Shown here: piece after piece, positions 1 to 64,000 of the stretch | How the letters are laid out: each line of letters begins with the position of its first letter | Position numbering within the stretch: the first letter of the stretch is position 1 | Source: Vermamoeba vermiformis | Lineage: Eukaryota | Assembly (NCBI GenBank): GCA_045837725.1 | Contig: JBEWZL010000137.1 | Location: 62,001 to 126,000, forward strand | DNA: 64,000 nt | Direction of reading: 5' to 3' | Notes under the pieces: model-generated | The model's database searches: none | Seen by the model: the letters and a program-made list of their open reading frames with translations, nothing else | Told to the model about the DNA's origin: nothing | Made by a program: the position numbers and the translations under genes

Positions 1-1201
1 TTGGTGCCACAGTACAGCTTCTCCAGGGCCACAGATATGGCTAAAAATGCGCCAGTTCTGCCAATGCCAGCCGAACAGTGCACTACTGTCGGGCCAGTGA
101 CGCCCTTCTGCGAGGCTGTCTGTCTGTACATGTTGGTGAGGTGAATCAATTCGCGGATTGGTCTTGTCGTTTCAGGCACGCCAAAGTCAGGCCAGCCTTT
201 GAAATGCAGTTGTACAATCTCGCGGGTCTTCTTTTCGTGCGTGTTTTCAATTTCCAAAACTCGAATCTTGATCTGGGCAAGTTGATTGGCCTATTAGCAA
301 CAAATGCAAAAACAAAGTATAAACAATAGAGAAAACAGAAGTGTTAGAGTTGATAGCATTTGCTTCAGTTTGTTATGGAAAGGAAATAAATTTGAATTGC
401 CGAAAATAAAACAGAATCCAATAATAGAAAATTATCTTTGACTGAATGGTCTTACCACGCGAAATGTAAACGACTTCTTTAACGTTACTCTAATCTTGCC
501 GAATGATTTAGTCTCTTTCAGTTTGTTTGGCCAATACATGTGGCCTTTAATCCTTCCGTTCTCTTTCATTCGCATCAAAACAACAACAACTGGAACATTC
601 TGCGATTGAATACGTTAATATATTGTCAGTTATATTATATTACGTTATTTGACGCGCAAATTAGCGTTTAAGTAACGGAGTTCGTGCTCCACCCTTCGAT
701 TGGAAATCCGTAGAAAAACTCACTGGTTTCATAACGATTTTGAATTAAAATGCTTACCTGCTCCCAAACCATACGCCAAAAGTCTTCAAATGTTTGAGGA
801 AGAGGTGCTTGACAACATATAAAGCACGGAGAAGATGAGAACTCTCCTCGAACAAAATTTGCATTTATATAATCAGACCTGTAATATAATTATTGTTAGA
901 ACAATAACGTATTTAATTGAGTCCTCTGGAGCATAGTTGCTATTATTTCTCCGGGGTTTTTAGAGATACACGGAATTAAGGAAATTATGAATCTCGCTTA
1001 CCCTTCTCTTCCGGGTTCATAAGCTAATCTAACAATCGTCTCTTCCACTGGTAATACATCTCCGTATCTATTTTTTGTCTTATTACAAAATAAATTTGCG
1101 CTTTGGTGCATATATTTGAGCTCGATGGAGGAGCGGGGTTTTGTTGTTAATGCAGTGAGCTTTGCAAATTCTTGTTTAATAGCTGGAACATCGAGGCTCA
1201 T
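1..1201 (-). CDS. Classical protein tyrosine phosphatase (multi-exon, 3' end outside window)
   Basis: Spliced exons give [46 protein letters not shown] and the catalytic [11 protein letters not shown] motif (near 50-90). Confidence 0.95.
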
Positions 1202-1629
1202 TATTTTTAGAGGTTTTTAAAATAATATGTCAAGATCGCGCTAAGGAGCTCCGTTGTGTTACTTTCTATTCCTCGCTTGAATATTTTTGCGTCCAGAGAG
1301 GCTGGCCGAAAAAAAAATAAGGAACAAAAAAAAATTAATCCCACGAATCAGCGCGCGAGATTGGCTGAAATTTCATCCGGTTTTATTCGGTGCTTTCTGA
1401 AAACCTCCAGAAACTGGGCGAAGCAACGCTCGTTTTATCCGCGGCGCAATGACCAAACACACAAGTTGTGACGAAAAATTGGTGAAATTAATTGAAAAAT
1501 GAAGCGGATGTGGTCGAAAACAGTTTCCGTTCTCGCGAGAGCTTCGCTGTTATTAAGTTCGCGGTGCAAATCTTTGATTTTTATTTAATTAAATACCAAA
1601 CGACGTCACACTAGATTCGAAATAATATA

Positions 1630-2601
1630 ATGCTTTCGGTGCTTAACAAGAAGTTATTGACACTCCTTGTGTCTCCCTCCAAAGCTACAACAACGAAGCT
1701 CATTTCATCAAACTATGCTACTCGTGCACCGGACAATGATCAAAACATGGTTCTGGGTAATAAAGGGCTCATGACACCACGAACGCACTTTTAATTCTGG
1801 ATTTGTACAGATCCCAAAGAACATTTGAGCAAACAGGGCACAAAGCACGATCAAAGCAAGCCCGGTAAAAAGGCCAAAAAGGGTGCAGCGCGCTCTGAAT
1901 CAGGCCTCGAAGGTGAGTTGGATGTGCAGGATCGCCAAGAAGGCAACATGATCCACAGCTCAGGCACTGAGAACAGAACTCCTGGTGAGACCTACAATGT
2001 TGGTCATCAAAGCATCGGTCAGCAGGTCGGTGGAGTGTATAAAGATCGATTGGACTTTGTGTCAGACACCCCGCACGGCACTGCAGCGCCCAAACACGAT
2101 CGTCCGAGCGGTGGCACTGTGGAGAAGGTGAATGAAGATGCCATGGAAGGACGCACTGGCTACGGTGAACACGTCAAGCCTGGTCGCGCGGGCTATGGCG
2201 AACAAGTCAATCCCACTGGCGACACACAGCAGCGCCACACCACATCGCTCAACAATCAGAACGACGAGCTCCCTCTCGTGACCAGTTTTCACACTTTCAC
2301 CACCAGCTTCCACACGTGGATCCGCATGAGAGCCCCCAGCTCGCAACAAGTGCCGCCGAAGAGTCAAAGCCCCCCTCAATCCACTTGGAGACCTGGCAAG
2401 AGCGAGCAGAACATCAACGACGATGAAGACACATTGGTGATCAATTACCGCGGTGAGGACAAGTCACGTGACCGCGATGACAGATTGCTGGACTCGACAC
2501 CGCACAGCACGCACAAGGGGGTGTTGGGCGAGGACAAACAGGACGCCAAGCGACACGCTGACGAGGGCAAGCCATTGAAGGGGCAATATGAGCGCAATTA
2601 A
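1630..2601 (+). CDS. Hydrophilic low-complexity protein with a putative mitochondrial presequence
   Basis: ATG at 1630 (MLSVLNKKLLTLLVSPSKATTTKLISSNYATR), a GT-AG intron ~1757-1810, then the 258-aa G/E/D/K/Q-rich ORF. Confidence 0.65.
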
Positions 2602-2693
2602 TTCTGCCCAGTCATTGCTCAGGGAGCGAGTCTATCCACTTTATAAATATGTACATAGTCTTATTGCGAATAAACAATTTGTATCCACACAAT

Positions 2694-4308
2694 TCACTTG
2701 CTGGGCCAGGCAATAAGTGTGGCAAAGTAGTCCTCATAAGTCTCAGCGCGGCGAATGCACTGCCAGGTGCCATCAACTGTCAACAACAATTCTGCTGATC
2801 TCAGCTTGCCGTTGTAGTTGAATCCCATCGAGTGTCCTATTTCCATATTTGGTTATATTTGCACCTCGGCAACCAAAAAAACACGTACCATGTGCGCCGG
2901 TGTCGTGGATAACTGCAATGTCATTCACGCTCAGTGCGGGCAGTGCACGTGACACAGCAAATTTGTCGTTGTTTTCGCACAGTGAGCCAGTGACATCGTA
3001 CTCGTGATCGAGCGGCAGGTGTGACTTGCCTAATATGGTAATGTGATGATACGCGCCATACATGCCAGGGCGCATCAAGTAAGCCATGCAGGCATCGAGT
3101 CCCGCGTAGTGCTTGTAGCTGTGTTTGAGATGCATGACACGTGACACCAGACAGCCCGCAGGACCTGTCACAAATCTCCCGCACTCGAGAGCTACTGTCA
3201 CGTGCGGCAGACCACGTGCTACAATCCACTGCTCGTACTCGGCTCGAATGCCCTGCGAGATTGCGTTGAGATCGAGGTTCGTGTCAGACGGTCTGTACGG
3301 AATTCCAAATCCACCTCCGAGATTGACAATCTCAAATGCAATCTCGAGATCACGTGACAGTTCACTGACGAGCGAGAAGAGCATGCGCGCAGTGTCGACA
3401 AAGTACGTCGGTGTGAGCTCATTCGATGCGATCATGGTGTGCAAACCAAATCTGCAAAGATGATTGACTGTGAGACACGTGTCAGATGCAGCACTTTGCG
3501 TGACATACCGTTTGACACCTTTTGACTTGAGCGCACTGTAGGCCTCGCGGAGTTGAGCACGTGTCATGCCAAACTTAGCTTCGACAGGATTGCCAATAAT
3601 GGCATTGCCCACGCGTTCAGGGCCAGGATTGAAGCGGAGACAAACGAGCTCTAAAAATAGCGTTAGGTGTCATTTGCCTAATATGGGAATTGTTTACCGG
3701 GGAGTCCAGCTGTTCGTTCCAAGAATTCAATGTGGCTGCCATAAAGGTTAGTATCGGAGTTCCAAATAAGGAAATTTCGTACCCCAAGTCATCGAGATTA
3801 ATGATCGCATGTAAATCACGTGCTTTGACGAATTCTTCCGCGGGGGTATCGTTCGAAGTGAATATCACGTGGTCACCTCGTATTCCCAGCCTCTCGCATA
3901 TGAGTAATTCCGCTGCATGGCGTCAGTACCACACACGTACACCATATTTCCTAATTAGGCTATCTTACCCATCGAGCTGCAATCGGCGCCAAGCCCTTCT
4001 TCGTGCAGTGCGCGAATGATGTGCGGGTTAGGCAGTGCCTGGCATGAATCAATGACCGTCACATGGCTACTATGCGTCCGTTACATACTTTGACGGCGTA
4101 ATATTCGCGGAATTTAGGCGCCCAAGAAAATGCTTGGATCAGATCGCGTGCGGTTTGTCGGACGAGAGCTTCATTCTGATGAAAGGGCATCAAAATATGA
4201 ATCGTATTTTCGTGGTAATATTCGCCATACGTAGATGTGAAAAGGTGTGGGATAGAGTTCAACGGCTTGTCGGATCTGCTCTTCAGTGAACGGCAATGCC
4301 TTGCTCAT
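2694..4308 (-). CDS. lysA: Diaminopimelate decarboxylase
   Basis: YPTPFHIY, YYAVKA (PLP lysine), FTSNDTP, NLGGGFGIPY, ECGRF, GSLCENNDKF, GAHG/HSMGFNYNGKLR across several short introns. Confidence 0.93.
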
Positions 4309-4452
4309 CGTACTAGATTTTAAATGATATTGTAATAAATCTAGTGTTGGATACGGGCACTGTTATTGTGTTAAGATCGCGAGAATGTTATTTTTACATT
4401 GACACGCACTCGGTGCGACACAACACAGCTTCAGTAAAGGGCAATCACTCAC

Positions 4453-5537
4453 ATGAGATTTATCAAGCCATATTATATTATCAACATTTGCATTATTGCC
4501 AGCTATTTTGTATGGCGAGCAGAGCAGATCCAGCGACAGGGACTGGATTTTATTACCGAGAGCAAGGTAATTAATTATTTGTAACATCAATCAATTTGTA
4601 TTTAATACGAATATTACACGATCTGACTGCAGCCTACAGGAAGGGTCACTGCTTATCTCGCTGCTGCTCATCACAGTCCTCAAAGTACGACGCGCGCAGT
4701 CGATCGAGTCAGCGCTGAGCACGCTCTTCTTGTACTTCAAGTTCTTCGTGCTCATTGTCGCACTCGTGCATCGCCTCTATGGACTCGCTGCGGGCTATTT
4801 TGCGATCTACTTTGGTACGCACTGCACAAGAGCATCGACGAATATCAACGAGTACTAATGGCTATTATTTAGTGCAGTTTGTGCTCTTTCCTCAACCCTT
4901 TTACGACGGGCCTCAACGCATTGAAGAACTGAATCCAACGACTCTGACCGCTGCTCTCACCGATCCGAATACGTATGTGGTACTTGGGATGTGAGTTGTA
5001 GTATGTCAATTAACGTGCTGCATTAGGACGTGGCTCATCAATTTTTATGCTCGGTGGTCACCTCATTGCGTCGATCTAGCACCTGTGTTTGCAGAACTTT
5101 CGCTCAAGTATGTCTTACACTACGATGCACATTGTACGATCATATGTCATAATGCGCGATGTTTAGGTACACCACTCCTCACTTCAAGTTTGGTCGAGTG
5201 GATGTGGGCCGCTACACGCAAGTAGCGCAACAATTCAACATTTCCCTCAGTGTACGTTTAAGTGGAAATATATAGCCATAGAGCAATGCTAATAACAAGA
5301 ACGCTAGGGCACGACAAAACAGTTGCCTACCCTGATCCAATTCCGAGCTGGCAGTGAATACAAACGATTGCCGCAATTGATGGGGAGTGTAGTGGCACCT
5401 GCCTCATTTAGAAGCGTATGTCTTAATGCAGCACTATAACATCTTATAACTGATACAATAACTGTTTGTAGAGGGATGTAGTGGAGCACTTCCGTCTGGA
5501 TGTTGAACGTAATACTCCAATTAAACATACTGGATGA
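4453..5537 (+). CDS. TMX2: Thioredoxin-related transmembrane protein 2-like
   Basis: Hydrophobic N-terminal exons (PYYIINI), PQPFYDGP, WLINFYARWSPHCVDLAPVFAELSLKY (SxxC), FKFGRVDVGRY, KQLPTLI. Confidence 0.85.
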
Positions 5538-6004
5538 GTGAATCATTGCCACCATTTGTTGTCGAGTGACAGTATTGCTTTTTGTCGCTATACAAAGCAT
5601 GGAGTCCCAATATAACCCGAGTCCACTTAGTGAAGTATTTGTACTGACCGACGAGTGGATGTGCCGAAAGATAAATTCAGTTGTACAATACTTCAAGTGC
5701 GACTGTATTGTCGTAAAAGCATTAAATGTACTATATAATACGCCTATATACTTCGAGTACAGATTTGCTGGTGAGTCCATCAACAACCTCCGCTTGAGTA
5801 TTTCGCCGGACTGCAGTTCAGCAGCTAGGCCGAGTAACGGACCACCGAGCCCTCATCACTCGTCAATGCATCAGTGCGCACCATTCAGTGCTGCGAGTCA
5901 CGTGCCGAGTGAAGTGCAGTGCGGTGAGTTCAGCCGTCACGTGCGCAGTGTCACTCGATAACAAAAAACACGCTGCAGTTGACATTAACATTAGCATTAA
6001 CACC

Positions 6005-7436
6005 ATGACACACCTAGGAGCACCGAGTGATCTATTGTTAGGATTCGATCACTTAGAGTTCTGGGTTGGGAACGCATTCCAAACAGCCAACTATCTGATC
6101 ACCAGATTCGGCTTCAAACACATTGCATACCGCGGACTAGAGACTGGTAGTAGAGACCTGGTGACGCATGTCGTCAATCAAGGCCAAGTATGTATTATGA
6201 CACGTTTTGAGACCCGCAAAAGGGCGGATCCAACGGAGCAAATTTAATTAATAATTCAGAAATTATCGGACTATTAATGTTGTATTTGTTGACCTTCAGA
6301 TATCTCATTATTATTGAAGATATTTATTTTTGTTCTTTTACCGTTAAATTTCAGCGCAGATCTACCTCTGCACGACTTATTTGTTTCTGACGGTAAATAC
6401 TCGCCCCAAATCACATCTTATTCACAACTACTACTACCACCTTACTAACGCCCTTCAGATTAACATTGCCTGCACCTCAGCGCTGTACCCGCAGCACGCA
6501 GCACACAGCACATTCCTCGCGCAACACGGCGATGCAGTGCGCGTGATTGCCTTCACCGTGCTCGACTGTCGCGCTGTGTTTGCACGTGCTCGCGAACATG
6601 GGGCACGTGTCATTCGTGAACCGAGCGAGTCGCGCGATGAATTCGGCACGGTGGTCACGGCAGAAATAGCCACATTTGGCGATGTCATTCACCGCTTTGT
6701 GGAGCGCAAAGACTACACAGGGCCCTTCTTGCCTGGTCACGTGGCCTCAGAGGACCACAACGATCCTTTGCAACAATTTACACCCTGTCCTGGCCTGCAC
6801 ACCTTCGATCACGTGGTGGGCAATCAACACGAGGGCGAATTGAATTCTTGGGTCACGTGGTACAATCACGTGCTGCACTTGCACACGCTGAGCGAGTACA
6901 CCGTCAACACGGGCGAGTCCTCGCTGCGCACGGTGATCGTGTCGAGTGCGAATGAAGCGATCAAAATGCCGCTGATTGAGCCGCTGCAGAATGTGAAGAA
7001 GAGTCAGAACCAGGAGTACGTCGACTTCAATGGCGGGGCTGGCGTGCAGCACATTGCATTCCACACCACGGACATTATACATGCAGTCACTCAGCTCCGC
7101 GCACGAGGGGTCAGATTTCAAGAGGTACCGCCGCAGTACTACAGCTATATTCGTCGCAAATTAGAGAACTCGCGCGTGGTGTTGAAAGAAGATCTGCAGC
7201 GCTTGGAAGAGTTGAAGATCTTGATCGACTTTGACGAGCACAGCACAGACCCCGAGCCCGGCTATTTGTTGCAGATATTCACGCACCTCATTCAGGACAG
7301 GCCGACAGTGTTCTTCGAGTTGATACAGCGCCACAAGCACGAGGGCTTTGGCGAGGGCAACATCAAAGCGCTGTTCGAGTGCGTGGAGCGCGAACAAGAG
7401 CGGCGCGGCAATCTCACTGCAGACACGCGCGAATAG
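6005..7436 (+). CDS. HPD: 4-hydroxyphenylpyruvate dioxygenase
   Basis: FDHLEFWVGNA, DHVVGN, GAGVQHIA, GYLLQIFT, RPTVFFELIQR, GFGEGNIKALF; one intron ~6188-6459. Confidence 0.97.
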
Positions 7437-7715
7437 CTGCAGTCACCTTTGTAAATAGTCATCCGAATAAATTCAGACCTGGTACGGCATGTACCGCTTT
7501 GTTTTCTACACGACATTCGCGGATTTGGAAAAGAAAATCAGAATGTTTGCCTTTTTAGGAAAGTATCGCAGACTTGCGCCTGTTGATTGTAACATATCAC
7601 TTGCATTTGTTTGATCGCCTTTGGCGTTTTTAATTATTCATTCGCAAATTTACATCGGGTTGGTTATATTTACATGTTTCAGACAAAAATAAATAAGGGA
7701 AAATTGGATCTGTTG

Positions 7716-8131
7716 TTAGCACGAGCAAGAAGCGATGAGCAAGACCATGAAGCACAGCAGAATAAAGCCGAGAATGTCAGCAGTCAAATCAAATCCTCTG
7801 GGAGTAGTGCGGGGTTTTTGATAGAACCGCAGACCCGTGGCAGGAGTGACATCTAAAGTGGCTTGTTTCAGACTGCGAGTGTTGCCGCTCAATCTCTGGT
7901 ATTTGTCTTCAGCGCGCTCAGCAAGGTCTTTCGTTTGCACCACCTCTCGTTCAATTTCCTCACCATTGAATGATTCTGAAATTCGCTTATTAGTTCATGA
8001 TCAGCAGTTTTATAACGTATGAGGGATGATTAATTACCTTTTTGATAGTTGTTGTAGACCACCATTGCACTAACAGCGAACATAACAACTAAACTGAAGA
8101 TGAAAAACAACTTGGCTCTGGCTTGTGACAT
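7716..8131 (-). CDS. Small two-exon membrane protein of unknown function
   Basis: MSQARANLFFIFSLVVMFAVSAMVVYNNYQK, a GT-AG intron, then an ORF ending in hydrophobic ILGFILLCFMVLLIASCSC. Confidence 0.55.
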
Positions 8132-9043
8132 TTTGCAGTAGATGTGCTTTTGTTTTTGTAATTTAATCGATCGACTTTAATAAGGTCGTGTTGTATTGAC
8201 TCAAACTTTTATGTTGGATAAATAGATGTTTGTTCGCGATTTGGTTTTGTACTTTTTTTCAGACACAAGAATCAATGCGAATTTATGGTGAATTTCATGA
8301 ATAATTTGGGCAAAGAACGAGGTGATTCGCAGAACGAGCAAAGAAGACAAAATAAAAAACAGTAGCCGTAAATATCGTGGAAAATTGTACGATTAGAGCT
8401 TAATTTGTGCTGTAAATGTACAGCGGTTTTGAGACCTGAAGTAGTAGATGCCGATCTGATATCAGAACACGCAACGAGCCGACTATATTGCAAACCCAAA
8501 CAGATAAGAGTACTTACGAGCATACAGTCAAGCAGGTTACTGTTCATCTGACTCTCTTCTGAATAGTCGTCTTCAAAATTGCAACATTTAACTCTCCAAT
8601 CAATGCAATAACACCACTAAATTATGGCACAAACAATACTATTAATTTTAATATTTTTTGCTAGGTGTTACGGCACAACGGTTGGAGTTGACTGCGTGAT
8701 ATTTTGATCAAAATTCTACTTACCTTGCGACAGCCGTATTCCATTATCGCATATTATATATAACCACTACGAGCAACTAAATAATAGTTGAATATAGTTT
8801 TATGCATCTTTAGATCTTTGTCTCTCAGCATCAGATCCACTATGTTGCCGCCATTCGCTCAAGCGCACTGAGTCAAAGAAATTTGAATATTTAGCATAAT
8901 ATTGGTAACGTCTAATAGACTGCCTAGTCTTTGGTTGTCGTCAGTGAACTTGTTGTGTGGCTTTAATGGAGTAAACTATTTTTTTTTTTGTATTCCCTTC
9001 ACTCGATCCAGTGACAACAAAAGGCTAGCGTTGAAACACACAA

Positions 9044-11284
9044 ATGTCGAGTTTATTTTCTTCCTTCATGTCTGGTGGTACATCCACTAACAAAAGTGCG
9101 TCAGCCACGCCAACAAACCCAACCAGCAATGATGACGATAATTTGCCGCAAGTCGCTATTCCTGCTGCCAAAACAGGTATGTATTATATTGTATTCATTT
9201 AGGGTTCGCCATTGTTCTTTCTGAATTAACGAAAAATTCCAACGATCAAATCCAACAAAATCAATTGTAATACGCAAATAATCTAATTAATCGGCGCATA
9301 TTATTAGGACAACAAAGGAATGAAGGTTGGTTGAAAAAAGGAGGCATTTTGACGTATAAGCCTCGTTATTTTATTGAATACGACGGCAAGATCTATTACA
9401 AACGAAAGAAGGAAGACCAAAAGGCACGAGAGTACTTCCCTATTAACAAAATTATTGCTATTCAAATCACTAAAGGTAATAGCTCATAATTTTCCGATCG
9501 GGAACTTTCATAAAGACGCGTCGACTGACAATTCATGCTAATCACTGCAGAACTTGAACTGGAGTTCACTTTGACCGTAGTGGGCACTGGTGGTGACAAG
9601 CTGATTTACATGCAAGCGCTCAACCGCGAGGACTTTGATCGCTGGGTCAAGATCTTCGTCGAGCGTACTGGTCTGCCAGTGTTTGACGCCAACCAACAAG
9701 TGATGCCCAAGTACAAGAGCAAGGGTAAGGGTGTCGCTCATGCGAGTCAGTGCAACAGTCGCGACTCTGCTTTCGCCGTCAACTGAGGGGGCGTAGCTCC
9801 AACGGTAGAGCGGCGGATTCCAGGTCCGATGGTTGCGTGTTCGAATCACGTCGCCCTCATTACTTTTTTATTTTTTCTTTTGCCTTACCACTCTATTACA
9901 TCAGGTGCTCGTGCCTACACCAATGTCGGTGACGATGAAAGCAAGTCAGACTTTGCCAAGACACATCCTGGCGTGAAAGTCGTACCCGGAGCTGCACCCG
10001 AAGTTCAACGCACCGTGCAGCGCGTCGTCACCCCTAGCCGCACTGCCACTGCTGCCAAGCCTGCAAGTGAGAGCAATTCATTGGCCTCATCCACCGCTGA
10101 ACAACCACGCGACTTGCTCGTGGATCTGTCTGATCCCACCCCGACCTCACAACCTGCGCACCCAGTCAGCGCACCGAGCATGTTGCCCGTGGACGATGAG
10201 GTCGCGAAAGGTCTGCTCGAGCGCAATCAGAGTCTCTTGTCGCAGCTCGATCAACAGTTCAATCTCAACGAGGCCTTACAACAGCGCATCTCAGATCTGA
10301 TCCAACAGCTGCACCAACAAGTGCTGATCAATCAGAACGCGCAACAACAGCTCGTGGACCTGAGCACCGCTCTCAACGAGAAGAACAGCGCGGTCGAGGT
10401 ACGTGTGACTTGGTGTTCATCTATTCGCGGCACAGACTCACAGTTATTCTTAGGCACTGCAACGACAATTGAGCGAGGGTGGTGAATCCGTAAGTGATTT
10501 CTAAATATGGTAATATCAATACTAGATATTGACACGTGTCAAATAGTCAGCCAAATTGAACGAAGTGACGGAACAACTCGCACATCAGACCCAAGTGAAT
10601 GCAAATCTGCAAACACAAGTGACGCACTTGACCAATCAGCTCAACGAGCGATTGCACATGAGCCAAGAGCGACACTCGCAGGTAGATGAGCTCGAGAACA
10701 AGATCCGTCAGCTCAACGAAGACCTCGCGGCCAGTCAACTGCGTGTCACTGAGTTGACAGGTCAGCTGATGAATGAACAAGAGCGTGCAAAACAATTGGA
10801 GAGCACCGTCGAAGAACTCAAGTCGCGCGTGACGAGCGAGACCGCCAAAGAGACCGAGCTGAGTCACGCCAACGAGGAGTGGCAGCACAAGTACGAAGAG
10901 GAGGTCAAACAGCGCGCTGAACTCGAGCAACGCTTGGCACAACTGCAAACACAGCGCGATGAACTGCAAACGACTGAAGCCTCGCACAGCCAAGAGTGGC
11001 AACAAGAGCGCAGTTCACTGAACGAGACCGTGCACCAGCTCAAAGAGGAAGCGAGCAAGATGAGCGAGGAGATTGAACAGCTGCGCAGCACGAGCGAGGA
11101 CACGGAGAAACAGAATCAAATTCTCAACGAGAACGTGACAGCACTGAACAGCGTGATCATCAAGTTGACGTCGACCAATCAGCAGCTGTTGACGGAGCTC
11201 AATGCCTACAAACAGAAAGTGCCACCATCCCCGCAGAAACAAGTGCAACCTCCGCGCACTCCCTCCGCTGAGGACCGACTGTAA
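9044..11284 (+). CDS. PH-domain plus long coiled-coil protein
   Basis: EGWLKKGGILTYKPRYF...IYYKR...IYMQALNREDFDRWVKIF (PH fold), followed by Q/E-rich heptad exons from ~10200 to 11200. Confidence 0.85.
9787..9859 (+). tRNA. trnW-CCA: tRNA-Trp(CCA), nested in an intron (9725-9904) of the PH/coiled-coil gene
   Basis: Cloverleaf: acceptor GGGGGCG/CGCCCTC, D arm GCTC/GAGC, anticodon loop TT-CCA-GG, T arm GCGTG-TTCGAAT-CACGT, discriminator A, downstream T-run (Pol III terminator). Confidence 0.95.
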
Positions 11285-11362
11285 TTGCCTTATTTGGACA
11301 TTGCATCAAGTGTTAATAAATCAGATTTACAATTCGGCTGTACATTGAAATGTTGACACGTG

Positions 11363-14300
11363 TCAAACTGTGTGCTGGACAGAGGTGTCAGCGAGTGACG
11401 CGAGTGACACGCACCACTGCTGCGAGTCCATAAATAGCAACCACGCGCGCCAGTGCGGATCGTGCATCAGAGTGTCTAATTGCCTTATTAGTAAGTGCTT
11501 GCTAATAAAAGTCACTGCTGTCCTTACCGCGATGTCCGAGCACAATTAATCCGCTCCGAGCACGTGTCAGAGCGACATTCAGTCTGCGCCAGTCATTCAA
11601 GAACCCCACGCGGTGCTCGGGATTGCTCCGAACAGCGGAAAAAATGATGATTTCTTTTTCACGGCCCTGGTGAACGATCAGCAATTTGTTTCAGTGAATG
11701 AGATATTCCGCACCTGAAATCCATCGACACTGGCGACATTAAGGCCACCCTCGACGAGTGTTTGACTGTTCTCGCCCTCGTCTGCCAGGGTCACATCGCC
11801 CTCGTCTGCCAGGGTCACATCGCCCTCGCTGTCACGTGCCGCGTTGTTGTTCGACTTGCGCGGAGAAATAACTAATTTGGCACGGAACTGCGTGAAGAAT
11901 TTGTCGCGGGAGATCAAATCGGAGATATGCCGCACTTGCCCGCTGTACGGTGTAATTATTCCGATGTCACTCGTTGACAGCTGTGGCGCGCTATTTTTGG
12001 CGGTGGTGGCAGTGTCGAGCACCATCTCAAATCCCGAGTCATCGTCAAAATAGGTAATGTCCGTGCCAGTCACGTGCTCTGGTTGACGCGCGACAGGTGT
12101 CAGCAGACGGCGGAGAATTGTCATGACATATTTGGCTATGAATTGATCAGTTGAGTGTGACACGTGTCATTTGCTCACCTTCTTCGCGGTTCATGAACGA
12201 CTTTCCCAATCCGACATTGCCAGCCTCTTCCGCGCCCAGTGGCACATCGATGAACACCACCGGATGTTGTTCCGCACCACTGACTGGCCAGGGAAATCCC
12301 GCGGGCAGTGGTCGATCACCGCGCTGCACGGCATTGAAAATTTTCCCTTTATAGAAATACTGCAAAGATTGATGAGTGTCAGTGCCACCGACAGCTGCGA
12401 CATACCATAGAAGGAAAGTGCGCGATATCAGGGTGCATGCGGTACTGATACTGCAGCAGATTGGGCGAGATGAGTGGCACGTGGCTCGGTGTCAGCGGAT
12501 CATCGAGCTGCAGCGGAGATCAGTACAGTGCAGTGCTGGCACAGTGCCACTTACCTGAATCACGTGACTGGTGTGGCCTGCCAGACGTTGAAAGGGTGAG
12601 ATCGTCAGCACAGCGTCATTGCCTTTTATGGAAGTCGGAGGCAGTTGATAGTGATCGCCGAGCAGCACGAGCTGTTTGATGTCACGTGATCGGACCAGCG
12701 GAATTAATAGCGCGGGCTCGGAGCACTGACTGGCCTCGTCCATGAGCACCACGTGGAATTTGACGTCTATTTTTAGCTTCAGTTAAGTGCCTGAATAGCC
12801 ATATTTGGTCACTCTTACCACGTGACAGCAGTTCGTAGTCACCGACCCCAACCACTGTGCCAACAATGACCTCGGCACGTGACAGTATATCTCGCTGTAT
12901 CTCGCGCATAATCTGCCGCAGCTCACGACGTTTTTCCGCGAGTGACTTGTCAACTTCAGCGTTCACTGAATCTGCGGAGATACAATCACGTGAGCACGAG
13001 TCACATTCATGAACAGGACTTACTGTCGCGTTGTTTCACTGAACGGCGCTGTGAGGTCTCCAGCCGCGTGATCTCTTGCGTAATCTCCTCCAATCTCGGA
13101 TATCTCCGATCACGTGTCATTTGCACCTCCAAGGAGACAGCACGCAATTCTTCGCGTATTTTCACTGAACGACCGACCCGCACAGCGCGCACTCCGAGCT
13201 TGAGCAGTCCCTCGAGCAGATTGTCCACTGCCACATTAGTAAATGCTGTCGCGAGCAGGGGCAGCACACTGCTACTATTTTTAGCGCGCGATCGTTGCGC
13301 GAGGAGTGTCATCACCTTCATCAAGTGCACGGCGGTGTAGGTCTTGCCGGTGCCTAAATCGAGCAGTTAGTGGCGTGGTGACAGGTGTCAAACAGCGATC
13401 AGCACGGTACCAGGCGGGCCTTGAATGAGTGACAGGCGTCGATTGATCACGTGACTGATCACACTGCGCTGCGAGTCATTCAGCTGCCACTCCCTCCACT
13501 CTGGAATCACGTGATCAATGTCGCGTGGACTGTTCAGTGAAACAGTGCCCCACAGCCCTGGTTGTTCCGCTGCGAGACGAGTGATCTCGGCGGGAGATTG
13601 CAGGTCCATGAGCAGCGCTTGAAACACAGAACTGTACGGCACGGTGTCTTCGGACCACGTGTTGCGTACTGTCACGTGATTGGTCAGCTTTTGGCCTGTG
13701 AATAGCTGCAAACAAGTCAATATTGCCATATTTAGTAATTCACAGCCAAACATACTTGCAAAGCATACGACATGCGGTCAAAGGTGACAGTACTCGGCCC
13801 ACGATCGATGCGCCATCCACGTGATGTGTTGCTATTATTGGCTGCAGTGTACGGACCAGTCGATTGTTCCGCTGTCACGTGCTCTTCTTCGAGCAGGGTG
13901 CGCAGTGAAGTCACGTGCACACCACCAGAGGTATACTGCACCCAAATATGGCGTATACCTCGCTCGACAACAACACCCTCCCACTGATACTTGTTGCCCT
14001 GGTCAGTGCTATTTTTAGCCGCACTGAGTGGCACGTGACCGGTGCGCGTGACGAGCACTGCATCGCCGTGATTGAAGCGGTGATTGAGCGGGTACGGCGC
14101 ACGTGACTGATACTGAAATTTCACGAGCAGAGTGGGCACGTGATTGAGATCGGTCACGTGCTGATCGGTCAGGGTGTAGCCTTCATGAACGAGACGCGTC
14201 AGGGGCCAGGTCTGGATGCGCTCTCGGACCTGACTCAACTCAGCGGCGCACTCGTCGTTGATGGCACGCTGCCACTTGTCGTAATAGGCCTAATATGATA

Positions 14301-14664
14301 TAATGGACATTAGTGCAAGAACTGTCTGCAACTTTTCTCAGAATTTACGTAGTGGTGCTGGGCTAGATAATACGCCCTTAATATTGCGGTAATAGCGCAG
14401 TAAATAATACTAATAATAAGGCACTAATATTATGAAAGGCAGAGTGCTGTACCTTGCGGCCCTTGGATTCACTGCTGCTGATCACTACTGGCAGAGTTAA
14501 TTCATTGCCCCTGTGTTGCTACATAAATAATACCATATTAATTATGAAATTAAATGACAAAAACAGTGGTGCGATGGATTTACCTGCTGTGGAGGAGCGA
14601 GTGAGTTGATGCGCGGCACTTTGCGATCCCTATTGTTGTGATCATCGGTTGCCTTTCTCTTCAT
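11363..14664 (-). CDS. Upf1/Dna2/IGHMBP2-like superfamily 1 helicase
   Basis: [92 protein letters not shown]. Confidence 0.95.
11772..11828. repeat. Perfect 24-bp tandem repeat (2.4 copies) inside a helicase exon
   Basis: tcgccctcgtctgccagggtcaca x2 plus a partial copy; encodes [18 protein letters not shown]. Confidence 0.9.
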
Positions 14665-14811
14665 AGTGCGCACTTGTGGCTCGTCATTCGCGTTTCAAAA
14701 CAGATCTATGGTTGTCATGACACGTTAATGGCGGGAAACATTACCAATGAAATCTCCGCGCACGTGATCGATGTACAGAGCTATGTAAGGCTATTTACAG
14801 ATGTTTATTGC

Positions 14812-16302
14812 TCAGCGCGGTGTACTACAGGTGATCCAAGGGTGTTGCAGTGCCTGTTCAGCGGTGAGGCGCAGTGCTGGATCGTGCGCGAGGAGGGCGT
14901 GGAGCAGATCGGCGAGCTGTGGACTGAGCGGTGCAGCTGTAGTGCTGGTGGTGCTGGTGCGCGTGGGGGGACAACAATAGCGCTGCGTGGTAACGAGCCA
15001 GTGCAGCTCATCGAGTGTGTCGGCGCTGTAGGGGTAGTGCTGGAACAGGAGCTGACTGCGAGGGGGGATTAGTGCTGGTACGCGAGGGTGGGGGGTGTGT
15101 ATGTATATGTGTATATTGTATATATATGTATGTATGTGTGTATATGTGTGTGGTGTATCGATATTGATGTGTATGTAGTATACTGAACAGAGTACGTACT
15201 GTGCCACGACACCCAAGGCCCACATGTCCGCACTGCGCGCACAGTGAGCACGTGCACTGAGCAGTTCAGGGGCCATGTACAGCGGTGATCTGTCGGCGAG
15301 GGGTGAGTGGAGGGGGGTAATAATAATGGGGGGTATAGAGTACTTACCCTAGTGCCTCGTGGACGTGTGTCACGTGATCGGTCAGGGCCAGACCGAAGTC
15401 AATCAGCGTCACGTGCAGGCTGTGCGGCACGATCAGCACATTCTCCAGCTTGAGATCGCGATGTGCTACACCCCTAATTAGGCAATGGTCAGTGCTTGCT
15501 GATCAGCTGATCGGAATTGACACTTGCCTTGTATGGCAATGGTGCACGGCATCGAGCAGCTGTCGCATGATCAGCCGCACGGAATGTTCCGACAGTTGCG
15601 AGCCGCGAGTCACGTGCTCGTCCAAGTAATTCCGCAGTGTGACAGCACCGCGCGGCGAGGTTAAAAATAGATACGCGTACTCGCTGTCGCGGTGCACGTG
15701 ACACAGCTGCACAATGTTGGCGTGGGGCGGCAGTGTTTGCAGCGCTGTGAGCTCGCGATTGACACCTGTCAAATGCATGTCAGTCAGTCACACCGATGCG
15801 TGGTCAACGCTAGTCAACAGCACGTACAGGTCAGGGCAGCACGTGATTGGTGGCACACTTGTTTGCAGGCATACACCGCGCCGTTCACTGAATCGTGCGC
15901 GCGACGAACCACGCTGCGTAGTGTTAGTATTATAATGGTATTTATATGCCTATAGTATATTGGTGCCGCATATACGATAGTTGATAAAAATAAATAATTA
16001 TAGTAATAAAAATAATTCGGGGCATCTGAAGAAGTAAATGATAATTGTCAGAAACTCCGATGTATAATTATGTACAGCATGCTATGTATGTACTAAATTG
16101 TGCCATCACTCGATAAATTTTCAAGCAACAAATCGAAATTGAATTTCAAGCCAGATCTGAAATAATTAATTATTAATTACCTGAACGAGCCACTGCCCAA
16201 CACGTGCTGCATATCAATGCTATACTCGTGCACGTGCTGGTGTGGGGTGCGCGTGAGGGCAGTGCTCGACACTTTGCGCTCTAGTGCTTTGCCGCAACTC
16301 AT
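14812..16302 (-). CDS. Ser/Thr protein kinase (CAMK/AMPK-like)
   Basis: LGSGSFSVV, YACK, HANIVQL, HRDLKLENVL, IDFGLA, GSPLYMAPE, DMWALGV, RLTAEQALQHPWI. Confidence 0.93.
15095..15152. repeat. Degenerate (TA/TG)n microsatellite in a kinase intron
   Basis: gtgtgtatgtatatgtgtatattgtatatatatgtatgtatgtgtgtatatgtgtgtg. Confidence 0.8.
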
Positions 16303-16596
16303 CTTGACTTGGATGTGAGCAGCGAACTGCGTGTGGAGTGTGGGGCGAGAAATATACAGAGAATAATATATACAAGGTGCAGGTCTAGTTACTGCGTTGT
16401 TCAGAAGTGCGGTCTAGTGTTGTTGCGTGCAATTGAAAAATCAGATCTGCCCAGCACTTGTTTTTGTCTTGCAGTGCACGTGCCGAGCACCATACAAGCT
16501 CCTACCATAATAATATATATATTATTCAACTTTAATAGGCGGGGCACTGATACACGTACACCTGTAATTACAGTCAAGGAATCAATTTCAATTCAG

Positions 16597-17681
16597 ATGG
16601 GCCAATCCTCTCCGTATCCAGGCCAGAACAATGGCTCGAACAGCAATAATAATAGCAATAATATTAAGACTCAGCCGATGAAGAAGGCGAGCACCTATCA
16701 GCAGCTTGAAGCAGATGTAGCTCAAGCCAACAAAATGTAAGCCATTGTCTGAGTGAGACTAGTCCTGATTATGATTGCGTGCACAGTCATGTACCATATG
16801 AATAACGTCCTTATTATATGCAGCTCCTCCAAGTACAAAGACAAAGAAGGCCGCTGCTTGCTCTTCATTCTCAACAATCCAGATGACTCGCCCACCGTGC
16901 AGCGCAAGAACAGAGCGCGGACACAGAACAACAGCAACAACAACAACAATATTAATACCACTCATAGCACTGCTGCCACGAGTGCGAGCAGTACACTCAC
17001 TGGCAACACGCCAATGCCTGAAGGTCTGACGCCACATCCAGACGACGACAAAACATCGCGCGATGAGCCCATATTATGGCGACTACGCACGACCATCTCC
17101 GTAGTGAAGGTACGCACCCGATTACTCGCTGCAGCACTGACTCTGCGCAGCATCCAGTCAAGCTCGGCGAAGAGATGCGCCTGTTGAATTACCGCCAATT
17201 TTATCGGCTCTACTTCCGCATGCGCGAATATGGCTCGATCGATGACGTCAACAAGGACGAGATTCGCAGGTACGTGCAGGTCTAGTGTGACGTGATTGCC
17301 TAATTTGGTCATCCTCAGTTCGGTGACGCTCACGGAGTTCGACGAGAGCGAGTGCGTGATCTGCATGGAGAACAAGGCACAAATCGCCCTCAACTGCAAT
17401 CACGCCTTCTGCGAGAAGTGTTTGCAGCAATGGTGAGCAATTGCCTTATTTGGGCAAGGACTGAACTGACTCGAGTTATTTTATCAATTAGGAAACAACG
17501 CAGTGACACCTGTCCAGTCTGTCGTCAGCTGAACTCTGCGGATGAGGTAATCTTTGCAGCAATTTCTCGACACGAATTGACAGTCTAAATATAGAACGAT
17601 GTGTGGGTGCTGACCGGGGAACCGAGCACTGAGGATTTGGCCAATTACTTCTCAGAATTTTTGGACTCCATTTGTAAATAA
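16597..17681 (+). CDS. RING-finger E3 ligase, RNF141-like
   Basis: MGQ N-terminus (possible myristoylation); LWRLRTTISVVK and LLNYRQFY segments; C3HC4 RING CVICMENKAQIALNCNHAFCEKCLQQW..CPVCR followed by DVWVL. Confidence 0.85.
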
Positions 17682-18321
17682 CTTGTACATAGTACTACTG
17701 TAGTAAATTCCTTCCTGTTGCATACCATTTGCTCCAGACCTCTTCTCAGCAATGGCTGAAGGGAAAACAGAGCCATCTCCAGTGTTCGTGGGACTGTAGA
17801 GAATGCAATTGGAGCACTGAAGAATAAGTTTGGGATCTTCCATGCAACATACGAGTTTTGCCATCAAAGACTCAACATCTTTAGACTGCATTTGAGAAGT
17901 TAGCCAGCTTCAGAGGCAGAGTAGTTGTCAGAGAAGAGATTGATTATGATTCATTGCCTTCTCCTATTCCAACTGATGGTTATAGCAGCTGTCTTAGTCC
18001 ACACAAAGCTCATGAGAGATACTGTCAAAAGAGAGTATTCTTCCCCATTTTGAAAGTACTGCAACCTTTGGATAAGGATTTCAATACTGCTTGCAATAAC
18101 TACCAAGACTATAATGCTACTCTCAACAACATGTCCTTGGATGACCTGACTTTGATGAAGATGAGGAAGGCCAAAGGTACATACCAGATTGCTGAAATGG
18201 AACTCCTCCATCCGTTGATGAAATTCAATTCTGTTTGCTGCAGTAGGTAGAGCATATAGAGGATACCACTATTAGCTTTGCATCCACATCAGCTTCCAGC
18301 CACTGGAGATTGAGAAAGAAT

Positions 18322-18970
18322 GGTGGACGTCCCGTCCGCCAAAAATTTTTCGTCCGTCCGTGGACATTGTGTCCGTCTGGGGTTGCTGCGTCCACTGATG
18401 TTAGTAATTGACCAACTTATACCAAACTCTGCCATTAGCATCAGTGGACCCAAGAAACACTACTATTGGCATCAGGAGGCTGTTGGCTAAACGCCAGAGG
18501 CTGAAAATGGCCAATGTTCTGCAAAGAACTTAAGTACTAGAACTTTGTTCTATTGGCTGCAATACCATTGAAACTTTGGAAACACCTAGACCTATCACTA
18601 TCTAACAAGAAAATATAAGTAATCATCAAAGATATTGTAGTGGCAGCAATTTGTAAATTTTCAGCATTAAGTATGAACCCACCCACCAGCACATGTTTGG
18701 TACAACACAGCTATATGTATTTTATGCAACCCTGAACTTTGGCTACAATGCATTTTCACCTAGCTAGGAAAATTTTTTTGAATCATCTATACTTTTTTAT
18801 GTTGTAACTTTGTCCAGTATGGTGGCAAACCTTGTTATAATGAAGGGATATGCTTAATCATATACATTTCATATAGAAATCTTGTTAAAATCTTCATACT
18901 ATATGATGTATGGTCGGCGGACACGCGGTCTGTGGCGGACGTCCAATTTTTGCCGGACAGGACGTCCGCC
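18322..18970. mobile_element. MITE-like unit bounded by 26-bp imperfect inverted repeats
   Basis: ggtggacgtcccgtccgccaaaaatt (18322-18347) vs the reverse complement of 18945-18970 (ggcggacgtcctgtccggcaaaaatt), 23/26 identical; AAT on both flanks. Confidence 0.5.
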
Positions 18971-19648
18971 AATTATTATTACCATACATTGGAAAGTTGG
19001 ATATTTCTGCTAAGGAATGTAGAGGTGGCATCTTTATCAAGTAATAACCTGTATTATCAACTAGGTATGTTTGCAGCACAAAGAACAGTTTTACATCCAA
19101 AAATCGTGTGCTATTTGAGCTATCCTCCTACAGATATATAGTTCTGCATAGAACTGTACCAGAAACGGAATATTGTAAGTGAGAAGATTCTCATAACAAA
19201 GTGCACATGTGTATTCTTTCTATTGAACTCTGACATGCCCACTACGTTGCAAACGATTTCATATGTCATGGCAAGCTGTTACTATCAAAATCTCTGTTAC
19301 TTGAGACATTTGGAGCTTGATTTCAAAAACTGAGGAACTTTCCTCAGCTCAATCCCTAGCACTTGGCCAGCAAGGAAACCATCAAATCATCCAAAATATT
19401 GACATCCACAACAATTAGGCGCTATTAGCCTTTTATTCCATGAGAAACTAGTGACGGCGGACGCCCTGTCCAAGTCTGGACACCCTGTCCAAATCTGGAC
19501 GTCCTGTCCGCCAAAAAATTTTTGTCCGTCTGTGGACATTGTGTCCATCCGGGGTTGCTGCATCTGCTGATGTTAGTAATTGCCAATTTATACCAAATTT
19601 TGCCATTAGCGCCAGCGGACCCAAGAAGGACTACTATTGGCATCAGGA
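18325..19648 (+). repeat. ~153-bp dispersed direct repeat (18325-18477 and 19497-19648); second copy preceded by 19-bp tandem units (19459-19496)
   Basis: Manual alignment: about 17 substitutions and one indel. Confidence 0.92.
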
Positions 19649-20259
19649 CAAAGAACTTCTTGTTGTGTTGACCATAATGCACTGAGTAACCATTATTCCT
19701 GCAACCTACAGCTGAAAAAGCAACAAGATCATGCAACTAGTGAATAAAAATAATTTCTACCTTGGGATTTGAACCTGGGGGCTTCTGCATGGTTGCCAAC
19801 CCAAGTTTCCACTACCTGCCTCCGGAGCCAAAACATTCTGGATAGCTGAGCAGCCTGGACTGGCCATCCTCCAACATCCCTACCAGCCATTCATCAACTT
19901 CACTGAAGATCTTTGTAGAACAGTTACTCTGAAACGAACAATCCTTTTATCGGCTAAATTCCGTGGGACTTCTGCCCATGAGAACCTAGTGTCCCCCCAT
20001 GGCCACTCCGTTTGACGCACTGTCAAAATTGGACTGGTCAGTTCTATGGGATTTAGTAAACCTTCTGCAGGCTGTTGTGAGTATTTTTCAAGTGGCCTGC
20101 CCAACCTGCCAGAAAAAAAGATGCGTAAGAGTTGGAGTTACATATTAAACCAGTTCTCTATCACAACATGGTATATTTTGCTTCTATTTTATTTACATTC
20201 GCTCAAGCACATTGCAAAATTGGAGACTATACATAGGGGAAATTTTACAGTAATCCTTT

Positions 20260-22618
20260 CTAGAAAGGATGTTCACGCTTGTCAGTCGTGTCCGTGTAGA
20301 TCACATTGGGCTGCACGTGAGGCAAAGGACGCTGCACAAAGAGCGGGTGCGACAAGAATTGCTGCGTGGGTCCTGCGCTCTGTGGCTGCAGGGGCGAGGG
20401 CGGGGGCGGCACTTGCGCAGACATGACAAAGGTGGGTCCGTTGAAGTTGTACACCATTGACTGCGCGTTGTGTGGTGCGTAGTAGGGCTGTGGATACTGC
20501 GCGCTGTTGTTGTACTGTGGGGCAGCGGAATAATTATTGTGTGCGGCAGTGGTGTTCGTCACGTGATTGGGCTGCTGTGGCGCAGTCACGTGCTGTTGTT
20601 GCGCACTGCTGGTCTGCGCAGAGATCCACGTGGTCTCGCTGGGTGCGTGCGTGAGTTTGAATCGGCCCACAATCCACAGTGCACTGCGCTCGCTGGTCAC
20701 GTGACTGTCAGCGCGCAACGGAATGGGCTGACTGAGCTGCATGCGCATCACAAAGTTGGGCGGGCTATTATTAGCACTCTCTTCTAGCTTGCGGAAATCA
20801 TACACTATTAATAGCACCTAATTAGCACCACTCACGTCACGAATCGACGGAATAACTTACCCGTAATAATTCCGCCCTCCGCGCAGCACTGCGAGGCCTG
20901 AGTGCCACCAATGACAACCGTATACGTGCCAGTGAAATCTCCGCCAGTCACGTGATCGACTCGTACGGGCAGAGCACGTGCTTGTCGGTGTTTGCCGAGC
21001 GGAAGAAATTGATCCGCGATCAGAGTGTCGTGCTTGTACAGCACCATGAAGAAGTCTTTGCACTTCTGCTGAATCACGTGATCTTTGCGGCACACCAGCA
21101 CCACCACCAACTGCGCACCTAATCGGGCCTCAGTGCTCACACGTCGCTTGCCAAATATGGTCATTTTCAATTTCAGTCGTTGCAGCCACGAGGGAGTGTT
21201 GTGGTCCTCGCCAGTCACGTGACTGTTGACCAATCGCGACAGTCGTTCGAGATCTGCGCGCAAATTAGGCAATAACGCGAGATTGTGATCGAGATTGCCG
21301 AGCACGTGCCTCAATCGCGCGAGATTTCCCTTGAGTTGCGCGCTGTCCAGTCCGACTCTGATCACGTGACTCTTGAGTGCCTCGACGAGCAGGGCAATGA
21401 GTGGTGCGGGACTGATCGACCACACTCCGCGCTCATCGCGTCGACTCGCTTCCGGCACCACTTGCGCCACCTGTTGCGCGATCAGTCCGCACACCGCTCT
21501 GCCCCCACTGTACTGTGCATGCGCGTGCGGTGCCAGGCCCAGCGCTTCAGGCTTCCACTCGAAGCTCTTGCCCTCGAGCTGCAGCACTTGTTCCAGGGCC
21601 TCGCTCAGCTCTTCGAACGAGGTCTTGAGCGTCAGATCGCTGAACTGCACAAAACCACGTGCTTTCATCACACCGAGCACATCGATCGAGCCAGGAATCA
21701 CGTGCTCAGCTGCCACCACGTGCTCCTCTTCATGAACGGCGTCGATGCTCATCTTGCGCGCACGACTGCTCTGCACGGGACTGGGCACTGGTGCGGGCTG
21801 AGTGCCGCGCGGACTCTCCTCGCTGCCGTCCTTCTTCCTGCGCACGTGGTTATTACCCAAATAAGGCAAGTGAGTCTAAATATGGTCGAGGGCACTTACT
21901 TCTTCTGCTTGCCCGAGTTGTGCGTGCCGAACAGCACTGAGCGCAGAGTGAGGGGTCCAGTCTCAGCTCTAGCGACAGCAATCTCAAAGCAGAGCGTCTT
22001 GCTCAGTTGAAACAGCTTGATCTCGTACTCCAGCTGCGTACTGCCGCCGATCTTCACTTGTTCGCTCTCGACCACAAACAAGGGCTCGCCATTGCTGTCA
22101 ATAGTCTGCGAGGTCATTTGATAGGTCTTGTCGTTCAACTCTTCAGGTTGACCCACATCTAAGAGGTTAATCTGGACTTGTGAGCTTTCGAGGGGCGTAG
22201 ACGACTTAATCACTAATTTCAACTTTTTGCCAACCCCCTTTGTCACTCGTATCAATTCGTTGTGTTCAATGAGCTTCCAAGTGCCCTTGCCGCCGCGTTG
22301 TTTGTGAAACAAGCTGATTTGAACTGGATTATGGTTTCTGCGCAAAACAGCAATTAAAAAAGTCACAATAAATACACAAATAAATACAAAGGAAAATTTT
22401 AACGCAAAATTCACTTACAATGCGGCAGTACTCGTCGTTTTAATGTCAAAACTTGGATTCCAGTTAGCATTGGTATTATCTTCAACAGGCAGCTCGCCTT
22501 CTAAGAACAGATCGTCTAATATATCGTCGTCATCTGAATTCACACCAAATTGCGATTGGTTCACTGCGTAGCTGTGAGATGGCTTGAAATACTGCGGAGG
22601 CAGATGTTCTTGCATCAT
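20260..22618 (-). CDS. Peptidase S74 / intramolecular chaperone autoprocessing (ICA) domain protein, candidate transcription factor
   Basis: GSIDVLGVMKARGFVQFSDLTLK...LEQVLQLEGKSFEWK...GLIAQQVAQVVPEA...LIALLVEALKS followed by a coiled coil; upstream beta-rich basic domain ending FGTHNSGKQKK; Q/P/N-rich C-terminus. Confidence 0.85.
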
Positions 22619-22949
22619 TTCCTGCGCGTGAGAATAGGTGTGGTCTGGGTGTGGGCAACTCTTAAATAGCGTGCACTACAATACGCATGATATGACGCGT
22701 GTTGCCTAACCAGCAGCTGTGAATGAATTCAACAGACACACTGTTCCCTATTTAGCTCCATCAGCCCCGAAAATGAAATGAATTGGGAATGGATCCGCTC
22801 ACAGCTGTTCGGTGTGGTGGGAAGGGAGGGGGACACGAAAGAACAGCAATTCAAAACTCATTTGGGGGTGTTATTTACATAAATGGTACAGGTTACAATG
22901 TGATGTTCGCTGCACATCTAGCCAGCAGCGGTGGACACGAGGGCGGTGC

Positions 22950-24377
22950 TCAATCGTCGTTCTTGTAGAACACATCGCGCGTCTCCTCCTTGCACGAGGC
23001 CTTGTCCTTGTCGAGCACAAACGAGTACTTGTAGTAGGTGCCACTGGCCCCCAACACAATCACCGAGTTGTTCTGCCCAAACGCGCACACCGACTGACTC
23101 TCCGGCACACTGAACTGCGTGAACGACCACTCGCTGCCCACGATCGGCAACAGACTCTTCATGAACGAGAAGCTGCTCTTCTGATTGTTGAGACTGTTCG
23201 GGTCACTCTGATCCAGTGCGGGCAGTGAATAGAGGTGCACCGTGCCCTTGTCACTCGTCACGGCCAGCAGCGAGCCGTCGTGATTGAAGGCCAAGCTCTG
23301 AATCGAGGCCTGTTGAGCTCCGCGACGCAGCTCTTTCAACATCTTGCCGCTCTGCACGTCAAAGATGCGCACCAGTGTGCCGCGATCAGAACAGGTGGCG
23401 AGTCTGCCGCCCTTCATGTCGAGGGCGAGCAAGTGGATCGGATTGTTGTGCGCGGTCAGCGTGTACGTGTGGCTCTTGGGCTGGGCGCTGCTGATGTCTT
23501 TCACCACATCCACGCGCACTTCACCAGGTCGCATGCCCGGCACTGCCATGACAAAGCTGTCGCTGCTGGGACTGAGCGCGCAGAGACCTTTGGGATTGGG
23601 ATAGGTGTCGATCTGATCCAGCAGCTTCAGATCTGCAAAGTTGTACACGTACACCTTGTTCTCCAGCACCACTACTATGCTGCATGTATATAACGGTCCT
23701 ATTAGTGTCATCGCGCAGCTATCACTAGACAGCACTGAGTACTTACCGATCACGACGCAATCTGACACCTCGCACGTCACTGCGAAATTCGAGCTCAGCA
23801 ATGCACTGCAATGAGACATGAGTATATAGCTCAGCGGTAATTAATTAAATTATAGTGTAAGGCAAAGTTGTACATGCAAAATTTGCTGCAGCGATCGGAG
23901 GTGCAGAAAATTAAAAAATAATTTGAGTTTATGCCTAATGATAACACGTACCTTAATTTGAAAATCGTCCCAAATCATCACTTTATTTTTGAGGAATTTC
24001 GGGTGACTGCCACCGCCCACAAGTGCCAAGATGTTGCAACGAAATAGCATCTCCACTATTCCAATTCCTCCATCTCCAAATTCTATAGTATATCAATTAT
24101 TAATTAGCGTGGTGTTAATTACGCAAGTGTTAGTCTTATAAATGCATTAATAGCATAATTACACGAATAATACGCAATAAGAATTAGAATAAAAATAAAC
24201 CCTTGACAAAACAAATACGAGTCTCTATGATTATGAATAATTACCTCTGCGAAATCGTTCTTTAAGAGGTTCTGAATCGCATATAAAAAAGCCTTTGTCT
24301 GTTCCGCAAGCAAAGCAGCCGTAATCCTGATTGAACGAGACGTAGAGTAAACCACTCTTCTTATTTGATACCTCCAT
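22950..24377 (-). CDS. WDR45B: PROPPIN, WIPI3/WDR45B (Atg18 family)
   Basis: [64 protein letters not shown]. Confidence 0.93.
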
Positions 24378-24765
24378 GCTGGCCAATATATATTGTTTGC
24401 AGGTTATATGTACAGTCTAGTTGGCCACACAGCTGTTGTGTTTGTTCGGATCCGAAGTGTTTTGAACTGAAAAGTCGTCTGGAAAACTCAAAGACCTCAC
24501 CGAGCACTGAAACTGCACTAACTGACTGGCCTATCGAGAGTGCGGTGCGCTATTGTAATATATTATGCCCGTGATGATGGAGAACTCCTTGCCAAGAATA
24601 ACTCGGTCGTGTTCTCAGTGAGTCATTTTCATCGCGCATCTGTGAATGACACCTCAACACTGAACAATCATTCAAGTGGCAACATATATTCAATAGCGCA
24701 GTGGTCTTATTTGATTGCAATCCACTGCATATGACAAACACGAGCCACTGAAGCACCAATCCGAC

Positions 24766-27700
24766 ATGTTGAGCACGCAATTACAAAATGATTATCGCGA
24801 ATTGAGCGTTGAAGCACGCAAGAAACACAACGACATCAAAGAGGTAATATGATGTGACCAGCAGATCTGCTGCATTGGACCCAAGATAATAATATTCCAA
24901 ATTCACAATAATATTAAAATGACTATTATACGCACAGGCAGCGGAAAAAGCCATATTAACCCTGCGCTCAATCAACGATACGTGCAAGGACAATGCAGCC
25001 GCACAGCTCGAAGGTAAGTGAGGGGCAGATCTGCTCAGCCACCCAATATGCAGATCATACACGTGTCCTATTAACACCGTGCCCCCCCAGAGCTGCGCAA
25101 GAGCAAGCGCGAGTTGTTGGCACCGATCAGCATGTCCTTCGACAGCCGCGTGAGCAAGCTGATGCAACAAGCGCTGGCCCTGTCGCACAAGCTGCTGTCG
25201 CACCAAGCACTGCACGAACAGGGCTGCGAGAGTGTGCTCACGGCACTGCTCACCTCATTCGCGGCACAGACCTCGCTCTACCTCACCGACGAGGCACTCA
25301 CTGTCAAATTGTTGCAAACACTGCTCGTGCTGTCCAGTGTCACGCAGTTCACGCTGAGCGGCGACTATCTCGCGCAATCACTCAATCTCGCGTTCAGATT
25401 GCTCATGCACTCCAAGGCCCCCGCAGTGCAGCCCCTCGCACACGCAGCCGTGCGTCAGATCGTCTCGGCCACTTTTGATCGCACGTGGACGCGACTGCAA
25501 GAGACACGTGATCAGAGTGGCGAGACTCTCGTGCAAGATGCGGCTAGACTATATAAGGTAATTGAGGAGTGTAGATCGATCGATCTGACTGACATGTCCT
25601 AATTAGGAACTGTGCCACATGGTGAACGGCGAGAAGACAGAGTGGTTGGTGAATCCAGATCTCAGCACGAGATTGCTGGGCCTGGAACTCATCGACGAAC
25701 TGCTCGCCAAGCACGTGACACTGCTCCGCTCCTCCGAGACGTTGCTGGCACTCACACGCGACACCCTCACCAAGCTGCTGATCAAGTTGTTCCGCGTCAC
25801 TGACGACTACGCCTGTCTGCTGCGTGTGTTGCGCATTGTGCTGCTATTTATAGTCAACTTCCACGGTGTACTGGTGCGTCACATTGCCATAGATAGTAAT
25901 CACGACTAATCACGTGACAGATGAGTCAAGTTGAGACACTGATCACGCGCATGATCTCGCTCATCTCGGACGCAGCTCCGAGCACTGAGCCGCAGAGTGC
26001 CAGCACGCCAGTCCCCGCGAGCGAGTGTCCGCTCTGGGTGCAGTCCCTCGTGCTCGAAGTCCTGTTTCAGCTCACGCAGCGCGTGCACGTGATCGCTGAA
26101 TTGTTCCGCGCATCAGAGAGTGCCAGCAGCGGTCACGTGTACGAGCGCATGGTGGTGGTGATTGGTCGCGTGGTGCAGCTCATGTACGATTGGTCGGACG
26201 AGGACTTCACCGCGCGTCACGTGATCACCACGAGTGCGGGCACTGCCAAGCTGAAGACCTACTTGTTGGACCGCACGGCCCTGAGCGAGTCTATTAATAG
26301 CCCCGTGGTGTCTAGCCCTGGTGGACCTGTGACAGCGTTCGAAGTGCTGGACTCGCGCGAGTACTTGGCGATGCTGTCGTGCTGTCTCATTCAACAGCTC
26401 GTGGAGGACATTCAGGGCCTCTCGCAGTCCGTCACTGAGGCACGTGATGAAGCACGTGATGATCTCGGAGTATCGGACTGGTCGATCGATCTCTCTTGCA
26501 ATCTCGCCACGAGATCGTGGATGACAATTTTAGCCTCGCTGTCACTCATGCTGTCGCGATCACGTGACGAGTTGATGTTGCAGCAAATTCTCCGCGCGTA
26601 CCAGAACTTCACCGTCACGTGCGGCGTGTTGCGACTGAGTACCCCACGTGACGCGTTCATCAACTCGCTGTGCAGTCAAGCGCTGCCTCTGCCGCGCAAG
26701 AAGAACGTGACTGGTGCTAATAATAGCACATTGACCAAGAAGAATTTGCAGGTGATGAAGACGGTGCTAAATATAGCGCATCGCATGGGCAGTCACCTGG
26801 ACGAGGCCTGGCTGACCGTGCTGCAAACATTCGAGCGATTCGAGCAGGGCACGCGTCGTCTACCAGGGCTGGAGGGCGAGAGTGACTGGAGTGCCAGCGA
26901 TGCCAGTCTGCAAGAGGAGATTTCGATTGCCACGTCAGCACTGAGCTCGCTGTTCACGACGAGCCACTATCTGAGTGACGACGCGCTGATCACACTGCTG
27001 CAACAACTCACGCTGCTGTCCAACAAGCACTTCCACGACATTGGCGAGGATGCCTCGGAGGGTGTCGTGCTGGTACGTAGTCACGTGATGCCTCGGTGGG
27101 GGATGTGTGCGAGGTACTGACGCGCTAAAAATAGAGCACGACGCTGTTCGGACTGCACAAGATGCGCGAAGTGTTGCTCGCGAACACGGACCGCGCGGTG
27201 CTGTTGTGGCCCATCGTCGAGTGTCACGTGCTCGATCTCGCCATGCACCGCAACAAGCACGTGCGATTTCAAGCGGTCAAGATGTTGAACGGCACCGTGC
27301 AGGCCATGATGCAAGAGGCTATTAATAGCAACAAGACGCGCACGCACGCGATCACGTACAAGATGATTCGCTCGCTGTACGAGCTGTCAGTGAACGATCA
27401 CGTGGAGGTGCGACAGCGTGTAGCGGAGAGTGTGCTGTCCATCATCCAGAGCAGCGGTCAACTGCTGCACTACGACAGCAGCCACGTGCCACTCGATGCA
27501 CTCACCTCCTCGCTCGACGAAGAAGATCACGTGATTGCAGCGTGGAAGTTGGTGCTCAAGTTCCTCGATCAGACCGTGCTGCATCTCGATTTAGATCTCG
27601 TGCCCGTCACTTTCAAGACACTCGACATTGTTTGCGCCGATTTCTTGGCTCAATTTCCCGCCAAATTGTTGCCCGAACTGATTCGCACCATTGGTCGGTA

Positions 27701-30030
27701 CGCGGACGGATCACGTGATGACCCGCGTGGTCACGTGGATGTCAACACCTCGATCACTGCGGTTGGCCTATTATGGAAAGTGGCAGATTTCACCGCCAAA
27801 GACTTGCCACTGCTGTCCGCCCTGGTCGATGATCTCGTGCTGGCCACGTGGCGCGAGCTATTAATAGAACTGACGCGTCACTGCATTCACCCCCTGAGCG
27901 AGGTGCGCACGGCGAGTCTGCACACCTTATTTGGCATACTCACCACGCACGCGGGACTCGTGCACCGCACACTGCGCGAGGGACCCCTGTACGCGGAATA
28001 TCTCCTGCCGCTGCTCAGTCACGTGCACGAGACACAGCTCAAGGTGTATCGGTCGGGCACGAGTGGTGGCACAGTGCCATCCTCAGCGGCGAGTGGTCTG
28101 ATGCAGCACCACAGCCGCAACAGCGAGCTCAAGCAGTGGAACGAGACGTTGATGATCTCCATTCAGGGCGTGACACGTGTCTACAAGACCTGCTTCGACA
28201 CCATTCTCGCCCACGTGCCTAATTCTCCGCTGCATCTCATCGGATATCTCACCTACTTTGCACTGTCACGTGATCAAGTGGACGTGCAGATTGCCATCCT
28301 GCAAGCCTTCAAAGAATTGATCGTCACGTGCCTCAATCTCGCCGATCTGAGCACCAATCACGTGATTGTCGACAAAATTAGCACCCATTCTTGGCAAGCA
28401 CTCACATGGTTCATTGTCACTATGCCTGATTTGGTAAGTCTAGGTGCAAAGATGTCATCGCGTGCTCATTTCCTAATTAGGGTCGAGGACACCACAAGCT
28501 GACACTGGCCCTGATCGAGGCCCTGACTGACATTCAACACAAGTGTCAAGGACGCGCTGCTGTCGTGACACGTGTGCTGTCACTGGCGGAACAACTCGTA
28601 GTGGCATGTGTCACAGCCAATGTGGACATCAGCACCGTTCAGCGCCACTTACTCGATTTGGTTGCGCACCTCGGTCTCAATCTGGTGCTATATTTAGAAC
28701 ACATCGAACAACTCGTGACCATGATCCTAAATATAGCCTCACTCGCCATTGGATATCACCACGTGCCCAAGTATCACGTGGCAGCGGAGAATCTCGAACA
28801 CGATCTCACCGTGCAACAGTCCACGTGGACGGAGCTGCGCCTCGATCTCAACGAAGATATTTTGTCACGTGCTCGTCTGACCCCATCACGTGATCGCTGG
28901 ACTGAAACGACACCACTGACTGGCTGGCAACCACGTGATGAATATTTGCAGCCGAAATACTTCAGCATCGCGGACAAATTAGTCAAAGTGCTGTCAAAGT
29001 GCTGGTGTCTCTTGGTATACTGCGCTAAAAATAGCCCCGAGGGAGTCATGCCCTTCACACCTCTCGTGCCGTTCACGGCCGAGGACTGGGAACACATCCG
29101 TCAGTTACATCAAGAAATTTCACCTGAATTCCCCTCGAAGATCATTGCGCGTCTATTTATGGACGTGACAGCCGTAATGGGTCGTGTGGCACAGACACGT
29201 GGTCTGCCCTCCAGCGGAGATTTGTGGATGTTAGCCGCGCAATTCTTCAGCCACGTGACGCTGTCGAGCATGACGCACGTGACACGTCACTGCACACAAC
29301 TCGAATTGACACTTGTCGTCACTGATCTCGCGGACTCGATCGAGGCATATTTGGACAATCAGTCCTCCGCTAAAAATAGACCCGTGACGGCGGAAGAACA
29401 AGAGCGACAAATGCACCTGGTGGCAGCACTGACCGAGGTCTGTGTCACGTGTCTGTTGCCGTGCTGTCAACTGCTCGCCGATGACAAGACGATGACGTCA
29501 CGCCTCGTCACCATCGTGCTGGACACTGCCGCGCTGTTCACTGAACACGAACAGTTCGCGTGCGACTGCTATCGCCAGCTGTTTGCCCTGCTCGATCGCC
29601 GTCACGTGACCAAGCTGGAGATTGCCACCTCGCAACTGATCCTCAGCATGGTGATCACGCGCTGTCGCGAGGTGTGTCGCAGATTTGTCGTCGATGAGCG
29701 CAACAGTGGCAATCTGCCACTACCCAAGTAGGTCACAGAGTGATTATTAACAGTGCACTGTATTAATGAGCTTCATATAGATCACGCGTGTACGAGCTCG
29801 TGTTCGTGTTGACGCAGCTCAAACAACTCGAAGTGGATCCGAGCTTGTGGAGCACACCGACCACGATTGATTCAGTGAACGGCAGTCCTCGTCGCCATAT
29901 TTGGGAATTATATCCTGAACTGTGCGAATGCATCGTCGCAAGAGAGACAGAAGTGAAGCAGCTACTCAAAGAACTACTATTAGAGGCTTACATGACGCTG
30001 AGTCTCAGATCAGATCCTGTACAAATGTAA
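24766..30030 (+). CDS. MON2: Protein MON2 homologue
   Basis: LQNDYRELSVEARKKHNDIKEAAEKA, AAVRQIVSATFDR, LGLELID, CGVLRLSTPRDAFINSLC, DVNTSITAVGLLW, MQHHSRNSELKQWNET, LYPELCECI. Confidence 0.95.
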
Positions 30031-30156
30031 ACAACGCCAATTCCAACCAAACGCATGTTATTGTTTATTATTTGGTTACTTGTGAGCAGTTACATTCAAT
30101 GTAACTTAGGGGTGCTCAACGCCCTGTATATTTTACACACAATGTACATAATAAGC

Positions 30157-33100
30157 TTATTTCTGTTTCAGATCGTTCGAGATCCGCTCCACGCCAGGTC
30201 GAGTGTTGGTCTTCATGGGTCGATAGAGCGTGTTCATCAGTGCACTGCGCTCGGGCTTGACATTGTCCTCGGCTGGTCTGCCCACACGCAGCGTGAGACA
30301 GGTGACGTGGCCCATCAGGCCCGGGTACTGCTTGTGATCTTTGGGCATGGGCGCGTTGGTGTTGTTCTCCATGAACAGCCGCACACGACTGGTCAGCTTG
30401 CGACAGTGCGCAATCACATTCTGCGTGATCTTGCTCGCTGTGCAGTCCTCGAGACCAGCGATCAACTTGCTCAGGCCCTGTGCTCTGAAGGCGCGCTTGA
30501 CACTCTCTGGATCTGCGACATCACTCCATTTGTCCTCTTTGCGCTGCGGATCCACTTCTTTGGGACTGTGGCCGAGGTACTCGGGATCAAAATTGGCGTG
30601 AGCAGCACCGCTCAAGAAGAGCACAAAGTCGTCCTCGTGACACTTGGTGAGTGTGAGACCCATGTTGCCGAGGTCAGGCGCGTCGTCTTTGTCTTGCAAC
30701 AGGCCCAAGCGACCACTGCTCGTCGACCAGGGCGTGACATCGAACACCTGGCCCTGGCGATACACATAGGCCTTGTGCTCACCAATGTTCACAGTCAGCA
30801 GTGCCCACAGTGCCCCGTCTTGTGTGGCCGGGTCTGTGTTGGAGAGACGCAGCAGCACCGCACCGAGCGCATTGCAAGTCTCGGGTTCAGTGAACGAGAC
30901 GGGCGAGAGATCGGTGCTGATCGAGAGCTGGTTGCGGTCGAGCATGGAGCGGTGCGCGTGAGCACAGGCCTTGATGCACGCCAGACCTGCCTTGACTGTG
31001 TCATCGACCTTGCTCTGCTCCATGGTGATGTAGTCTACCAGGGCGTGATTGGCTTGCAGACTGCTGTCACGTGATCGCTCTCCCCAATTGCTGCCAGAGG
31101 TGAGTGCCACACTGACGCGATTGTTGGTGAGTTCAGCGGCGAAGTGATCGACAATCGGATCACCGATGCGCGCCCCATTGACGACAGGATAGGTCGAGAC
31201 ACTCCAGCCCGAGATCATGTCGCTGTAGCGTATCTCTTCTTCCTTGTCCACAATGTTCGACAAGAACTTCATGAAGCTGATGTTGTAGGTGCGCAGCGCG
31301 TGTTTGGGCACGTGACGAATCAGCTCTTGACACTTGCGGTCAAACAGCTCCGAGATCTTTGCATCGCGTGATGTCACGTGCTTGTCAGATGTCAACTTGT
31401 CAGTCACGTGTCGCACAGTGACAGGACTGCCATCTTTCTTGCTCTTGCCAGTCTTCACCTTGCGCTTGTCCTTCTTGTTCTTGTCACTCACGCGCAGTGG
31501 TGTGTTGTTGTTGCTCGGCACGGGCACGGGTTGTGACTCGCTGTGCTCGTTGGTGCTCAACAGACTGCCCACTCTGAAGCAGATCACAGAGGCGTGATCG
31601 GGCTTGCCAGGGTACTCGTGGTACTTGTCAGGCTCGCCCTTGTCGGGATTGTTCTCCATGAACAGACGCTTGTTGCGCGTCAGTCGCACGCAGTAGTCGA
31701 TGAGTGACTGCGCCACTTGTCCCACCGTGCTGCGCGCACCGTGCTCGGTGATGAGTCGCGTCAGTTCCGTGGTCTGGAACTGTTCTTTCACCTCCTCCAA
31801 CACCTCAGGCGCGACATTCTTCCAGAGATTGTCCGGCACATTGAGCTGCAAGTCGGCAGGGGTCTTGCCAGCAGGCACAGGGGCGAGGTTGTCGTGCACA
31901 CCGTCTGTCATGAGCAGCAGTATGTCGTCTTGCTTGCAGGGCACAAAGTAGCAGGAGAGATTGGACAGATCGGGCTGACCACCCTTCAAGTGCGGGCCCA
32001 ATCTGCCACCCGTGTCCTTCATGTCCTGCCGTCTGTTGCTGTCAGTAATGTCGAGCAGCTGTTGCGTGCTCTGTGACCACAAGAAGGCCTTGCAGTCCCC
32101 GACATTGACGCACACAAAGGCCCACTCGTCAAAGTCGTAGTCCTGTTCGCTGATCTTCATCACCATGCCGCCCAAGAAGGTCGTGGTGCCGCACTCCCAG
32201 ATGTCGTCGCGACTCTTGCCCTCGACGATCTTCTCGTGTGCCTTGGTCAGACCGCGCAGCAAGAAGTGCTTGCAGTCCGTCGTGTCGCGAATCATGCTCT
32301 GAATCATCGACTGCGACATGAAGTCAATGAACGCCGTGCTCGCTTTCACCGCTGCATCTCTGTTGCGCGGTCCCCAGCCACAGCCATCAGCCAGGGCCAG
32401 CAGCGCGCGATTGGTGTGCGGCATGAGACGCACTTTGAACCAGTCGCAGATCACTTCAAAGCCCTGACCGACACGCGGGTAATTGGCCAATGAGAGCGCA
32501 GCACAGCGATCTGCAAACAAGCACTTGACTGCTTGACCCTGTTGATCGCTGCCCTGCATGTCGAGCACGTGACCAGCAGGTGGTTCAGTGAACGACTGTT
32601 CGAGCACACTGAAGTGATCGACTTGCAGCGTTTGACGGCGCGGACTGTGCAACGACACCGCGAGCACGCCCTCTTCATCCTCGACAAAGCGCTGCACCCG
32701 CAGAGTGGGTATGCCAGCCTTGTCGTAGTTGTACTTGAGGTGATGTCTGTTGGCGCGAATGAAGTCCTGAATGGAGGGATAGATGATCAGCTCCTCCTTG
32801 TCCACCGCACTGCTGCTCACACTGCTGTGCGACACGTTGCCACCGCTCGGCGGGGTTACTTCTCCTACACGCGTCAAATCTCCGCGATCACGTGCCGTGG
32901 GCGGTGACTCAGCAGTCACGTGCTGCATGATCGGCGAGGGCTCTTCGTGCGAGCTGGAATTGCCGTGCAGATCATCCTCGGAGCCCTGCTTGCTGATGGA
33001 GCCCTTGGCCACCACGTAGCCCGAGTGCACCTTCTGCAACAAGACGTGCTTGATGTTGTGGCTCTTCTTCACATAGGAGCACACCAAGAAGATGGAGGTG

Positions 33101-35415
33101 AGGCGACTGTCGCTGAAGTGGAACATGTACGTGCCGGGCACACGACCCTCCAACAGCTCCTCGCTCTCTTCGATGGACAGATCACCCACGAACCAGTTCT
33201 TGTTGCGCAGATCGGACTGCAGGGGCTGCAGCAGAATGTGATTGTAGTGCGCGATCAGCTGCTCCAGCGACTGGAACTTCTTCTCCACATTGTTCTCCTC
33301 GCTGATCTTCACACCCTCGGGCATGTGGCTCTTGATCAGCACCGTGCGAATGCGACCGCGCTCCTCCACGTACTCGAGTGCGAAGGAGTCCGTGCGACTG
33401 CGACTGAACCGCACGAGATAGGTGCCCGTGCTCTGATCGGCCAGCAGCTTGATGACCTCTTCCACGGCCATGAAGCCGTAGAACCACCTGTGTGACACGT
33501 GTCAATCGAGCACTCGTGCCCAAATATGGTTAAGTACGTACTTGTAGCTGAATAACTTGCGCACATGAGCAATGCTGTGTTCAATCGGTCCAAAGGTCTT
33601 CAAGAAGTCGCTGAACTTGCTCGGTGACACGTGACCGAGATTGTCGGTGTCCAACACGTACTTGAGCAGCGCTTCTGTCTCGGGGTCCAGCGCATTGCTC
33701 GGCGCCGTGGTGCTGTTCGTGGTGGTGTTGCTATTATTAGCTGCATTGGTATTGTTATTGACATTGGTAGTATTAACTGCATTATTGTTGTTGCTGCTAC
33801 TAGTGCTCGCATTGCTGTCAGTGGTGCTATTATTAGGCACAGCGGCGGGCACGAACTGCGCCAAGAACTGTTCCCAGGGCACCATGTCCACATCCACCGC
33901 TCCATCTGCAAATTTGCTGTTCCAAAATGACTGGCCCTCGCTAGTGCTGATGCGCATTACCGAGCGATGTCGCTGCACTTGTCGCTCAGTGCTGCTCTGC
34001 ACCAGACCCAGTGTCTCTAACAGCACTTTAATCTCGCTGCGAGATCATGTTAGTCGCACATTACCAAATATAGCAATCAGTACGTGCCTGTGAATCATTG
34101 AGTCAAATCGCGCTAATTTTCTGCGACGATGAGGATTGTTCAAATACACGCTTAATTTTCCGCCGCGGAATAATTGACCCAGCAGTCTGTTGTAGTCCTC
34201 GAGCAGTGCTTTGAGGCGGAATAACTCTTCCATTTGTTCCGCTGGTGGCGGGGAGAATTTAACGCCGTCGTTGGTGTTGGTGTTGCTATTTATAGACTCC
34301 GTGGGGGACGAGGAGAGGCCCGTGGAGTCACGTGGACTGGAGTGCGTGGCGTGACTGGCTGCGATTTGACCCCAGTTCGCATTCATCCACACGGACTGCA
34401 GCTGCGAGTTCTGCTGTTGATGCGCATTTGCAGTCTTGGGCCGTGGTGGCAATGTGCCAGGGCCTTGTCCCTGACTCGTGCGGTGACTGCCCACGGCTGC
34501 CGAGCTCAGTGTCAGCGGTGCATCAGCGGAGGGTCGCACGCGCGGACTGGACATGGGCATGGCGCTACCATTCGGAGACCAGCCCGAGACACGGTCCAGG
34601 GTGTGTGCCACCAACTCGTTCGTGAACAGAAAGTCCTCCACTTCATCTTCGATCTGACGCCGCCACAGCTCTTTGATCATCGAGTTCAGTGCCTTGCACC
34701 GCTCTGTGGATGGATTAGTGGCGGGCATAGTATTAAGCGTAGTATGCACGACGTTGCAGTCACAATATATAATATTATTGATAGCGAGATCCAATGGACA
34801 CGATGATTTCCGTTAAAATATTTCTATATTTAGCGCAATGTTTACGCGACTAGAAAGGCCATTGCTAAGTAATTGAATGTTGATACTAATATACTGTACG
34901 CGAATTCGTTTGTTTACGGCCGATAAACGTTGTTTAATTTGAAATTTAAAATTGGATTGGATGTATAAACAAAGGCGATTAATTACTCATACAGCAAATA
35001 AACAAATCACTACATACCCATTATAGATTCAACTGATTGTTCACTATTATCGTCATTATCTTGAATTAAATTCCCTCCTTTGCTCAGTGCGGGAGTTGAT
35101 TTGCTCAATGGAGGTTTGCGCGGCTTTGTCGGCTTGTTTTTGCCATCTTTATCTTTGATCTTCTTCTTCTCTATGGATTGGATCGGTTAATTTGATATTC
35201 AATGCGAATACATCTGAAATTCCATTACCCTTTAACTTCTTGATGTGCGGTAATAGTTTACGTCTGGCCTTCTTATCAACGCCAATATTAATAAGGTCAT
35301 CTTCTGTAAAGTTTTCAATGGTGTTGAGCGGCACATTCGCTTTTTTAAACAAATCTCGAAGCTCGCTCAGCCCGATTTGATCCAGCCATTTAGATACTTC
35401 AGTAAAATGCTCCAT
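30157..35415 (-). CDS. SAM - Cbl-like EF-hand - SH2 - SH2 - PP2C-like - degenerate PP2C-like multidomain protein
   Basis: SAM (VSKWLDQIGLSELRDLF..TEDDLINIGV); EF-like (LKYVLDTDNLGHVSPSKFSDFLKTFGP); SH2 (WFYGFM..GTYLVRFSRS; WFVGDL..GTYMFHFS); PP2C-like (ALADGCGWG, GTTT, NVGDCK, MTDGVHDN). The SAM exons join through phase-compatible introns (inferred). Confidence 0.85.
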
Positions 35416-35801
35416 TACGCACCAATGGGCATTATAAACTAAATGAGTAACTACGGCTGTGGCGTTACAGTAATAAAAATGAACTAATTATCACAGCCAA
35501 ACAAATCTTTTTTTGTGCGAGTCACACGCAACTGACAGCTGCGACAGAACTCCATTCTTCAACACATTTATAATATACTGGTGATATATAGGGCATGGAC
35601 CCACTTCATCATTACTGATCCCGATCCTTTACAGTGCGGTAAGGAAGATCCCTGTTTGACGCTCAGAAAAATTAATAATAAATTTTACCGTGCTGATAAT
35701 TAAATTTTAATATTGTCTTATATATCCGTGCTATTCGATGATTTTTTGCTGATTTTGTACATAAAGTAACAGATCGACAACCCCAATAAAACAATATAGC
35801 A

Positions 35802-36868
35802 ATGGAGCCCAAGTTCGAAGACATTGAATTCGACGTCGACACGCTGCTCGATGAAGATCTCAAGCAGAAAGAACAGCCGCGCAAACAGGTCGAGTTGTTG
35901 ACTGTGCGGGCGAGCAAGGCGCGGATCGTACTGACGTGGCTGCGCAACATTATGGCGAGTCTCATTATCGGCAATCAGACGCACTGGTCGGTGATTCAGC
36001 TCGGCAATGAGGGACCCAAGTCGTGGGGCAGTTATCAGCTCTCGTCCTGGCTCGGCATTGACGGCGCCACTGCTGAGTGGATGCAGGCCCTGGACGAGAG
36101 TCGCAAGAGTGCCACCACCGTGCGCGTGAGTGACAGACAGGTGTCGCAGCTGTGTGGCAGTGAAGGACTCGGCAGAGAACTCGGCAAGTGTCAGCTGGTG
36201 TGGTGGTTTGACGAGCGCTGTCAACTCGAAATGACACCTGCCTGTCAAAGCGAGGCCTCGCTCTCCTGTCGTAAGTGTCATATTTCCTTATTAGGCAAGT
36301 CAGTGTCTAACACCACCCCGCAGTGCTGCGGAATATCTCCGAGATGTTAGAGGAGGGCGGCTATCTCGTGGGCCAGTGTTTTGACAGCAGTGACATGTTC
36401 GCGCGTCTGGCCAAACAGAGCACGGTGCCAGGACAGCCGCGGAATATTATTCGCATCTCTGGCCAGGGTCGTGCCAAGGGTGAAGAGGTGCGTGTGGTGC
36501 GCGTGACATTTGCAGATGAAGGTGAAGCGAGCAGTGGCAGTGGCAGCATGATGCCGCTGAGTGCCGTGGAGTGTCAGTTCAGCATTGAATTCTTCGATCA
36601 CGAGCGGAAATTTCCGCGCTGTTACTTGGTGCACTTCCCGACACTCATTCGACTCGCACGACAGCACGGTCTGCGCATGGTGTCGATCACGAACTGCATG
36701 GAGCTGTATGAAGAGTACAGCAAGACCTCGTTCATGAACAGCTTGAACGATCTGATCGTGCAGGACTGTTGGCCCTTCTCATTCGGCAATGAATTCGCGC
36801 AGAGAGAACAGCTGCAGCTCTACGCGATATTTGTGTTCGTCAAAGCGGCACCTGTCACTGAGCTCTGA
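35802..36868 (+). CDS. Divergent mRNA cap guanine-N7 methyltransferase-like protein
   Basis: LLRNISEMLEEGGYLVGQCFDS, YLVHFPTLIRLARQHGL, LYAIFVFVK; intron 36271-36323; SAM-binding motif I degenerate (VIQLGNEG). Confidence 0.75.
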
Positions 36869-37021
36869 GGGCCTGGTGTCTCGAATGTACATAGTAAACG
36901 AAAATAATGTTATCATATTAGTATTTTTGTCTCGTCATGCAAGCTGCAGTTCGTGGTTTGAAAGTCATTCAACACATTGACGCGAACACGAGAACACACA
37001 CATGTGTTTCATACATGTAGC

Positions 37022-38714
37022 ATGAGACGAGGTTATCGAGGTACGTACTGATTGCCAGCATGATTAATTACGAGTTGTGAAATAGATCCGGCTTGCTATG
37101 ATCCTCATTTCCATTGCAATTTTGTCCCAACTATTTTTAAAAATTATTAAAAATAACATTGCATTATCTCTTGATAAAATGGTGCATATTTAAGTCTCGT
37201 ACTCAAGTACATCCAGGTCGCGCCAACAATCGAGCGGGTCGATTCTCTCGGCAACGATATGAGCCCTATCCACACTATCAACCTCATTATGCACCGCCTG
37301 TCTATATACCGCCTATTCAGCCTCAGTATCTCCCTCCACTGCCGGTGCCAGCAGCAGTCCCGATTAGGAGAGCAGAACCACGTGATCAATTGACAGCGAC
37401 ACTCAAAATGTACTGCGAGGACGAGGTGATTGAGCGCGCATTGAATCACAATGCTGTCGTGCATAGCAACGCTGTGATTGGTACTATTAATAGCACCGCA
37501 GATGCCGACACCAAAAATAGCAACACTGCTGCAGAATATCAGCCTGATGTGCAGTCAGACTCTGACCACGAGACCACGGAACAGCTCGATGCAGTTCAGA
37601 GGACCGCAACTCAAGTTCAACACACGCCAGTGACACTTGTCAATCAGTCACCTGCACAGATTCAATCACGTGGTGCACCCTCAATGACACGCGTCACACC
37701 TGTCACTGCACTGCCATCACCTGTCAAAGTGTCAACTCCTCGCCCTGCTGCAGGTCACGTGCCAGTAGTAGTTCCAAAAAAAGCAATCTCTCGTCCGACA
37801 CCGCCAGTGACAGCGACAGTTGTCAACATGACACCGCAGCAGAAACAAATTCAGCTCAAGCTCGCACCCGTGCAGATTGTTCCGTACGAGGGCGGAAAAG
37901 CGCTGAAATTTCCGTACGATCCGATCGAGTGGCCCAAGACACCCAAACAGTACATTCTCGAGTGGTTTCAGCGTCAGTCGGCACTGCGCGTCAACAAACA
38001 ACTCGCGCTGATTGATCCGCAGCGTGCAGCAGCCATGTCGCAAGTGCCCAAGTGGGAGAAAGTGCCCGCTCCTGCCCTCCGCCAGGGCCTGCACCTCGTG
38101 ACACTGCACGTGACTGACCCGCGCACCTTGCAAGCACTGACCTTCACACCTGACCGCTATTGGAGGTATGAACTCGGAGCTATTTTAGACCCGCGACTGA
38201 CCAATCACGTGACAGCACTATCAAAGAGGCCGAGCACGTGGCCAGTCTACTATTTTTGCAGTATTTGTTGCCACAAGCGAATTCAGCCAAAGAGATTCAT
38301 GAAGCGATGGAAAACATGCAAAGACATCAGAAGCGACTAAATTCAACGAGTGCAGGTCAGTGAGTTACACGTGTCACATGTCATTACTCACCATTCACTG
38401 AAGGACCTGTCGCACGCAAGCCAGGAGCAGTGCCAGCAGAGAAAGTTGGCAAAGAAATCTACAGCGCAGTGCCACCGACCCCGCAACTGACAGTGTCAAC
38501 GCGCGCACCCGACGCAGCACCTGTCAAACAGTTTCTTGACACGCGCAGTCACGCGTCAACTGCCAGCAGTACCGGGCCAACAAGCGTCAACACACCACCT
38601 CCAAGCAGTACTGTCCCGCACACTGGCCAGGGCTATTACGCGATGTATCCTACGGGCTATTATTATCCGCCGTATTACAGTCAGTACCCTGGCTACTATC
38701 CCTACCCGCAATAG
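37022..38714 (+). CDS. Pro/Tyr-rich protein with a putative dsRBD-like domain
   Basis: RG-rich start; PKTPKQYILEWFQRQ...PKWE...LVTLHV...(spliced) KEAEHVASL resembles a dsRBD; YYPPYYSQYPGYYPYPQ tail. Confidence 0.6.
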
Positions 38715-38782
38715 TGTACATAATCCTTGTAAATAGCACCAATAATGTTCAATACTCGAGTCAGTAAGATTTATTAAGCCGC

Positions 38783-40414
38783 TCATTGTTTGTAAAAGTC
38801 TTTGGTCGTGTGTTCGCAAGGACAGCCTTTCTCGTGCGCGTATTGTACACAGTCCATATGTCCTTTCATTGTGGCGTACGAGCATGTGTAGGCATCCCTA
38901 AGCAGTGATTAATGGCGTGTTGCGGTGCGGTCTCGAGACTTACCATTCACAGCCATTCTCGTGCGCGTACTTCAAGCACGCGAGATGACCGTGCATCGCA
39001 GCACCATAACACGTCGTGTCGGCCCTAGTGAGTGGTTAGTGAGCTGGCGTAGTACAAGCCCTCACAGACGTACCATTCACAGCCATGTTCGTGCGCATAT
39101 TTTAAGCACTCTAAATATCCACCCGACGCCGCTCCCCCAGTAGCAGCAGCAGCCCAGGGAGCACCGTTCTCCGCTGCGTACTTCAAGCAGTCCAAGTGCC
39201 CGCTTGATGCAGCGCCTGTGGTCGTTCTTGCGTCCCTAAATAATGTGATCAGTACATTGGACTTGGATGGTGCACCGATCAAGGTACGTACCATTCACAG
39301 CCGTTCTCATGCGCGTATTTCAAGCACTCCAAGTGCCCCTTTGCAGCTGCCTGGGCACAAGTCGATTCGTCCCACTCACAGCCATTTTCATGGGCCCATT
39401 TGAGCTGTTCTAAATTGCCGTGCTGGGCCAAGAAGCTGCACACCGAGCTGTCCCAGTCGCACCCATTCTCGTGCGCGTATTTGAGACACTCAAAGTGGTT
39501 GTTCATAGCTGCATTTGGTGCCGCTTCAAAGGACCTGACAACAGAGCTGTGGTTCAGCACGTGTTCGATGCAACAATTAAGGTACTTACCATTCACAGCC
39601 ATTCTCGTGCGCGTACTTGAGGCAGTTGAGGTGTCCAAATGTTGCAGCCAACAAGGTCGTCTGTTCATCCCACTCGCACTCGTTCTCGTGCGCGTACTGC
39701 AAACACTCGAGGTGCCCATTGGCGGCTGCTTCATTGCACGTGTCTTCATTCCTGCAGCAACAGCGGTGAGTGCCTATTGGTCAGCAGTCGCGCACAGACG
39801 TACCAATCACAGCCGTTCTCGTGCGCGTACTTCAAGCACGCGAGATGTCCATTGGCCGCTGCTTCATTGCACGCCGCTTCATCGCCCCACTCGCAGCCGT
39901 GTTCGTGCGCGTATTTCATGAGACTAAGGAAACCCTTGCTCGCAAAATAACCGTGAAATGTCGAGGGCTTGGGCTTGTTATCTTTAATTCCCTTTTCTTC
40001 TTTGCGCTTTTTGACGAGTGCATTGAGCTCTTTGGAGACTTGCGCGACAAACACCAAAGATACGGCTTCATAATTTCTGTTGCTGCCGATGACGTGATCT
40101 ATAATAGTCATCCAAGTATCTGAAGGCAATACTACTGCAGCGTCGCTCTCGGTGTCATTATCCTGTTATAGACAAAATTAATAATAAGATGACAAAGACT
40201 CATTGTGTGATCCCGATCGGCAACCGAATCAGATAAGTGGACTAGTTACTGACTAATTAAATATGATTGCAATATTGTGGGCAAAGGTAATTATGTCGCA
40301 GAACAAAATATTTCATCACATTTCGCATTGCGCGCGCGTTTTTTAACTTACAGATTTGAATTTTTTGTTAGCGCGGTTATCTTCCATTGAGTCAGACGAT
40401 GCTTTTCTCTTCAT
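38783..40414 (-). CDS. F-box-like plus ankyrin-repeat protein (CLKYAHENGCEW repeat type)
   Basis: MKRKAS..KKFK exon, LPSDTWMTIIDHV..VAQVSKEL (F-box-like), ~11 repeats of AAxxGHLECLKYAHENGCEWD. Confidence 0.9.
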
Positions 40415-40588
40415 CTTAGTGCTAGTAGGATGGATAATCGATTGTTTTGCAGGACATTTTTAGCGGTCAGCTGTCAGAAAATATCTGGAATTGTATCACA
40501 TGACCGGTCCCAATTATTATTATTTAGGCTAAGTCAATGTGAATCAGCTGATAAATTCGACGAAATGATGATCGGTGCCACAACGGAG

Positions 40589-43500
40589 CTACTGATTGGC
40601 CTCGAAGAATTGGCGCAGTGCTGGCAAACTATTCTCGACCGAGGAGTACGTCTTCAAGCAGCCGCGGATCCACTTGGACAATTTGTTCGCGCAGTCCTCG
40701 CGTGCATAGCGCTCATCGAGCAGTATAATCGCGCCGTAGTCTCGTATGTGTCGAATGCACCGACCAATGGCCTGATTGACTGCACGATAGGCCTGCAACG
40801 CGTACCAGCTAATGTGAAGTGTTACTCGCTGATGCTATATTTAGCCGCGGTGTATATATATATAGCCTACCTATTGCCATCCAGCAGTCCTAAGCTTTGC
40901 TTGCGTTGCGTGTTGAATTCTTTTTTCAGTACAATCTTCAGATCTTTCCTAAAAAGGAGTTCAAAATCAGAGTCAAATTTGCTTTGATCCGGATCGGACA
41001 GTGCTACATACACTAGCGGGAATGGAATGCCAATCACTATCACTGCGCGTGCATTGTGATCGCTGAAATCGAGCCCTTCACTCACTTTGCCGCGACACAC
41101 CGCGCAGAACAGCGCTAAAAATAGTTGAGAACTCATATCAATGTACTAATTAGGCAATACCTCCTTGCGCGCTCTCAGTGGCGGAATAATACGTTGACAT
41201 CACACCTGCAAAGTTCTCTTCTGCGGACCTCGGCTCTGTCACTACAATTAGCGCACACTAAATTATTGCAAAGACACGACGCACCAATCGCCACGGTTTT
41301 GCGACATTGCACTTGGTGCCACAGGCCAGTGTTGGTCCAGCGCTCAATCATCTTGTCCATCAGACCGTAGGACGGGAAGAAGCACAGCACACCGTGAGGG
41401 ACCACTTGACAGTACTGCAGCAATGCAGCTCCGATGGCATCTATTACCATATTAGGACATGCAAGCACTCCTCACAGTAGTACCTTGATATTCAAATGAG
41501 ACCGAATTGGTGTACACGCTGTTGAACTTGACTGTCTTGGGGGCCAGAGCACCGACCCAGATCTGACACGTGTCAATCACCGAGCGACAAGTACTGTGAC
41601 ACTTACCTGTTTGGTCGTGTTGATCACGTGATTGGTTTGCACGTTGTGAGGAAACTTCGTGGCAAGTTCACCGGCAAACGAGTCCATTGGAGACAAGGTG
41701 CCAGATGTCACAATGATGGTTCGAGCTGTCAAACGTGTCACATATTGAGCAGCACTAACACCTATTTATATGTCCCTTACCAACACCCGCGATCTGTGTG
41801 AATGCCACTGCGGGGTTGAGACACCACAGGCCAATGGAATAGCTCCACACGCGACGTCCTGTCATTGTTAATAGTTGAACGAATTGATGCAATGCTTACC
41901 ATTTTTGGGCACGAGTGTCTTTTGAATCACCACTTTGTAGTCGTGTTGAAAGCGATAGTTCTGCGTCGTCAAATAGTGCGCTATTCGGAACAGATGTGAG
42001 AGGAGAATTTCATTTTTCTGCGAAAACAATCGCTCGTCCGACTCGTTGTTCACTCCCAGACCGTGATTGAGCTTGCCGATCAGCCCTGTGATACTTTCAG
42101 CTGTCACTCCGTAGTCCGCGAGCAGTGTCACTAATTCAGCCCCGCCCCATCTGTATTGCATCAGCGACCAATAACACCACACTAGCGCACTTACACATTG
42201 GAGTTGGTTTCAAAGTCTGTCGGCTTCAAATTGCCAATAGCTTTTCGAACCCAAGAAAGCAAGCCATCGATAATCTGCTTGAACGGTTATAACGTCGAAT
42301 ATCAGTGAGGTACTTACGGTGACAAATGGTCCAAAGTGTTCGGCCAGCGGTGTCATATTGACCATGTGTAACTCGTCTGTCAGTCCTAGCTGCTGTGTCA
42401 GTACAATTCATTTGACACGTGTCACACATCACTCACCAACTAAGTCCTCTAAAGTGAAGTCCATCGTCGTTGCCTCGCGTGCTGCGTCTTCAATGTTGCT
42501 AAAAATAGATTATTACACTCGCTGCCTGTGCCACTAACACTTACTGGGCCTCATCGAAAATGACCACTGCGCCTTGCAGTTCAATCTTGAATGACTCGCG
42601 AATACCCGGGTCTAAGAGATAATTGTACGGACACAACACGAGATCAGCTTTGTACGAGAGTGTCTTGGCCCCAAAGTACGGACAAGCTGTCAACGGTGTC
42701 AGTCAAACATGTCAAAATGACACGTGTCAACTTCACTCACCTTTATTGTCCTGACCGAGCAGCACAATGTCCTCGAGATCCCACGGCTCAGTCTTCAAGT
42801 CCTCGCGCTCAGTCAGCACGGACTTTCGGTTCTTGTACGTGCAGCCTTGAGGCGTGTCCACCAACTTGCGGCTGTGTGAACGTTAGATATGGAGCGCTGT
42901 CACGTGTCAACATGTCACTTGCCAGTCTGTGTCTCGAGTGCGTGAGAGACTGATGGTCGGGTGCACGCATGTGTGATCACGTGATCCAATCACTGCCATT
43001 TTAGGACGGTAAGGAGTCTTGCGCAGTTCAGCGACCACTTTTTTGACCTGCGCGTGCGTGCGTGATGCGTAATAGATCTTCGGTGCTGGAGGCCGCGGTG
43101 TTTGCGACCCTTCATCGTCACTGTCGCCGTCACGTGACTGTTTCTTCTTTGGATCTCGCGAACCCTTTCCTGTTTTGGAAGGCTCCTTCTTGACACTTGC
43201 CTTGATCGCAGACTTGCTATCCACCTTGCGCTTCTTTGCACTGCTGTCGTCAGAGCAGTGGTCGAGACTACGCTTCTTGTTGGGCGTGACGAACACGCGC
43301 TTGCTGGACTGAAAATCATCGTCCAACTCACTCAGATCTAATGTCACTCGATTGCTGTCGCTGGAGTGGGTCATTGTATTCTTGTTACTATTGTCATCTT
43401 CAATAGTGATCACTGAGGGATGTGGATCTGGTTTGATTTCGATTTTGATTTCGACTTGCTTAGCTTCCTGCTTGACCTCCTGAGCCAATGATTGCTTGTT

Positions 43501-43883
43501 TTCATGTTCTGATTTCACAGGAGTGCTTGTGCTATTACTGCAAGTATGCGAAGCACCGTCCTCCTGTTTAACGGCGTGGTTGGGATCGGCATTATTGTTG
43601 AAATCGTTCTGCCATTGTAATGCAGCGCACAACAGAGCCAATGTTTTTCCTGTGCCTGTAGGTGCCTCAAGCAGCGCATTTTCTGATCTAATACGAAGGG
43701 ATTGAATCAGACGCCGAAGAATTATTTGAATATTGGATTCGATCCAAAATTAATTAATTAGTACCTCTTCAGGGCCGTTAATAATTTGGACATTAGAGCC
43801 AGCTGAGGTCCGTAACATTTATACGGAAACATGACACGATGCCCACAAACCCAAGTGACATGATTCGTCTCTGGATCACTCAT
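40589..43883 (-). CDS. FANCJ/BRIP1-like (XPD/Rad3 family) Fe-S DNA helicase
   Basis: [113 protein letters not shown]. Confidence 0.95.
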
Positions 43884-44145
43884 TTCTCAAGATGCGAATC
43901 TACGGTGCTGTGGTGTGGTGTTGCAATAGTCTGAGTTCACTTAAAAATCATGGTCAAATCCTCTTAAGAAATTCTACGAAATGAAGCTTGCGCTGCTCGT
44001 GCTCGTTTTGTGCGGCGGAAATGTGACCGTTACAAAATTCAAAACTAATCAATTGATTGACCGAGATTGCAGAGCACAGAACGCGAGCAATATCATCCGT
44101 GTTTGTGAACACGTGCAGGATTGTAGCTCTAGGTATTTCTGTGCA

Positions 44146-45445
44146 ATGAAGCGCGAAGGTGACAGACTGTACGCCTCATCGCCTGAAAAGAAGTTCAAAC
44201 TTCATTCTGGCAGTCCTAAACACACTACGTACGAGAAATTTAGTATATTGGAATATATTAAACTAACAAATGATGATTAGAGCGTGTTCGCCTTTACAGT
44301 TTAAGTGTCCAACCTTTTCGGTCGATGGCGATCCAACAACCTTTATGGCACCCGAGCATTGGCTGCTGATATTGTCGTACCTCTTGCCTGTTGAGATATG
44401 CCAATCAGTGGTGGGCATTAACAAATTCATGGCTGGTCTGGCACAGAGTGATTATCTCGTAAGTAGCTAGATTTACTTCCATTCCGTGCTCCCCGTAGTT
44501 GATATTGAATTACAGTGGCGACCATTGACCTATCGGATGTACACAGACTGGTGCACCAATAGACGAGGTGAACTGCTACGACCACGCCTGTGCACCTCGT
44601 GGAAACAAATCTACCGCGACATCACTGCCCTCGCCACTGCACCGCGCGATATGACCGGCAAGTGTTTTGACCACGTGATTAATGTACGCTAACAGTTTAT
44701 TAGCATTTTGCCCGTTCTGTGGAGATACGTTGCCTAAGTACGGAGCTGACAAGTGCGGATTTGTTGCTGCACCTCAACGTATGTAGTGCATGATACGCAC
44801 AGGGTCATAATGACGAGCACCTATTGATATTGTAATATAATAATAGGCTGTGCGTTCTGTCAAATCAAGCTAACTATCCCAGGACAGCAATGCACTACGT
44901 GTCAGCAGCTCAGTTGTGACACGTGTCAAATCACGTGCCGCTGTTGCACGACACCAAGGTACAGTCCACAATCACGTGTCAGTCAGTCACGTGCTAACAG
45001 TCCTCGCTAGCTGTCCTCAGTGTGCTGTGAAGACGCGCGAATGTCAGCACCATGACACCTGTCACGTCATCTCCACGCTGCATTGCAATGCGTGCACCCG
45101 AGCATGTGACAGGTGTGCAATGATCACGTGCCTCACTGCGCAGAAGTGGTGCAAAGGTTGTTTTGACTTTTTTGGGTGTGAACCTTGTCTGGGCGTTCAT
45201 GAACAGGACTGCATTCAGTAAGTCTTTGCAACTATTTCACAGCACGTGTCACTCATTTAGCACTCAGCGGCGTGTCATCTGATGACTCGAATGCTGCCTT
45301 TGACAGGTGTCACATCTGTCGCACGCACACCTCACTCGACAGCACCACGTGTCACAAGTGTCACTACACGACCTGCGCGGTGTGTCTGATCACGTGCTCG
45401 CAGTGCGGCACGAGTTGTTCGGAGTGCTGCCAGTGCCTCGCGTGA
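44146..45445 (+). CDS. F-box protein with Cys-rich (CxxC repeat) C-terminus
   Basis: MAPEHWLLILSYLLPVEICQSVVGINK..AQSDYL/WRPL (F-box), SWKQIY, then many CxxC pairs. Confidence 0.75.
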
Positions 45446-45656
45446 TGATTGTAATTTAGTGTGTTATATAGAGACCTTATTTGCAGTTGTAACTAATTCA
45501 CTGAACCAGTCTTTGCAGTTGTACATCGCTTAGTCATAAATAACAATATTTACTAATTTGGTACCAAGCCCCCATGACAATTCTTTGGAATCTTTCAACC
45601 AGGGCACGTTTAAATCAATCAGGGCTGCACGCACAATTATCTGCAACAATTTGAGC

Positions 45657-47405
45657 ATGGAACACCACGACGGAGGTCATCAACCAGGGCAAGTAGATCC
45701 GCATCTGCCCTCGTTCGTGCAAGTAGTCCCTCCTCAGCCCGTACAGTTCTCGCAGCCCATGCCTGTCCCCGCGGTTGATCAGGGTTACAATCGCGGTCAG
45801 GTCTCGACTTACAATTTTTCCAATGTAGTAGGTGAGTAGTATAATTAATCGCAAGCTCAAATTTCAAATCAAAAATAATTGTTGAAATATTTTTTTTGAG
45901 GATCAGCAGAAATGTTATTCCATCGTTAGAACAAAATCGAGTTATTACTATGTAAAGAGTATTAATCACCTGAATTTTAGAAAGAAGAAATGCGCCAGTT
46001 CCACCACCTGTAGCATTATTTACTGGATCAAGCAGTTCAGCGCAGTACACGTTAAATTCAGTGCTCGCAGAGGATTCTGGTCCTAAGGTAAATATACAAA
46101 CTATCATATCCTAAATTCATTACTTCTGCTGACGTAAGGACCAGATCCATTTTTGAGATCCTGCCCTCTTTGCTTACTAACAGTACCTTATTGCAGCACA
46201 GTCTATGGCAGCGCTATCTCCGCGTAGTCAGTGTGGACAATCAGGCACGCAAGTTATCAATCTTCATTGGCTTTATGGCCGTTGTATTCATATTCAAACT
46301 GCACGTATCACACGGTGCCGAATCCATGGGTAACTCACTGCACACACCACACACTATAAGCACATTACACTAACACCGTGTAGCACTACTGGCCAGTGCC
46401 TATTACACGCTATTCACGCTGCTCACACTGGCCACTAGTCTCGTCGCACTCGTCGCCAACAAACAGCGCTCCACACTCGCATTCTCGTACGGGTACGTCA
46501 CGTGACAGGTGTCAAATGTGTCACGACACTGACAGCTCTGCACAGCTATGACAGGTACGAGTTGCTGATGGGCTTTGCTAGCGGCACACTGCTCGTATTC
46601 GTGTCGCTGTACGTCTTGTTTGAGGGCTTTGAACACATCCTCGAGCCCCACGAAGTCAACACGTATGTACACTTGTATATAGTGGCCCTATTGACACTCA
46701 TCTCGGCTATTAATAGTAACAAGCTCATGCTCACTTCCTTATTTGGTATGGTGGCACACGTGCTGGCAGTGGTGCTGTTCAACGATCAAATCAAGCTGCG
46801 CACAGAACTCGCAACACATTCGCGCATGAAGAGCGTTGAAGGACTAGTGCGCCAATTAGTGACCGATGTGATGCCAGATCTGCTCTTGTTTGTCACTTCG
46901 CTCATATTCTACGTGCAGTAAGTTCTGTCGCACATAGATACCATTATCTAACTCAAATCAGACCAATCTACTGGCTGGAGAGTCTGATTGGCTGGGTGAT
47001 TGCACTGCACGCCATGTGGACTGTCGTTCCGTACTGCATCGAGTCGGGACGCATTCTAATTCAATCAGTGCCGCAGTCTATTCAATACATCCTCGAAGAC
47101 ACAATTCGTGACGTAAGTATCAGTCACCACAATGACTACAGTAATAACCTCGTGTGCAGGCCACAACAGTCGACGGCGTGTTGGAGGTGCGTCGCAAGAA
47201 GTCACACTTTTGGACCTTTGCGCCTGGCGTGTTCGTCGGCACACTGCACGTGCGTGTCAAACAAGACGCAGATGTGCAACTAGTGCTGCAACACTTGAGC
47301 AAGCTGTTCAGTCCGATCATTCAACACCTGACCATTCAAGTGCAAAAAGATGATTGGGGCCATGGGCACAATCACGATCAGCCCGCACACACCGTGGCAC
47401 ATTAG
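45657..47405 (+). CDS. Cation diffusion facilitator, ZnT6/SLC30A6-like
   Basis: FSYGYDRYELL, HFWTFAPGVFVGTLHVRVKQDAD, LTIQVQKDDW; TM2 lacks HxxxD, as in ZnT6. Confidence 0.88.
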
Positions 47406-47492
47406 AACACTAGTGCTCGTATAGTATCATGGCACTCCTTTTGTGATATAAAACAACCTATTTACAACGCATATGGTGCTACTAAATACAAG

Positions 47493-49370
47493 TTAGAACC
47501 AGTGATATTTCTTGAACAAAATGATCACGATGGCACTGTACGCCGCCATGCCTCCCAAAATGACGTAAAACCACGTTAAGTCCGTCGCATCAGGTTTGCC
47601 CGGTACCTACAGATACATGTTAGCCATGCATTATTCTACTCAACTAGGTGTGACGCGTACATCGACGTTCATTCCCCACAGACCAGTGATGAACGTGAGT
47701 GGCAGCATGATCGTTGTCATGGCACCAAATTTCTTCATGACACTGTCCATACGATTCGAGGAATAGGCGACTTCAATGTCCACTCTGTTGTGCGACTTGT
47801 TAGGAGATGCATATGAATCATTTCAGTTTATCCCTACCTCGCCAAGTAAGTCGAGTTGAGATTAGACAGGGTTTCTTTAGTGGCTTCAATGTCTTCCAAC
47901 ATACTGCGCACTGATTAGCATTCAAATAAACTATTATTCCGCTCACTTACGCCTGAATGTGATCCAACACGTCACGCAGATAGATCTTAGTGTTGCGATT
48001 CAATGCTCCAAACACTGCATCATGTTAGACACGTCCTAATTAACAGTGATGACTTTTTAGCGTACCTCTGTGTTTGTGCAGCGGATCTAACTTCTCCAAT
48101 GTGGGACTATCTTCGTGCTGTATGCCTTGCTGTTGTTGTTGTGACTCGTTGTGTTTGCCTTCAGTCTCGTCTTCAGTCAAACTGCTCTTGATCATCAGTG
48201 ACACCATCACATCTTTTTTCTTCAACAGTTGTGCACGCAAGAATGAAATTCTTTTACGAGCCAGACCGATGCGTCTATAATAATAGACATTGTTAATCAC
48301 TGATAGTTGTTCTATTATTTTTCACACGTACTTCAACACATCGTTCTGTTCATGAGCAGTCAAAATGAGCACTAAATCATCGAGCGAATCGACCTCCATT
48401 GCAATCTATCGGACATTAGCAAGGACTATATACTCCCATTAGTATACACCTATCGCTTACATGTTGTACAAAACTGAAGAACATATCGACAATTGCGTCC
48501 AATATGGCGTACATGATCCAATCAGCTGTTCGCTTCATTCCTTCCTAAAATATTATATTGGACATTAATATATTTGCCAGCACTGGCACTCAACCAAGTA
48601 CACACCTTGAGCATGCGCATACGATTGAGCACTTGATCGATGCACTTGATGGGTCCCTGGTGCACGCAGATCAAGAAGTTCTTGAACACAATCAAGTTGA
48701 CATTGACCTGTTGCAGTTCATTGGTCCCTGGTGGCACGTGCACCTCCGTCATCACCACGAATCGATAGTTGTCGAAGATTTCGTTCTTTTCACGTGTCTC
48801 CGCTGAGCTGAAGCAATCCTCCACTGTCAATGGATGCAAATCAAATACACGGCCAATCTCTCGCAGAGCAGCAGCAGTCGGGAACTGTACATCCACAAAA
48901 AATGTCTGCTTAGGATTGTCTTTGATATTTTTGCTGAGTGCTAACAACTGTTGGAGCTCGATTTGTTGTACTTTGCGACCATTCGATTCGATTAATATGA
49001 TTTTCTGTTGGCAAGGAATACGAGAGTTAAATACGTATGAACAGCACCAACACGATCCAGATCGGAAAAGTAAATTTCCGATTATTACGATTTAAATGAA
49101 TTTAGATAAAATTTTTGATTTTACCTCGTTGCGCTTTTCTTCGAGTTCATCATATTTAGCAAAATCGACGACGAGAGGATACTCTTTGACTTTTTTACTT
49201 TTTTTCTCTGGGGGAGGAGATGTGATGCCGTTGTTGTTGCTCTTTTGTCCATCTTCTCCAATATTATCAAGCCCTTATTATTTTATTTAATTAAATCTTT
49301 TTACAGCACACATTTTGATTTTCATACCGTCATCCAAGTTATCGATCGTGGCTTGTTCCATCTCATTCAT
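47493..49370 (-). CDS. CorA-family Mg2+ transporter (Alr1/Mnr2-like), paralogue 1
   Basis: FDLHPLTVEDC, REKNEIFDNY, DWIMYAILDAIVD, IYLRDVLDH, LPLTFITGLWGMNVDVPG. Confidence 0.93.
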
Positions 49371-49655
49371 CTTGGCTAGCTCATTAATGCACAAATAAAT
49401 TGAATGCAATCGGTGCTGTGGTTAGTCGAATTTTGCAAATAGTACAGAATAGAATTCCGTTAGGTGTAAAAATCGTTGGTTTTCGTTCCCGAACTGCCGC
49501 CAAAAATCATAAAAATATTTAAATTAATTCTTGCACCACAGCTCGCGTCGTGCGTATTTTTAAGCACGACGTCCATTTGTTATTAACTTCGAGTTGCATT
49601 GAGTGCAGTGCGTACTTTAATTATTCGATTAATAATCGAAAATAATTCAAATAGC

Positions 49656-51548
49656 ATGGGTAGTACTACGAAAAGGTTAGTACGGACAATAAAATAACAA
49701 AATATTAATGTACATTCTCAGATTATTTATTGCTTTGTCGATCGTGATCTCGGTGCTAGGCAGTCTATTCTTAATGAACGAGTGGTTGCCAGAGAACCAG
49801 TTCCGAGCGCTACGCAATGTAATAGACTACAACAAGAATTCAATTCGCCTCGCGGCTTTAGAATTTCGAGATCGCGTTGCAGCACTGCGGCTCACTTACG
49901 AAAATTGGTCTGCAGAGGTCAATTCGCACAGTGATTTATTAGCGGGGCTCATAACACGACTGAGACAATTGAAGAGCAGGCCATGGCTATTCAAATATCA
50001 ATCAGATGTGGAGGAGAGTTACTTTTTAACACTGCTTCAACGCCAAACACATCCGCACTCAGAAGTGTACAAGCGCGCTATCAATGGCACCACCCTAGTG
50101 CACGCTGTTATCGAGGCCAGTTCAGCTGCGAGTCACCATCCTTATGCACAGCTATTCAAATTTGTACTGGAACGCACCGAGACTGCTTGTCAAATGTAGG
50201 TCCATATCACGCATCAATGAAGTTTCCTAATTTGGTTATAGGCCCGACAACAGACAGTACAGCATCATGCACAAACTCATTGCACAAAACAACTTACCAC
50301 TGACGGAGATTGCTTTGACACTTGACGGCTGCAAAGTCTTATGTGAGTGTAGCGTTCAGAACCTTTTGCAGATCTAATACCAAATATAGTAAGTGCCAAA
50401 GATAGCAGCAACAAAACACCGCTCGACTATCTCACGCAATCGTCGATGGCCAAGCTGCTCGTACAACATCATGCGCGTGTTGATCAACAGCTGATCGAGT
50501 CGTGGTTGACACGCGTCCTCGCCAATGACACGTGGTCAGTGACACTTGAAGCGGGCAAGATTGTAGAGGTGCTGCTGGGCCCTGTCAACTCAGATCTAGC
50601 GATTGAATCTGTTAGTCAAGCGTTCAATCAATTGCTTGGCTACAACAAGGCTGTTGTTCCTCGCCTGGATACGACGTAAGCAGTGCCAGCCAAATCTTTC
50701 ACGAATCTAACCTTTTGACAGCAAACACACACTGCTGGGTCAATTAGGTTCGGCAGTCGCTGGTTCGTCGCTCGTGTCATTTCAGTACGTGAAACTCGAT
50801 CGTGAGAACACTTTGTTACCGAAAAAGGAAATACCACTGAACATGCGACCACGTGAACGGCAAGTGATCGTAATGACTGTGAGTGGCTCCTCGTCTTTGC
50901 AATCCAAACAGAAATTTAGATCTGGTCTCGTTGTCGCAGTGCAATCTGTAAGTTATGCCCTGCTGTCAAATAACAATCAATAATCTATATTTAGAACGCC
51001 GATTCATTTGACTTGAAATTCAGCGAAAGTGTCAACTTGGTACACATGCTTGCAAATGATCAGCAAGTAATTCGACAGCAAGACACGATACTCGGTGCTT
51101 ATCCACACGTGACACTCACCGCTGAGTCCAGTGCTTTTGATCACGTGACTGTCACTGCCCTCGTGACGTGTAACAACGCATTTGTTGCGTGTAAAGGTGA
51201 CTTCAGTGTAGAATTTGTGCCATTTGCAGAGGTAAGGTACCTGTCTAATGTTACCTATTATTGACATATAGTTAGCACCTCTCTAACGTCACCGAGCTCA
51301 CATGGACTGACTTCGCTTGGCATCCGTTCTCATTGTTCCGCTTGAGCGCAATAACTTGGTTGCCTTTTATGGAAATAGTGCCTAAGACGTCATCCGGTGT
51401 CGTTCAACTCGCGCGAGTATTGCCGATATTTGTGTCACTGTTTGGCTTTGTTACAGTGGGCTACATGTGGGCTGTGTACTGGATCTGCTACTTGTTCGGC
51501 GGTGTTTTATTGCTTACACCGCTAGTGTTGCTAAGGAGACTAATATAA
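49656..51548 (+). CDS. Multi-exon membrane protein of unknown function (N-terminal TM, ankyrin-like segments, C-terminal TMs)
   Basis: RLFIALSIVISVLGSLFL; GTTLVHAVI and KTPLDY ankyrin-like bits; hydrophobic last exon; GT-AG introns. Confidence 0.6.
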
Positions 51549-51766
51549 TGTTAATAATAATAATGACACTAAAGCTGTAAATAAAAATATTTATTTATTC
51601 GTAAACCCGGTACCAAATTCGTCACGTGGCTGATCAGAAGCAAGAGAACACGGCGGTTGAAAATTACTGTCGCTTTACTCAGTCGTGGGCGGCAACACTA
51701 TTTATATTGTATGAGTATTCTAGTTATTGGGCATCAAGCAACACAGCCGAAGTAGATCTAGATCGG

Positions 51767-53686
51767 ATGAGCAATAAAGAAGAACGAAAGAATTTGCTCG
51801 AAGATTATTCGGTATCAGAAAACAAGGGAGATGATTTATACACGAATATATCGGACAACCGTAATCAGAATGGTAATAATAATTTTTTGTCTTTTTTAAA
51901 TTATGGTCTGAATTATATGACACAACAATATTAAATATAAACTTGGATAACACAATATGGATCAAGAAAACGACCATGAAGGCGTTTCTAACGTTACTTC
52001 ACCAGTGGGACTGTTATCACCGCACATTGACGACGTCAAGTCAGAGCGACAATCAGATCTGTTATCTCCAGCCACTACCGATCGTTTATTAAGCTCTGAT
52101 CGAAAAAAGATTGTTGATTTCAACAAATACGAAGAGATCTGCGAACAAAAAGAACAGGTAAATTAAATCGTACACACATTAATGAAATTACGTAACATGA
52201 TAGCTCGGCGTGCAATATATAGCATCTAAATAACGTAATAATTATTTAGAAAATCTTTTGGATGGAAGAAAACGGAAACAAAATTCGGGAATATTCAGAG
52301 GAGCAATTTATAGAAAGGCTTATCAAAGAAGATAGTAAGTACATACGTGAGCTACTCAGTGGTCTTCTATCATCTTTACGTCCTCTTTATTAAAATACAT
52401 CGGATCTAATAAATTTTCAGTGAACTACGAAACAGATAGTCTCTTGACGCATTGGATCGACATTCAATATCCATCGTCGCGAGTGCTAAAGAAACTGGCC
52501 AAAAAGCTCGATATTCATCCTCTGACAATTGAAGATTGTTTGCATCATCGCGAGACACGAGAAAAGAACGAGTATTTCGACGATTACAGGTACACAATTC
52601 ATTTAAATACAATGCAAATCTGACGCTCACCACACTAGATTTATTGTGCTGAATGAGATTCACTTCCCTCCTGGCTCGAACGAACTGGAGAAGTTGCCAA
52701 TCAGTATTATTTTGACTCGAAATACTGTCATCACCACGCACTTGGTATGAGACATAGTACTGTAAATGCTAATAATAACATTGCATTAATAGGGACCTGT
52801 CAAAACAATCGATCAAGTGCTGGACAGATTGCGACAAGTATCAGGTCGTCGACGTCACTCAGACTGGATCTTGTACGCGGTGTTTGACTCGATCATTGAC
52901 ATGTTTTGGATCTACGTGCAGCAAGGCATCATGGAAGCTAGCTCCCTCGATGATCTCGTGCTGATATTGAGTGCGCACGAGCAGAACGATCTCTTGCGAC
53001 GCATTGGCATGGCACGTCGTCGCGTGATGTACCTGCGCGCTCAGCTACTGCGCAAAAAAGATCTCTTGATGGGGCTCTTGGCTAAGAGTCCTGCGCAGAA
53101 GAAAAACCAGCCCGATCCATGTACGCAATCGGGACACTATTACACACCTCTCTAACCTTTGTACTGTTAGCTGCACTTAGTCGCAACACCAGAGTGTATT
53201 TGCGAGACGTACTGGATCACGTCACAACGTATGTTATTGACTCTAAATGTTCCCAACCACTAACCTTTAATAGTATGCTTGAAGACGTAGAGTCAACCAA
53301 AGAAGCGATTGGTAACTTGAACGCCATCTACTTGGCCAGGTAATGTGCTCGTACTGTACCATGGACATGACTGACCAGTGTGCAGAGTGTCCATTGAAGT
53401 AGCACGAGTCAGCAACCGCATGAACTCGGTGGTAAAGACATATTCAGCTGTGGCAACTATTTTCTTGCCCCTGACACTCGTGACAGGTCTGTTCGGAATG
53501 AACGTCAGAGTAAGTCACAGTCTTGTAGATTCTGTTGTCAACACGTAGCTAATCCATGCTTCCGCACAGGTCCCTGGCAGTGGTGATACTAATGGTGAGA
53601 TTGCGTGGTTCTTCGTCATTCTCGGAGCCATCATTGCCGGCGGTGTAGTGGCCCTCTCACTCTTCATTCGATTCAAGTGGCTATAG
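51767..53686 (+). CDS. CorA-family Mg2+ transporter, paralogue 2
   Basis: LDIHPLTIEDC, REKNEYFDDY, DWILYAVFDSIID, VYLRDVLDH, LPLTLVTGLFGMNVRVPG. Confidence 0.93.
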
Positions 53687-53987
53687 GAGATATTGGCTGG
53701 TCAAATACGTACAACTCATTGACGGGGTGCTTTATGGATTAAAAACCCTCTCGTTCTCGCAGAATCTCAATCCTCAGAGTGGATCTAGAAGGATCCAAAT
53801 TCTGCAAGCTGACAACAAATGTCTAATGGATTGTAATCCTCGTAATTATCGCATAAAAGAGAACTCGCGTCGATACACTGCCGTACCGGGAATAATCCCT
53901 GAATTTCTGTGTTAGCCACTTTTTATGACGTTTTGCGGCAACAATTTCATTTATTGTGTTTTACTACAGCCACAAGCAACAACAGAC

Positions 53988-57338
<3,351 letters not shown>

Positions 57339-57399
57339 TTGTAGTGCTTTGTCATGTAAAACTACTCATTTAACACAAACAACGCGTCAATTTATTTGC

Positions 57400-58351
57400 T
57401 TAGCACACCATGTAGGAATCAATATCAGTGGAGTTGATAACGTAAGCACGAATGATGTAGTCGAGTTGAGGGAAGTTCTGCTTCAAATAGGTGTTGCCTT
57501 GGGTGTAAATCTGACCTTGATCGGGATTTTGACCGTAGCCGGAGTAGATCGCAGTGGCGACTGACATGCCCTTCACGACCTTGCCAAAGGGAGCAAAGCC
57601 TTGCGAGTCCAAGAAGGAGTTATCTACAAAAGGGTCAACATCATTTGAGTACATTGAGCGATGGACGTACCAGCGTAGTTAATGAACAATTGAGTGGTGC
57701 GCGTGTTGGGACCAGCAGTGGCGTAAGTGATAGTGCCGTACACTGCAGTATTGGGTTAAAATAGAGACTCTTAATTATAGTAGTCAGCTTACCATTGGAC
57801 AACAAGACAGGATCGTCTTGAATATTCTTGTTTTGCCATGCTTGGCTGATCTTCGGGTTACCGCTACAAACACTTAGTACGATGCGTGATATTACTTTGG
57901 AGCTACTAACCTGATGCCGAATTGAACAACAAAGCCGGGAAGAACACGGAAGAAACCGTTGTTATTGTAGTAGCTTCCACCGGCCAAGGTCAATAATTCG
58001 TAAAAGCGATCGACACCAAGGGGAGCATTTGAGCGCTTAATTTTCAAAACTATAATAAATTAATTAATATTCAGAGATCGCTATTTCATAAGCGCTTGCC
58101 TTTGTAAAAATAATGAACTAGTAAAAATGAAACTTGAATAAAAGTAAATGGAAATTTACCCTCATAATTCGTGATTATTTTTAAAATAATCTACTTTAGC
58201 TAATATGATCCTTACTAATTTTGCCATCGTCTACTTTTACAGTTGTATCAAATCCCACAAAAAATTCCTCGGGTGCTTTAACAGCTGTTTCAGAGGCTTG
58301 CAAGCAGACAAATAAGGCGAAACAAACGCCGAGGGCAATTAAGAACTTCAT
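57400..58351 (-). CDS. Secreted cyclophilin-type peptidyl-prolyl isomerase
   Basis: Signal peptide MKFLIALGVCFALFVCLQA; APLGVDRFYEL, FFRVLPGFVVQFGI, AGPNTRTTQLFIN, LDSQGFAPFGKVVKGM. Confidence 0.93.
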
Positions 58352-58480
58352 GTTATGTATTGATGTCTTAAAAGCTTGGACAAAAGGCGCTAGATTTTTG
58401 GTTTGTGACAAACTTTATTTTATTAAACGAGATCTCGTCAAGAGAAGCGAGGTTACATTACAAGTCCTTTTATTGTGCGA

Positions 58481-61400
58481 TTACACGATCTTGAACTGAT
58501 TGTACAACAGCTCTCGTACTTTGTAATAGTCCTCGCACAACATGCCGTCAATCTTGATGTCAGATCTGCCTTCTTTTTCTTCTTTGCGCAGTGCCACGGT
58601 GCCGTTCACGACGAGCACACCGCGACGGAACTCAGTTTTAAAGCCTTGTTGTTGCAACAGCGTCTTAAAGTCGTTCAACTTGACGTCACCCAAGAAGATA
58701 GCAGGGTGTTCGCGGATTTGTTCGGGCGGCAACAGATCCAGCACGGGATCGATTTCCATTCGCTCGGGGAACTCGTTCTCAGCTTGACTGCCACTCGTCA
58801 CATTCAACACACGCGCAGACATTGACGGCAATGTGATGACACCATCGACATAGGCGATCGAATAGTCATTGACCTAGTGTCATAAAGAGTGTTATGAACG
58901 AAAATCAAAATGAATAAATGCACCACGCGTACCTTGATGAAGTTGAGGGACTCCAAGAAGTGGTCCTTGAGTCTAATCTTGTAGATATTGATATCACTGG
59001 TCACATCCGCTGTCTCGTTGATAGCAGGGGCGAATACAGTCTGTTGTTTCGAGCCCGACTGAGCGGTGACATTCTTCTCGCAGTACTCGTACAAATGTTC
59101 TGTCGCTTCCGGGCTACCGTGAATTAAAATCTAAAGGGCTGTGAGCACACCTATTCATTGGTAGTATTATAGTGAAGTACTTACTAGTTTTCTCGGATTA
59201 ACGTGATTGATAATCTTCTTGATTGAACGGCCGTCAGATCTGCCTTCAAAGTCGATGTATTTGATTTCGAGATTGATTTCCAGCTGTAAAAAAACATTAG
59301 GACTGATAGCCAATGAAAAGGCACCTACATCAATGTTCTTGACAATGATCTTGGACGGAATTTCCTCGGGTGGTGGAGGTGGCGGGGCTTGCACGGGCTC
59401 TTCTTTCACTTCGAGACCTGGTTTCTATTGGCCGTGTCAATAACAGTACAAATATAGTTAATGTCGCGTACTCGTTTGCGCATGACGGGTGCAGGTTCGT
59501 CATATGGATTGAGCATCATGTAATCTTCTGCGCGAATCACCTCGCCGTAGTCGTCGTACAACGCTCTTTTTTCCATATAAGGAAACATAGGCAGTGGCAC
59601 AGGTATGTCTTGAATAGCCTAATTGAAGTGGTTAATACCGATCATAGTACTATTATTGTTATTGCACGCACTTGATTCTTTTCTTTCATCAAGTCGCGCT
59701 GCTTCTTCTTGAAGTTGTGTTCCAGCAAGTCCGTGTAGAGATCATACGACTCCCACAAATTATACAGTGACTTGGCTGAATCAACATCCTCGCCTTCATA
59801 GTCAAACATCTTCGACAGTTCTTTTGCTTTTCTTGTTTTCTCTTCTTCATCGCGCTTTTTAGCTAATTGCGCTTCTTTTTCTTTGCGCTTCTTGGCCTCA
59901 AAATCAGCCAATTCTTGACCTTCAAGGGGCACTCGGTGATGATACTACAAAGCACATTAATAAGACTCGACTAATATATCATGCTGCATACCATGAACTG
60001 AATTCGTTTTGGTCTGTTCGGTGCCATCAATCGCCGTGCTAAACTGCCAGCATAACCTAGATATCATTATTAGTAATGGTGCTTGTATTATGTAACTCTA
60101 CTCGTGCTCGTACTTTTATCAGGGAACAACAGCAAGTTCTTTGGCTCGCTGGCCCATTTGATAAACAAATCACGTGCAAAACCACATTCTAAACTAGGGA
60201 ATGACGTCACAACGACTGCTGGTTTCGGCAGCGAACTCAATTCTTCAATGCTTGTGATGGTTTTGACAAAGCTGCGATAGTGTTAGACCTAGGTCTATGA
60301 TACAGTAATACCATTGTGATTACCTAAAGTTAAACTGGTTCTCGCGATTATTGTCGAACTTCTTGACAATTGCATCGCTCATCCATTCCAACATACTCTT
60401 TGCGAATTCAATTGAGGACGTAGAAACGTAGTTCAACATGCACACTGAATAAGGGTGCCTTAACAATAGTAATTAGAGCGTGAGTTAAGGTAACCATGAC
60501 ACGTGTCATACTTGTAGAGTTGCCAGTACTGCTCCAAACACACTAACAGCTCGAGTGCTCGGCCAGTGCTGTCAGTTGGAATCAACACATTGCCGTCACG
60601 ACGCAGTGTGTTCATTAGACTCTCTGTGCATAGTATCGTTATTAGTCAAAGGTTGCTTTAAGCACTAAGAGCTTGTGTCCTACCGAAGAATTCAGTGTCA
60701 CGATTGCGCATGTTAGTCTCCGCACTCAACGCACTGTACGCGTCAGTAATCAACAGCGTGGGTCTGTTCAGTGTCTCTAACACCGTGGGATTCAAGTGTC
60801 TGAATAAGGCGCGTTAGATACTCGATTTAGTGCGTGGTTAGCTGTGCCCGTACCGTTCTTTTTTGTGGTTGTAATCCACGGCGTAAACAATCTCTTCGGT
60901 CTCTTTTTTAATCTTCCAAATGGTGCCACCAATGATGTGACCAGCCGCGTAGGGCGTGACTTCAATATTTCCGGCCTTGCCTAATCATACGATGGTATTA
61001 GTATAAAAATATAGTCTTATTTACTAGTGCGTACCGGTCAACAAAATGTGCTGCGAGTACTTGAGTTGCGTGACCTTGTCGAATGCATTATCAACATCGT
61101 CGAGTGTGAACATATCAAAATCTGATTGTTCGTGCTTGGACTGATACAAATCATACATAAACATAAGGCCCATTTTATATACAGGAATGGTCGCGTAGAC
61201 TGGAGCCTGGATGTACAAATGAACGTTAACAAACAATCAATGGTACTTAAAATCGATCATTACCTTTAAACCATATCTACTGCAAGCATAAGGCAGTGCA
61301 CCGAGGTGATACAGATCCGGATAACTCAATAAAACTGCATCTACTGATTTTGCGACTCTAATAAATTTTAAATTAATTTAAATAATGCCAATATTCATAT

Positions 61401-61629
61401 TAAACTTAAAATAGGTATTACAAGCCTCTTGATATTATAATTGAATTATTTCGAAATTTTTATTTTATCTTTTTCTGTACCTTTTCAAGTTCTCTAATAA
61501 TCGTGCGTCTAATGATTCATTCCATCCGCAATCGAGTAATATATTATAATCGTCGATTTGAAGTAAGTAGCACAACGGATCCTCTGATTTGGCACCCAAG
61601 AGCGGGGTGAACTTTACGATTGATGTCAT
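58481..61629 (-). CDS. CPSF2: Cleavage and polyadenylation specificity factor subunit 2 (CPSF100)
   Basis: [79 protein letters not shown]. Confidence 0.97.
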
Positions 61630-61795
61630 TCGAGGGACTTGGAAATGACTTGACTAATGTACTATACTAAGTCGTAAGTGAGTCAAATAGGCCTCTATTG
61701 TTGCTTTTGGTCACGCGCAACTGATCGACACGAGTCAATAAAAAATTGTTTTGTCATTGTATTTTTACTTGTGTCAATAACCACCGGTGTGTAGT

Positions 61796-64000
61796 ATGTG
61801 GAGCAGACTATTAGTACGCCCGTCCTTATTGGCCCTGCGGTGCCCGAGTGTAACAGTGAGTTCACCTGCTGCATCTTCCAGGATGATCCGAATTAAAATT
61901 AAAATAATTAGAAAAATACAAATAACAGTATTATACCTTTTATTAAAATGCATTCGTATAATAGAAAGGAGAAAAATTATTTTCAAGCGCTGGCGGACGA
62001 CTTCACCAAAGATCCAGGCAGATTAGATCGACACTCCCCTCATTTTGTAAATTATACACCACGGACTTACAAAATAATACCGAGGCAAAGAATGATGTAG
62101 AAAAATTAGAGGAGAAAGTCGAAAAGAGTACATCGACGAAGAGATCCAAACCCGAAGGTAACGATCAGGATCTGATCCTGTTTACAATAAATTAGGAAAT
62201 TATAAATTTGATATTATATTATAATAGCCCGTCATTCAATTATAATAAACATACTCTAATTAAATTATTAAATTCTAGACGGCCAAAACATAGCCTCACG
62301 CGCTAAAACAAAGCGAAAAAACAGTCGCCTGAGCAAGAAACAGACGACTGAAGTTCCAGAGAACAATGAAAGCTTGACGCAGGATGAGAGGCAGTTAAAT
62401 CAACTCAAATCAATCAAAGCCAATCCTCATGCCGTGCTGCAAACGTTCAATGAATTGCAGCACAAGACAGTGCAGGCCTACACACTCGCGATCAAAGCAC
62501 ACATCGACCTCAATTCGCTGTTTGCCGCGCTGGATCTCTGGCACGTGATGGAGAAGGACCCGAATGTCAAGTTGAACACGATGGCTTACAACAAGTTGAT
62601 GCACATCCACTACGAGATGCACGAGTACGAGAAGATGATTGAGGTCTACCATCACATCGCGCAACACTACAAACCAAACATTGAGACCTTCCATCGCCTA
62701 ATAATCATGGCTACTAGTCCTGAAGTAAACTCCGTCGAACAGGTAACAGAATTAGTCCCTGCAATCTGCACCGTGATCTGACTTGCCGTATTAGGTGAAT
62801 TGGATTGCATCTGAAATGCAAAAATATGTTTCAGGTGACTTCTTCCTGACCTACGAACTGTTCAAATTTTACGCCTCTCACGACATTTGGGACTCAGCGG
62901 ACAAGTATCTCGCCTCGTTAAAAGAACAAAAGAATTTACCTCCCGTACTCCCTTTGCGTAAGTTTCGAATATTGTAGTGCCATTAGTTGACACGTGTCAT
63001 TTGCAGTTCTCCAAGTTGCCAATCTGTTGAAGTTGGTCAAAACCAATCCCACTGCCACGGAAGAGATCAACAAGTCATGGGACGACTTCAACAAGAGCAT
63101 CAAGCCCCGCGAAGTCAGTTACTATGGCCGCTTGTTGAACGAGTTGTTGACCACAGACATCCTCGAGCATTTCTTGAAGCGTAAGTGACACAGTCTGTCT
63201 ATAATACCGTGCTAATAGTGCTGCAGATGATGACGCGAGAGCACACGAAGTCATTGAACGTATTACTCTTATCATGCGCGACTCAGAAGCACGAGCAACG
63301 ACTATGCGCCAACTGGTTACGAGTGCACAAAAGGCGTACAGATTGGACATCCTGCCTGACTTTGAACAATGCCTTGTCAAGTACAAGCGACAGGGTGTGC
63401 TCGCTGATTTGGGCTTCACTTATGCTTACAATGGATTAAACGACAGTACGTGAAAAAATCATGTCGTTGATCCGACTAACTTTGGAAATAGATTTGAGAC
63501 AGTTCATTGAGAGTCCGTTCAGTGATCACTTAATCATGAGCCAATTGCATCACATTATGCGCGGCATGTTATGGTGCAACACTGCCACCAAGAACCGCAG
63601 ATATTTCACAGTACCTAAAGAAGGATTTGACACTCCTGAACAACACCTTAAGAACGTCGAAGCAGCGCTAGAGTTCATTCCCTTGTTGAACAAAAAATAT
63701 GGCTTCGAGCCTACAATCGAGACCAAGACATTGATGGCACTGGGCTACATCAAAGCACGAATGAACGATCGAGCACGCGAAGTGTTAGCTGATGTGAACC
63801 CCGAACAATCAATGAACTTCAATTTGTACAAGAAGACTATGAAGTACCTCAATAAGGTAAGACAATCAAGGCATTTAAAATGTGATTGCTAATGCTCTTG
63901 TGTCAGTCCAAGGACCGCATGACTGCAGTGAGACAGCCCAACAACTTCTGGCGTGAAGTGTCGCAAGCTATTGACGAACAAGACTGCGATCAATTGAAAA
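61796..64000 (+). CDS. Pentatricopeptide-repeat protein with probable mitochondrial presequence (runs off window)
   Basis: MWSRLLVRPSLLALR presequence; PPR-like units TVQAYTLAIKAH, NTMAYNKLMHIH, PNIETFHRLI. Confidence 0.75.

Follow-up and report, generated by a model that had tools for sequence, protein, structure and literature searches.

CACGTG palindromes saturate the bodies of some genes in a probably amoebozoan organism

The DUS/USS of Neisseria and the Pasteurellaceae, 9-12-mers without palindromic symmetry, serve natural competence, and the cause of the bacterial hyper-abundant palindromes (HIP1, uptake sequences) is still debated. CACGTG, the E-box/G-box, is recognised by bHLH-ZIP and bZIP factors which, besides Cbf1 and Pho4, include USF, MITF/TFE and plant GBF. 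The known sites are sparse and promoter-proximal. According to PMC5880240, Cbf1 prefers E-boxes with a 5' T and a 3' A, and yeast E-boxes within ORFs are mostly unbound. HIP1 (GCGATCGC) and the alternate palindromes of cyanobacteria are very frequent GC-rich palindromes inside genes, for which a drive by methylation and repair is proposed (PMC4390886). No eukaryotic precedent for a hyper-abundant palindrome that overwrites codons and protein was found in the literature searched.

The window, meaning the whole 64-kb stretch of DNA that was analysed, contained 159 copies of CACGTG. Dinucleotide-preserving shuffles (n = 100) gave a mean of 26.49 (sd 5.28, max 42), and none of them reached 159. 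No other hexamer was as frequent in the window, the runner-up being TCACGT (83), and the Markov expectations for CACGTG at orders 0 to 4 were 14.1, 26.0, 32.7, 65.8 and 118.0. It accounted for 159 of the 314 ACGT cores; among the 16 XACGTY contexts C..G alone was raised, every other context being found 6-18 times. As in the HIP type, a palindromic oligomer is present far above composition expectation. Two small arrays only were reported in the window by Tandem Repeats Finder. The sites were arranged as follows, with densities per kb in brackets.

2313..3871: array of 11 sites, of which an unnamed ORF has 2 and lysA (bacterial-type, minus strand, Pfam Orn_DAP_Arg_deC) has 9, 8 of them coding and 1 (3476) intronic (lysA 7.4)
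5899..6872, plus strand: array of 8 sites, HPPD-like gene (7.9)
11357..16482, minus strand: 34 sites, AAA_11/AAA_12 helicase and protein kinase genes (6.6 over 11.5-16.5 kb)
20314..21848, minus strand: 15 sites, Peptidase_S74 (ICA) gene (9.1)
25060..29608, plus strand: 40 sites, the densest array, MON2 (9.1)
31068..34334, minus strand: 10 sites at lower density, SH2-domain gene (3.3)
37379..39742: 9 sites, unnamed ORFs
41567..47252: 20 sites, DEAD_2 helicase gene and neighbours, with four in 75 bp at 44920-44993 (10.6 over 44.6-45.45 kb)
48735..51628: 7 sites, CorA-like gene and neighbours

Exons of lysA were defined by tblastn with a relative (87% identity over the queried exon). The nine positions that the first-pass annotation had read by eye in this gene (2946, 3138, 3199, 3213, 3351, 3476, 3558, 3817 and 3866) are all exact matches, and the dense occurrence that it had described in HPPD, the helicases, the ICA gene, MON2 and the SH2 gene corresponds to 3.3-9.1 sites/kb. 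Three regions without any site were used as contrast.

22941..24400, minus strand: PROPPIN gene, ordinary codon usage, flanked by two saturated genes
35790..36865, plus strand: mRNA cap N7-methyltransferase gene, low transcript depth
54945..57338, plus strand: AlaRS exon, two His-Val dipeptides spelled CAC GTC, pyrimidine at 93% of fourfold sites

The AlaRS exon, from which the motif had already seemed absent at first reading, lies within a site-free span extending from 51623 to 60171. Saturated and empty genes interleave at the kilobase scale, and the site-rich genes are not told apart from the empty ones by GC3, by codon bias, by strand or, in one region, by transcript depth. In the poor gene set, which like the rich set was picked after the densities had been seen, 0 of 9 synonymous opportunities were used (p about 1e-7). 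Confinement to gene bodies is supported by 500-bp windows below 40% GC, which held 1 site (1.1 expected), and by three genes whose first 400 bp at the 5' end held none (about 7.9 expected). The promoter or nucleosome-free location typical of E-boxes was not observed; the sites occupy gene bodies and are depleted toward the 5' ends. In this probably amoebozoan organism, CACGTG has thus been worked into the exons and short introns that make up the transcribed part of certain genes.

Compared with HIP1, as characterised in the cyanobacterial study referred to above, the likeness consists in a short GC-rich palindrome many-fold over expectation, located in genes and in all frames and shaping both codons and peptides, with a core and weaker outer positions in both systems. 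The host of CACGTG differs in being a eukaryote with spliceosomal introns. Within the 64 kb, exons and introns both carry sites, but the excess is limited to the transcribed bodies of a gene subset, several genes are empty, and AT-rich intergenic DNA is at baseline. Like DUS/USS, the motif is an over-represented oligomer tolerated in coding DNA that skews the encoded peptides; to our knowledge, nothing comparable to an uptake sequence is to be expected in an amoeba.

Confident coding sequence amounted to 13,194 bp (13.2 kb) and contained 84 sites, distributed over frames 0, 1 and 2 as 46, 30 and 8. Synonymous shuffling that preserved the proteins and each gene's codon usage (n = 300) gave 31.9±3.5 sites (max 43), or 27.7, 3.0 and 1.2 by frame, and shuffling of codon order gave 10.2±3.0. 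The enrichment, for which disappearance under an appropriate null had been considered at the outset, persisted under dinucleotide, synonymous and codon-order shuffles alike. His-Val dipeptides numbered 48 against 14.4 expected, and 46 of the 48 were spelled CAC GTG, CAC and GTG being the commonest His and Val codons. Tripeptides of the form [STPA]-R-[VADEG] numbered 47 against 22.5 expected; 30 of these were spelled nCA CGT G, while CGT made up 39 of the 235 Arg codons outside the motif. These two excesses bear out the imprint on protein sequence claimed in the first-pass annotation. The motif is built mostly by synonymous codon choice (e.g. nCA-CGT-Gnn and CAC-GTG) and arises partly via tolerated amino-acid replacements toward His-Val.

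The fuller form is a symmetric 10-mer, RTCACGTGAY, which was found in frames 0 and 1. Both frames favoured R at -2 and T at -1 before the core, with A at +1 and Y at +2 after it, although the codon positions differ. When each flank was compared with the composition of the same codon position, 7 of 8 tests gave p from 1e-5 to 1e-10, the exception being +1 in frame 1 (p = 0.12); the T flank falls on a third codon position holding 19% T. The flank bias toward TCACGTGA and GTCACGTGAC noticed by eye was recovered, and GTCACGTGAC-type decamers were the commonest forms. Beyond about ±3 bases sequence conservation is absent. Sites are at least 12 bp apart, with no gaps of 6-11 bp where about 4.9 were expected; no nucleosome-scale periodicity in spacing was seen in the window. 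The core and the homodimer-like symmetric flank preference are those of an E-box/G-box. A signal at the DNA level that is no by-product of coding, as had been proposed, is supported by the three nulls, by use of all three frames, by the intronic sites and by identical symmetric flanks in frames 0 and 1. The evidence that the symmetric RTCACGTGAY is read on double-stranded nucleic acid is solid.

Occurrence in introns as well as exons, noted from the letters alone, was confirmed. Two sites, 21843 in the ICA gene and 33496 in the SH2-domain gene, lie in transcript-confirmed introns; the intron around site 3476 of lysA is revealed by a gap of 19 codons relative to orthologues, and about 13 further sites lie in introns that were predicted or read by eye. 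A perfect 12-mer, TGACACGTGTCA, was present in 10 copies (1.9 expected from half-site frequencies) and was carried by 8 of 16 intronic sites vs none of the 84 coding sites. The copies are listed below.

10530..10541: predicted GTAAGT...AATAG intron of a coiled-coil gene, sole CACGTG of that gene
11354..11365: non-coding, flanked by the stop codons of a convergent gene pair
12158..12169, minus strand: predicted intron 12136-12178
33493..33504: intron 33488-33541 of the SH2-domain gene region, confirmed by a spliced transcript contig
41564..41575, minus strand: 3' end of predicted intron 41563-41606
42413..42424, minus strand: directly after a GTGAGT 5' splice site, read by eye
42718..42729, minus strand: directly after a GTGAGT 5' splice site, predicted intron
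44917..44928: opens the cluster of four sites at 44920-44993
60497..60508: predicted short intron
62988..62999, plus strand: predicted GTAAGT...TTTGCAG intron

Against a relative at 82% nucleotide identity, 13 of 18 MON2 sites (28000-29727) were common, vs 44% of all hexamer windows (p = 0.015). Where the amino acid was conserved, the conservation of motif sites exceeded that of other hexamers only weakly (12 of 16 vs 53%, p = 0.066). The motif is older than the split from this relative. In lysA, the expectation that orthologues would lack the motif-derived peptides held in part. The two His-Val sites are lineage-specific, the corresponding positions in 119 other homologues being mostly P-L, or N/E/A/D then I. 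At the six frame-1 sites, however, the Arg in the middle is often ancestral, with R in 119, 67, 19, 56, 101 and 60 of 119 homologues. At these frame-1 sites of lysA the motif arises mainly through codon choice. The lysA coding sites align with the homologues without gaps and so reflect substitutions, with no insertions.

Our leading but tentative explanation, which falls somewhat short of being probable, is that the sites are arrays for a putative homodimeric E-box binder in gene bodies. The reader would be an abundant E-box/G-box protein of the bHLH-ZIP or bZIP type with a T-5'/A-3' preference like that of yeast Cbf1, and the sites would form dense, non-overlapping binding arrays. Selection would hold site number high in particular genes, where bound arrays may act on chromatin or transcription elongation; the intronic 12-mer may be a second site type, either of higher affinity or the target of another protein. 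The interleaving of saturated and empty genes is easier to reconcile with selection acting gene by gene than with a mutational drive of uniform reach, and the 12-bp minimum spacing suggests a footprint. The core and symmetric flanks match the sites of Cbf1 and Pho4, the flanks agreeing with the Cbf1 preference given in PMC5880240. A difference is that here coding DNA has 7-10 sites/kb while few sites occur near the 5' ends of genes. Several points count against such a binder: this density is far above any regulatory need known to us, E-box factors are known from promoters, spacing shows no nucleosome-scale periodicity, and conservation at conserved amino acids is weak.

In a wider and slightly more doubtful form, this amoebozoan lineage may keep up a genome-wide gene-body code, in which tens of thousands of E-box palindromes in the coding DNA and introns of a defined gene class would be read as non-overlapping arrays by a dimeric chromatin protein, with a second, 12-bp version specific to introns. 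If true, eukaryotes would have their own analogue of HIP1 and uptake sequences, one that is gene-selective, tied to transcription units, and paid for in synonymous freedom and even protein sequence. The saturation suggests that a system not yet described reads or edits the DNA; should a binding protein or methyltransferase be responsible, gene bodies in amoebae would have a further level of organisation. Since the motif distorts codon-usage statistics and peptides (His-Val, Ser-Arg-Asp), gene prediction and substitution models may be affected in this lineage. The restriction to transcription units, the sharp differences between neighbouring genes and the exon and intron forms provide built-in controls for separating protein-binding selection from a repair or conversion drive.

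The main rival to the E-box binder, although we consider it unlikely, is a drive of the HIP1 kind, in which a CACGTG-specific methyltransferase with methylation-dependent mismatch repair, or biased gene conversion, turns near-cognate sequences into the motif and so piles up sites without benefit of their own. The phenomenon is of the same type as cyanobacterial HIP1, for which PMC4390886 proposes a repair model. Conversion of opportunities into sites is almost saturated in exons and introns alike, and AACGTG and GACGTG, which differ from the motif at the first position, are under-represented (O/E 0.32 and 0.58). Such a drive should act everywhere, whereas AT-rich DNA is at baseline and neighbouring genes of ordinary codon usage are empty despite their nine opportunities. 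Every gene has a CpG O/E near 1 (0.82-1.17), and only 2 of the 7 sites differing from the 82% relative involve a CpG transition, so mutagenic 5mC is not indicated. CATGTG/CACATG are just mildly low (O/E 0.67). One-letter variants of CACGTG (67, 154 and 140 at positions 1, 2 and 3, both strands, in this one 64-kb window) lack the concentration at outer positions seen in HIP1. The weak conservation at conserved amino acids suits drive and selection equally.

An improbable alternative is an element acting in RNA, with CACGUG in pre-mRNA bound by an RNA-binding protein or with copies pairing within or between transcripts. It would account for sites being restricted to transcribed DNA, in exons and introns; the palindrome is self-complementary as RNA, and the intronic 12-mer could give a 12-bp intermolecular duplex. 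Against it, the 5' parts of transcripts are without sites, and the flanks are mirror-symmetric in gene orientation despite differing codon positions, which fits a dimer on a duplex, unlike a single-strand RNA reader. Half-site flanks outside the TGA...TCA class were matched in 4 cases vs about 6 by chance, so the exonic sites show no adaptation to longer self-pairing.

A mobile element or dispersed repeat (MITE, introner, or an excision footprint ending CAC...GTG) that left remnants or footprints would also scatter a short palindrome in high copy number, partly into introns, but this origin is very improbable and is largely refuted by the flat flank logo, by the introns bearing the 12-mer, which on comparison had nothing else in common, and by the gap-free lysA sites. 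A by-product of codon usage, dipeptide or base composition without a signal of its own is scarcely credible: frame-0 sites are partly expected from the commonest His and Val codons (27.7 of 46), but none of the 300 synonymous shuffles exceeded 43 of the 84 sites, frames 1 and 2 stand at 10-fold and 7-fold expectation, sites exist in introns, the flanks oppose the composition of their codon positions, and His-Val itself is 3.3-fold in excess.

The first-pass annotation had further proposed that site density anticorrelates with expression. This holds for AlaRS alone, which combines extreme codon bias with absence of CACGTG; across 27 ORF blocks density and codon bias gave a Spearman coefficient of 0.11 (p = 0.58). 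One 20-kb region has two motif-free genes: transcript depth there was highest for PROPPIN and among the lowest for the cap methyltransferase.

CACGTG occurred 159 times in the window, against 26.49±5.28 (maximum 42) in 100 dinucleotide-preserving shuffles, and was its most frequent hexamer, followed by TCACGT (83). The Markov expectation for the motif climbed from 14 at order 0 to 118 at order 4, solely because the motif's own pentamers are enriched. The 314 ACGT cores carried C...G flanks in 159 cases and each of the 15 remaining flank pairs in 6–18. A first-pass annotation, made from the sequence alone, had described gene bodies saturated with this palindrome, and 9 of its 9 CACGTG coordinates in lysA were exact. 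The evidence was drawn from this one 64-kb window and one 2.6-kb orthologous contig, with partial gene models. Literature searches turned up no report of eukaryotic gene bodies saturated with CACGTG. A broad preference for Z-DNA-like (alternating pyrimidine-purine) hexamers was rejected, other YRYRYR words reaching at most about 2-fold over expectation. A general preference for palindromes was also rejected as the cause, since palindromic 8-mers without the CACGTG core were in only minor excess (365 vs. 265–305 expected).

Genes of the window, named by Pfam
2697-4305, minus strand: lysA
plus strand: HPPD-like dioxygenase
plus strand: coiled-coil gene
minus strand: AAA_11/AAA_12 helicase and a protein kinase
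minus strand: Peptidase_S74 ('ICA') gene
minus strand: PROPPIN
plus strand: MON2
minus strand: SH2-domain gene
plus strand: mRNA cap N7-methyltransferase
minus strand: DEAD_2 helicase
cation-efflux and CorA-like genes
plus strand: AlaRS

Two sets of confident coding sequence were tested, both picked post hoc, after the densities had been seen. The synonymous shuffle kept each protein and each gene's codon pool. The motif-bearing set (13,194 bp) held 84 sites, against 31.9±3.5 (maximum 43 of 300) under this shuffle and 10.2±3.0 under a codon-order shuffle; the excess survived both nulls, and a codon-usage artefact was rejected on the first. As a null, the synonymous shuffle errs on the conservative side, since the codon pools of rich genes already include the motif's codons. 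All three frames were used (46/30/8 sites vs. 27.7/3.0/1.2 under the synonymous shuffle); the use of different frames had been noticed by eye. The empty set (AlaRS, PROPPIN, cap methyltransferase and coiled-coil gene; 5,088 bp) held 0 sites where 1.2 (synonymous) and 1.4 (codon-order) were expected, so these genes are at baseline and do not avoid CACGTG.

The proposed imprint on protein sequence was borne out in the motif-bearing set. His-Val was found 48 times against 14.4 expected by composition, 46 of them spelled CAC GTG, and [STPA]-R-[VADEG] 47 times against 22.5, of which 30 were spelled nCA CGT G (away from the motif, CGT made up only 39 of 235 Arg codons). All three His-Val dipeptides of the empty set were CAC GTC and none of its six [STPA]-R-[VADEG] tripeptides contained the motif, an outcome with a joint probability of about 1e-7 at rich-gene conversion rates. 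The signal nearly saturates its synonymous opportunities and shifts amino-acid content.

Site density across gene spans was 6.4–10.6 per kb, the SH2 gene (3.3 per kb) excepted, and only some genes carry the signal, within their transcribed bodies. Relative to local composition, 500-bp windows of 50–55% GC held 77 sites (4.2 expected) and those below 40% GC held one (1.1 expected). The 5'-most 400 bp of lysA, ICA and SH2, whose 5' ends were set by homology or transcripts, contained 0 sites vs. about 7.9 expected (p = 4e-4). PROPPIN had none, though its neighbours ICA and MON2 are saturated; AlaRS and the cap methyltransferase were likewise empty, and the coiled-coil gene had one site, in an intron. 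The reported absence from the AlaRS exon was reproduced, the interval 51623-60171 holding 0 sites. Gene length or 5' exclusion fails as the cause of the empty genes, since lysA and HPPD are short yet rich, and neither codon bias, GC3 nor third-position base was correlated with density.

Introns also contained the motif, in agreement with the first-pass annotation. Sites 21843 and 33496 lay within transcript-confirmed introns, and 3476 within an intron exposed by a 19-codon gap relative to orthologues. About 13 further intronic sites, in introns predicted or read by eye, are provisional because the intron predictors are poor. Four CACGTG were grouped inside 75 bp at 44917-44993, in sequence scoring as non-coding; the group may mark a promoter or a 5' UTR instead of forming a gene-body array.

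The signal is a symmetric 10-mer, RTCACGTGAY. Across all 159 sites, a purine was present at -2 in 133, T at -1 in 77, A at +1 in 62 and a pyrimidine at +2 in 135. These preferences recurred at the 46 frame-0 and the 30 frame-1 sites, on differing codon positions (for example, 26 of the 46 had T at a third codon position where T is 19% overall); against codon-position composition, 7 of 8 tests gave p = 1e-5 to 1e-10 and the frame-1 +1 position p = 0.12. Judged by these flanks, the signal is symmetric and evidently read on a duplex. Past about ±3 bases the flanks were uninformative, so the signal is no dispersed repeat. Within gene spans the sites were spaced nearly at random (CV 1.12), and 15-bp bins out to 600 bp showed no periodic peak. 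The minimum spacing was 12 bp, gaps of 6–11 bp numbering 0 against about 4.9 expected (p = 0.007).

The perfect 12-mer TGACACGTGTCA, the mainly intronic form of the motif (beside another form, GTCACGTGAC), was present in 10 copies, where independent half-sites would give 1.9. Eight copies were intronic (1 transcript-confirmed, 7 predicted or by eye), one lay between two convergent stop codons, and the tenth may be coding or non-coding. The 12-mer made up 8 of 16 intronic and 0 of 84 confident coding sites (p = 7e-8), and A...T flanks 11 of 16 and 2 of 84, respectively (p = 2e-9), most introns in both comparisons being predicted; T...A was favoured in exons and A...T in introns. The introns bearing TGACACGTGTCA had nothing else in common, and the 12-mer was found at either intron end. 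In the accessible parts of the literature, matches to TGACACGTGTCA were confined to two unrelated virology papers.

By its sequence, lysA is of bacterial type. One relative was 87% identical and a further 118 homologues were listed at 58–69%; those bearing names, among the matches listed, came from bacterial MAGs and one archaeal MAG. The gene looks like an old horizontal transfer, afterwards 'eukaryotised' and loaded with CACGTG. Coding sites were compared one by one with 119 homologues, the 87%-identical relative being left out. The expectation that orthologues would lack the motif-derived peptides held for two His-Val sites, which are lineage-specific (residue counts among the homologues were P93/L76 at one and, at the other, N26, E21, A20 or D19 and then I99). 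It did not hold for the Arg of the six frame-1 sites, which is often ancestral (119, 67, 19, 56, 101 and 60 of 119 homologues); there the motif is made mainly by the choice of xCA and CGT codons followed by G. Proteins are therefore imprinted, yet a good deal of the signal lies in synonymous choices. In the close relative, Gln-Val stands at one of the two His-Val sites, and the peptides kept would permit the motif at 7 of 8 sites. All lysA coding sites aligned gap-free, which indicates substitutions and not insertions; an origin as excision footprints was rejected on this ground.

A metagenome scan yielded a single locus, a 2,603-nt contig (L001) orthologous to window positions 28000-30597 at 82% nucleotide identity and containing 15 CACGTG. 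Thirteen of the 18 MON2 sites in the overlap were common to both; for hexamer windows as a whole the share was 44% (p = 0.015). Given conserved amino acids, 12 of 16 sites were kept vs. 53% in the control, an underpowered comparison (p = 0.066); any added constraint on single sites would be weak. Five sites were found only in the window and two only in L001, and a CpG transition accounted for only 2 of these 7 differences. A MON2 protein search over a restricted length range returned two relatives; in an 80%-identical fragment, 2 of 3 aligned His-Val dipeptides were kept. The shared sites indicate that the motif feature predates the species split and is present in both lineages.

We tentatively infer that the sites are arrays to which a candidate homodimeric E-box/G-box protein would bind. 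This reading is suggested by the mirror symmetry of the decamer, by the 12-bp exclusion and gene-selective distribution, and by a palindrome that is longer and perfect where coding constraint is absent. It is also consistent with the T/A flanks, which match the preference published for the yeast E-box protein Cbf1 in the accessible part of the source (PMC5880240). A methylation-dependent repair or conversion drive, like that considered for the cyanobacterial palindrome HIP1 (PMC4390886, accessible part), is less likely: it would account for the saturation and for the weak per-site constraint, but it leaves the empty neighbouring genes and the baseline intergenic DNA unexplained, and the CpG-decay signature it leads one to expect is absent. 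CpG O/E stayed near 1 whether genes were rich or poor, so a contrast in CpG depletion was rejected. Action of the motif at the RNA level is improbable given the mirror-symmetric flanks, and mobile-element remnants were rejected, the flanks being uninformative and the lysA sites aligning gap-free.

The proposed anticorrelation between the motif and expression was not upheld. Only AlaRS fitted it (0 CACGTG, pyrimidine ending at 93% of fourfold sites); across 27 ORF blocks, density and codon-bias index gave rho 0.11 (p = 0.58). By transcript contig depth in a 20-kb region, a poor proxy for expression, the empty PROPPIN was deepest (83.8), the empty cap methyltransferase among the shallowest (bins 3.7–11.2), and the saturated ICA, MON2 and SH2 genes intermediate (20–49, 31 and 37). 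Raw RNA reads, labelled as the same species but from a strain only 95–99% identical, were very sparse and gave no usable ranking. The codon bias of the AlaRS exon (54909-57365) was extreme relative to every other gene of the window, and its antisense strand held an 818-codon open frame. The top named AlaRS matches were amoebozoans at 45–49% identity (Balamuthia, a Physarum transcript, dictyostelids); fungal matches scored much the same, and one transcript was 94% identical. An amoebozoan origin of the window is thus no more than probable.

Spliced transcript contigs (run X5, near-identical strain) revealed short GT..AG introns. Among the 15 of 28 listed, 11 measured 46–81 nt and 4 146–314 nt. 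The 15 transcript-confirmed introns (20805-39073) had mainly GTAAGT or GTACGT 5' splice sites; intron 34037-34087 was GC..AG. A CTAAT/CTAAC box stood near the 3' YAG, frequently spelled CTAATTAG, which explains a surplus of TAATTA and CTATTA words. Home-made intron predictors were noisy: the loose one found 8 of 15 known introns amid numerous false calls, and the strict one placed 4 of 12 boundaries exactly. Several spliceosomal introns were present in lysA, including an in-frame 57-nt intron (3452-3508). Two minus-strand spliced introns, 38898-38943 and 39025-39073, had the same ten exon bases before each, 127 nt apart, and fell where plus-strand ORFs had been assumed; they may reflect an exon unit repeated in tandem, or else an antisense gene that overlaps these ORFs. 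A tRNA gene (9787-9859, plus strand; Rfam RF00005, 53.4 bits) begins the ORF initially read as the coiled-coil first exon.

Dinucleotide ratios of the window were 0.72 for CC/GG, 0.69 for TA, 1.29 for CA/TG, 1.21 for GC and 1.02 for CG, and CCGG was strongly depleted (52 vs. 109–206 expected). Two palindromic 8-mers were over-represented, CAGATCTG (12 vs. 1.5–2.4 expected; e.g. 10292, 23628, 54925) and TTCATGAA (10 vs. 0.9–2.2; e.g. 12190, 23158, 36731), and both were found also in genes without CACGTG.

Follow-up and report, generated by a model that had tools for sequence, protein, structure and literature searches.

The window, by which we mean the whole stretch of 64,000 nucleotides analysed, carries a motif-loaded, GC-rich and gene-dense domain at positions 1..51550, which extends left of the window to about 40 kb on its contig (C137). 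Two MADS motifs, CCW6GG (CArG) and CTAW4TAG (MEF2), were followed together with CACGTG (E-box) and TALE-dimer sites. The lysA gene (DAP decarboxylase; 2694..4308, reverse strand) contains six CArG sites, four intronic (2843, 3677, 3762 and 3950) and two exonic (3029 and 3593), one MEF2 site on an acceptor (3651) and nine E-boxes. The six lysA sites listed in the first-pass annotation are all present, but only 3029 lies in an exon, the other five being in introns. The SF1 helicase gene (11363..14664, reverse strand) carries CArG sites at 12622, 12799 and 13942, MEF2 sites at 12767 (on an acceptor), 13275 and 14009 (both in AKNS) and 23 E-boxes, with a density of 13.6 motifs per kb past the first 500 bp. 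AKNS had been said to arise three times from the motif in this helicase; two copies do come from CTAAAAATAG, while the third (~11990) comes from the hybrid CCAAAAATAG. The gene at 14812..16302 (reverse strand, joints from RNA) is identified as a protein kinase by sequence motifs, and the end of its GC-AG intron (15474-15527) falls inside CCTAATTAG|G.

A gene-free transposon nest (17800..20259), the candidate centromere core, is adjoined by a RING-like gene (16597..17680, forward strand; joints from RNA, stop from sequence) with intronic CArG sites at 17299 and 17444 and an acceptor MEF2 site at 17585. It is also adjoined by a Peptidase_S74 gene (20260..22618, reverse strand), presumably MYRF-like, with four MADS sites and 15 E-boxes. 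The PROPPIN gene (22950..24377, reverse strand) is 3-4 kb from the core and despite this proximity has no MADS or E-box site, making it an internal negative. Its RNA depth is the highest in the examined stretch (weak evidence, the reads coming from a lineage ~90% identical). MON2 (24766..30030, forward strand), in which conservation was tested, holds five CArG sites, 11 MEF2 sites and 40 E-boxes. An SH2-domain gene (30157..35415, reverse strand) has a CArG site in an intron (33520) and MEF2 sites in exons (33731, 33827 and 34286) and an intron (34824), and the DEAD_2 helicase gene (40589..43883, reverse strand) has four CArG sites, three MEF2 sites (two on acceptors) and intronic TALE dimers. 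The alanyl-tRNA synthetase gene at the domain edge (53988..57338, forward strand) is a negative gene, with no MADS or E-box site.

The core has a CpG observed/expected ratio of 0.41 and contains no CArG, MEF2, E-box or TALE site. A DDE_Tnp_4 transposase remnant, which we take to be Harbinger/IS5-like, lies at its edge (17760..17903, forward strand; Pfam PF13359, E = 3.3e-6). The main repeat shared among cores is a MITE-like non-coding element of ~650 nt with terminal inverted repeats (18322..18972); a second repeat (18975..19480) shares its single loci and is also present on additional contigs (C30, C56 and C179). A search for RNA genes in the core gave 0 Rfam matches. On ~70 contigs the nest is present, each time as a single cluster. 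A core 16-mer has 86 matches on 67 contigs, confined on each to a single cluster no longer than 3.5 kb, apart from one extra 1-mismatch match on C243. The single locus per chromosome of regional centromeres is thus seen at contig level (66/67), contigs being unproven chromosomes: a telomere repeat was found at 1 of 15 contig ends examined (the start of C8). Cores have CpG ratios of 0.41-0.64 against a median of 1.19 in 85 long intergenic stretches, although other low-CpG stretches exist. Like regional centromeres, the core is gene-free and repeat-rich and bears signs of methylation; judged by these sequence features, the nest is probably a centromere. A single replication origin at the core was rejected. 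No base-skew flip occurs across cores, genes pointing away and toward differing by at most 0.03 within 40 kb (a weak test), which gives no support for a dominant origin.

In total, 31 CArG and 28 MEF2 motifs were found in the window, and all 31 motif coordinates of the first-pass annotation carry a motif within 1 nt. Shuffled windows (five designs preserving 2- to 5-mers, 40 each) contained 1.8-3.3 CCW6GG (maximum 7) and 0.5-2.2 CTAW4TAG (maximum 5). The spacing of both motifs is exact, because off-by-one variants were not enriched (W5 5 and W7 1 for CArG; W3 2 and W5 2 for MEF2); reversed motifs were likewise without enrichment (CArG 4, MEF2 0). Genome-wide, CArG occurs 9040 times against 1887 for its reversed control and MEF2 4865 times against 1515, and the window is 2.3-fold (CArG) and 3.9-fold (MEF2) richer than the genome average. 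By gene model, the CArG sites divide into 13 exonic, 12 intron-interior, three acceptor, one donor and two intergenic, and the MEF2 sites into 17 exonic, nine acceptor and two intron-interior. An enrichment beyond splice overlap, as originally proposed, holds when such overlaps are removed: exons have 13 CArG sites against 1.8 and 17 MEF2 sites against 0.4 (synonymous shuffle, 300x). Intron interiors have 12 CArG sites against 0.5, while the two MEF2 sites there (0.4 expected) are not significant. Near cores, acceptor-type MEF2 sites are in excess (18 of 369 introns, 0.6 expected). Weaker enrichment is found far from cores, with 13 intron-interior CArG sites against 3.5 in E-box-poor genes. 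Intronic sites have no clear strand bias (for example, CCAAATAAGG 10 vs 9), which points to double-stranded DNA binders, not RNA signals. Full sites outnumber their median single-mismatch neighbor 12-fold for the E-box, more than 20-fold for MADS and 48- to 90-fold for TALE motifs.

The motifs are MADS-like in shape. In 47 CArG sites the central A-T reaches 87% and the flanking T 69/67%, and the MEF2 flank is G/T in 82% of 35 sites. The suggested likeness to SRF (CArG) and MEF2 sites is borne out by a CCWWATWWGG core with TT..AA flanks, the SRF/Mcm1 CArG consensus, and by K-CTAW4TAG-M, the MEF2 consensus. The genome has four MADS loci, two of them SRF-type. One SRF-type exon matches SRF (1e-17) and MCM1 (2e-13) in the PDB and one MEF2-type exon matches MEF2A (5e-31); there are also five HLH, 10 Homeobox_KN and DNMT-family matches. 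Gene bodies with CArG and MEF2 motifs also hold E-boxes, TALE dimers and a fifth motif, more than ~400 bp downstream of the start codon, and the signal is neither MADS-specific nor genome-wide. A single abundant MADS protein, the original proposal, does not agree with at least five motif families behaving alike. Nor do motifs lie throughout, as first described; they are concentrated around the once-per-contig repeat core and avoid the first ~400 bp of genes. A partnership of MADS sites with CACGTG is seen in gene-by-gene covariation of density (rho 0.45, n = 48), but not in a fixed spacing, pairs at 0-60 bp numbering 74 against 84 expected, so there is no sign of a joint complex. Separately, MADS–E-box distances of 80-180 bp are in mild excess, probably because the null takes no account of the 5' gap. 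Placement at promoters or enhancers with partner spacing, as in MADS cis-regulation, was not observed, the sites being depleted in the first 400 bp and in intergenic DNA.

Motif density peaks within ~35 kb on either side of the core. On core contigs, 67 of the 73 MEF2+E-box pairs lie within 40 kb (32 left, 35 right), against a null of 21.6 and a simulation maximum of 40. Cores found later on C3, C44, C48 and C30 fall inside previously mapped E-box domains, and on C8 the motif profile has the same shape on both sides of the core. In the introns of near-core genes, MADS density is 4-5 sites per 10 kb over the first 400 bp and reaches 34-67 once past 600 bp, while intergenic DNA is close to background (in convergent gaps, 11.5 motifs per 10 kb compared with 8.2, from a small sample). 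Near-core genes with an above-median optimal-codon index, a measure confounded with G+C, have 0-1.7 MADS sites per 10 kb (11 genes) against 11.4 (79 genes). Domain strength is uneven, with 1.9 MADS sites per kb on C137, 2.4 on C8, 0.22 on C13 and 0 on C300 (4 genes), and the domain on C12 has no match to the core repeats. Further domains lie at the ends of contigs C39, C46, C61, C100, C187 and C200. Base composition follows a related geometry: GC3 is 0.64-0.65 within 20 kb of cores and 0.48 beyond 100 kb. With motifs masked, near-core G+C at four-fold sites (GC4) is 0.54 at 5' ends and reaches 0.72 in distal parts, against 0.43-0.47 far away. Across individual genes, motif density shows no correlation with distal GC4 (rho 0.17, p 0.23, n = 53).

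Selection on exonic sites, as the earlier reading had it, is supported by constraint at synonymous positions in the one gene compared, MON2. Relative to a related lineage, synonymous motif-breaking differences are under-represented, at 10/66 against 23 for E-boxes and 0/20 against 3.4 for MADS sites, and E-box divergence is ~2.3-fold lower. Eleven E-boxes have no counterpart in the relative and one is missing the other way, while GC3 is 0.67 in the window lineage and 0.61 in the relative; this imbalance and the higher GC3 indicate that the window lineage is not at simple equilibrium. Distant MON2 homologs gave three weak matches, too few for residue tests. Motif-coded peptides are over-represented, as with DNA uptake sequences: in 33 E-box-rich genes HV occurs 141 times against 59 (VH 33) and SRD 28 against 4.8, and KNS is found 10 times against 3.0. 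In lysA, H-V stands at positions that are P-L in 93 and 97 of 117 distant homologs. Over all conserved columns of lysA, motif-forced residues (4/16 vs 17/157, p 0.11) were not significantly different, and the effect on this protein is suggestive.

The best explanation, which we put forward tentatively, is that selection, weak and additive across sites, favors factor occupancy as a guard of pericentromeric gene bodies against silencing or the spread of CENP-A. Each chromosome would carry a single nest, 1.5-2.5 kb long, of decayed DNA transposons, probably its centromere, and genes for ~35 kb on both sides would accumulate predicted sites for the cell's own factors (SRF/Mcm1-type, MEF2-type, bHLH, TALE homeodomain and one further factor). 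No site would be a dedicated enhancer; each would confer a small benefit, with a scaled strength of perhaps ~2.5-4.5 as estimated from single-mismatch ratios, and sites would turn over. They would land where the sequence tolerates them, in introns first, then on acceptors and at synonymous and tolerant coding positions. The likeliest benefit would be that scattered occupancy, as a distributed barrier, stops repressive or CENP-A chromatin of the core from invading long genes of low transcription in the parts of their bodies distal to the promoter. The first ~400 bp might be spared because 5' chromatin is already protective or because sites there would disturb initiation. Motif filling of flanking genes may be an undescribed way to keep centromere-adjacent genes active. 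The compartment-specific enrichment and encoded cognate factors are consistent with such a barrier, as are the core-centered geometry of the MEF2+E-box pairs (67/73 within 40 kb) and the low core CpG ratio together with the DNMT-family matches. So too are the intronic MADS rise beyond 600 bp beside near-background intergenic DNA, the poverty of MADS sites in near-core genes of high codon index and the synonymous constraint in MON2. Nevertheless, anti-silencing leaves the near-core, distal G+C rise with motifs masked unexplained. Yeast centromeres are GC-poor, the reverse of the near-core rise here. The uneven domain strength between contigs, the weaker enrichment far from cores, the C12 domain without a repeat match and the departure of the window lineage from simple equilibrium in MON2 also argue against a barrier. 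A functional precedent for it is provided by intronic PATCs (PMC4947018).

A non-adaptive molecular drive is a somewhat unlikely alternative. Gene conversion between homologs would be commonest near the core and would favor G+C as well as alleles bound by a factor, these being better donors or less often damaged, so that motifs would spread like bacterial uptake sequences and be purged only near promoters. Such a drive would fit the shared geometry of G+C and motifs (near the core, promoter-distal), the like response of unrelated factor families and the lower GC3 and fewer sites of the relative. The bent amino acids (HV, SRD; lysA H-V for P-L) also agree with it, uptake sequences likewise doubling their tripeptides (PMC2817400). 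Near-core intergenic DNA is nevertheless barely enriched, distal GC4 fails to track motif density gene by gene and the lysA test over all conserved columns was not significant. Moreover, we know of no mechanism for factor-biased conversion, which counts against a drive.

An advantage in chromosome transmission appears unlikely. Occupancy flanking the core would improve segregation, cohesion, pairing or early replication, as a spread-out form of Cbf1 on CDEI or of a pairing center, and the core might be a pairing center or origin, not the kinetochore site. The symmetric, distance-graded, once-per-contig geometry holds whatever the gene function, the dominant motif, CACGTG, is also that of CDEI, and well-expressed genes could simply exclude roadblocks. 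Nevertheless, the cheapest places for such sites, the core and nearby intergenic DNA, are without them, base skew does not flip across cores (a weak test) and strength varies about tenfold between chromosomes.

A neutral trap, in which bound sites mutate less and motifs pile up at stable occupancy with neither selection nor drive, is improbable. Divergence is lower inside MON2 motifs and all bound families behave alike, but full sites exceed single-mismatch neighbors by 12-fold to 48- to 90-fold and E-box divergence is only ~2.3-fold lower; near equilibrium, protection alone would need 10- to 90-fold lower rates. An artefactual origin, from the CTAA of branch points, the TAG of acceptors and codon or base composition, can be dismissed: 9/28 MEF2 and 3/31 CArG sites in the window do overlap acceptors, but exonic enrichment is 7-fold and 40-fold under synonymous shuffles, CTRAY lies at branch distance in only 6 of 61 intron-interior CArG sites, acceptor-type MEF2 sites near cores exceed expectation and control spacings are not enriched.

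Taken broadly, we think it fairly probable that general factors of several families carpet gene bodies around every small centromere through a weak per-site force that rewrites proteins, be it a distributed barrier or a factor-biased conversion or transmission drive, and that the pattern maps ~70 otherwise cryptic centromeres from sequence alone. A 2026 centromere atlas lists Amoebozoa as unrepresented and describes protist centromeres as cryptic (10.64898/2026.09.17.752431), and an Acanthamoeba Hi-C study could not place centromeres (PMC9528979). If true, the pattern would reveal a new solution to keeping genes active within a few hundred bases of a centromere when the genome is compact or, alternatively, a new eukaryotic kind of molecular drive. 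DNA-binding preferences would measurably shape protein sequence in a position-dependent way, and testable candidate centromere coordinates would be available for a probable amoebozoan. The pattern was not described in the literature searched, which covered few subscription papers.

Known CArG and MEF2 sites act at promoters and enhancers. The present sites resemble SRF/Mcm1 CArG and MEF2 elements in consensus, core and flank preferences, and the cognate protein types are encoded, but they avoid promoters and 5' ends, lie in gene bodies and follow no spacing grammar. In budding yeast, CDEI, bound by Cbf1, is one CACGTG site inside the centromere, and C. elegans pairing centers have dedicated motifs and proteins. 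Both tie factor motifs to a once-per-chromosome locus, as here, where in contrast hundreds of general-factor sites lie inside genes and flank a motif-free core. Mcm1 is described as a yeast insulator (PMC4551913). In C. elegans, intronic PATCs license expression in repressive chromatin; they are a diffuse intragenic feature that tracks a repressive domain, and a protective role toward endogenous genes has been proposed for them (PMC4947018), as would be the case here. PATCs consist of A/T clusters with a 10-bp period in non-coding DNA, whereas the motifs here are separate palindromic sites for factors from several families, many of them exonic, graded over ~35 kb around a point core, and on this ground they do not belong with PATCs. 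Uptake sequences of Pasteurellaceae and Neisseria are similarly protein-recognized motifs in coding DNA that about double the encoded peptides; they belong to bacteria, each species having a single motif that is spread over the whole genome and linked to DNA uptake (PMC2817400). Here the motifs are eukaryotic, of at least five kinds, domain-restricted and excluded from 5' ends. Finally, the DIRS-1 centromeres of Dictyostelium, an amoebozoan, are telocentric retrotransposon clusters, one per chromosome (PMC2995078), whereas the cores described here are internal, 1.5-2.5 kb long, built of DNA-transposon remnants and directly flanked by genes.

Every one of the 31 coordinates at which the first-pass annotation placed MADS-type sites (CArG, CCW6GG; MEF2, CTAW4TAG) carries one, and their excess was confirmed under five shuffle designs (window CCW6GG, 31 against 1.8–3.3; CTAW4TAG, 28 against 0.5–2.2). 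Motif spacing is exact for both. Across the genome (43.3 Mb, 309 contigs, short introns), CCW6GG occurs 9040 times against 1887 in reversed controls, and CTAW4TAG 4865 times against 1515. After removal of splice overlaps, exons retained 13 CArG sites against 1.8 and 17 MEF2 sites against 0.4. Intron interiors, likewise filtered, held 12 CArG sites against 0.5 and only 2 MEF2 sites against 0.4; most intronic MEF2 sites use the acceptor TAG.

Genes were modeled with a finder self-trained on 828 kb (the window and 80 further stretches) and seeded with 13 RNA-supported introns; it recovered four of four further read-skips and gave 348 genes and 1708 introns (median 57 nt). Sequencing run X22, under the same species label, is only ~90% identical to the genome over 11001–31000 and thus represents a cryptic lineage; at 15695–15700 it has three substitutions and no E-box (HV versus AL). 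An RNA-supported GC-AG intron (15474–15527, minus strand) has an acceptor forming part of a perfect CCTAATTAGG. In an ankyrin-like tandem-repeat gene (CEWDES..AAA.GHL.CLKYAHENG; 38783–40414, minus strand), a short intron splits every repeat at the same position. The window also contains SH2 and Peptidase_S74 genes, and an alanyl-tRNA synthetase whose named homologs include Balamuthia, Physarum and dictyostelids (46–50% identity), the top-scoring named match being a plant record; judged from these genes, the organism is probably amoebozoan. The lysA gene (2694–4308, minus strand) has six introns, yet its nearest non-sibling homologs are prokaryotic (~60% identity), which suggests an old lateral acquisition, motif-loaded afterwards.

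The CArG and MEF2 cores and flanks agree with the SRF/Mcm1 and MEF2 consensus sequences. The genome encodes two SRF-type and two MEF2-type MADS genes, one of each PDB-checked. These gene bodies also hold additional motif families, identified by an unbiased word search: (G/A)TCACGTGA(C/T); TGACACGTGTCA and TGACAGGTGTCA, of TALE-dimer type; and a fifth, GTTCATGAAC or GTTCA(C/G)TGAAC (for example at 11687–11696 and in the 13170 region). Words like GCGGAACA and TGACACTTTGACAC were enriched too. The genome also has genes of the HLH (5 matches) and Homeobox_KN (10) types. In 33 genes picked solely by E-box (CACGTG) density, 26 coding CArG sites stood against 3.3 expected from synonymous shuffling, and 21 MEF2 sites against 0.5. 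HV dipeptides numbered 141 against 59 (VH, 33), 126 being coded CACGTG, an excess partly built in because these genes were selected on E-boxes. MADS sites and E-boxes lie at no fixed distance from each other, and no clear strand bias was seen for either site in introns.

Paired E-boxes number 729 against 23 in the control. Among the first 100 pairs listed, most group as one 15–55 kb cluster per large contig. On the contig holding the window, the cluster centers on a gene-free gap (17800–20259) made up of two repeats, one of them a 650-nt element with inverted repeats, and the remnant of a DDE_Tnp_4 gene. Its CpG o/e is 0.41, and it is free of CArG, MEF2, E-box and TALE sites. A 16-mer from this core has 86 matches on 67 contigs, in a single cluster each, all ≤3.5 kb except for one stray one-mismatch match; further cores lie on C282 (among 40 of 83 candidates scored), C30, C56 and C179. 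Ten of 67 hits lie <5 kb from a contig start, suggesting that the assembly breaks at cores. Some 70 cores in 43 Mb give ~620 kb apiece, like the large contigs seen (561–797 kb). The core is probably the centromere, and its repeat family provides a candidate-centromere map of about 70 contigs from sequence alone. A (CCCTAA)n telomere repeat opens contig C8 (L102, C8:1–1000), 80 kb from its core.

Core contigs carry 89 of those first 100 E-box pairs, 82 of which lie no more than 40 kb from a core. The genome has 94 MEF2 plus E-box pairs against 2 in the control; 73 are on contigs with a then-known core, 67 of them <40 kb away (conservative null: 21.6 expected, maximum 40 in 200,000 draws). Cores added later by one repeat search (C30, C56, C179) account for three of four more, counted by hand, and 17 pairs lie on 13 contigs without a known core. 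Five of 18 cognate-factor loci (SRF, MEF2, bHLH and two TALE; C8:104 kb, C66:281 kb, C276:328 kb, C84:525 kb, C263:148 kb) fall <30 kb from a core against ~10% of the genome, a weak clustering possibly due to chance.

Near cores, MADS sites number ~1 (exons) and 4–5 (introns) per 10 kb in the first 400 bp past the start codon, and 8–9.5 and 34–67 beyond 600 bp; intergenic density is about background. Acceptor-type MEF2 sites occur in 18 of 369 introns near cores against 0.6 predicted from acceptor composition, and in 15 of 1035 far introns against 3.6. PROPPIN, with the highest RNA depth (X22 reads, 11001–31000), carries 1.1 motifs per kb in its distal part, whereas the helicase, MON2 and S74 genes carry 11–14. 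On the favored but tentative reading, core chromatin would threaten weakly transcribed neighboring genes, and putative factor occupancy of promoter-distal gene bodies may act as a shield. After motif masking, G+C shares the motif map (GC3 0.64–0.65 within 20 kb, 0.48 far; near-core four-fold sites climb from 0.54 in 5′ parts of genes to 0.72 in distal parts, far 0.43–0.47). Biased conversion as builder of the motif domains would better explain this parallel rise, but fits the motif-empty intergenic DNA worse and seems unlikely. GATC-centered words (CAGATC, CGGATC) are ~2–2.4-fold enriched in far introns and at o/e 0.97 in near-core promoter-distal introns, where CpG o/e also drops.

When four contigs are combined, the density of MEF2 sites in coding sequence rises from 0–0.3 per 10 kb at distances over 40 kb to 4–6 at 5–20 kb, and that of coding E-boxes from 3–7 to 34–53. 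The C8 domain (57–102 kb), profiled after its core had been located, is symmetric about that core (79–81 kb). A transmission or pairing benefit for the chromosome accounts for such symmetry but leaves the motif-free core unexplained, and we consider it rather improbable. MADS sites are sparse in the C13 and C300 domains. Genome searches with both core repeats found no match in the C12:77–91 kb E-box domain, which is either a diverged core or an exception.

MON2 was compared with metagenomic orthologs (90–94% protein identity; near-identical L087/L088 counted once). Outside motifs, 240 of 614 four-fold positions differ. At positions where any synonymous change breaks the motif, 10 of 66 E-box positions differ against 23.3 expected (P = 5.5e-5) and 0 of 20 MADS positions against 3.4 (P = 0.023). 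Nine of 16 MADS-type sites are unchanged, three have turned into a different MADS-type site and four were lost; 28 of 39 E-boxes are retained. Two MADS sites that overlap acceptors, along with one E-box, survive in introns that have otherwise diverged. Full sites outnumber single-mismatch neighbors 12- to 90-fold, ratios for which mutation protection of bound sites alone seems too weak, making it very improbable. Constraint, turnover and neighbor ratios together suggest a weak, additive force on the sites, unlike fixed regulatory elements.

The analysis establishes that the sites are shaped like factor targets and graded with distance from a core found once per contig, that genes for the cognate factors exist, that 5′ ends are spared and that one gene shows constraint. 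The first-pass annotation was correct in its observation; its interpretation, selection for an abundant architectural MADS protein, holds in part only. The MADS motif belongs to a wider organization around probable centromeres that is apparently undescribed; searches of an open-access library yielded no account of the pattern. In other unicellular eukaryotes, including Acanthamoeba, H3K4me3 and 6mA occupy the region immediately downstream of the start site in peaks of <1 kb (PMC12695648), and Acanthamoeba 5mC marks transposons and silent genes (PMC12344493); both serve as analogies only. Nearest in purpose to the shielding proposed here are PATCs (PMC4947018), and the protein effect most resembles that of bacterial uptake sequences (PMC2817400); the motifs lack defining features of each. 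Compared with known cis-regulatory elements, each site is an ordinary CArG or MEF2 box, and it is the placement that differs.

What the first reader, a model, noticed from the sequence alone, without database searches (positions are those of the whole stretch)
9787..9859. tRNA-Trp(CCA) with a 4-bp anticodon stem (G27:A43 mismatch) in a genome that still uses UGA as stop
Seen: the anticodon arm is G-CGGA-TTCCAGG-TCCG-A, so the top pair is G:A, with U32/G38 in the loop. The other arms and the terminator are intact. Known: a shortened 4-bp anticodon stem in tRNA-Trp(CCA) enables UGA decoding in Blastocrithidia nonstop and Condylostoma magnum. Seen: here lysA, TMX2, the helicase, kinase, WIPI3, RNMT-like, ankyrin and F-box genes end in TGA, and the long exons use TGG for Trp. 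Inference: a natural UGA readthrough tRNA or a precursor state of codon reassignment.
Basis: partly seen in the sequence, partly recalled or inferred. Interest (0 to 1): 0.75.

Follow-up and report, generated by a model that had tools for sequence, protein, structure and literature searches.

The report
Conserved tryptophan tRNA with open stem
A microbial eukaryote's ordinary tryptophan tRNA gene carries a fixed, conserved G-A mismatch at the top of its anticodon stem, the kind of change that lets some protists read the UGA stop codon as tryptophan, yet this organism still ends its genes with UGA.

Summary
Window 9787-9859 (+) is a tRNA-Trp(CCA) gene, and its only non-standard pair is G27.A43.

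G27 is not a sequencing error or a one-off copy:
- In the source run, contigs carrying G27 and A43 have about 5.5 times the depth of the unique flanks.
- An independent soil-metagenome contig shows no listed difference in the tRNA.
- All 7 of 7 tRNA-type metagenome matches carry G27, U32, G38 and A43, at three or more loci.

The gene lies in a 180-nt intron of a host gene. In a diverged relative the exon differs at 27 of 164 sites, 26 of them third-codon positions. The 5' intron flank is at random-level identity, yet the tRNA is 72/73 identical.

UGA is a normal stop: it ends 3 of 6 homology-supported genes. Six TAA/TAG-bounded frames (2,487 codons, 26 TGG) hold no TGA.

The tRNA meets the structural definition of a 'Blastocrithidia-like' tRNA-Trp (PMC13092985). 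The readthrough or precursor-state reading is untested: expression, modification, eRF1 and readthrough could not be examined. The same situation is documented in bacteria (PMC13092985), so this is a new member of a known kind.

The parts
9787..9859 (+). Nuclear tRNA-Trp(CCA) gene, 73 nt, with A73 discriminator and G1:C72
   Evidence: ARAGORN; Rfam RF00005, 53.4 bits, full-length match; sequence
9813..9813 (+). G27, the 5' partner of the non-Watson-Crick top pair of the anticodon stem
   Evidence: Flagged as a non-standard pair by cmscan. No other letter is listed here in source run X1 or soil run X6. G in 7 of 7 metagenome tRNA copies.
9829..9829 (+). A43, the 3' partner of G27
   Evidence: as for G27
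9820..9822 (+). Anticodon CCA (positions 34-36)
9818..9824 (+). Anticodon loop UUCCAGG. It has U32 and G38 where the Rfam consensus has C32 and A38. The centroid fold pairs U32 with G38.
   Evidence: U32 and G38 in 7 of 7 metagenome copies
9800..9800 (+). C at the column of the conserved A14 (8-nt D loop CAACGGUA). It can equally be read as an extra C before an AACGGUA loop.
   Evidence: cmscan alignment; an invariant column in alignment A1
9784..9786 (+). TGA at -3 to -1 of the tRNA. It is conserved in all 8 aligned copies, although the flanks further out are unrelated between paralogous loci.
   Evidence: Invariant columns T298 G299 A300 of alignment A1
9860..9881 (+). Trailer TTAC (invariant in all copies) followed by T runs at 9864-9869, 9871-9876 and 9878-9881. 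This is a pol III terminator by consensus.
   Evidence: Sequence; invariant columns T374 T375 A376 C377. Terminator function is inferred.
9725..9904 (+). 180-nt GT..AG intron of a + strand protein-coding host gene; the tRNA lies inside it on the same strand
   Evidence: A contig of run X4 skips 180 bases, GT..AG. Raw RNA reads of X22 (a diverged relative) break at 9722 with a loose end. GT at 9725-9726 and AG at 9903-9904.
9551..9724 (+). Upstream host exon. Its 5' edge is approximate, taken from the AG in the alignment with L009.
   Evidence: Alignment A1. Window vs L009 over 9560-9723: 137/164 identical, with 26 of 27 differences at codon position 3.
9905..10482 (+). Downstream host exon. 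Its 3' edge is not determined; the open frame ends at 10482.
   Evidence: Window vs L003: 163/207 identical.

Best explanation
This is the working, multi-copy cytosolic tryptophan tRNA of a microbial eukaryote, transcribed by RNA polymerase III from inside an intron of a protein-coding gene. Its job is to read UGG.

[quoted passage not shown] These letters are kept by purifying selection.

UGA remains a stop codon. By analogy with standard-code bacteria whose only tRNA-Trp has a 4-bp stem, the release factor out-competes this tRNA at UGA. The G.A pair probably stays stacked between C28:G42 and G26.U44. Any gain in near-cognate UGA reading is therefore modest and tolerated, not a reassignment.

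Shown: it is a tRNA-Trp(CCA) gene; it sits in an intron; the sequence is multi-copy; it is conserved; UGA is used as a stop.

Inferred: expression, aminoacylation, the geometry of the G.A pair, and the outcome of the competition with eRF1.
For: - Gene identity.

- Eukaryote-type identity letters G1:C72 and A73 are present. Their role as identity elements is recalled knowledge.

- Multi-copy in the source run X1: contigs covering 9784-9842 and 9813-9861 have depths 2838 and 2795 with 0 other letters. The unique flanks have depths 525 and 479. No other letter is listed at 9813 or 9829 at a 2% threshold.

- Independent data: an X6 soil-metagenome contig covers 9600-9861 with 6 other letters and 2 gaps. 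Five of the six are listed, all at 9750-9769, and none in the tRNA. L008 has the same pattern and is 73/73 in the tRNA.

- Metagenome scan with positions 27, 32, 38 and 43 left free: 14 matches. Seven are tRNA-Trp by ARAGORN and all 7 have G, U, G, A. The other 7 are chance matches in non-tRNA DNA.

- Selection: for window vs L009, the exon is 137/164 identical (26 of 27 differences at codon position 3), the 5' intron flank is 22/57, and the tRNA is 72/73. For window vs L008, the intron parts are 55/61 and 37/42 and the tRNA is 73/73.

- UGA as stop: the kinase, WIPI-like and RNMT-like genes end in TGA within 4-7 residues of the end of the homology match. AlaRS and CPSF100 end in TAA, and HPPD in TAG.

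- Six TAA/TAG-delimited frames (2,487 codons, 26 TGG) contain 0 TGA.

- The three in-frame TGAs that join long open stretches each lie in a 51-54-nt segment with splice-site ends.

Against: - No RNA evidence for the tRNA itself. The one raw-read RNA run laid (X22) had 0 reads on 9728-9967. It is a cDNA library from a relative only 85-95% alike, so it could not test expression.

- 'Sole Trp isodecoder' is not proven. No whole genome is held. Of the contig pieces laid, 12 were not shown, differences near contig ends are not listed, and a Trp tRNA under 85% alike would not have been laid. The tool also warns that depth is not a copy number.

- The metagenome pattern fixed the rest of the arm, so it could only find close relatives.

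- The features of this tRNA are the ones reported to raise UGA readthrough. Opening the top pair of yeast tRNA-Trp gave about 7-fold more readthrough, and pyrimidine-28:purine-42 favours it (10.1101/2023.06.19.543857 passages). A natural G27-A43 mismatch in E. coli tRNA-Thr helped suppression once the anticodon was changed (PMC13092985 passage). A 'modest' effect is therefore my inference, not a result.

- In 13 of 19 bacterial orders, genomes with only the 4-bp form use fewer UGA stops. Here 3 of 6 supported ends are TGA, so that signature of conflict is not seen, although n is very small.
Confidence: 0.6

Rival explanations
1. The open 27:43 pair makes this tRNA-Trp(CCA) a natural UGA reader. 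UGA stops in this organism are measurably leaky, with Trp inserted and C-terminal extensions produced. The lineage then sits in an 'ambiguous intermediate' state in which the tRNA change has come before any change of the code.
For: - The tRNA meets the structural definition of a Blastocrithidia-like tRNA-Trp: open top pair, 7-nt loop, A9 and G24 unchanged (definition in PMC13092985).
- C28:G42 fits the pyrimidine:purine rule.
- The form is fixed, multi-copy and the only one detected.
- C14 and U32/G38 lie in regions known to tune decoding, the hinge and the 32-38 pair (PMC13092985).
- Swart et al. argue that tRNA changes need not coincide with eRF1 changes (10.1101/2023.10.09.561518, whole text read).
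- All three supported TGA stops are followed by G. By recalled knowledge that is a strong termination context, which could be a counter-adaptation. With n = 3 this is only a hint.
Against: - UGA is the commonest supported stop (3 of 6), and no in-frame TGA was found in 2,487 codons of TAA/TAG-bounded frames.
- G.A differs from the C.U of B. nonstop.
- All bacteria with 4-bp-stem tRNA-Trp keep UGA as a stop.
- An in vitro selection found no effect of opening the top pair alone in E. coli tRNA-Trp (PMC13092985 discussion).
- No readthrough measurement exists for this organism.
Confidence: 0.25
2. The mismatch is functionally neutralised in the mature tRNA. One route is a modification of G27 (for example dimethylation, as at G26), which would make G27.A43 behave like the normal 26.44 purine-purine hinge pair. 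Another is the U32.G38 pair tightening the loop and offsetting the open top pair. Either way, decoding fidelity would equal that of a normal 5-bp tRNA-Trp.
For: - G26-G27 is a tandem G context.
- m2,2G at position 27 exists in vertebrate tRNA-Tyr, made by TRMT1L (titles and abstracts only: 10.1101/2024.05.02.591343 and PMC11831618).
- Molecular dynamics in PMC13092985 found that 'unpinned' pairs often keep hydrogen bonds and stacking (passage).
- The identity of 32/38 tunes A-site binding and fidelity (PMC13092985 discussion).
- The centroid fold pairs U32 with G38.
- U32/G38 co-occurs with G27.A43 in 7 of 7 copies.
Against: - TRMT1L is described as a vertebrate paralogue (abstract), and nothing shows such an enzyme here.
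- No modification data exist for this organism.
- The co-occurrence comes from close relatives only, so it is not independent evidence of compensation.
Confidence: 0.12
3. Artefact or dead gene: G27 is a sequencing or assembly error, or this copy is a decaying pseudogene while another gene supplies tRNA-Trp.
For: A decayed tRNA-Trp-like copy does exist elsewhere in the source run. It is a 3197-nt contig of depth 291 that shares the 5' half up to C34 and then diverges, with a CUA triplet at the anticodon place and broken stems. No whole genome is held to list all Trp genes.
Against: - Identical letters appear in independent runs and metagenome contigs.
- The tRNA is 72-73 of 73 identical across relatives whose intron flanks are unalignable.
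- The core sequence is multi-copy.
- All other stems are intact, and box-like and terminator features are present.
Confidence: 0.03

Closest known systems
[quoted passage not shown] (Kachale et al. 2023, not held, known to me only through citing papers; PMC12153298 passages; 10.1101/2023.10.09.561518 whole text; PMC13092985 introduction)
   Same: It is a nuclear tRNA-Trp with a CCA anticodon, an unpaired top (27:43) pair in the anticodon stem and a 7-nt loop. No A9C or G24A change is present. It is the only form detected, and it is conserved within the lineage.
   Different: Those organisms translate in-frame UGA as Trp, whereas here UGA ends genes and is absent from long coding frames. The B. 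nonstop mismatch is C.U, while here it is G.A. eRF1 could not be examined. U32/G38 and C14 are extra departures, and I could not compare them with those tRNAs because figures are not held.
Paramecium biaurelia 4-bp-stem tRNA-Trp(CCA) (Swart et al., bioRxiv 10.1101/2023.10.09.561518)
   Same: [quoted passage not shown] The authors flag such tRNAs as needing experimental tests.
   Different: There it is at least one of eight Trp genes. Here every copy detected has the mismatch, about 5-6 by depth ratio in the source run plus 7 of 7 metagenome copies, and it is conserved across diverged relatives.
'Blastocrithidia-like' tRNA-Trp(CCA) of standard-code bacteria (PMC13092985)
   Same: The structural definition is met. 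The organism keeps UGA as a stop while apparently having only the 4-bp form. G:A is one of the three commonest open pairs there.
   Different: This is a eukaryote, with one omnipotent eRF1 rather than RF2 as the competitor. The reduced UGA-stop usage seen in 13 of 19 bacterial orders is not evident here (3 of 6 ends are TGA, a tiny sample).
E. coli suppressor work: su7 27:43 mutants (Schultz and Yarus, as cited) and natural G27-A43 in tRNA-Thr (PMC13092985 ref 79, passage)
   Same: The same position is involved and, for tRNA-Thr, the very same G27-A43 mismatch. It is linked to better reading of a near-cognate or stop codon.
   Different: Those are bacterial tRNAs with engineered anticodons tested in reporter systems. 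This is a natural, unaltered eukaryotic tRNA, and nothing has been measured here.

Membership tests
Eukaryotic cytosolic tRNA-Trp(CCA) | Cloverleaf recognised by a tRNA covariance model, full length | tested here: met
   Rfam RF00005, 53.4 bits against a gathering score of 29, model positions 1-71 of 71; ARAGORN
Eukaryotic cytosolic tRNA-Trp(CCA) | Anticodon CCA at positions 34-36 | tested here: met
   window 9820-9822
Eukaryotic cytosolic tRNA-Trp(CCA) | Eukaryote/archaeal-type TrpRS identity letters G1:C72 and A73 (the rule is recalled, not from a call) | tested here: met
   The letters are read. That they are the identity set is recalled knowledge.
Eukaryotic cytosolic tRNA-Trp(CCA) | Nuclear location with a pol III-type gene layout (internal box regions, T-run terminator) | tested here: met
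   The gene lies in a spliced intron of a nuclear protein-coding gene. T6 runs start 5 nt after position 73. The box match was judged by eye against a recalled consensus.
Eukaryotic cytosolic tRNA-Trp(CCA) | Expressed and charged with tryptophan | not testable with these tools
   The only raw RNA run laid had no reads on the tRNA and is a cDNA library of a relative.
Blastocrithidia-like 4-bp-stem tRNA-Trp(CCA) (definition in PMC13092985) | Anticodon stem of 4 standard pairs, opened at the top (27:43) | tested here: met
   G27 faces A43. Pairs 28:42 to 31:39 are C-G, G-C, G-C and A-U.
Blastocrithidia-like 4-bp-stem tRNA-Trp(CCA) (definition in PMC13092985) | 7-nt anticodon loop | tested here: met
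   UUCCAGG. The MFE and centroid folds pair U32.G38, which would shrink the loop on paper.
Blastocrithidia-like 4-bp-stem tRNA-Trp(CCA) (definition in PMC13092985) | No A9C and no G24A (Hirsh) change | tested here: met
   A9 and G24 are present.
UGA-to-Trp reassignment system (4-bp tRNA-Trp plus altered termination) | In-frame UGA codons in conserved coding sequence, read as Trp | tested here: not met
   There are 0 TGA in six TAA/TAG-bounded frames (2,487 codons, 26 TGG). The three in-frame TGAs examined lie in 51-54-nt intron-like segments.
UGA-to-Trp reassignment system (4-bp tRNA-Trp plus altered termination) | UGA no longer used, or rarely used, as a gene-terminal stop | tested here: not met
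   3 of 6 homology-supported gene ends are TGA.
UGA-to-Trp reassignment system (4-bp tRNA-Trp plus altered termination) | eRF1 substitution at Ser67/70 (which Swart et al. report is not strictly needed) | not testable with these tools
UGA-to-Trp reassignment system (4-bp tRNA-Trp plus altered termination) | The 4-bp form is the only tRNA-Trp(CCA) of the organism | tested here: inconclusive
   Only this form was seen: source-run contigs, with no other letter at 9813 or 9829, and 7 of 7 metagenome copies. There is no complete genome, and a Trp tRNA under 85% alike would have been missed.

The most novel reading that the evidence does not exclude
This lineage would be the first free-living eukaryote with the standard code whose entire tRNA-Trp complement is of the readthrough-prone type: an open 27:43 pair, C28:G42, and an altered D loop and 32/38 pair. 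It would be a living 'ambiguous intermediate'. UGA stops would be measurably read as Trp across the genome, held in check by strong stop contexts, by eRF1, or by the co-fixed U32.G38 pair. That would show that the tRNA change can come long before a change of code.
Probability: 0.2. Interest if true: 0.75.

Novelty: new member of a known kind. Interest (0 to 1): 0.5.

Why it matters
How UGA became a tryptophan codon in several protists is under active debate. One side links the 4-bp-stem tRNA-Trp closely to reassignment, together with an eRF1 change. It cites the absence of this tRNA from standard-code relatives as support (PMC13092985 introduction). The other side argues for an ambiguous intermediate in which tRNA and release factor compete (10.1101/2023.10.09.561518).

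This organism appears to have only the open-stem form, conserved over deep divergence, while UGA is a common stop. That makes it a natural test case. If its UGA stops are leaky, it shows the intermediate state. If they are not, it shows that an open 27:43 pair, at least G.A with U32/G38, is not sufficient in a eukaryote, which sharpens the rules for predicting decoding from tRNA sequence.

In my searches of the held library, the only standard-code eukaryote reported with such a tRNA is one of eight genes in Paramecium biaurelia.

Tried and rejected
- Whole-genome comparison of Trp isodecoders: no genome is held.
- Scan notes: by sequence, by genome, by words and by relatives all returned nothing.
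I used standard-code ORFs and direct reading of the DNA at in-frame TGAs instead.
- ORF-length comparison with each stop made sense. It is uninformative, because TGA is simply the commonest stop trinucleotide (2,838 against 1,674 TAA and 1,113 TAG).
- Thermodynamic fold: z -1.02, so it gives no support by itself.
- ESM Atlas on the HPPD exon to get a clade: only generic dioxygenase clusters, with no taxonomic help.
- The genome search on the metagenome records behind L001, L007, L008, L009 and L013, to look at other tRNAs of the lineage: the records are not held.
- Kachale et al. 2023 (Nature): not held, so it is known to me only through citing papers.
- X22 raw RNA reads gave no reads on the tRNA. 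The library and strain are unsuitable, so this says nothing about expression.
- The second row used wrong intron coordinates and is discarded.
- The 818-codon antisense ORF opposite AlaRS was considered as a possible gene and rejected. The sense exon has 0 TTA, 0 CTA and 0 TCA in 797 codons in the same register.
- Comparing the stability of the G27 and paired-27 versions of the anticodon arm was left out, because it would need a changed sequence.
Full report
**1. The observation**

ARAGORN finds one tRNA in the 64-kb window: tRNA-Trp(cca) at 9787-9859 on the + strand. Rfam's tRNA model matches the same 73 bases full-length at 53.4 bits (gathering score 29), and its non-canonical-pair line marks a single pair. 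Read from the sequence, the features are:

- Acceptor stem: 7 pairs, including G2.U71.
- D stem: GCUC/GAGC.
- Then G26.
- Anticodon stem: GCGGA (27-31) against UCCGA (39-43).
- Anticodon loop: UUCCAGG.
- T stem: GCUGU-type GCGUG/CACGU.
- Discriminator: A73.
- Two T6 runs begin five bases after the gene.

A9 and G24 are the usual letters, so this is not a Hirsh-type or A9C-type tRNA.

There are two further departures from the Rfam consensus. Free-energy folding alone does not distinguish the sequence from shuffles (z -1.02). Its centroid structure pairs U32 with G38.

**2. Not an error and not a lone copy**

I laid four runs on 9600-10050.

- In the probable source run X1, the unique flanking contigs have depths 525 and 479.
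- The contigs covering 9784-9842 and 9813-9861 include G27 and A43, show 0 other letters, and have depths 2838 and 2795.
- That ratio is about 5.5, which I read as roughly five to six identical gene copies. The tool warns that depth is not a copy number.
- No alternative letter is listed for X1 at 9813 or 9829 at a 2% threshold.
- Caveats: 12 laid pieces were not shown, and differences close to contig ends are not listed.

A soil-metagenome contig from a different study (X6, 737 nt) spans 9600-9861 with 6 other letters and 2 gaps. The five listed ones are all at 9750-9769 in the intron, and none is in the tRNA.

A scan of public metagenome contigs used a pattern that fixes the arm but leaves positions 27, 32, 38 and 43 free. 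It gave 14 matches.

- Seven are tRNA-Trp genes by ARAGORN.
- The other seven are chance matches in GC-rich non-tRNA DNA.
- All 7 of 7 tRNAs have G27, U32, G38 and A43.
- Two are identical to the window tRNA, and five differ only by U20C.
- By their flanks they represent at least three different loci.

**3. Genomic setting and selection**

A contig of run X4 joins 9723/9724 to 9904/9905 and skips 180 bases with GT..AG ends. Raw RNA reads of X22 come from a relative only 85-95% alike, and they break at the same donor. The tRNA therefore lies, in sense orientation, inside intron 9725-9904 of a protein-coding gene. Other introns read in this window are about 50 nt long.

The arrangement is conserved. 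L008 is the same locus in a near-identical strain. L009 and L003 are the two halves of the same locus in a more diverged relative. Identities against the window are:

| Comparison | Exon(s) | Intron part(s) | tRNA |
|---|---|---|---|
| Window vs L009 | 137/164; 26 of 27 differences at third codon positions | 22/57 (5' part; chance level) | 72/73 |
| Window vs L008 | 163/164 and 229/231 | 55/61 and 37/42 | 73/73 |

The whole tRNA, including the mismatch, U32/G38 and C14, is thus under purifying selection. No copy has acquired a compensating change.

All eight aligned copies also share TGA at -3 to -1 and TTAC after position 73, although the paralogous flanks are otherwise unrelated.

**4. How the organism uses UGA**

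Pfam on 108 standard-code ORFs and a PDB sequence search give six gene ends where the homology match stops within a few residues of the stop codon:

| Gene | Support for the gene end | Stop |
|---|---|---|
| Kinase | Pkinase profile 263/263 at residue 172 of 178 | TGA |
| WIPI-like | Aligned to chain residue 352 of 360 of human WIPI4 at query residue 292 of 296 | TGA |
| RNMT-like | Profile 314/315 at residue 178 of 185 | TGA |
| AlaRS | DHHA1 profile 102/102 at residue 795 of 797 | TAA |
| CPSF100 | Profile 163/163 at residue 127 of 130 | TAA |
| HPPD | C-terminus judged by eye | TAG |

All three TGA stops are followed by G.

To avoid circularity I looked at frames bounded only by TAA or TAG. 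Six such frames, 2,487 codons with 26 TGG, contain no TGA at all. The window-wide TGA frequency of 2.2% would give about 55.

Three in-frame TGAs connect long open stretches, and each lies in a short segment with splice-site ends:

- 33488-33541 (-): 54 nt, GTACGT..CACAG. Removing it joins SYK to WFYGF, the start of the SH2 match.
- 15474-15527 (-): 54 nt, GC-AG type. Removing it gives HCHTR-GVAHRDLK.
- 34033-34083 (-), or alternatively 34037-34147 (-): it has an ACTAAC branch site, and GC3 is 0.29 against 0.52 and 0.65 in the flanking codons.

The last two have no RNA support. UGA is therefore a regular stop and not a regular sense codon. With 26 TGG and 0 TGA, a UGA share of Trp codons above about 11% is unlikely.

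**5. What it is most likely doing**

The simplest reading is that this is the lineage's ordinary tRNA-Trp. It reads UGG, and its top anticodon-stem pair is fixed as G.A. The mismatch sits between C28:G42 and a possible G26.U44 pair, so it may well remain stacked. Molecular dynamics on bacterial variants found that 'unpinned' pairs often keep hydrogen bonds and stacking (PMC13092985 passage).

Whether it raises near-cognate reading of UGA is open. Points in favour:

- Opening this pair in yeast tRNA-Trp raised readthrough about 7-fold.
- Pyrimidine-28:purine-42, which is C28:G42 here, favours readthrough (10.1101/2023.06.19.543857 passages).
- A natural G27-A43 in E. coli tRNA-Thr improved suppression once the anticodon was changed (PMC13092985 passage).

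Points against a large effect:

- UGA is the commonest supported stop here.
- 8.9% of bacterial tRNA-Trp(CCA) genes have 4-bp stems, and every genome carrying one still uses UGA as a stop (PMC13092985).
- One in vitro selection saw no effect of opening the pair alone.

A third possibility is compensation, either by the co-fixed U32.G38 pair or by a modification of G27. The identity of 32/38 tunes A-site binding (PMC13092985 discussion). m2,2G27 exists in vertebrate tRNA-Tyr (abstracts only).

**6. Comparison with what is known**

Structurally the gene meets the published definition of a 'Blastocrithidia-like' tRNA-Trp(CCA). The organism fails the defining features of a UGA-to-Trp reassignment, since it has no in-frame UGA and UGA stops are frequent. 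eRF1 could not be examined.

The closest precedents are standard-code bacteria that have only the 4-bp form (PMC13092985), and the single 4-bp gene among eight in Paramecium biaurelia (10.1101/2023.10.09.561518). In the held library I found no report of a standard-code eukaryote in which every detected Trp tRNA gene has the open pair. Supplements and figures of these papers were not seen, and Kachale et al. 2023 is not held.

**7. Verdict**

The structure fits and the code is standard, but readthrough or a 'precursor state' is untested and has a well-documented innocuous alternative.

It is a new member of a known kind, with moderate interest (0.5), mainly as a natural test case for the ambiguous-intermediate model. 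The organism is a microbial eukaryote with very short introns. I did not establish its clade.

Noticed in passing
whole window, e.g. 33491-33504 (-), 42900-42910 (-): CACGTG occurs 159 times in 64 kb, against about 14 expected from base composition. The commonest 8-mers in the window are CACGTG-centred (GTCACGTG 44, TCACGTGA 32, ATCACGTG 32, CACGTGAC 30; about 1 expected each). The motif appears inside long exons as HVT or SRD tripeptides, and in short introns. Its function is unknown.
   Followed up: partly
window 9784-9786 and 9860-9863; L001, L003, L007, L008, L009, L012, L013: Every copy of this tRNA, at unrelated loci, keeps TGA immediately upstream and TTAC immediately downstream, followed by T runs (invariant columns). 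This suggests a constraint on the leader and trailer, for processing or transcription, or a very short duplicated unit.
   Followed up: no
not in the window; contig record 3 of run X1: A decayed tRNA-Trp-like copy exists elsewhere in the source genome (3197-nt contig, depth 291). It matches 9784-9820 with one difference and then diverges, with a CUA triplet at the anticodon place and broken anticodon and T stems. It looks like a pseudogene, not a suppressor.
   Followed up: no
window 9725-9904 vs 33488-33541 (-), 15474-15527 (-): Introns read here are very short (51-54 nt, with CTAAC/CTGAC-type branch sites, and one of GC-AG type). The tRNA-bearing intron is 180 nt, and its position in the host gene is conserved in a relative with saturated third-codon divergence.
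   Followed up: partly
window 54912-57365 (-): An 818-codon open frame lies antisense to the AlaRS exon and has no Pfam match. It is explained by codon bias: the sense exon has 0 TTA, 0 CTA and 0 TCA in 797 codons in the same register. It is not a gene.
   Followed up: yes
window 9600-9727 and 9968-10047: Raw RNA reads from a run carrying the same species label as the source are only 85-95% identical to the window, and most differences look silent. Together with L009/L003, this points to deep cryptic diversity under one species name.
   Followed up: no
window 20835-21875 (-) and 33505-34044 (-) with 30160-33501 (-): One ORF carries a Peptidase_S74 (chaperone of endosialidase) domain. A large gene combines a Cbl-type EF-hand-like domain and an SH2 domain ahead of a 1114-codon exon. 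The domain combinations are unusual and were not examined further.
   Followed up: no
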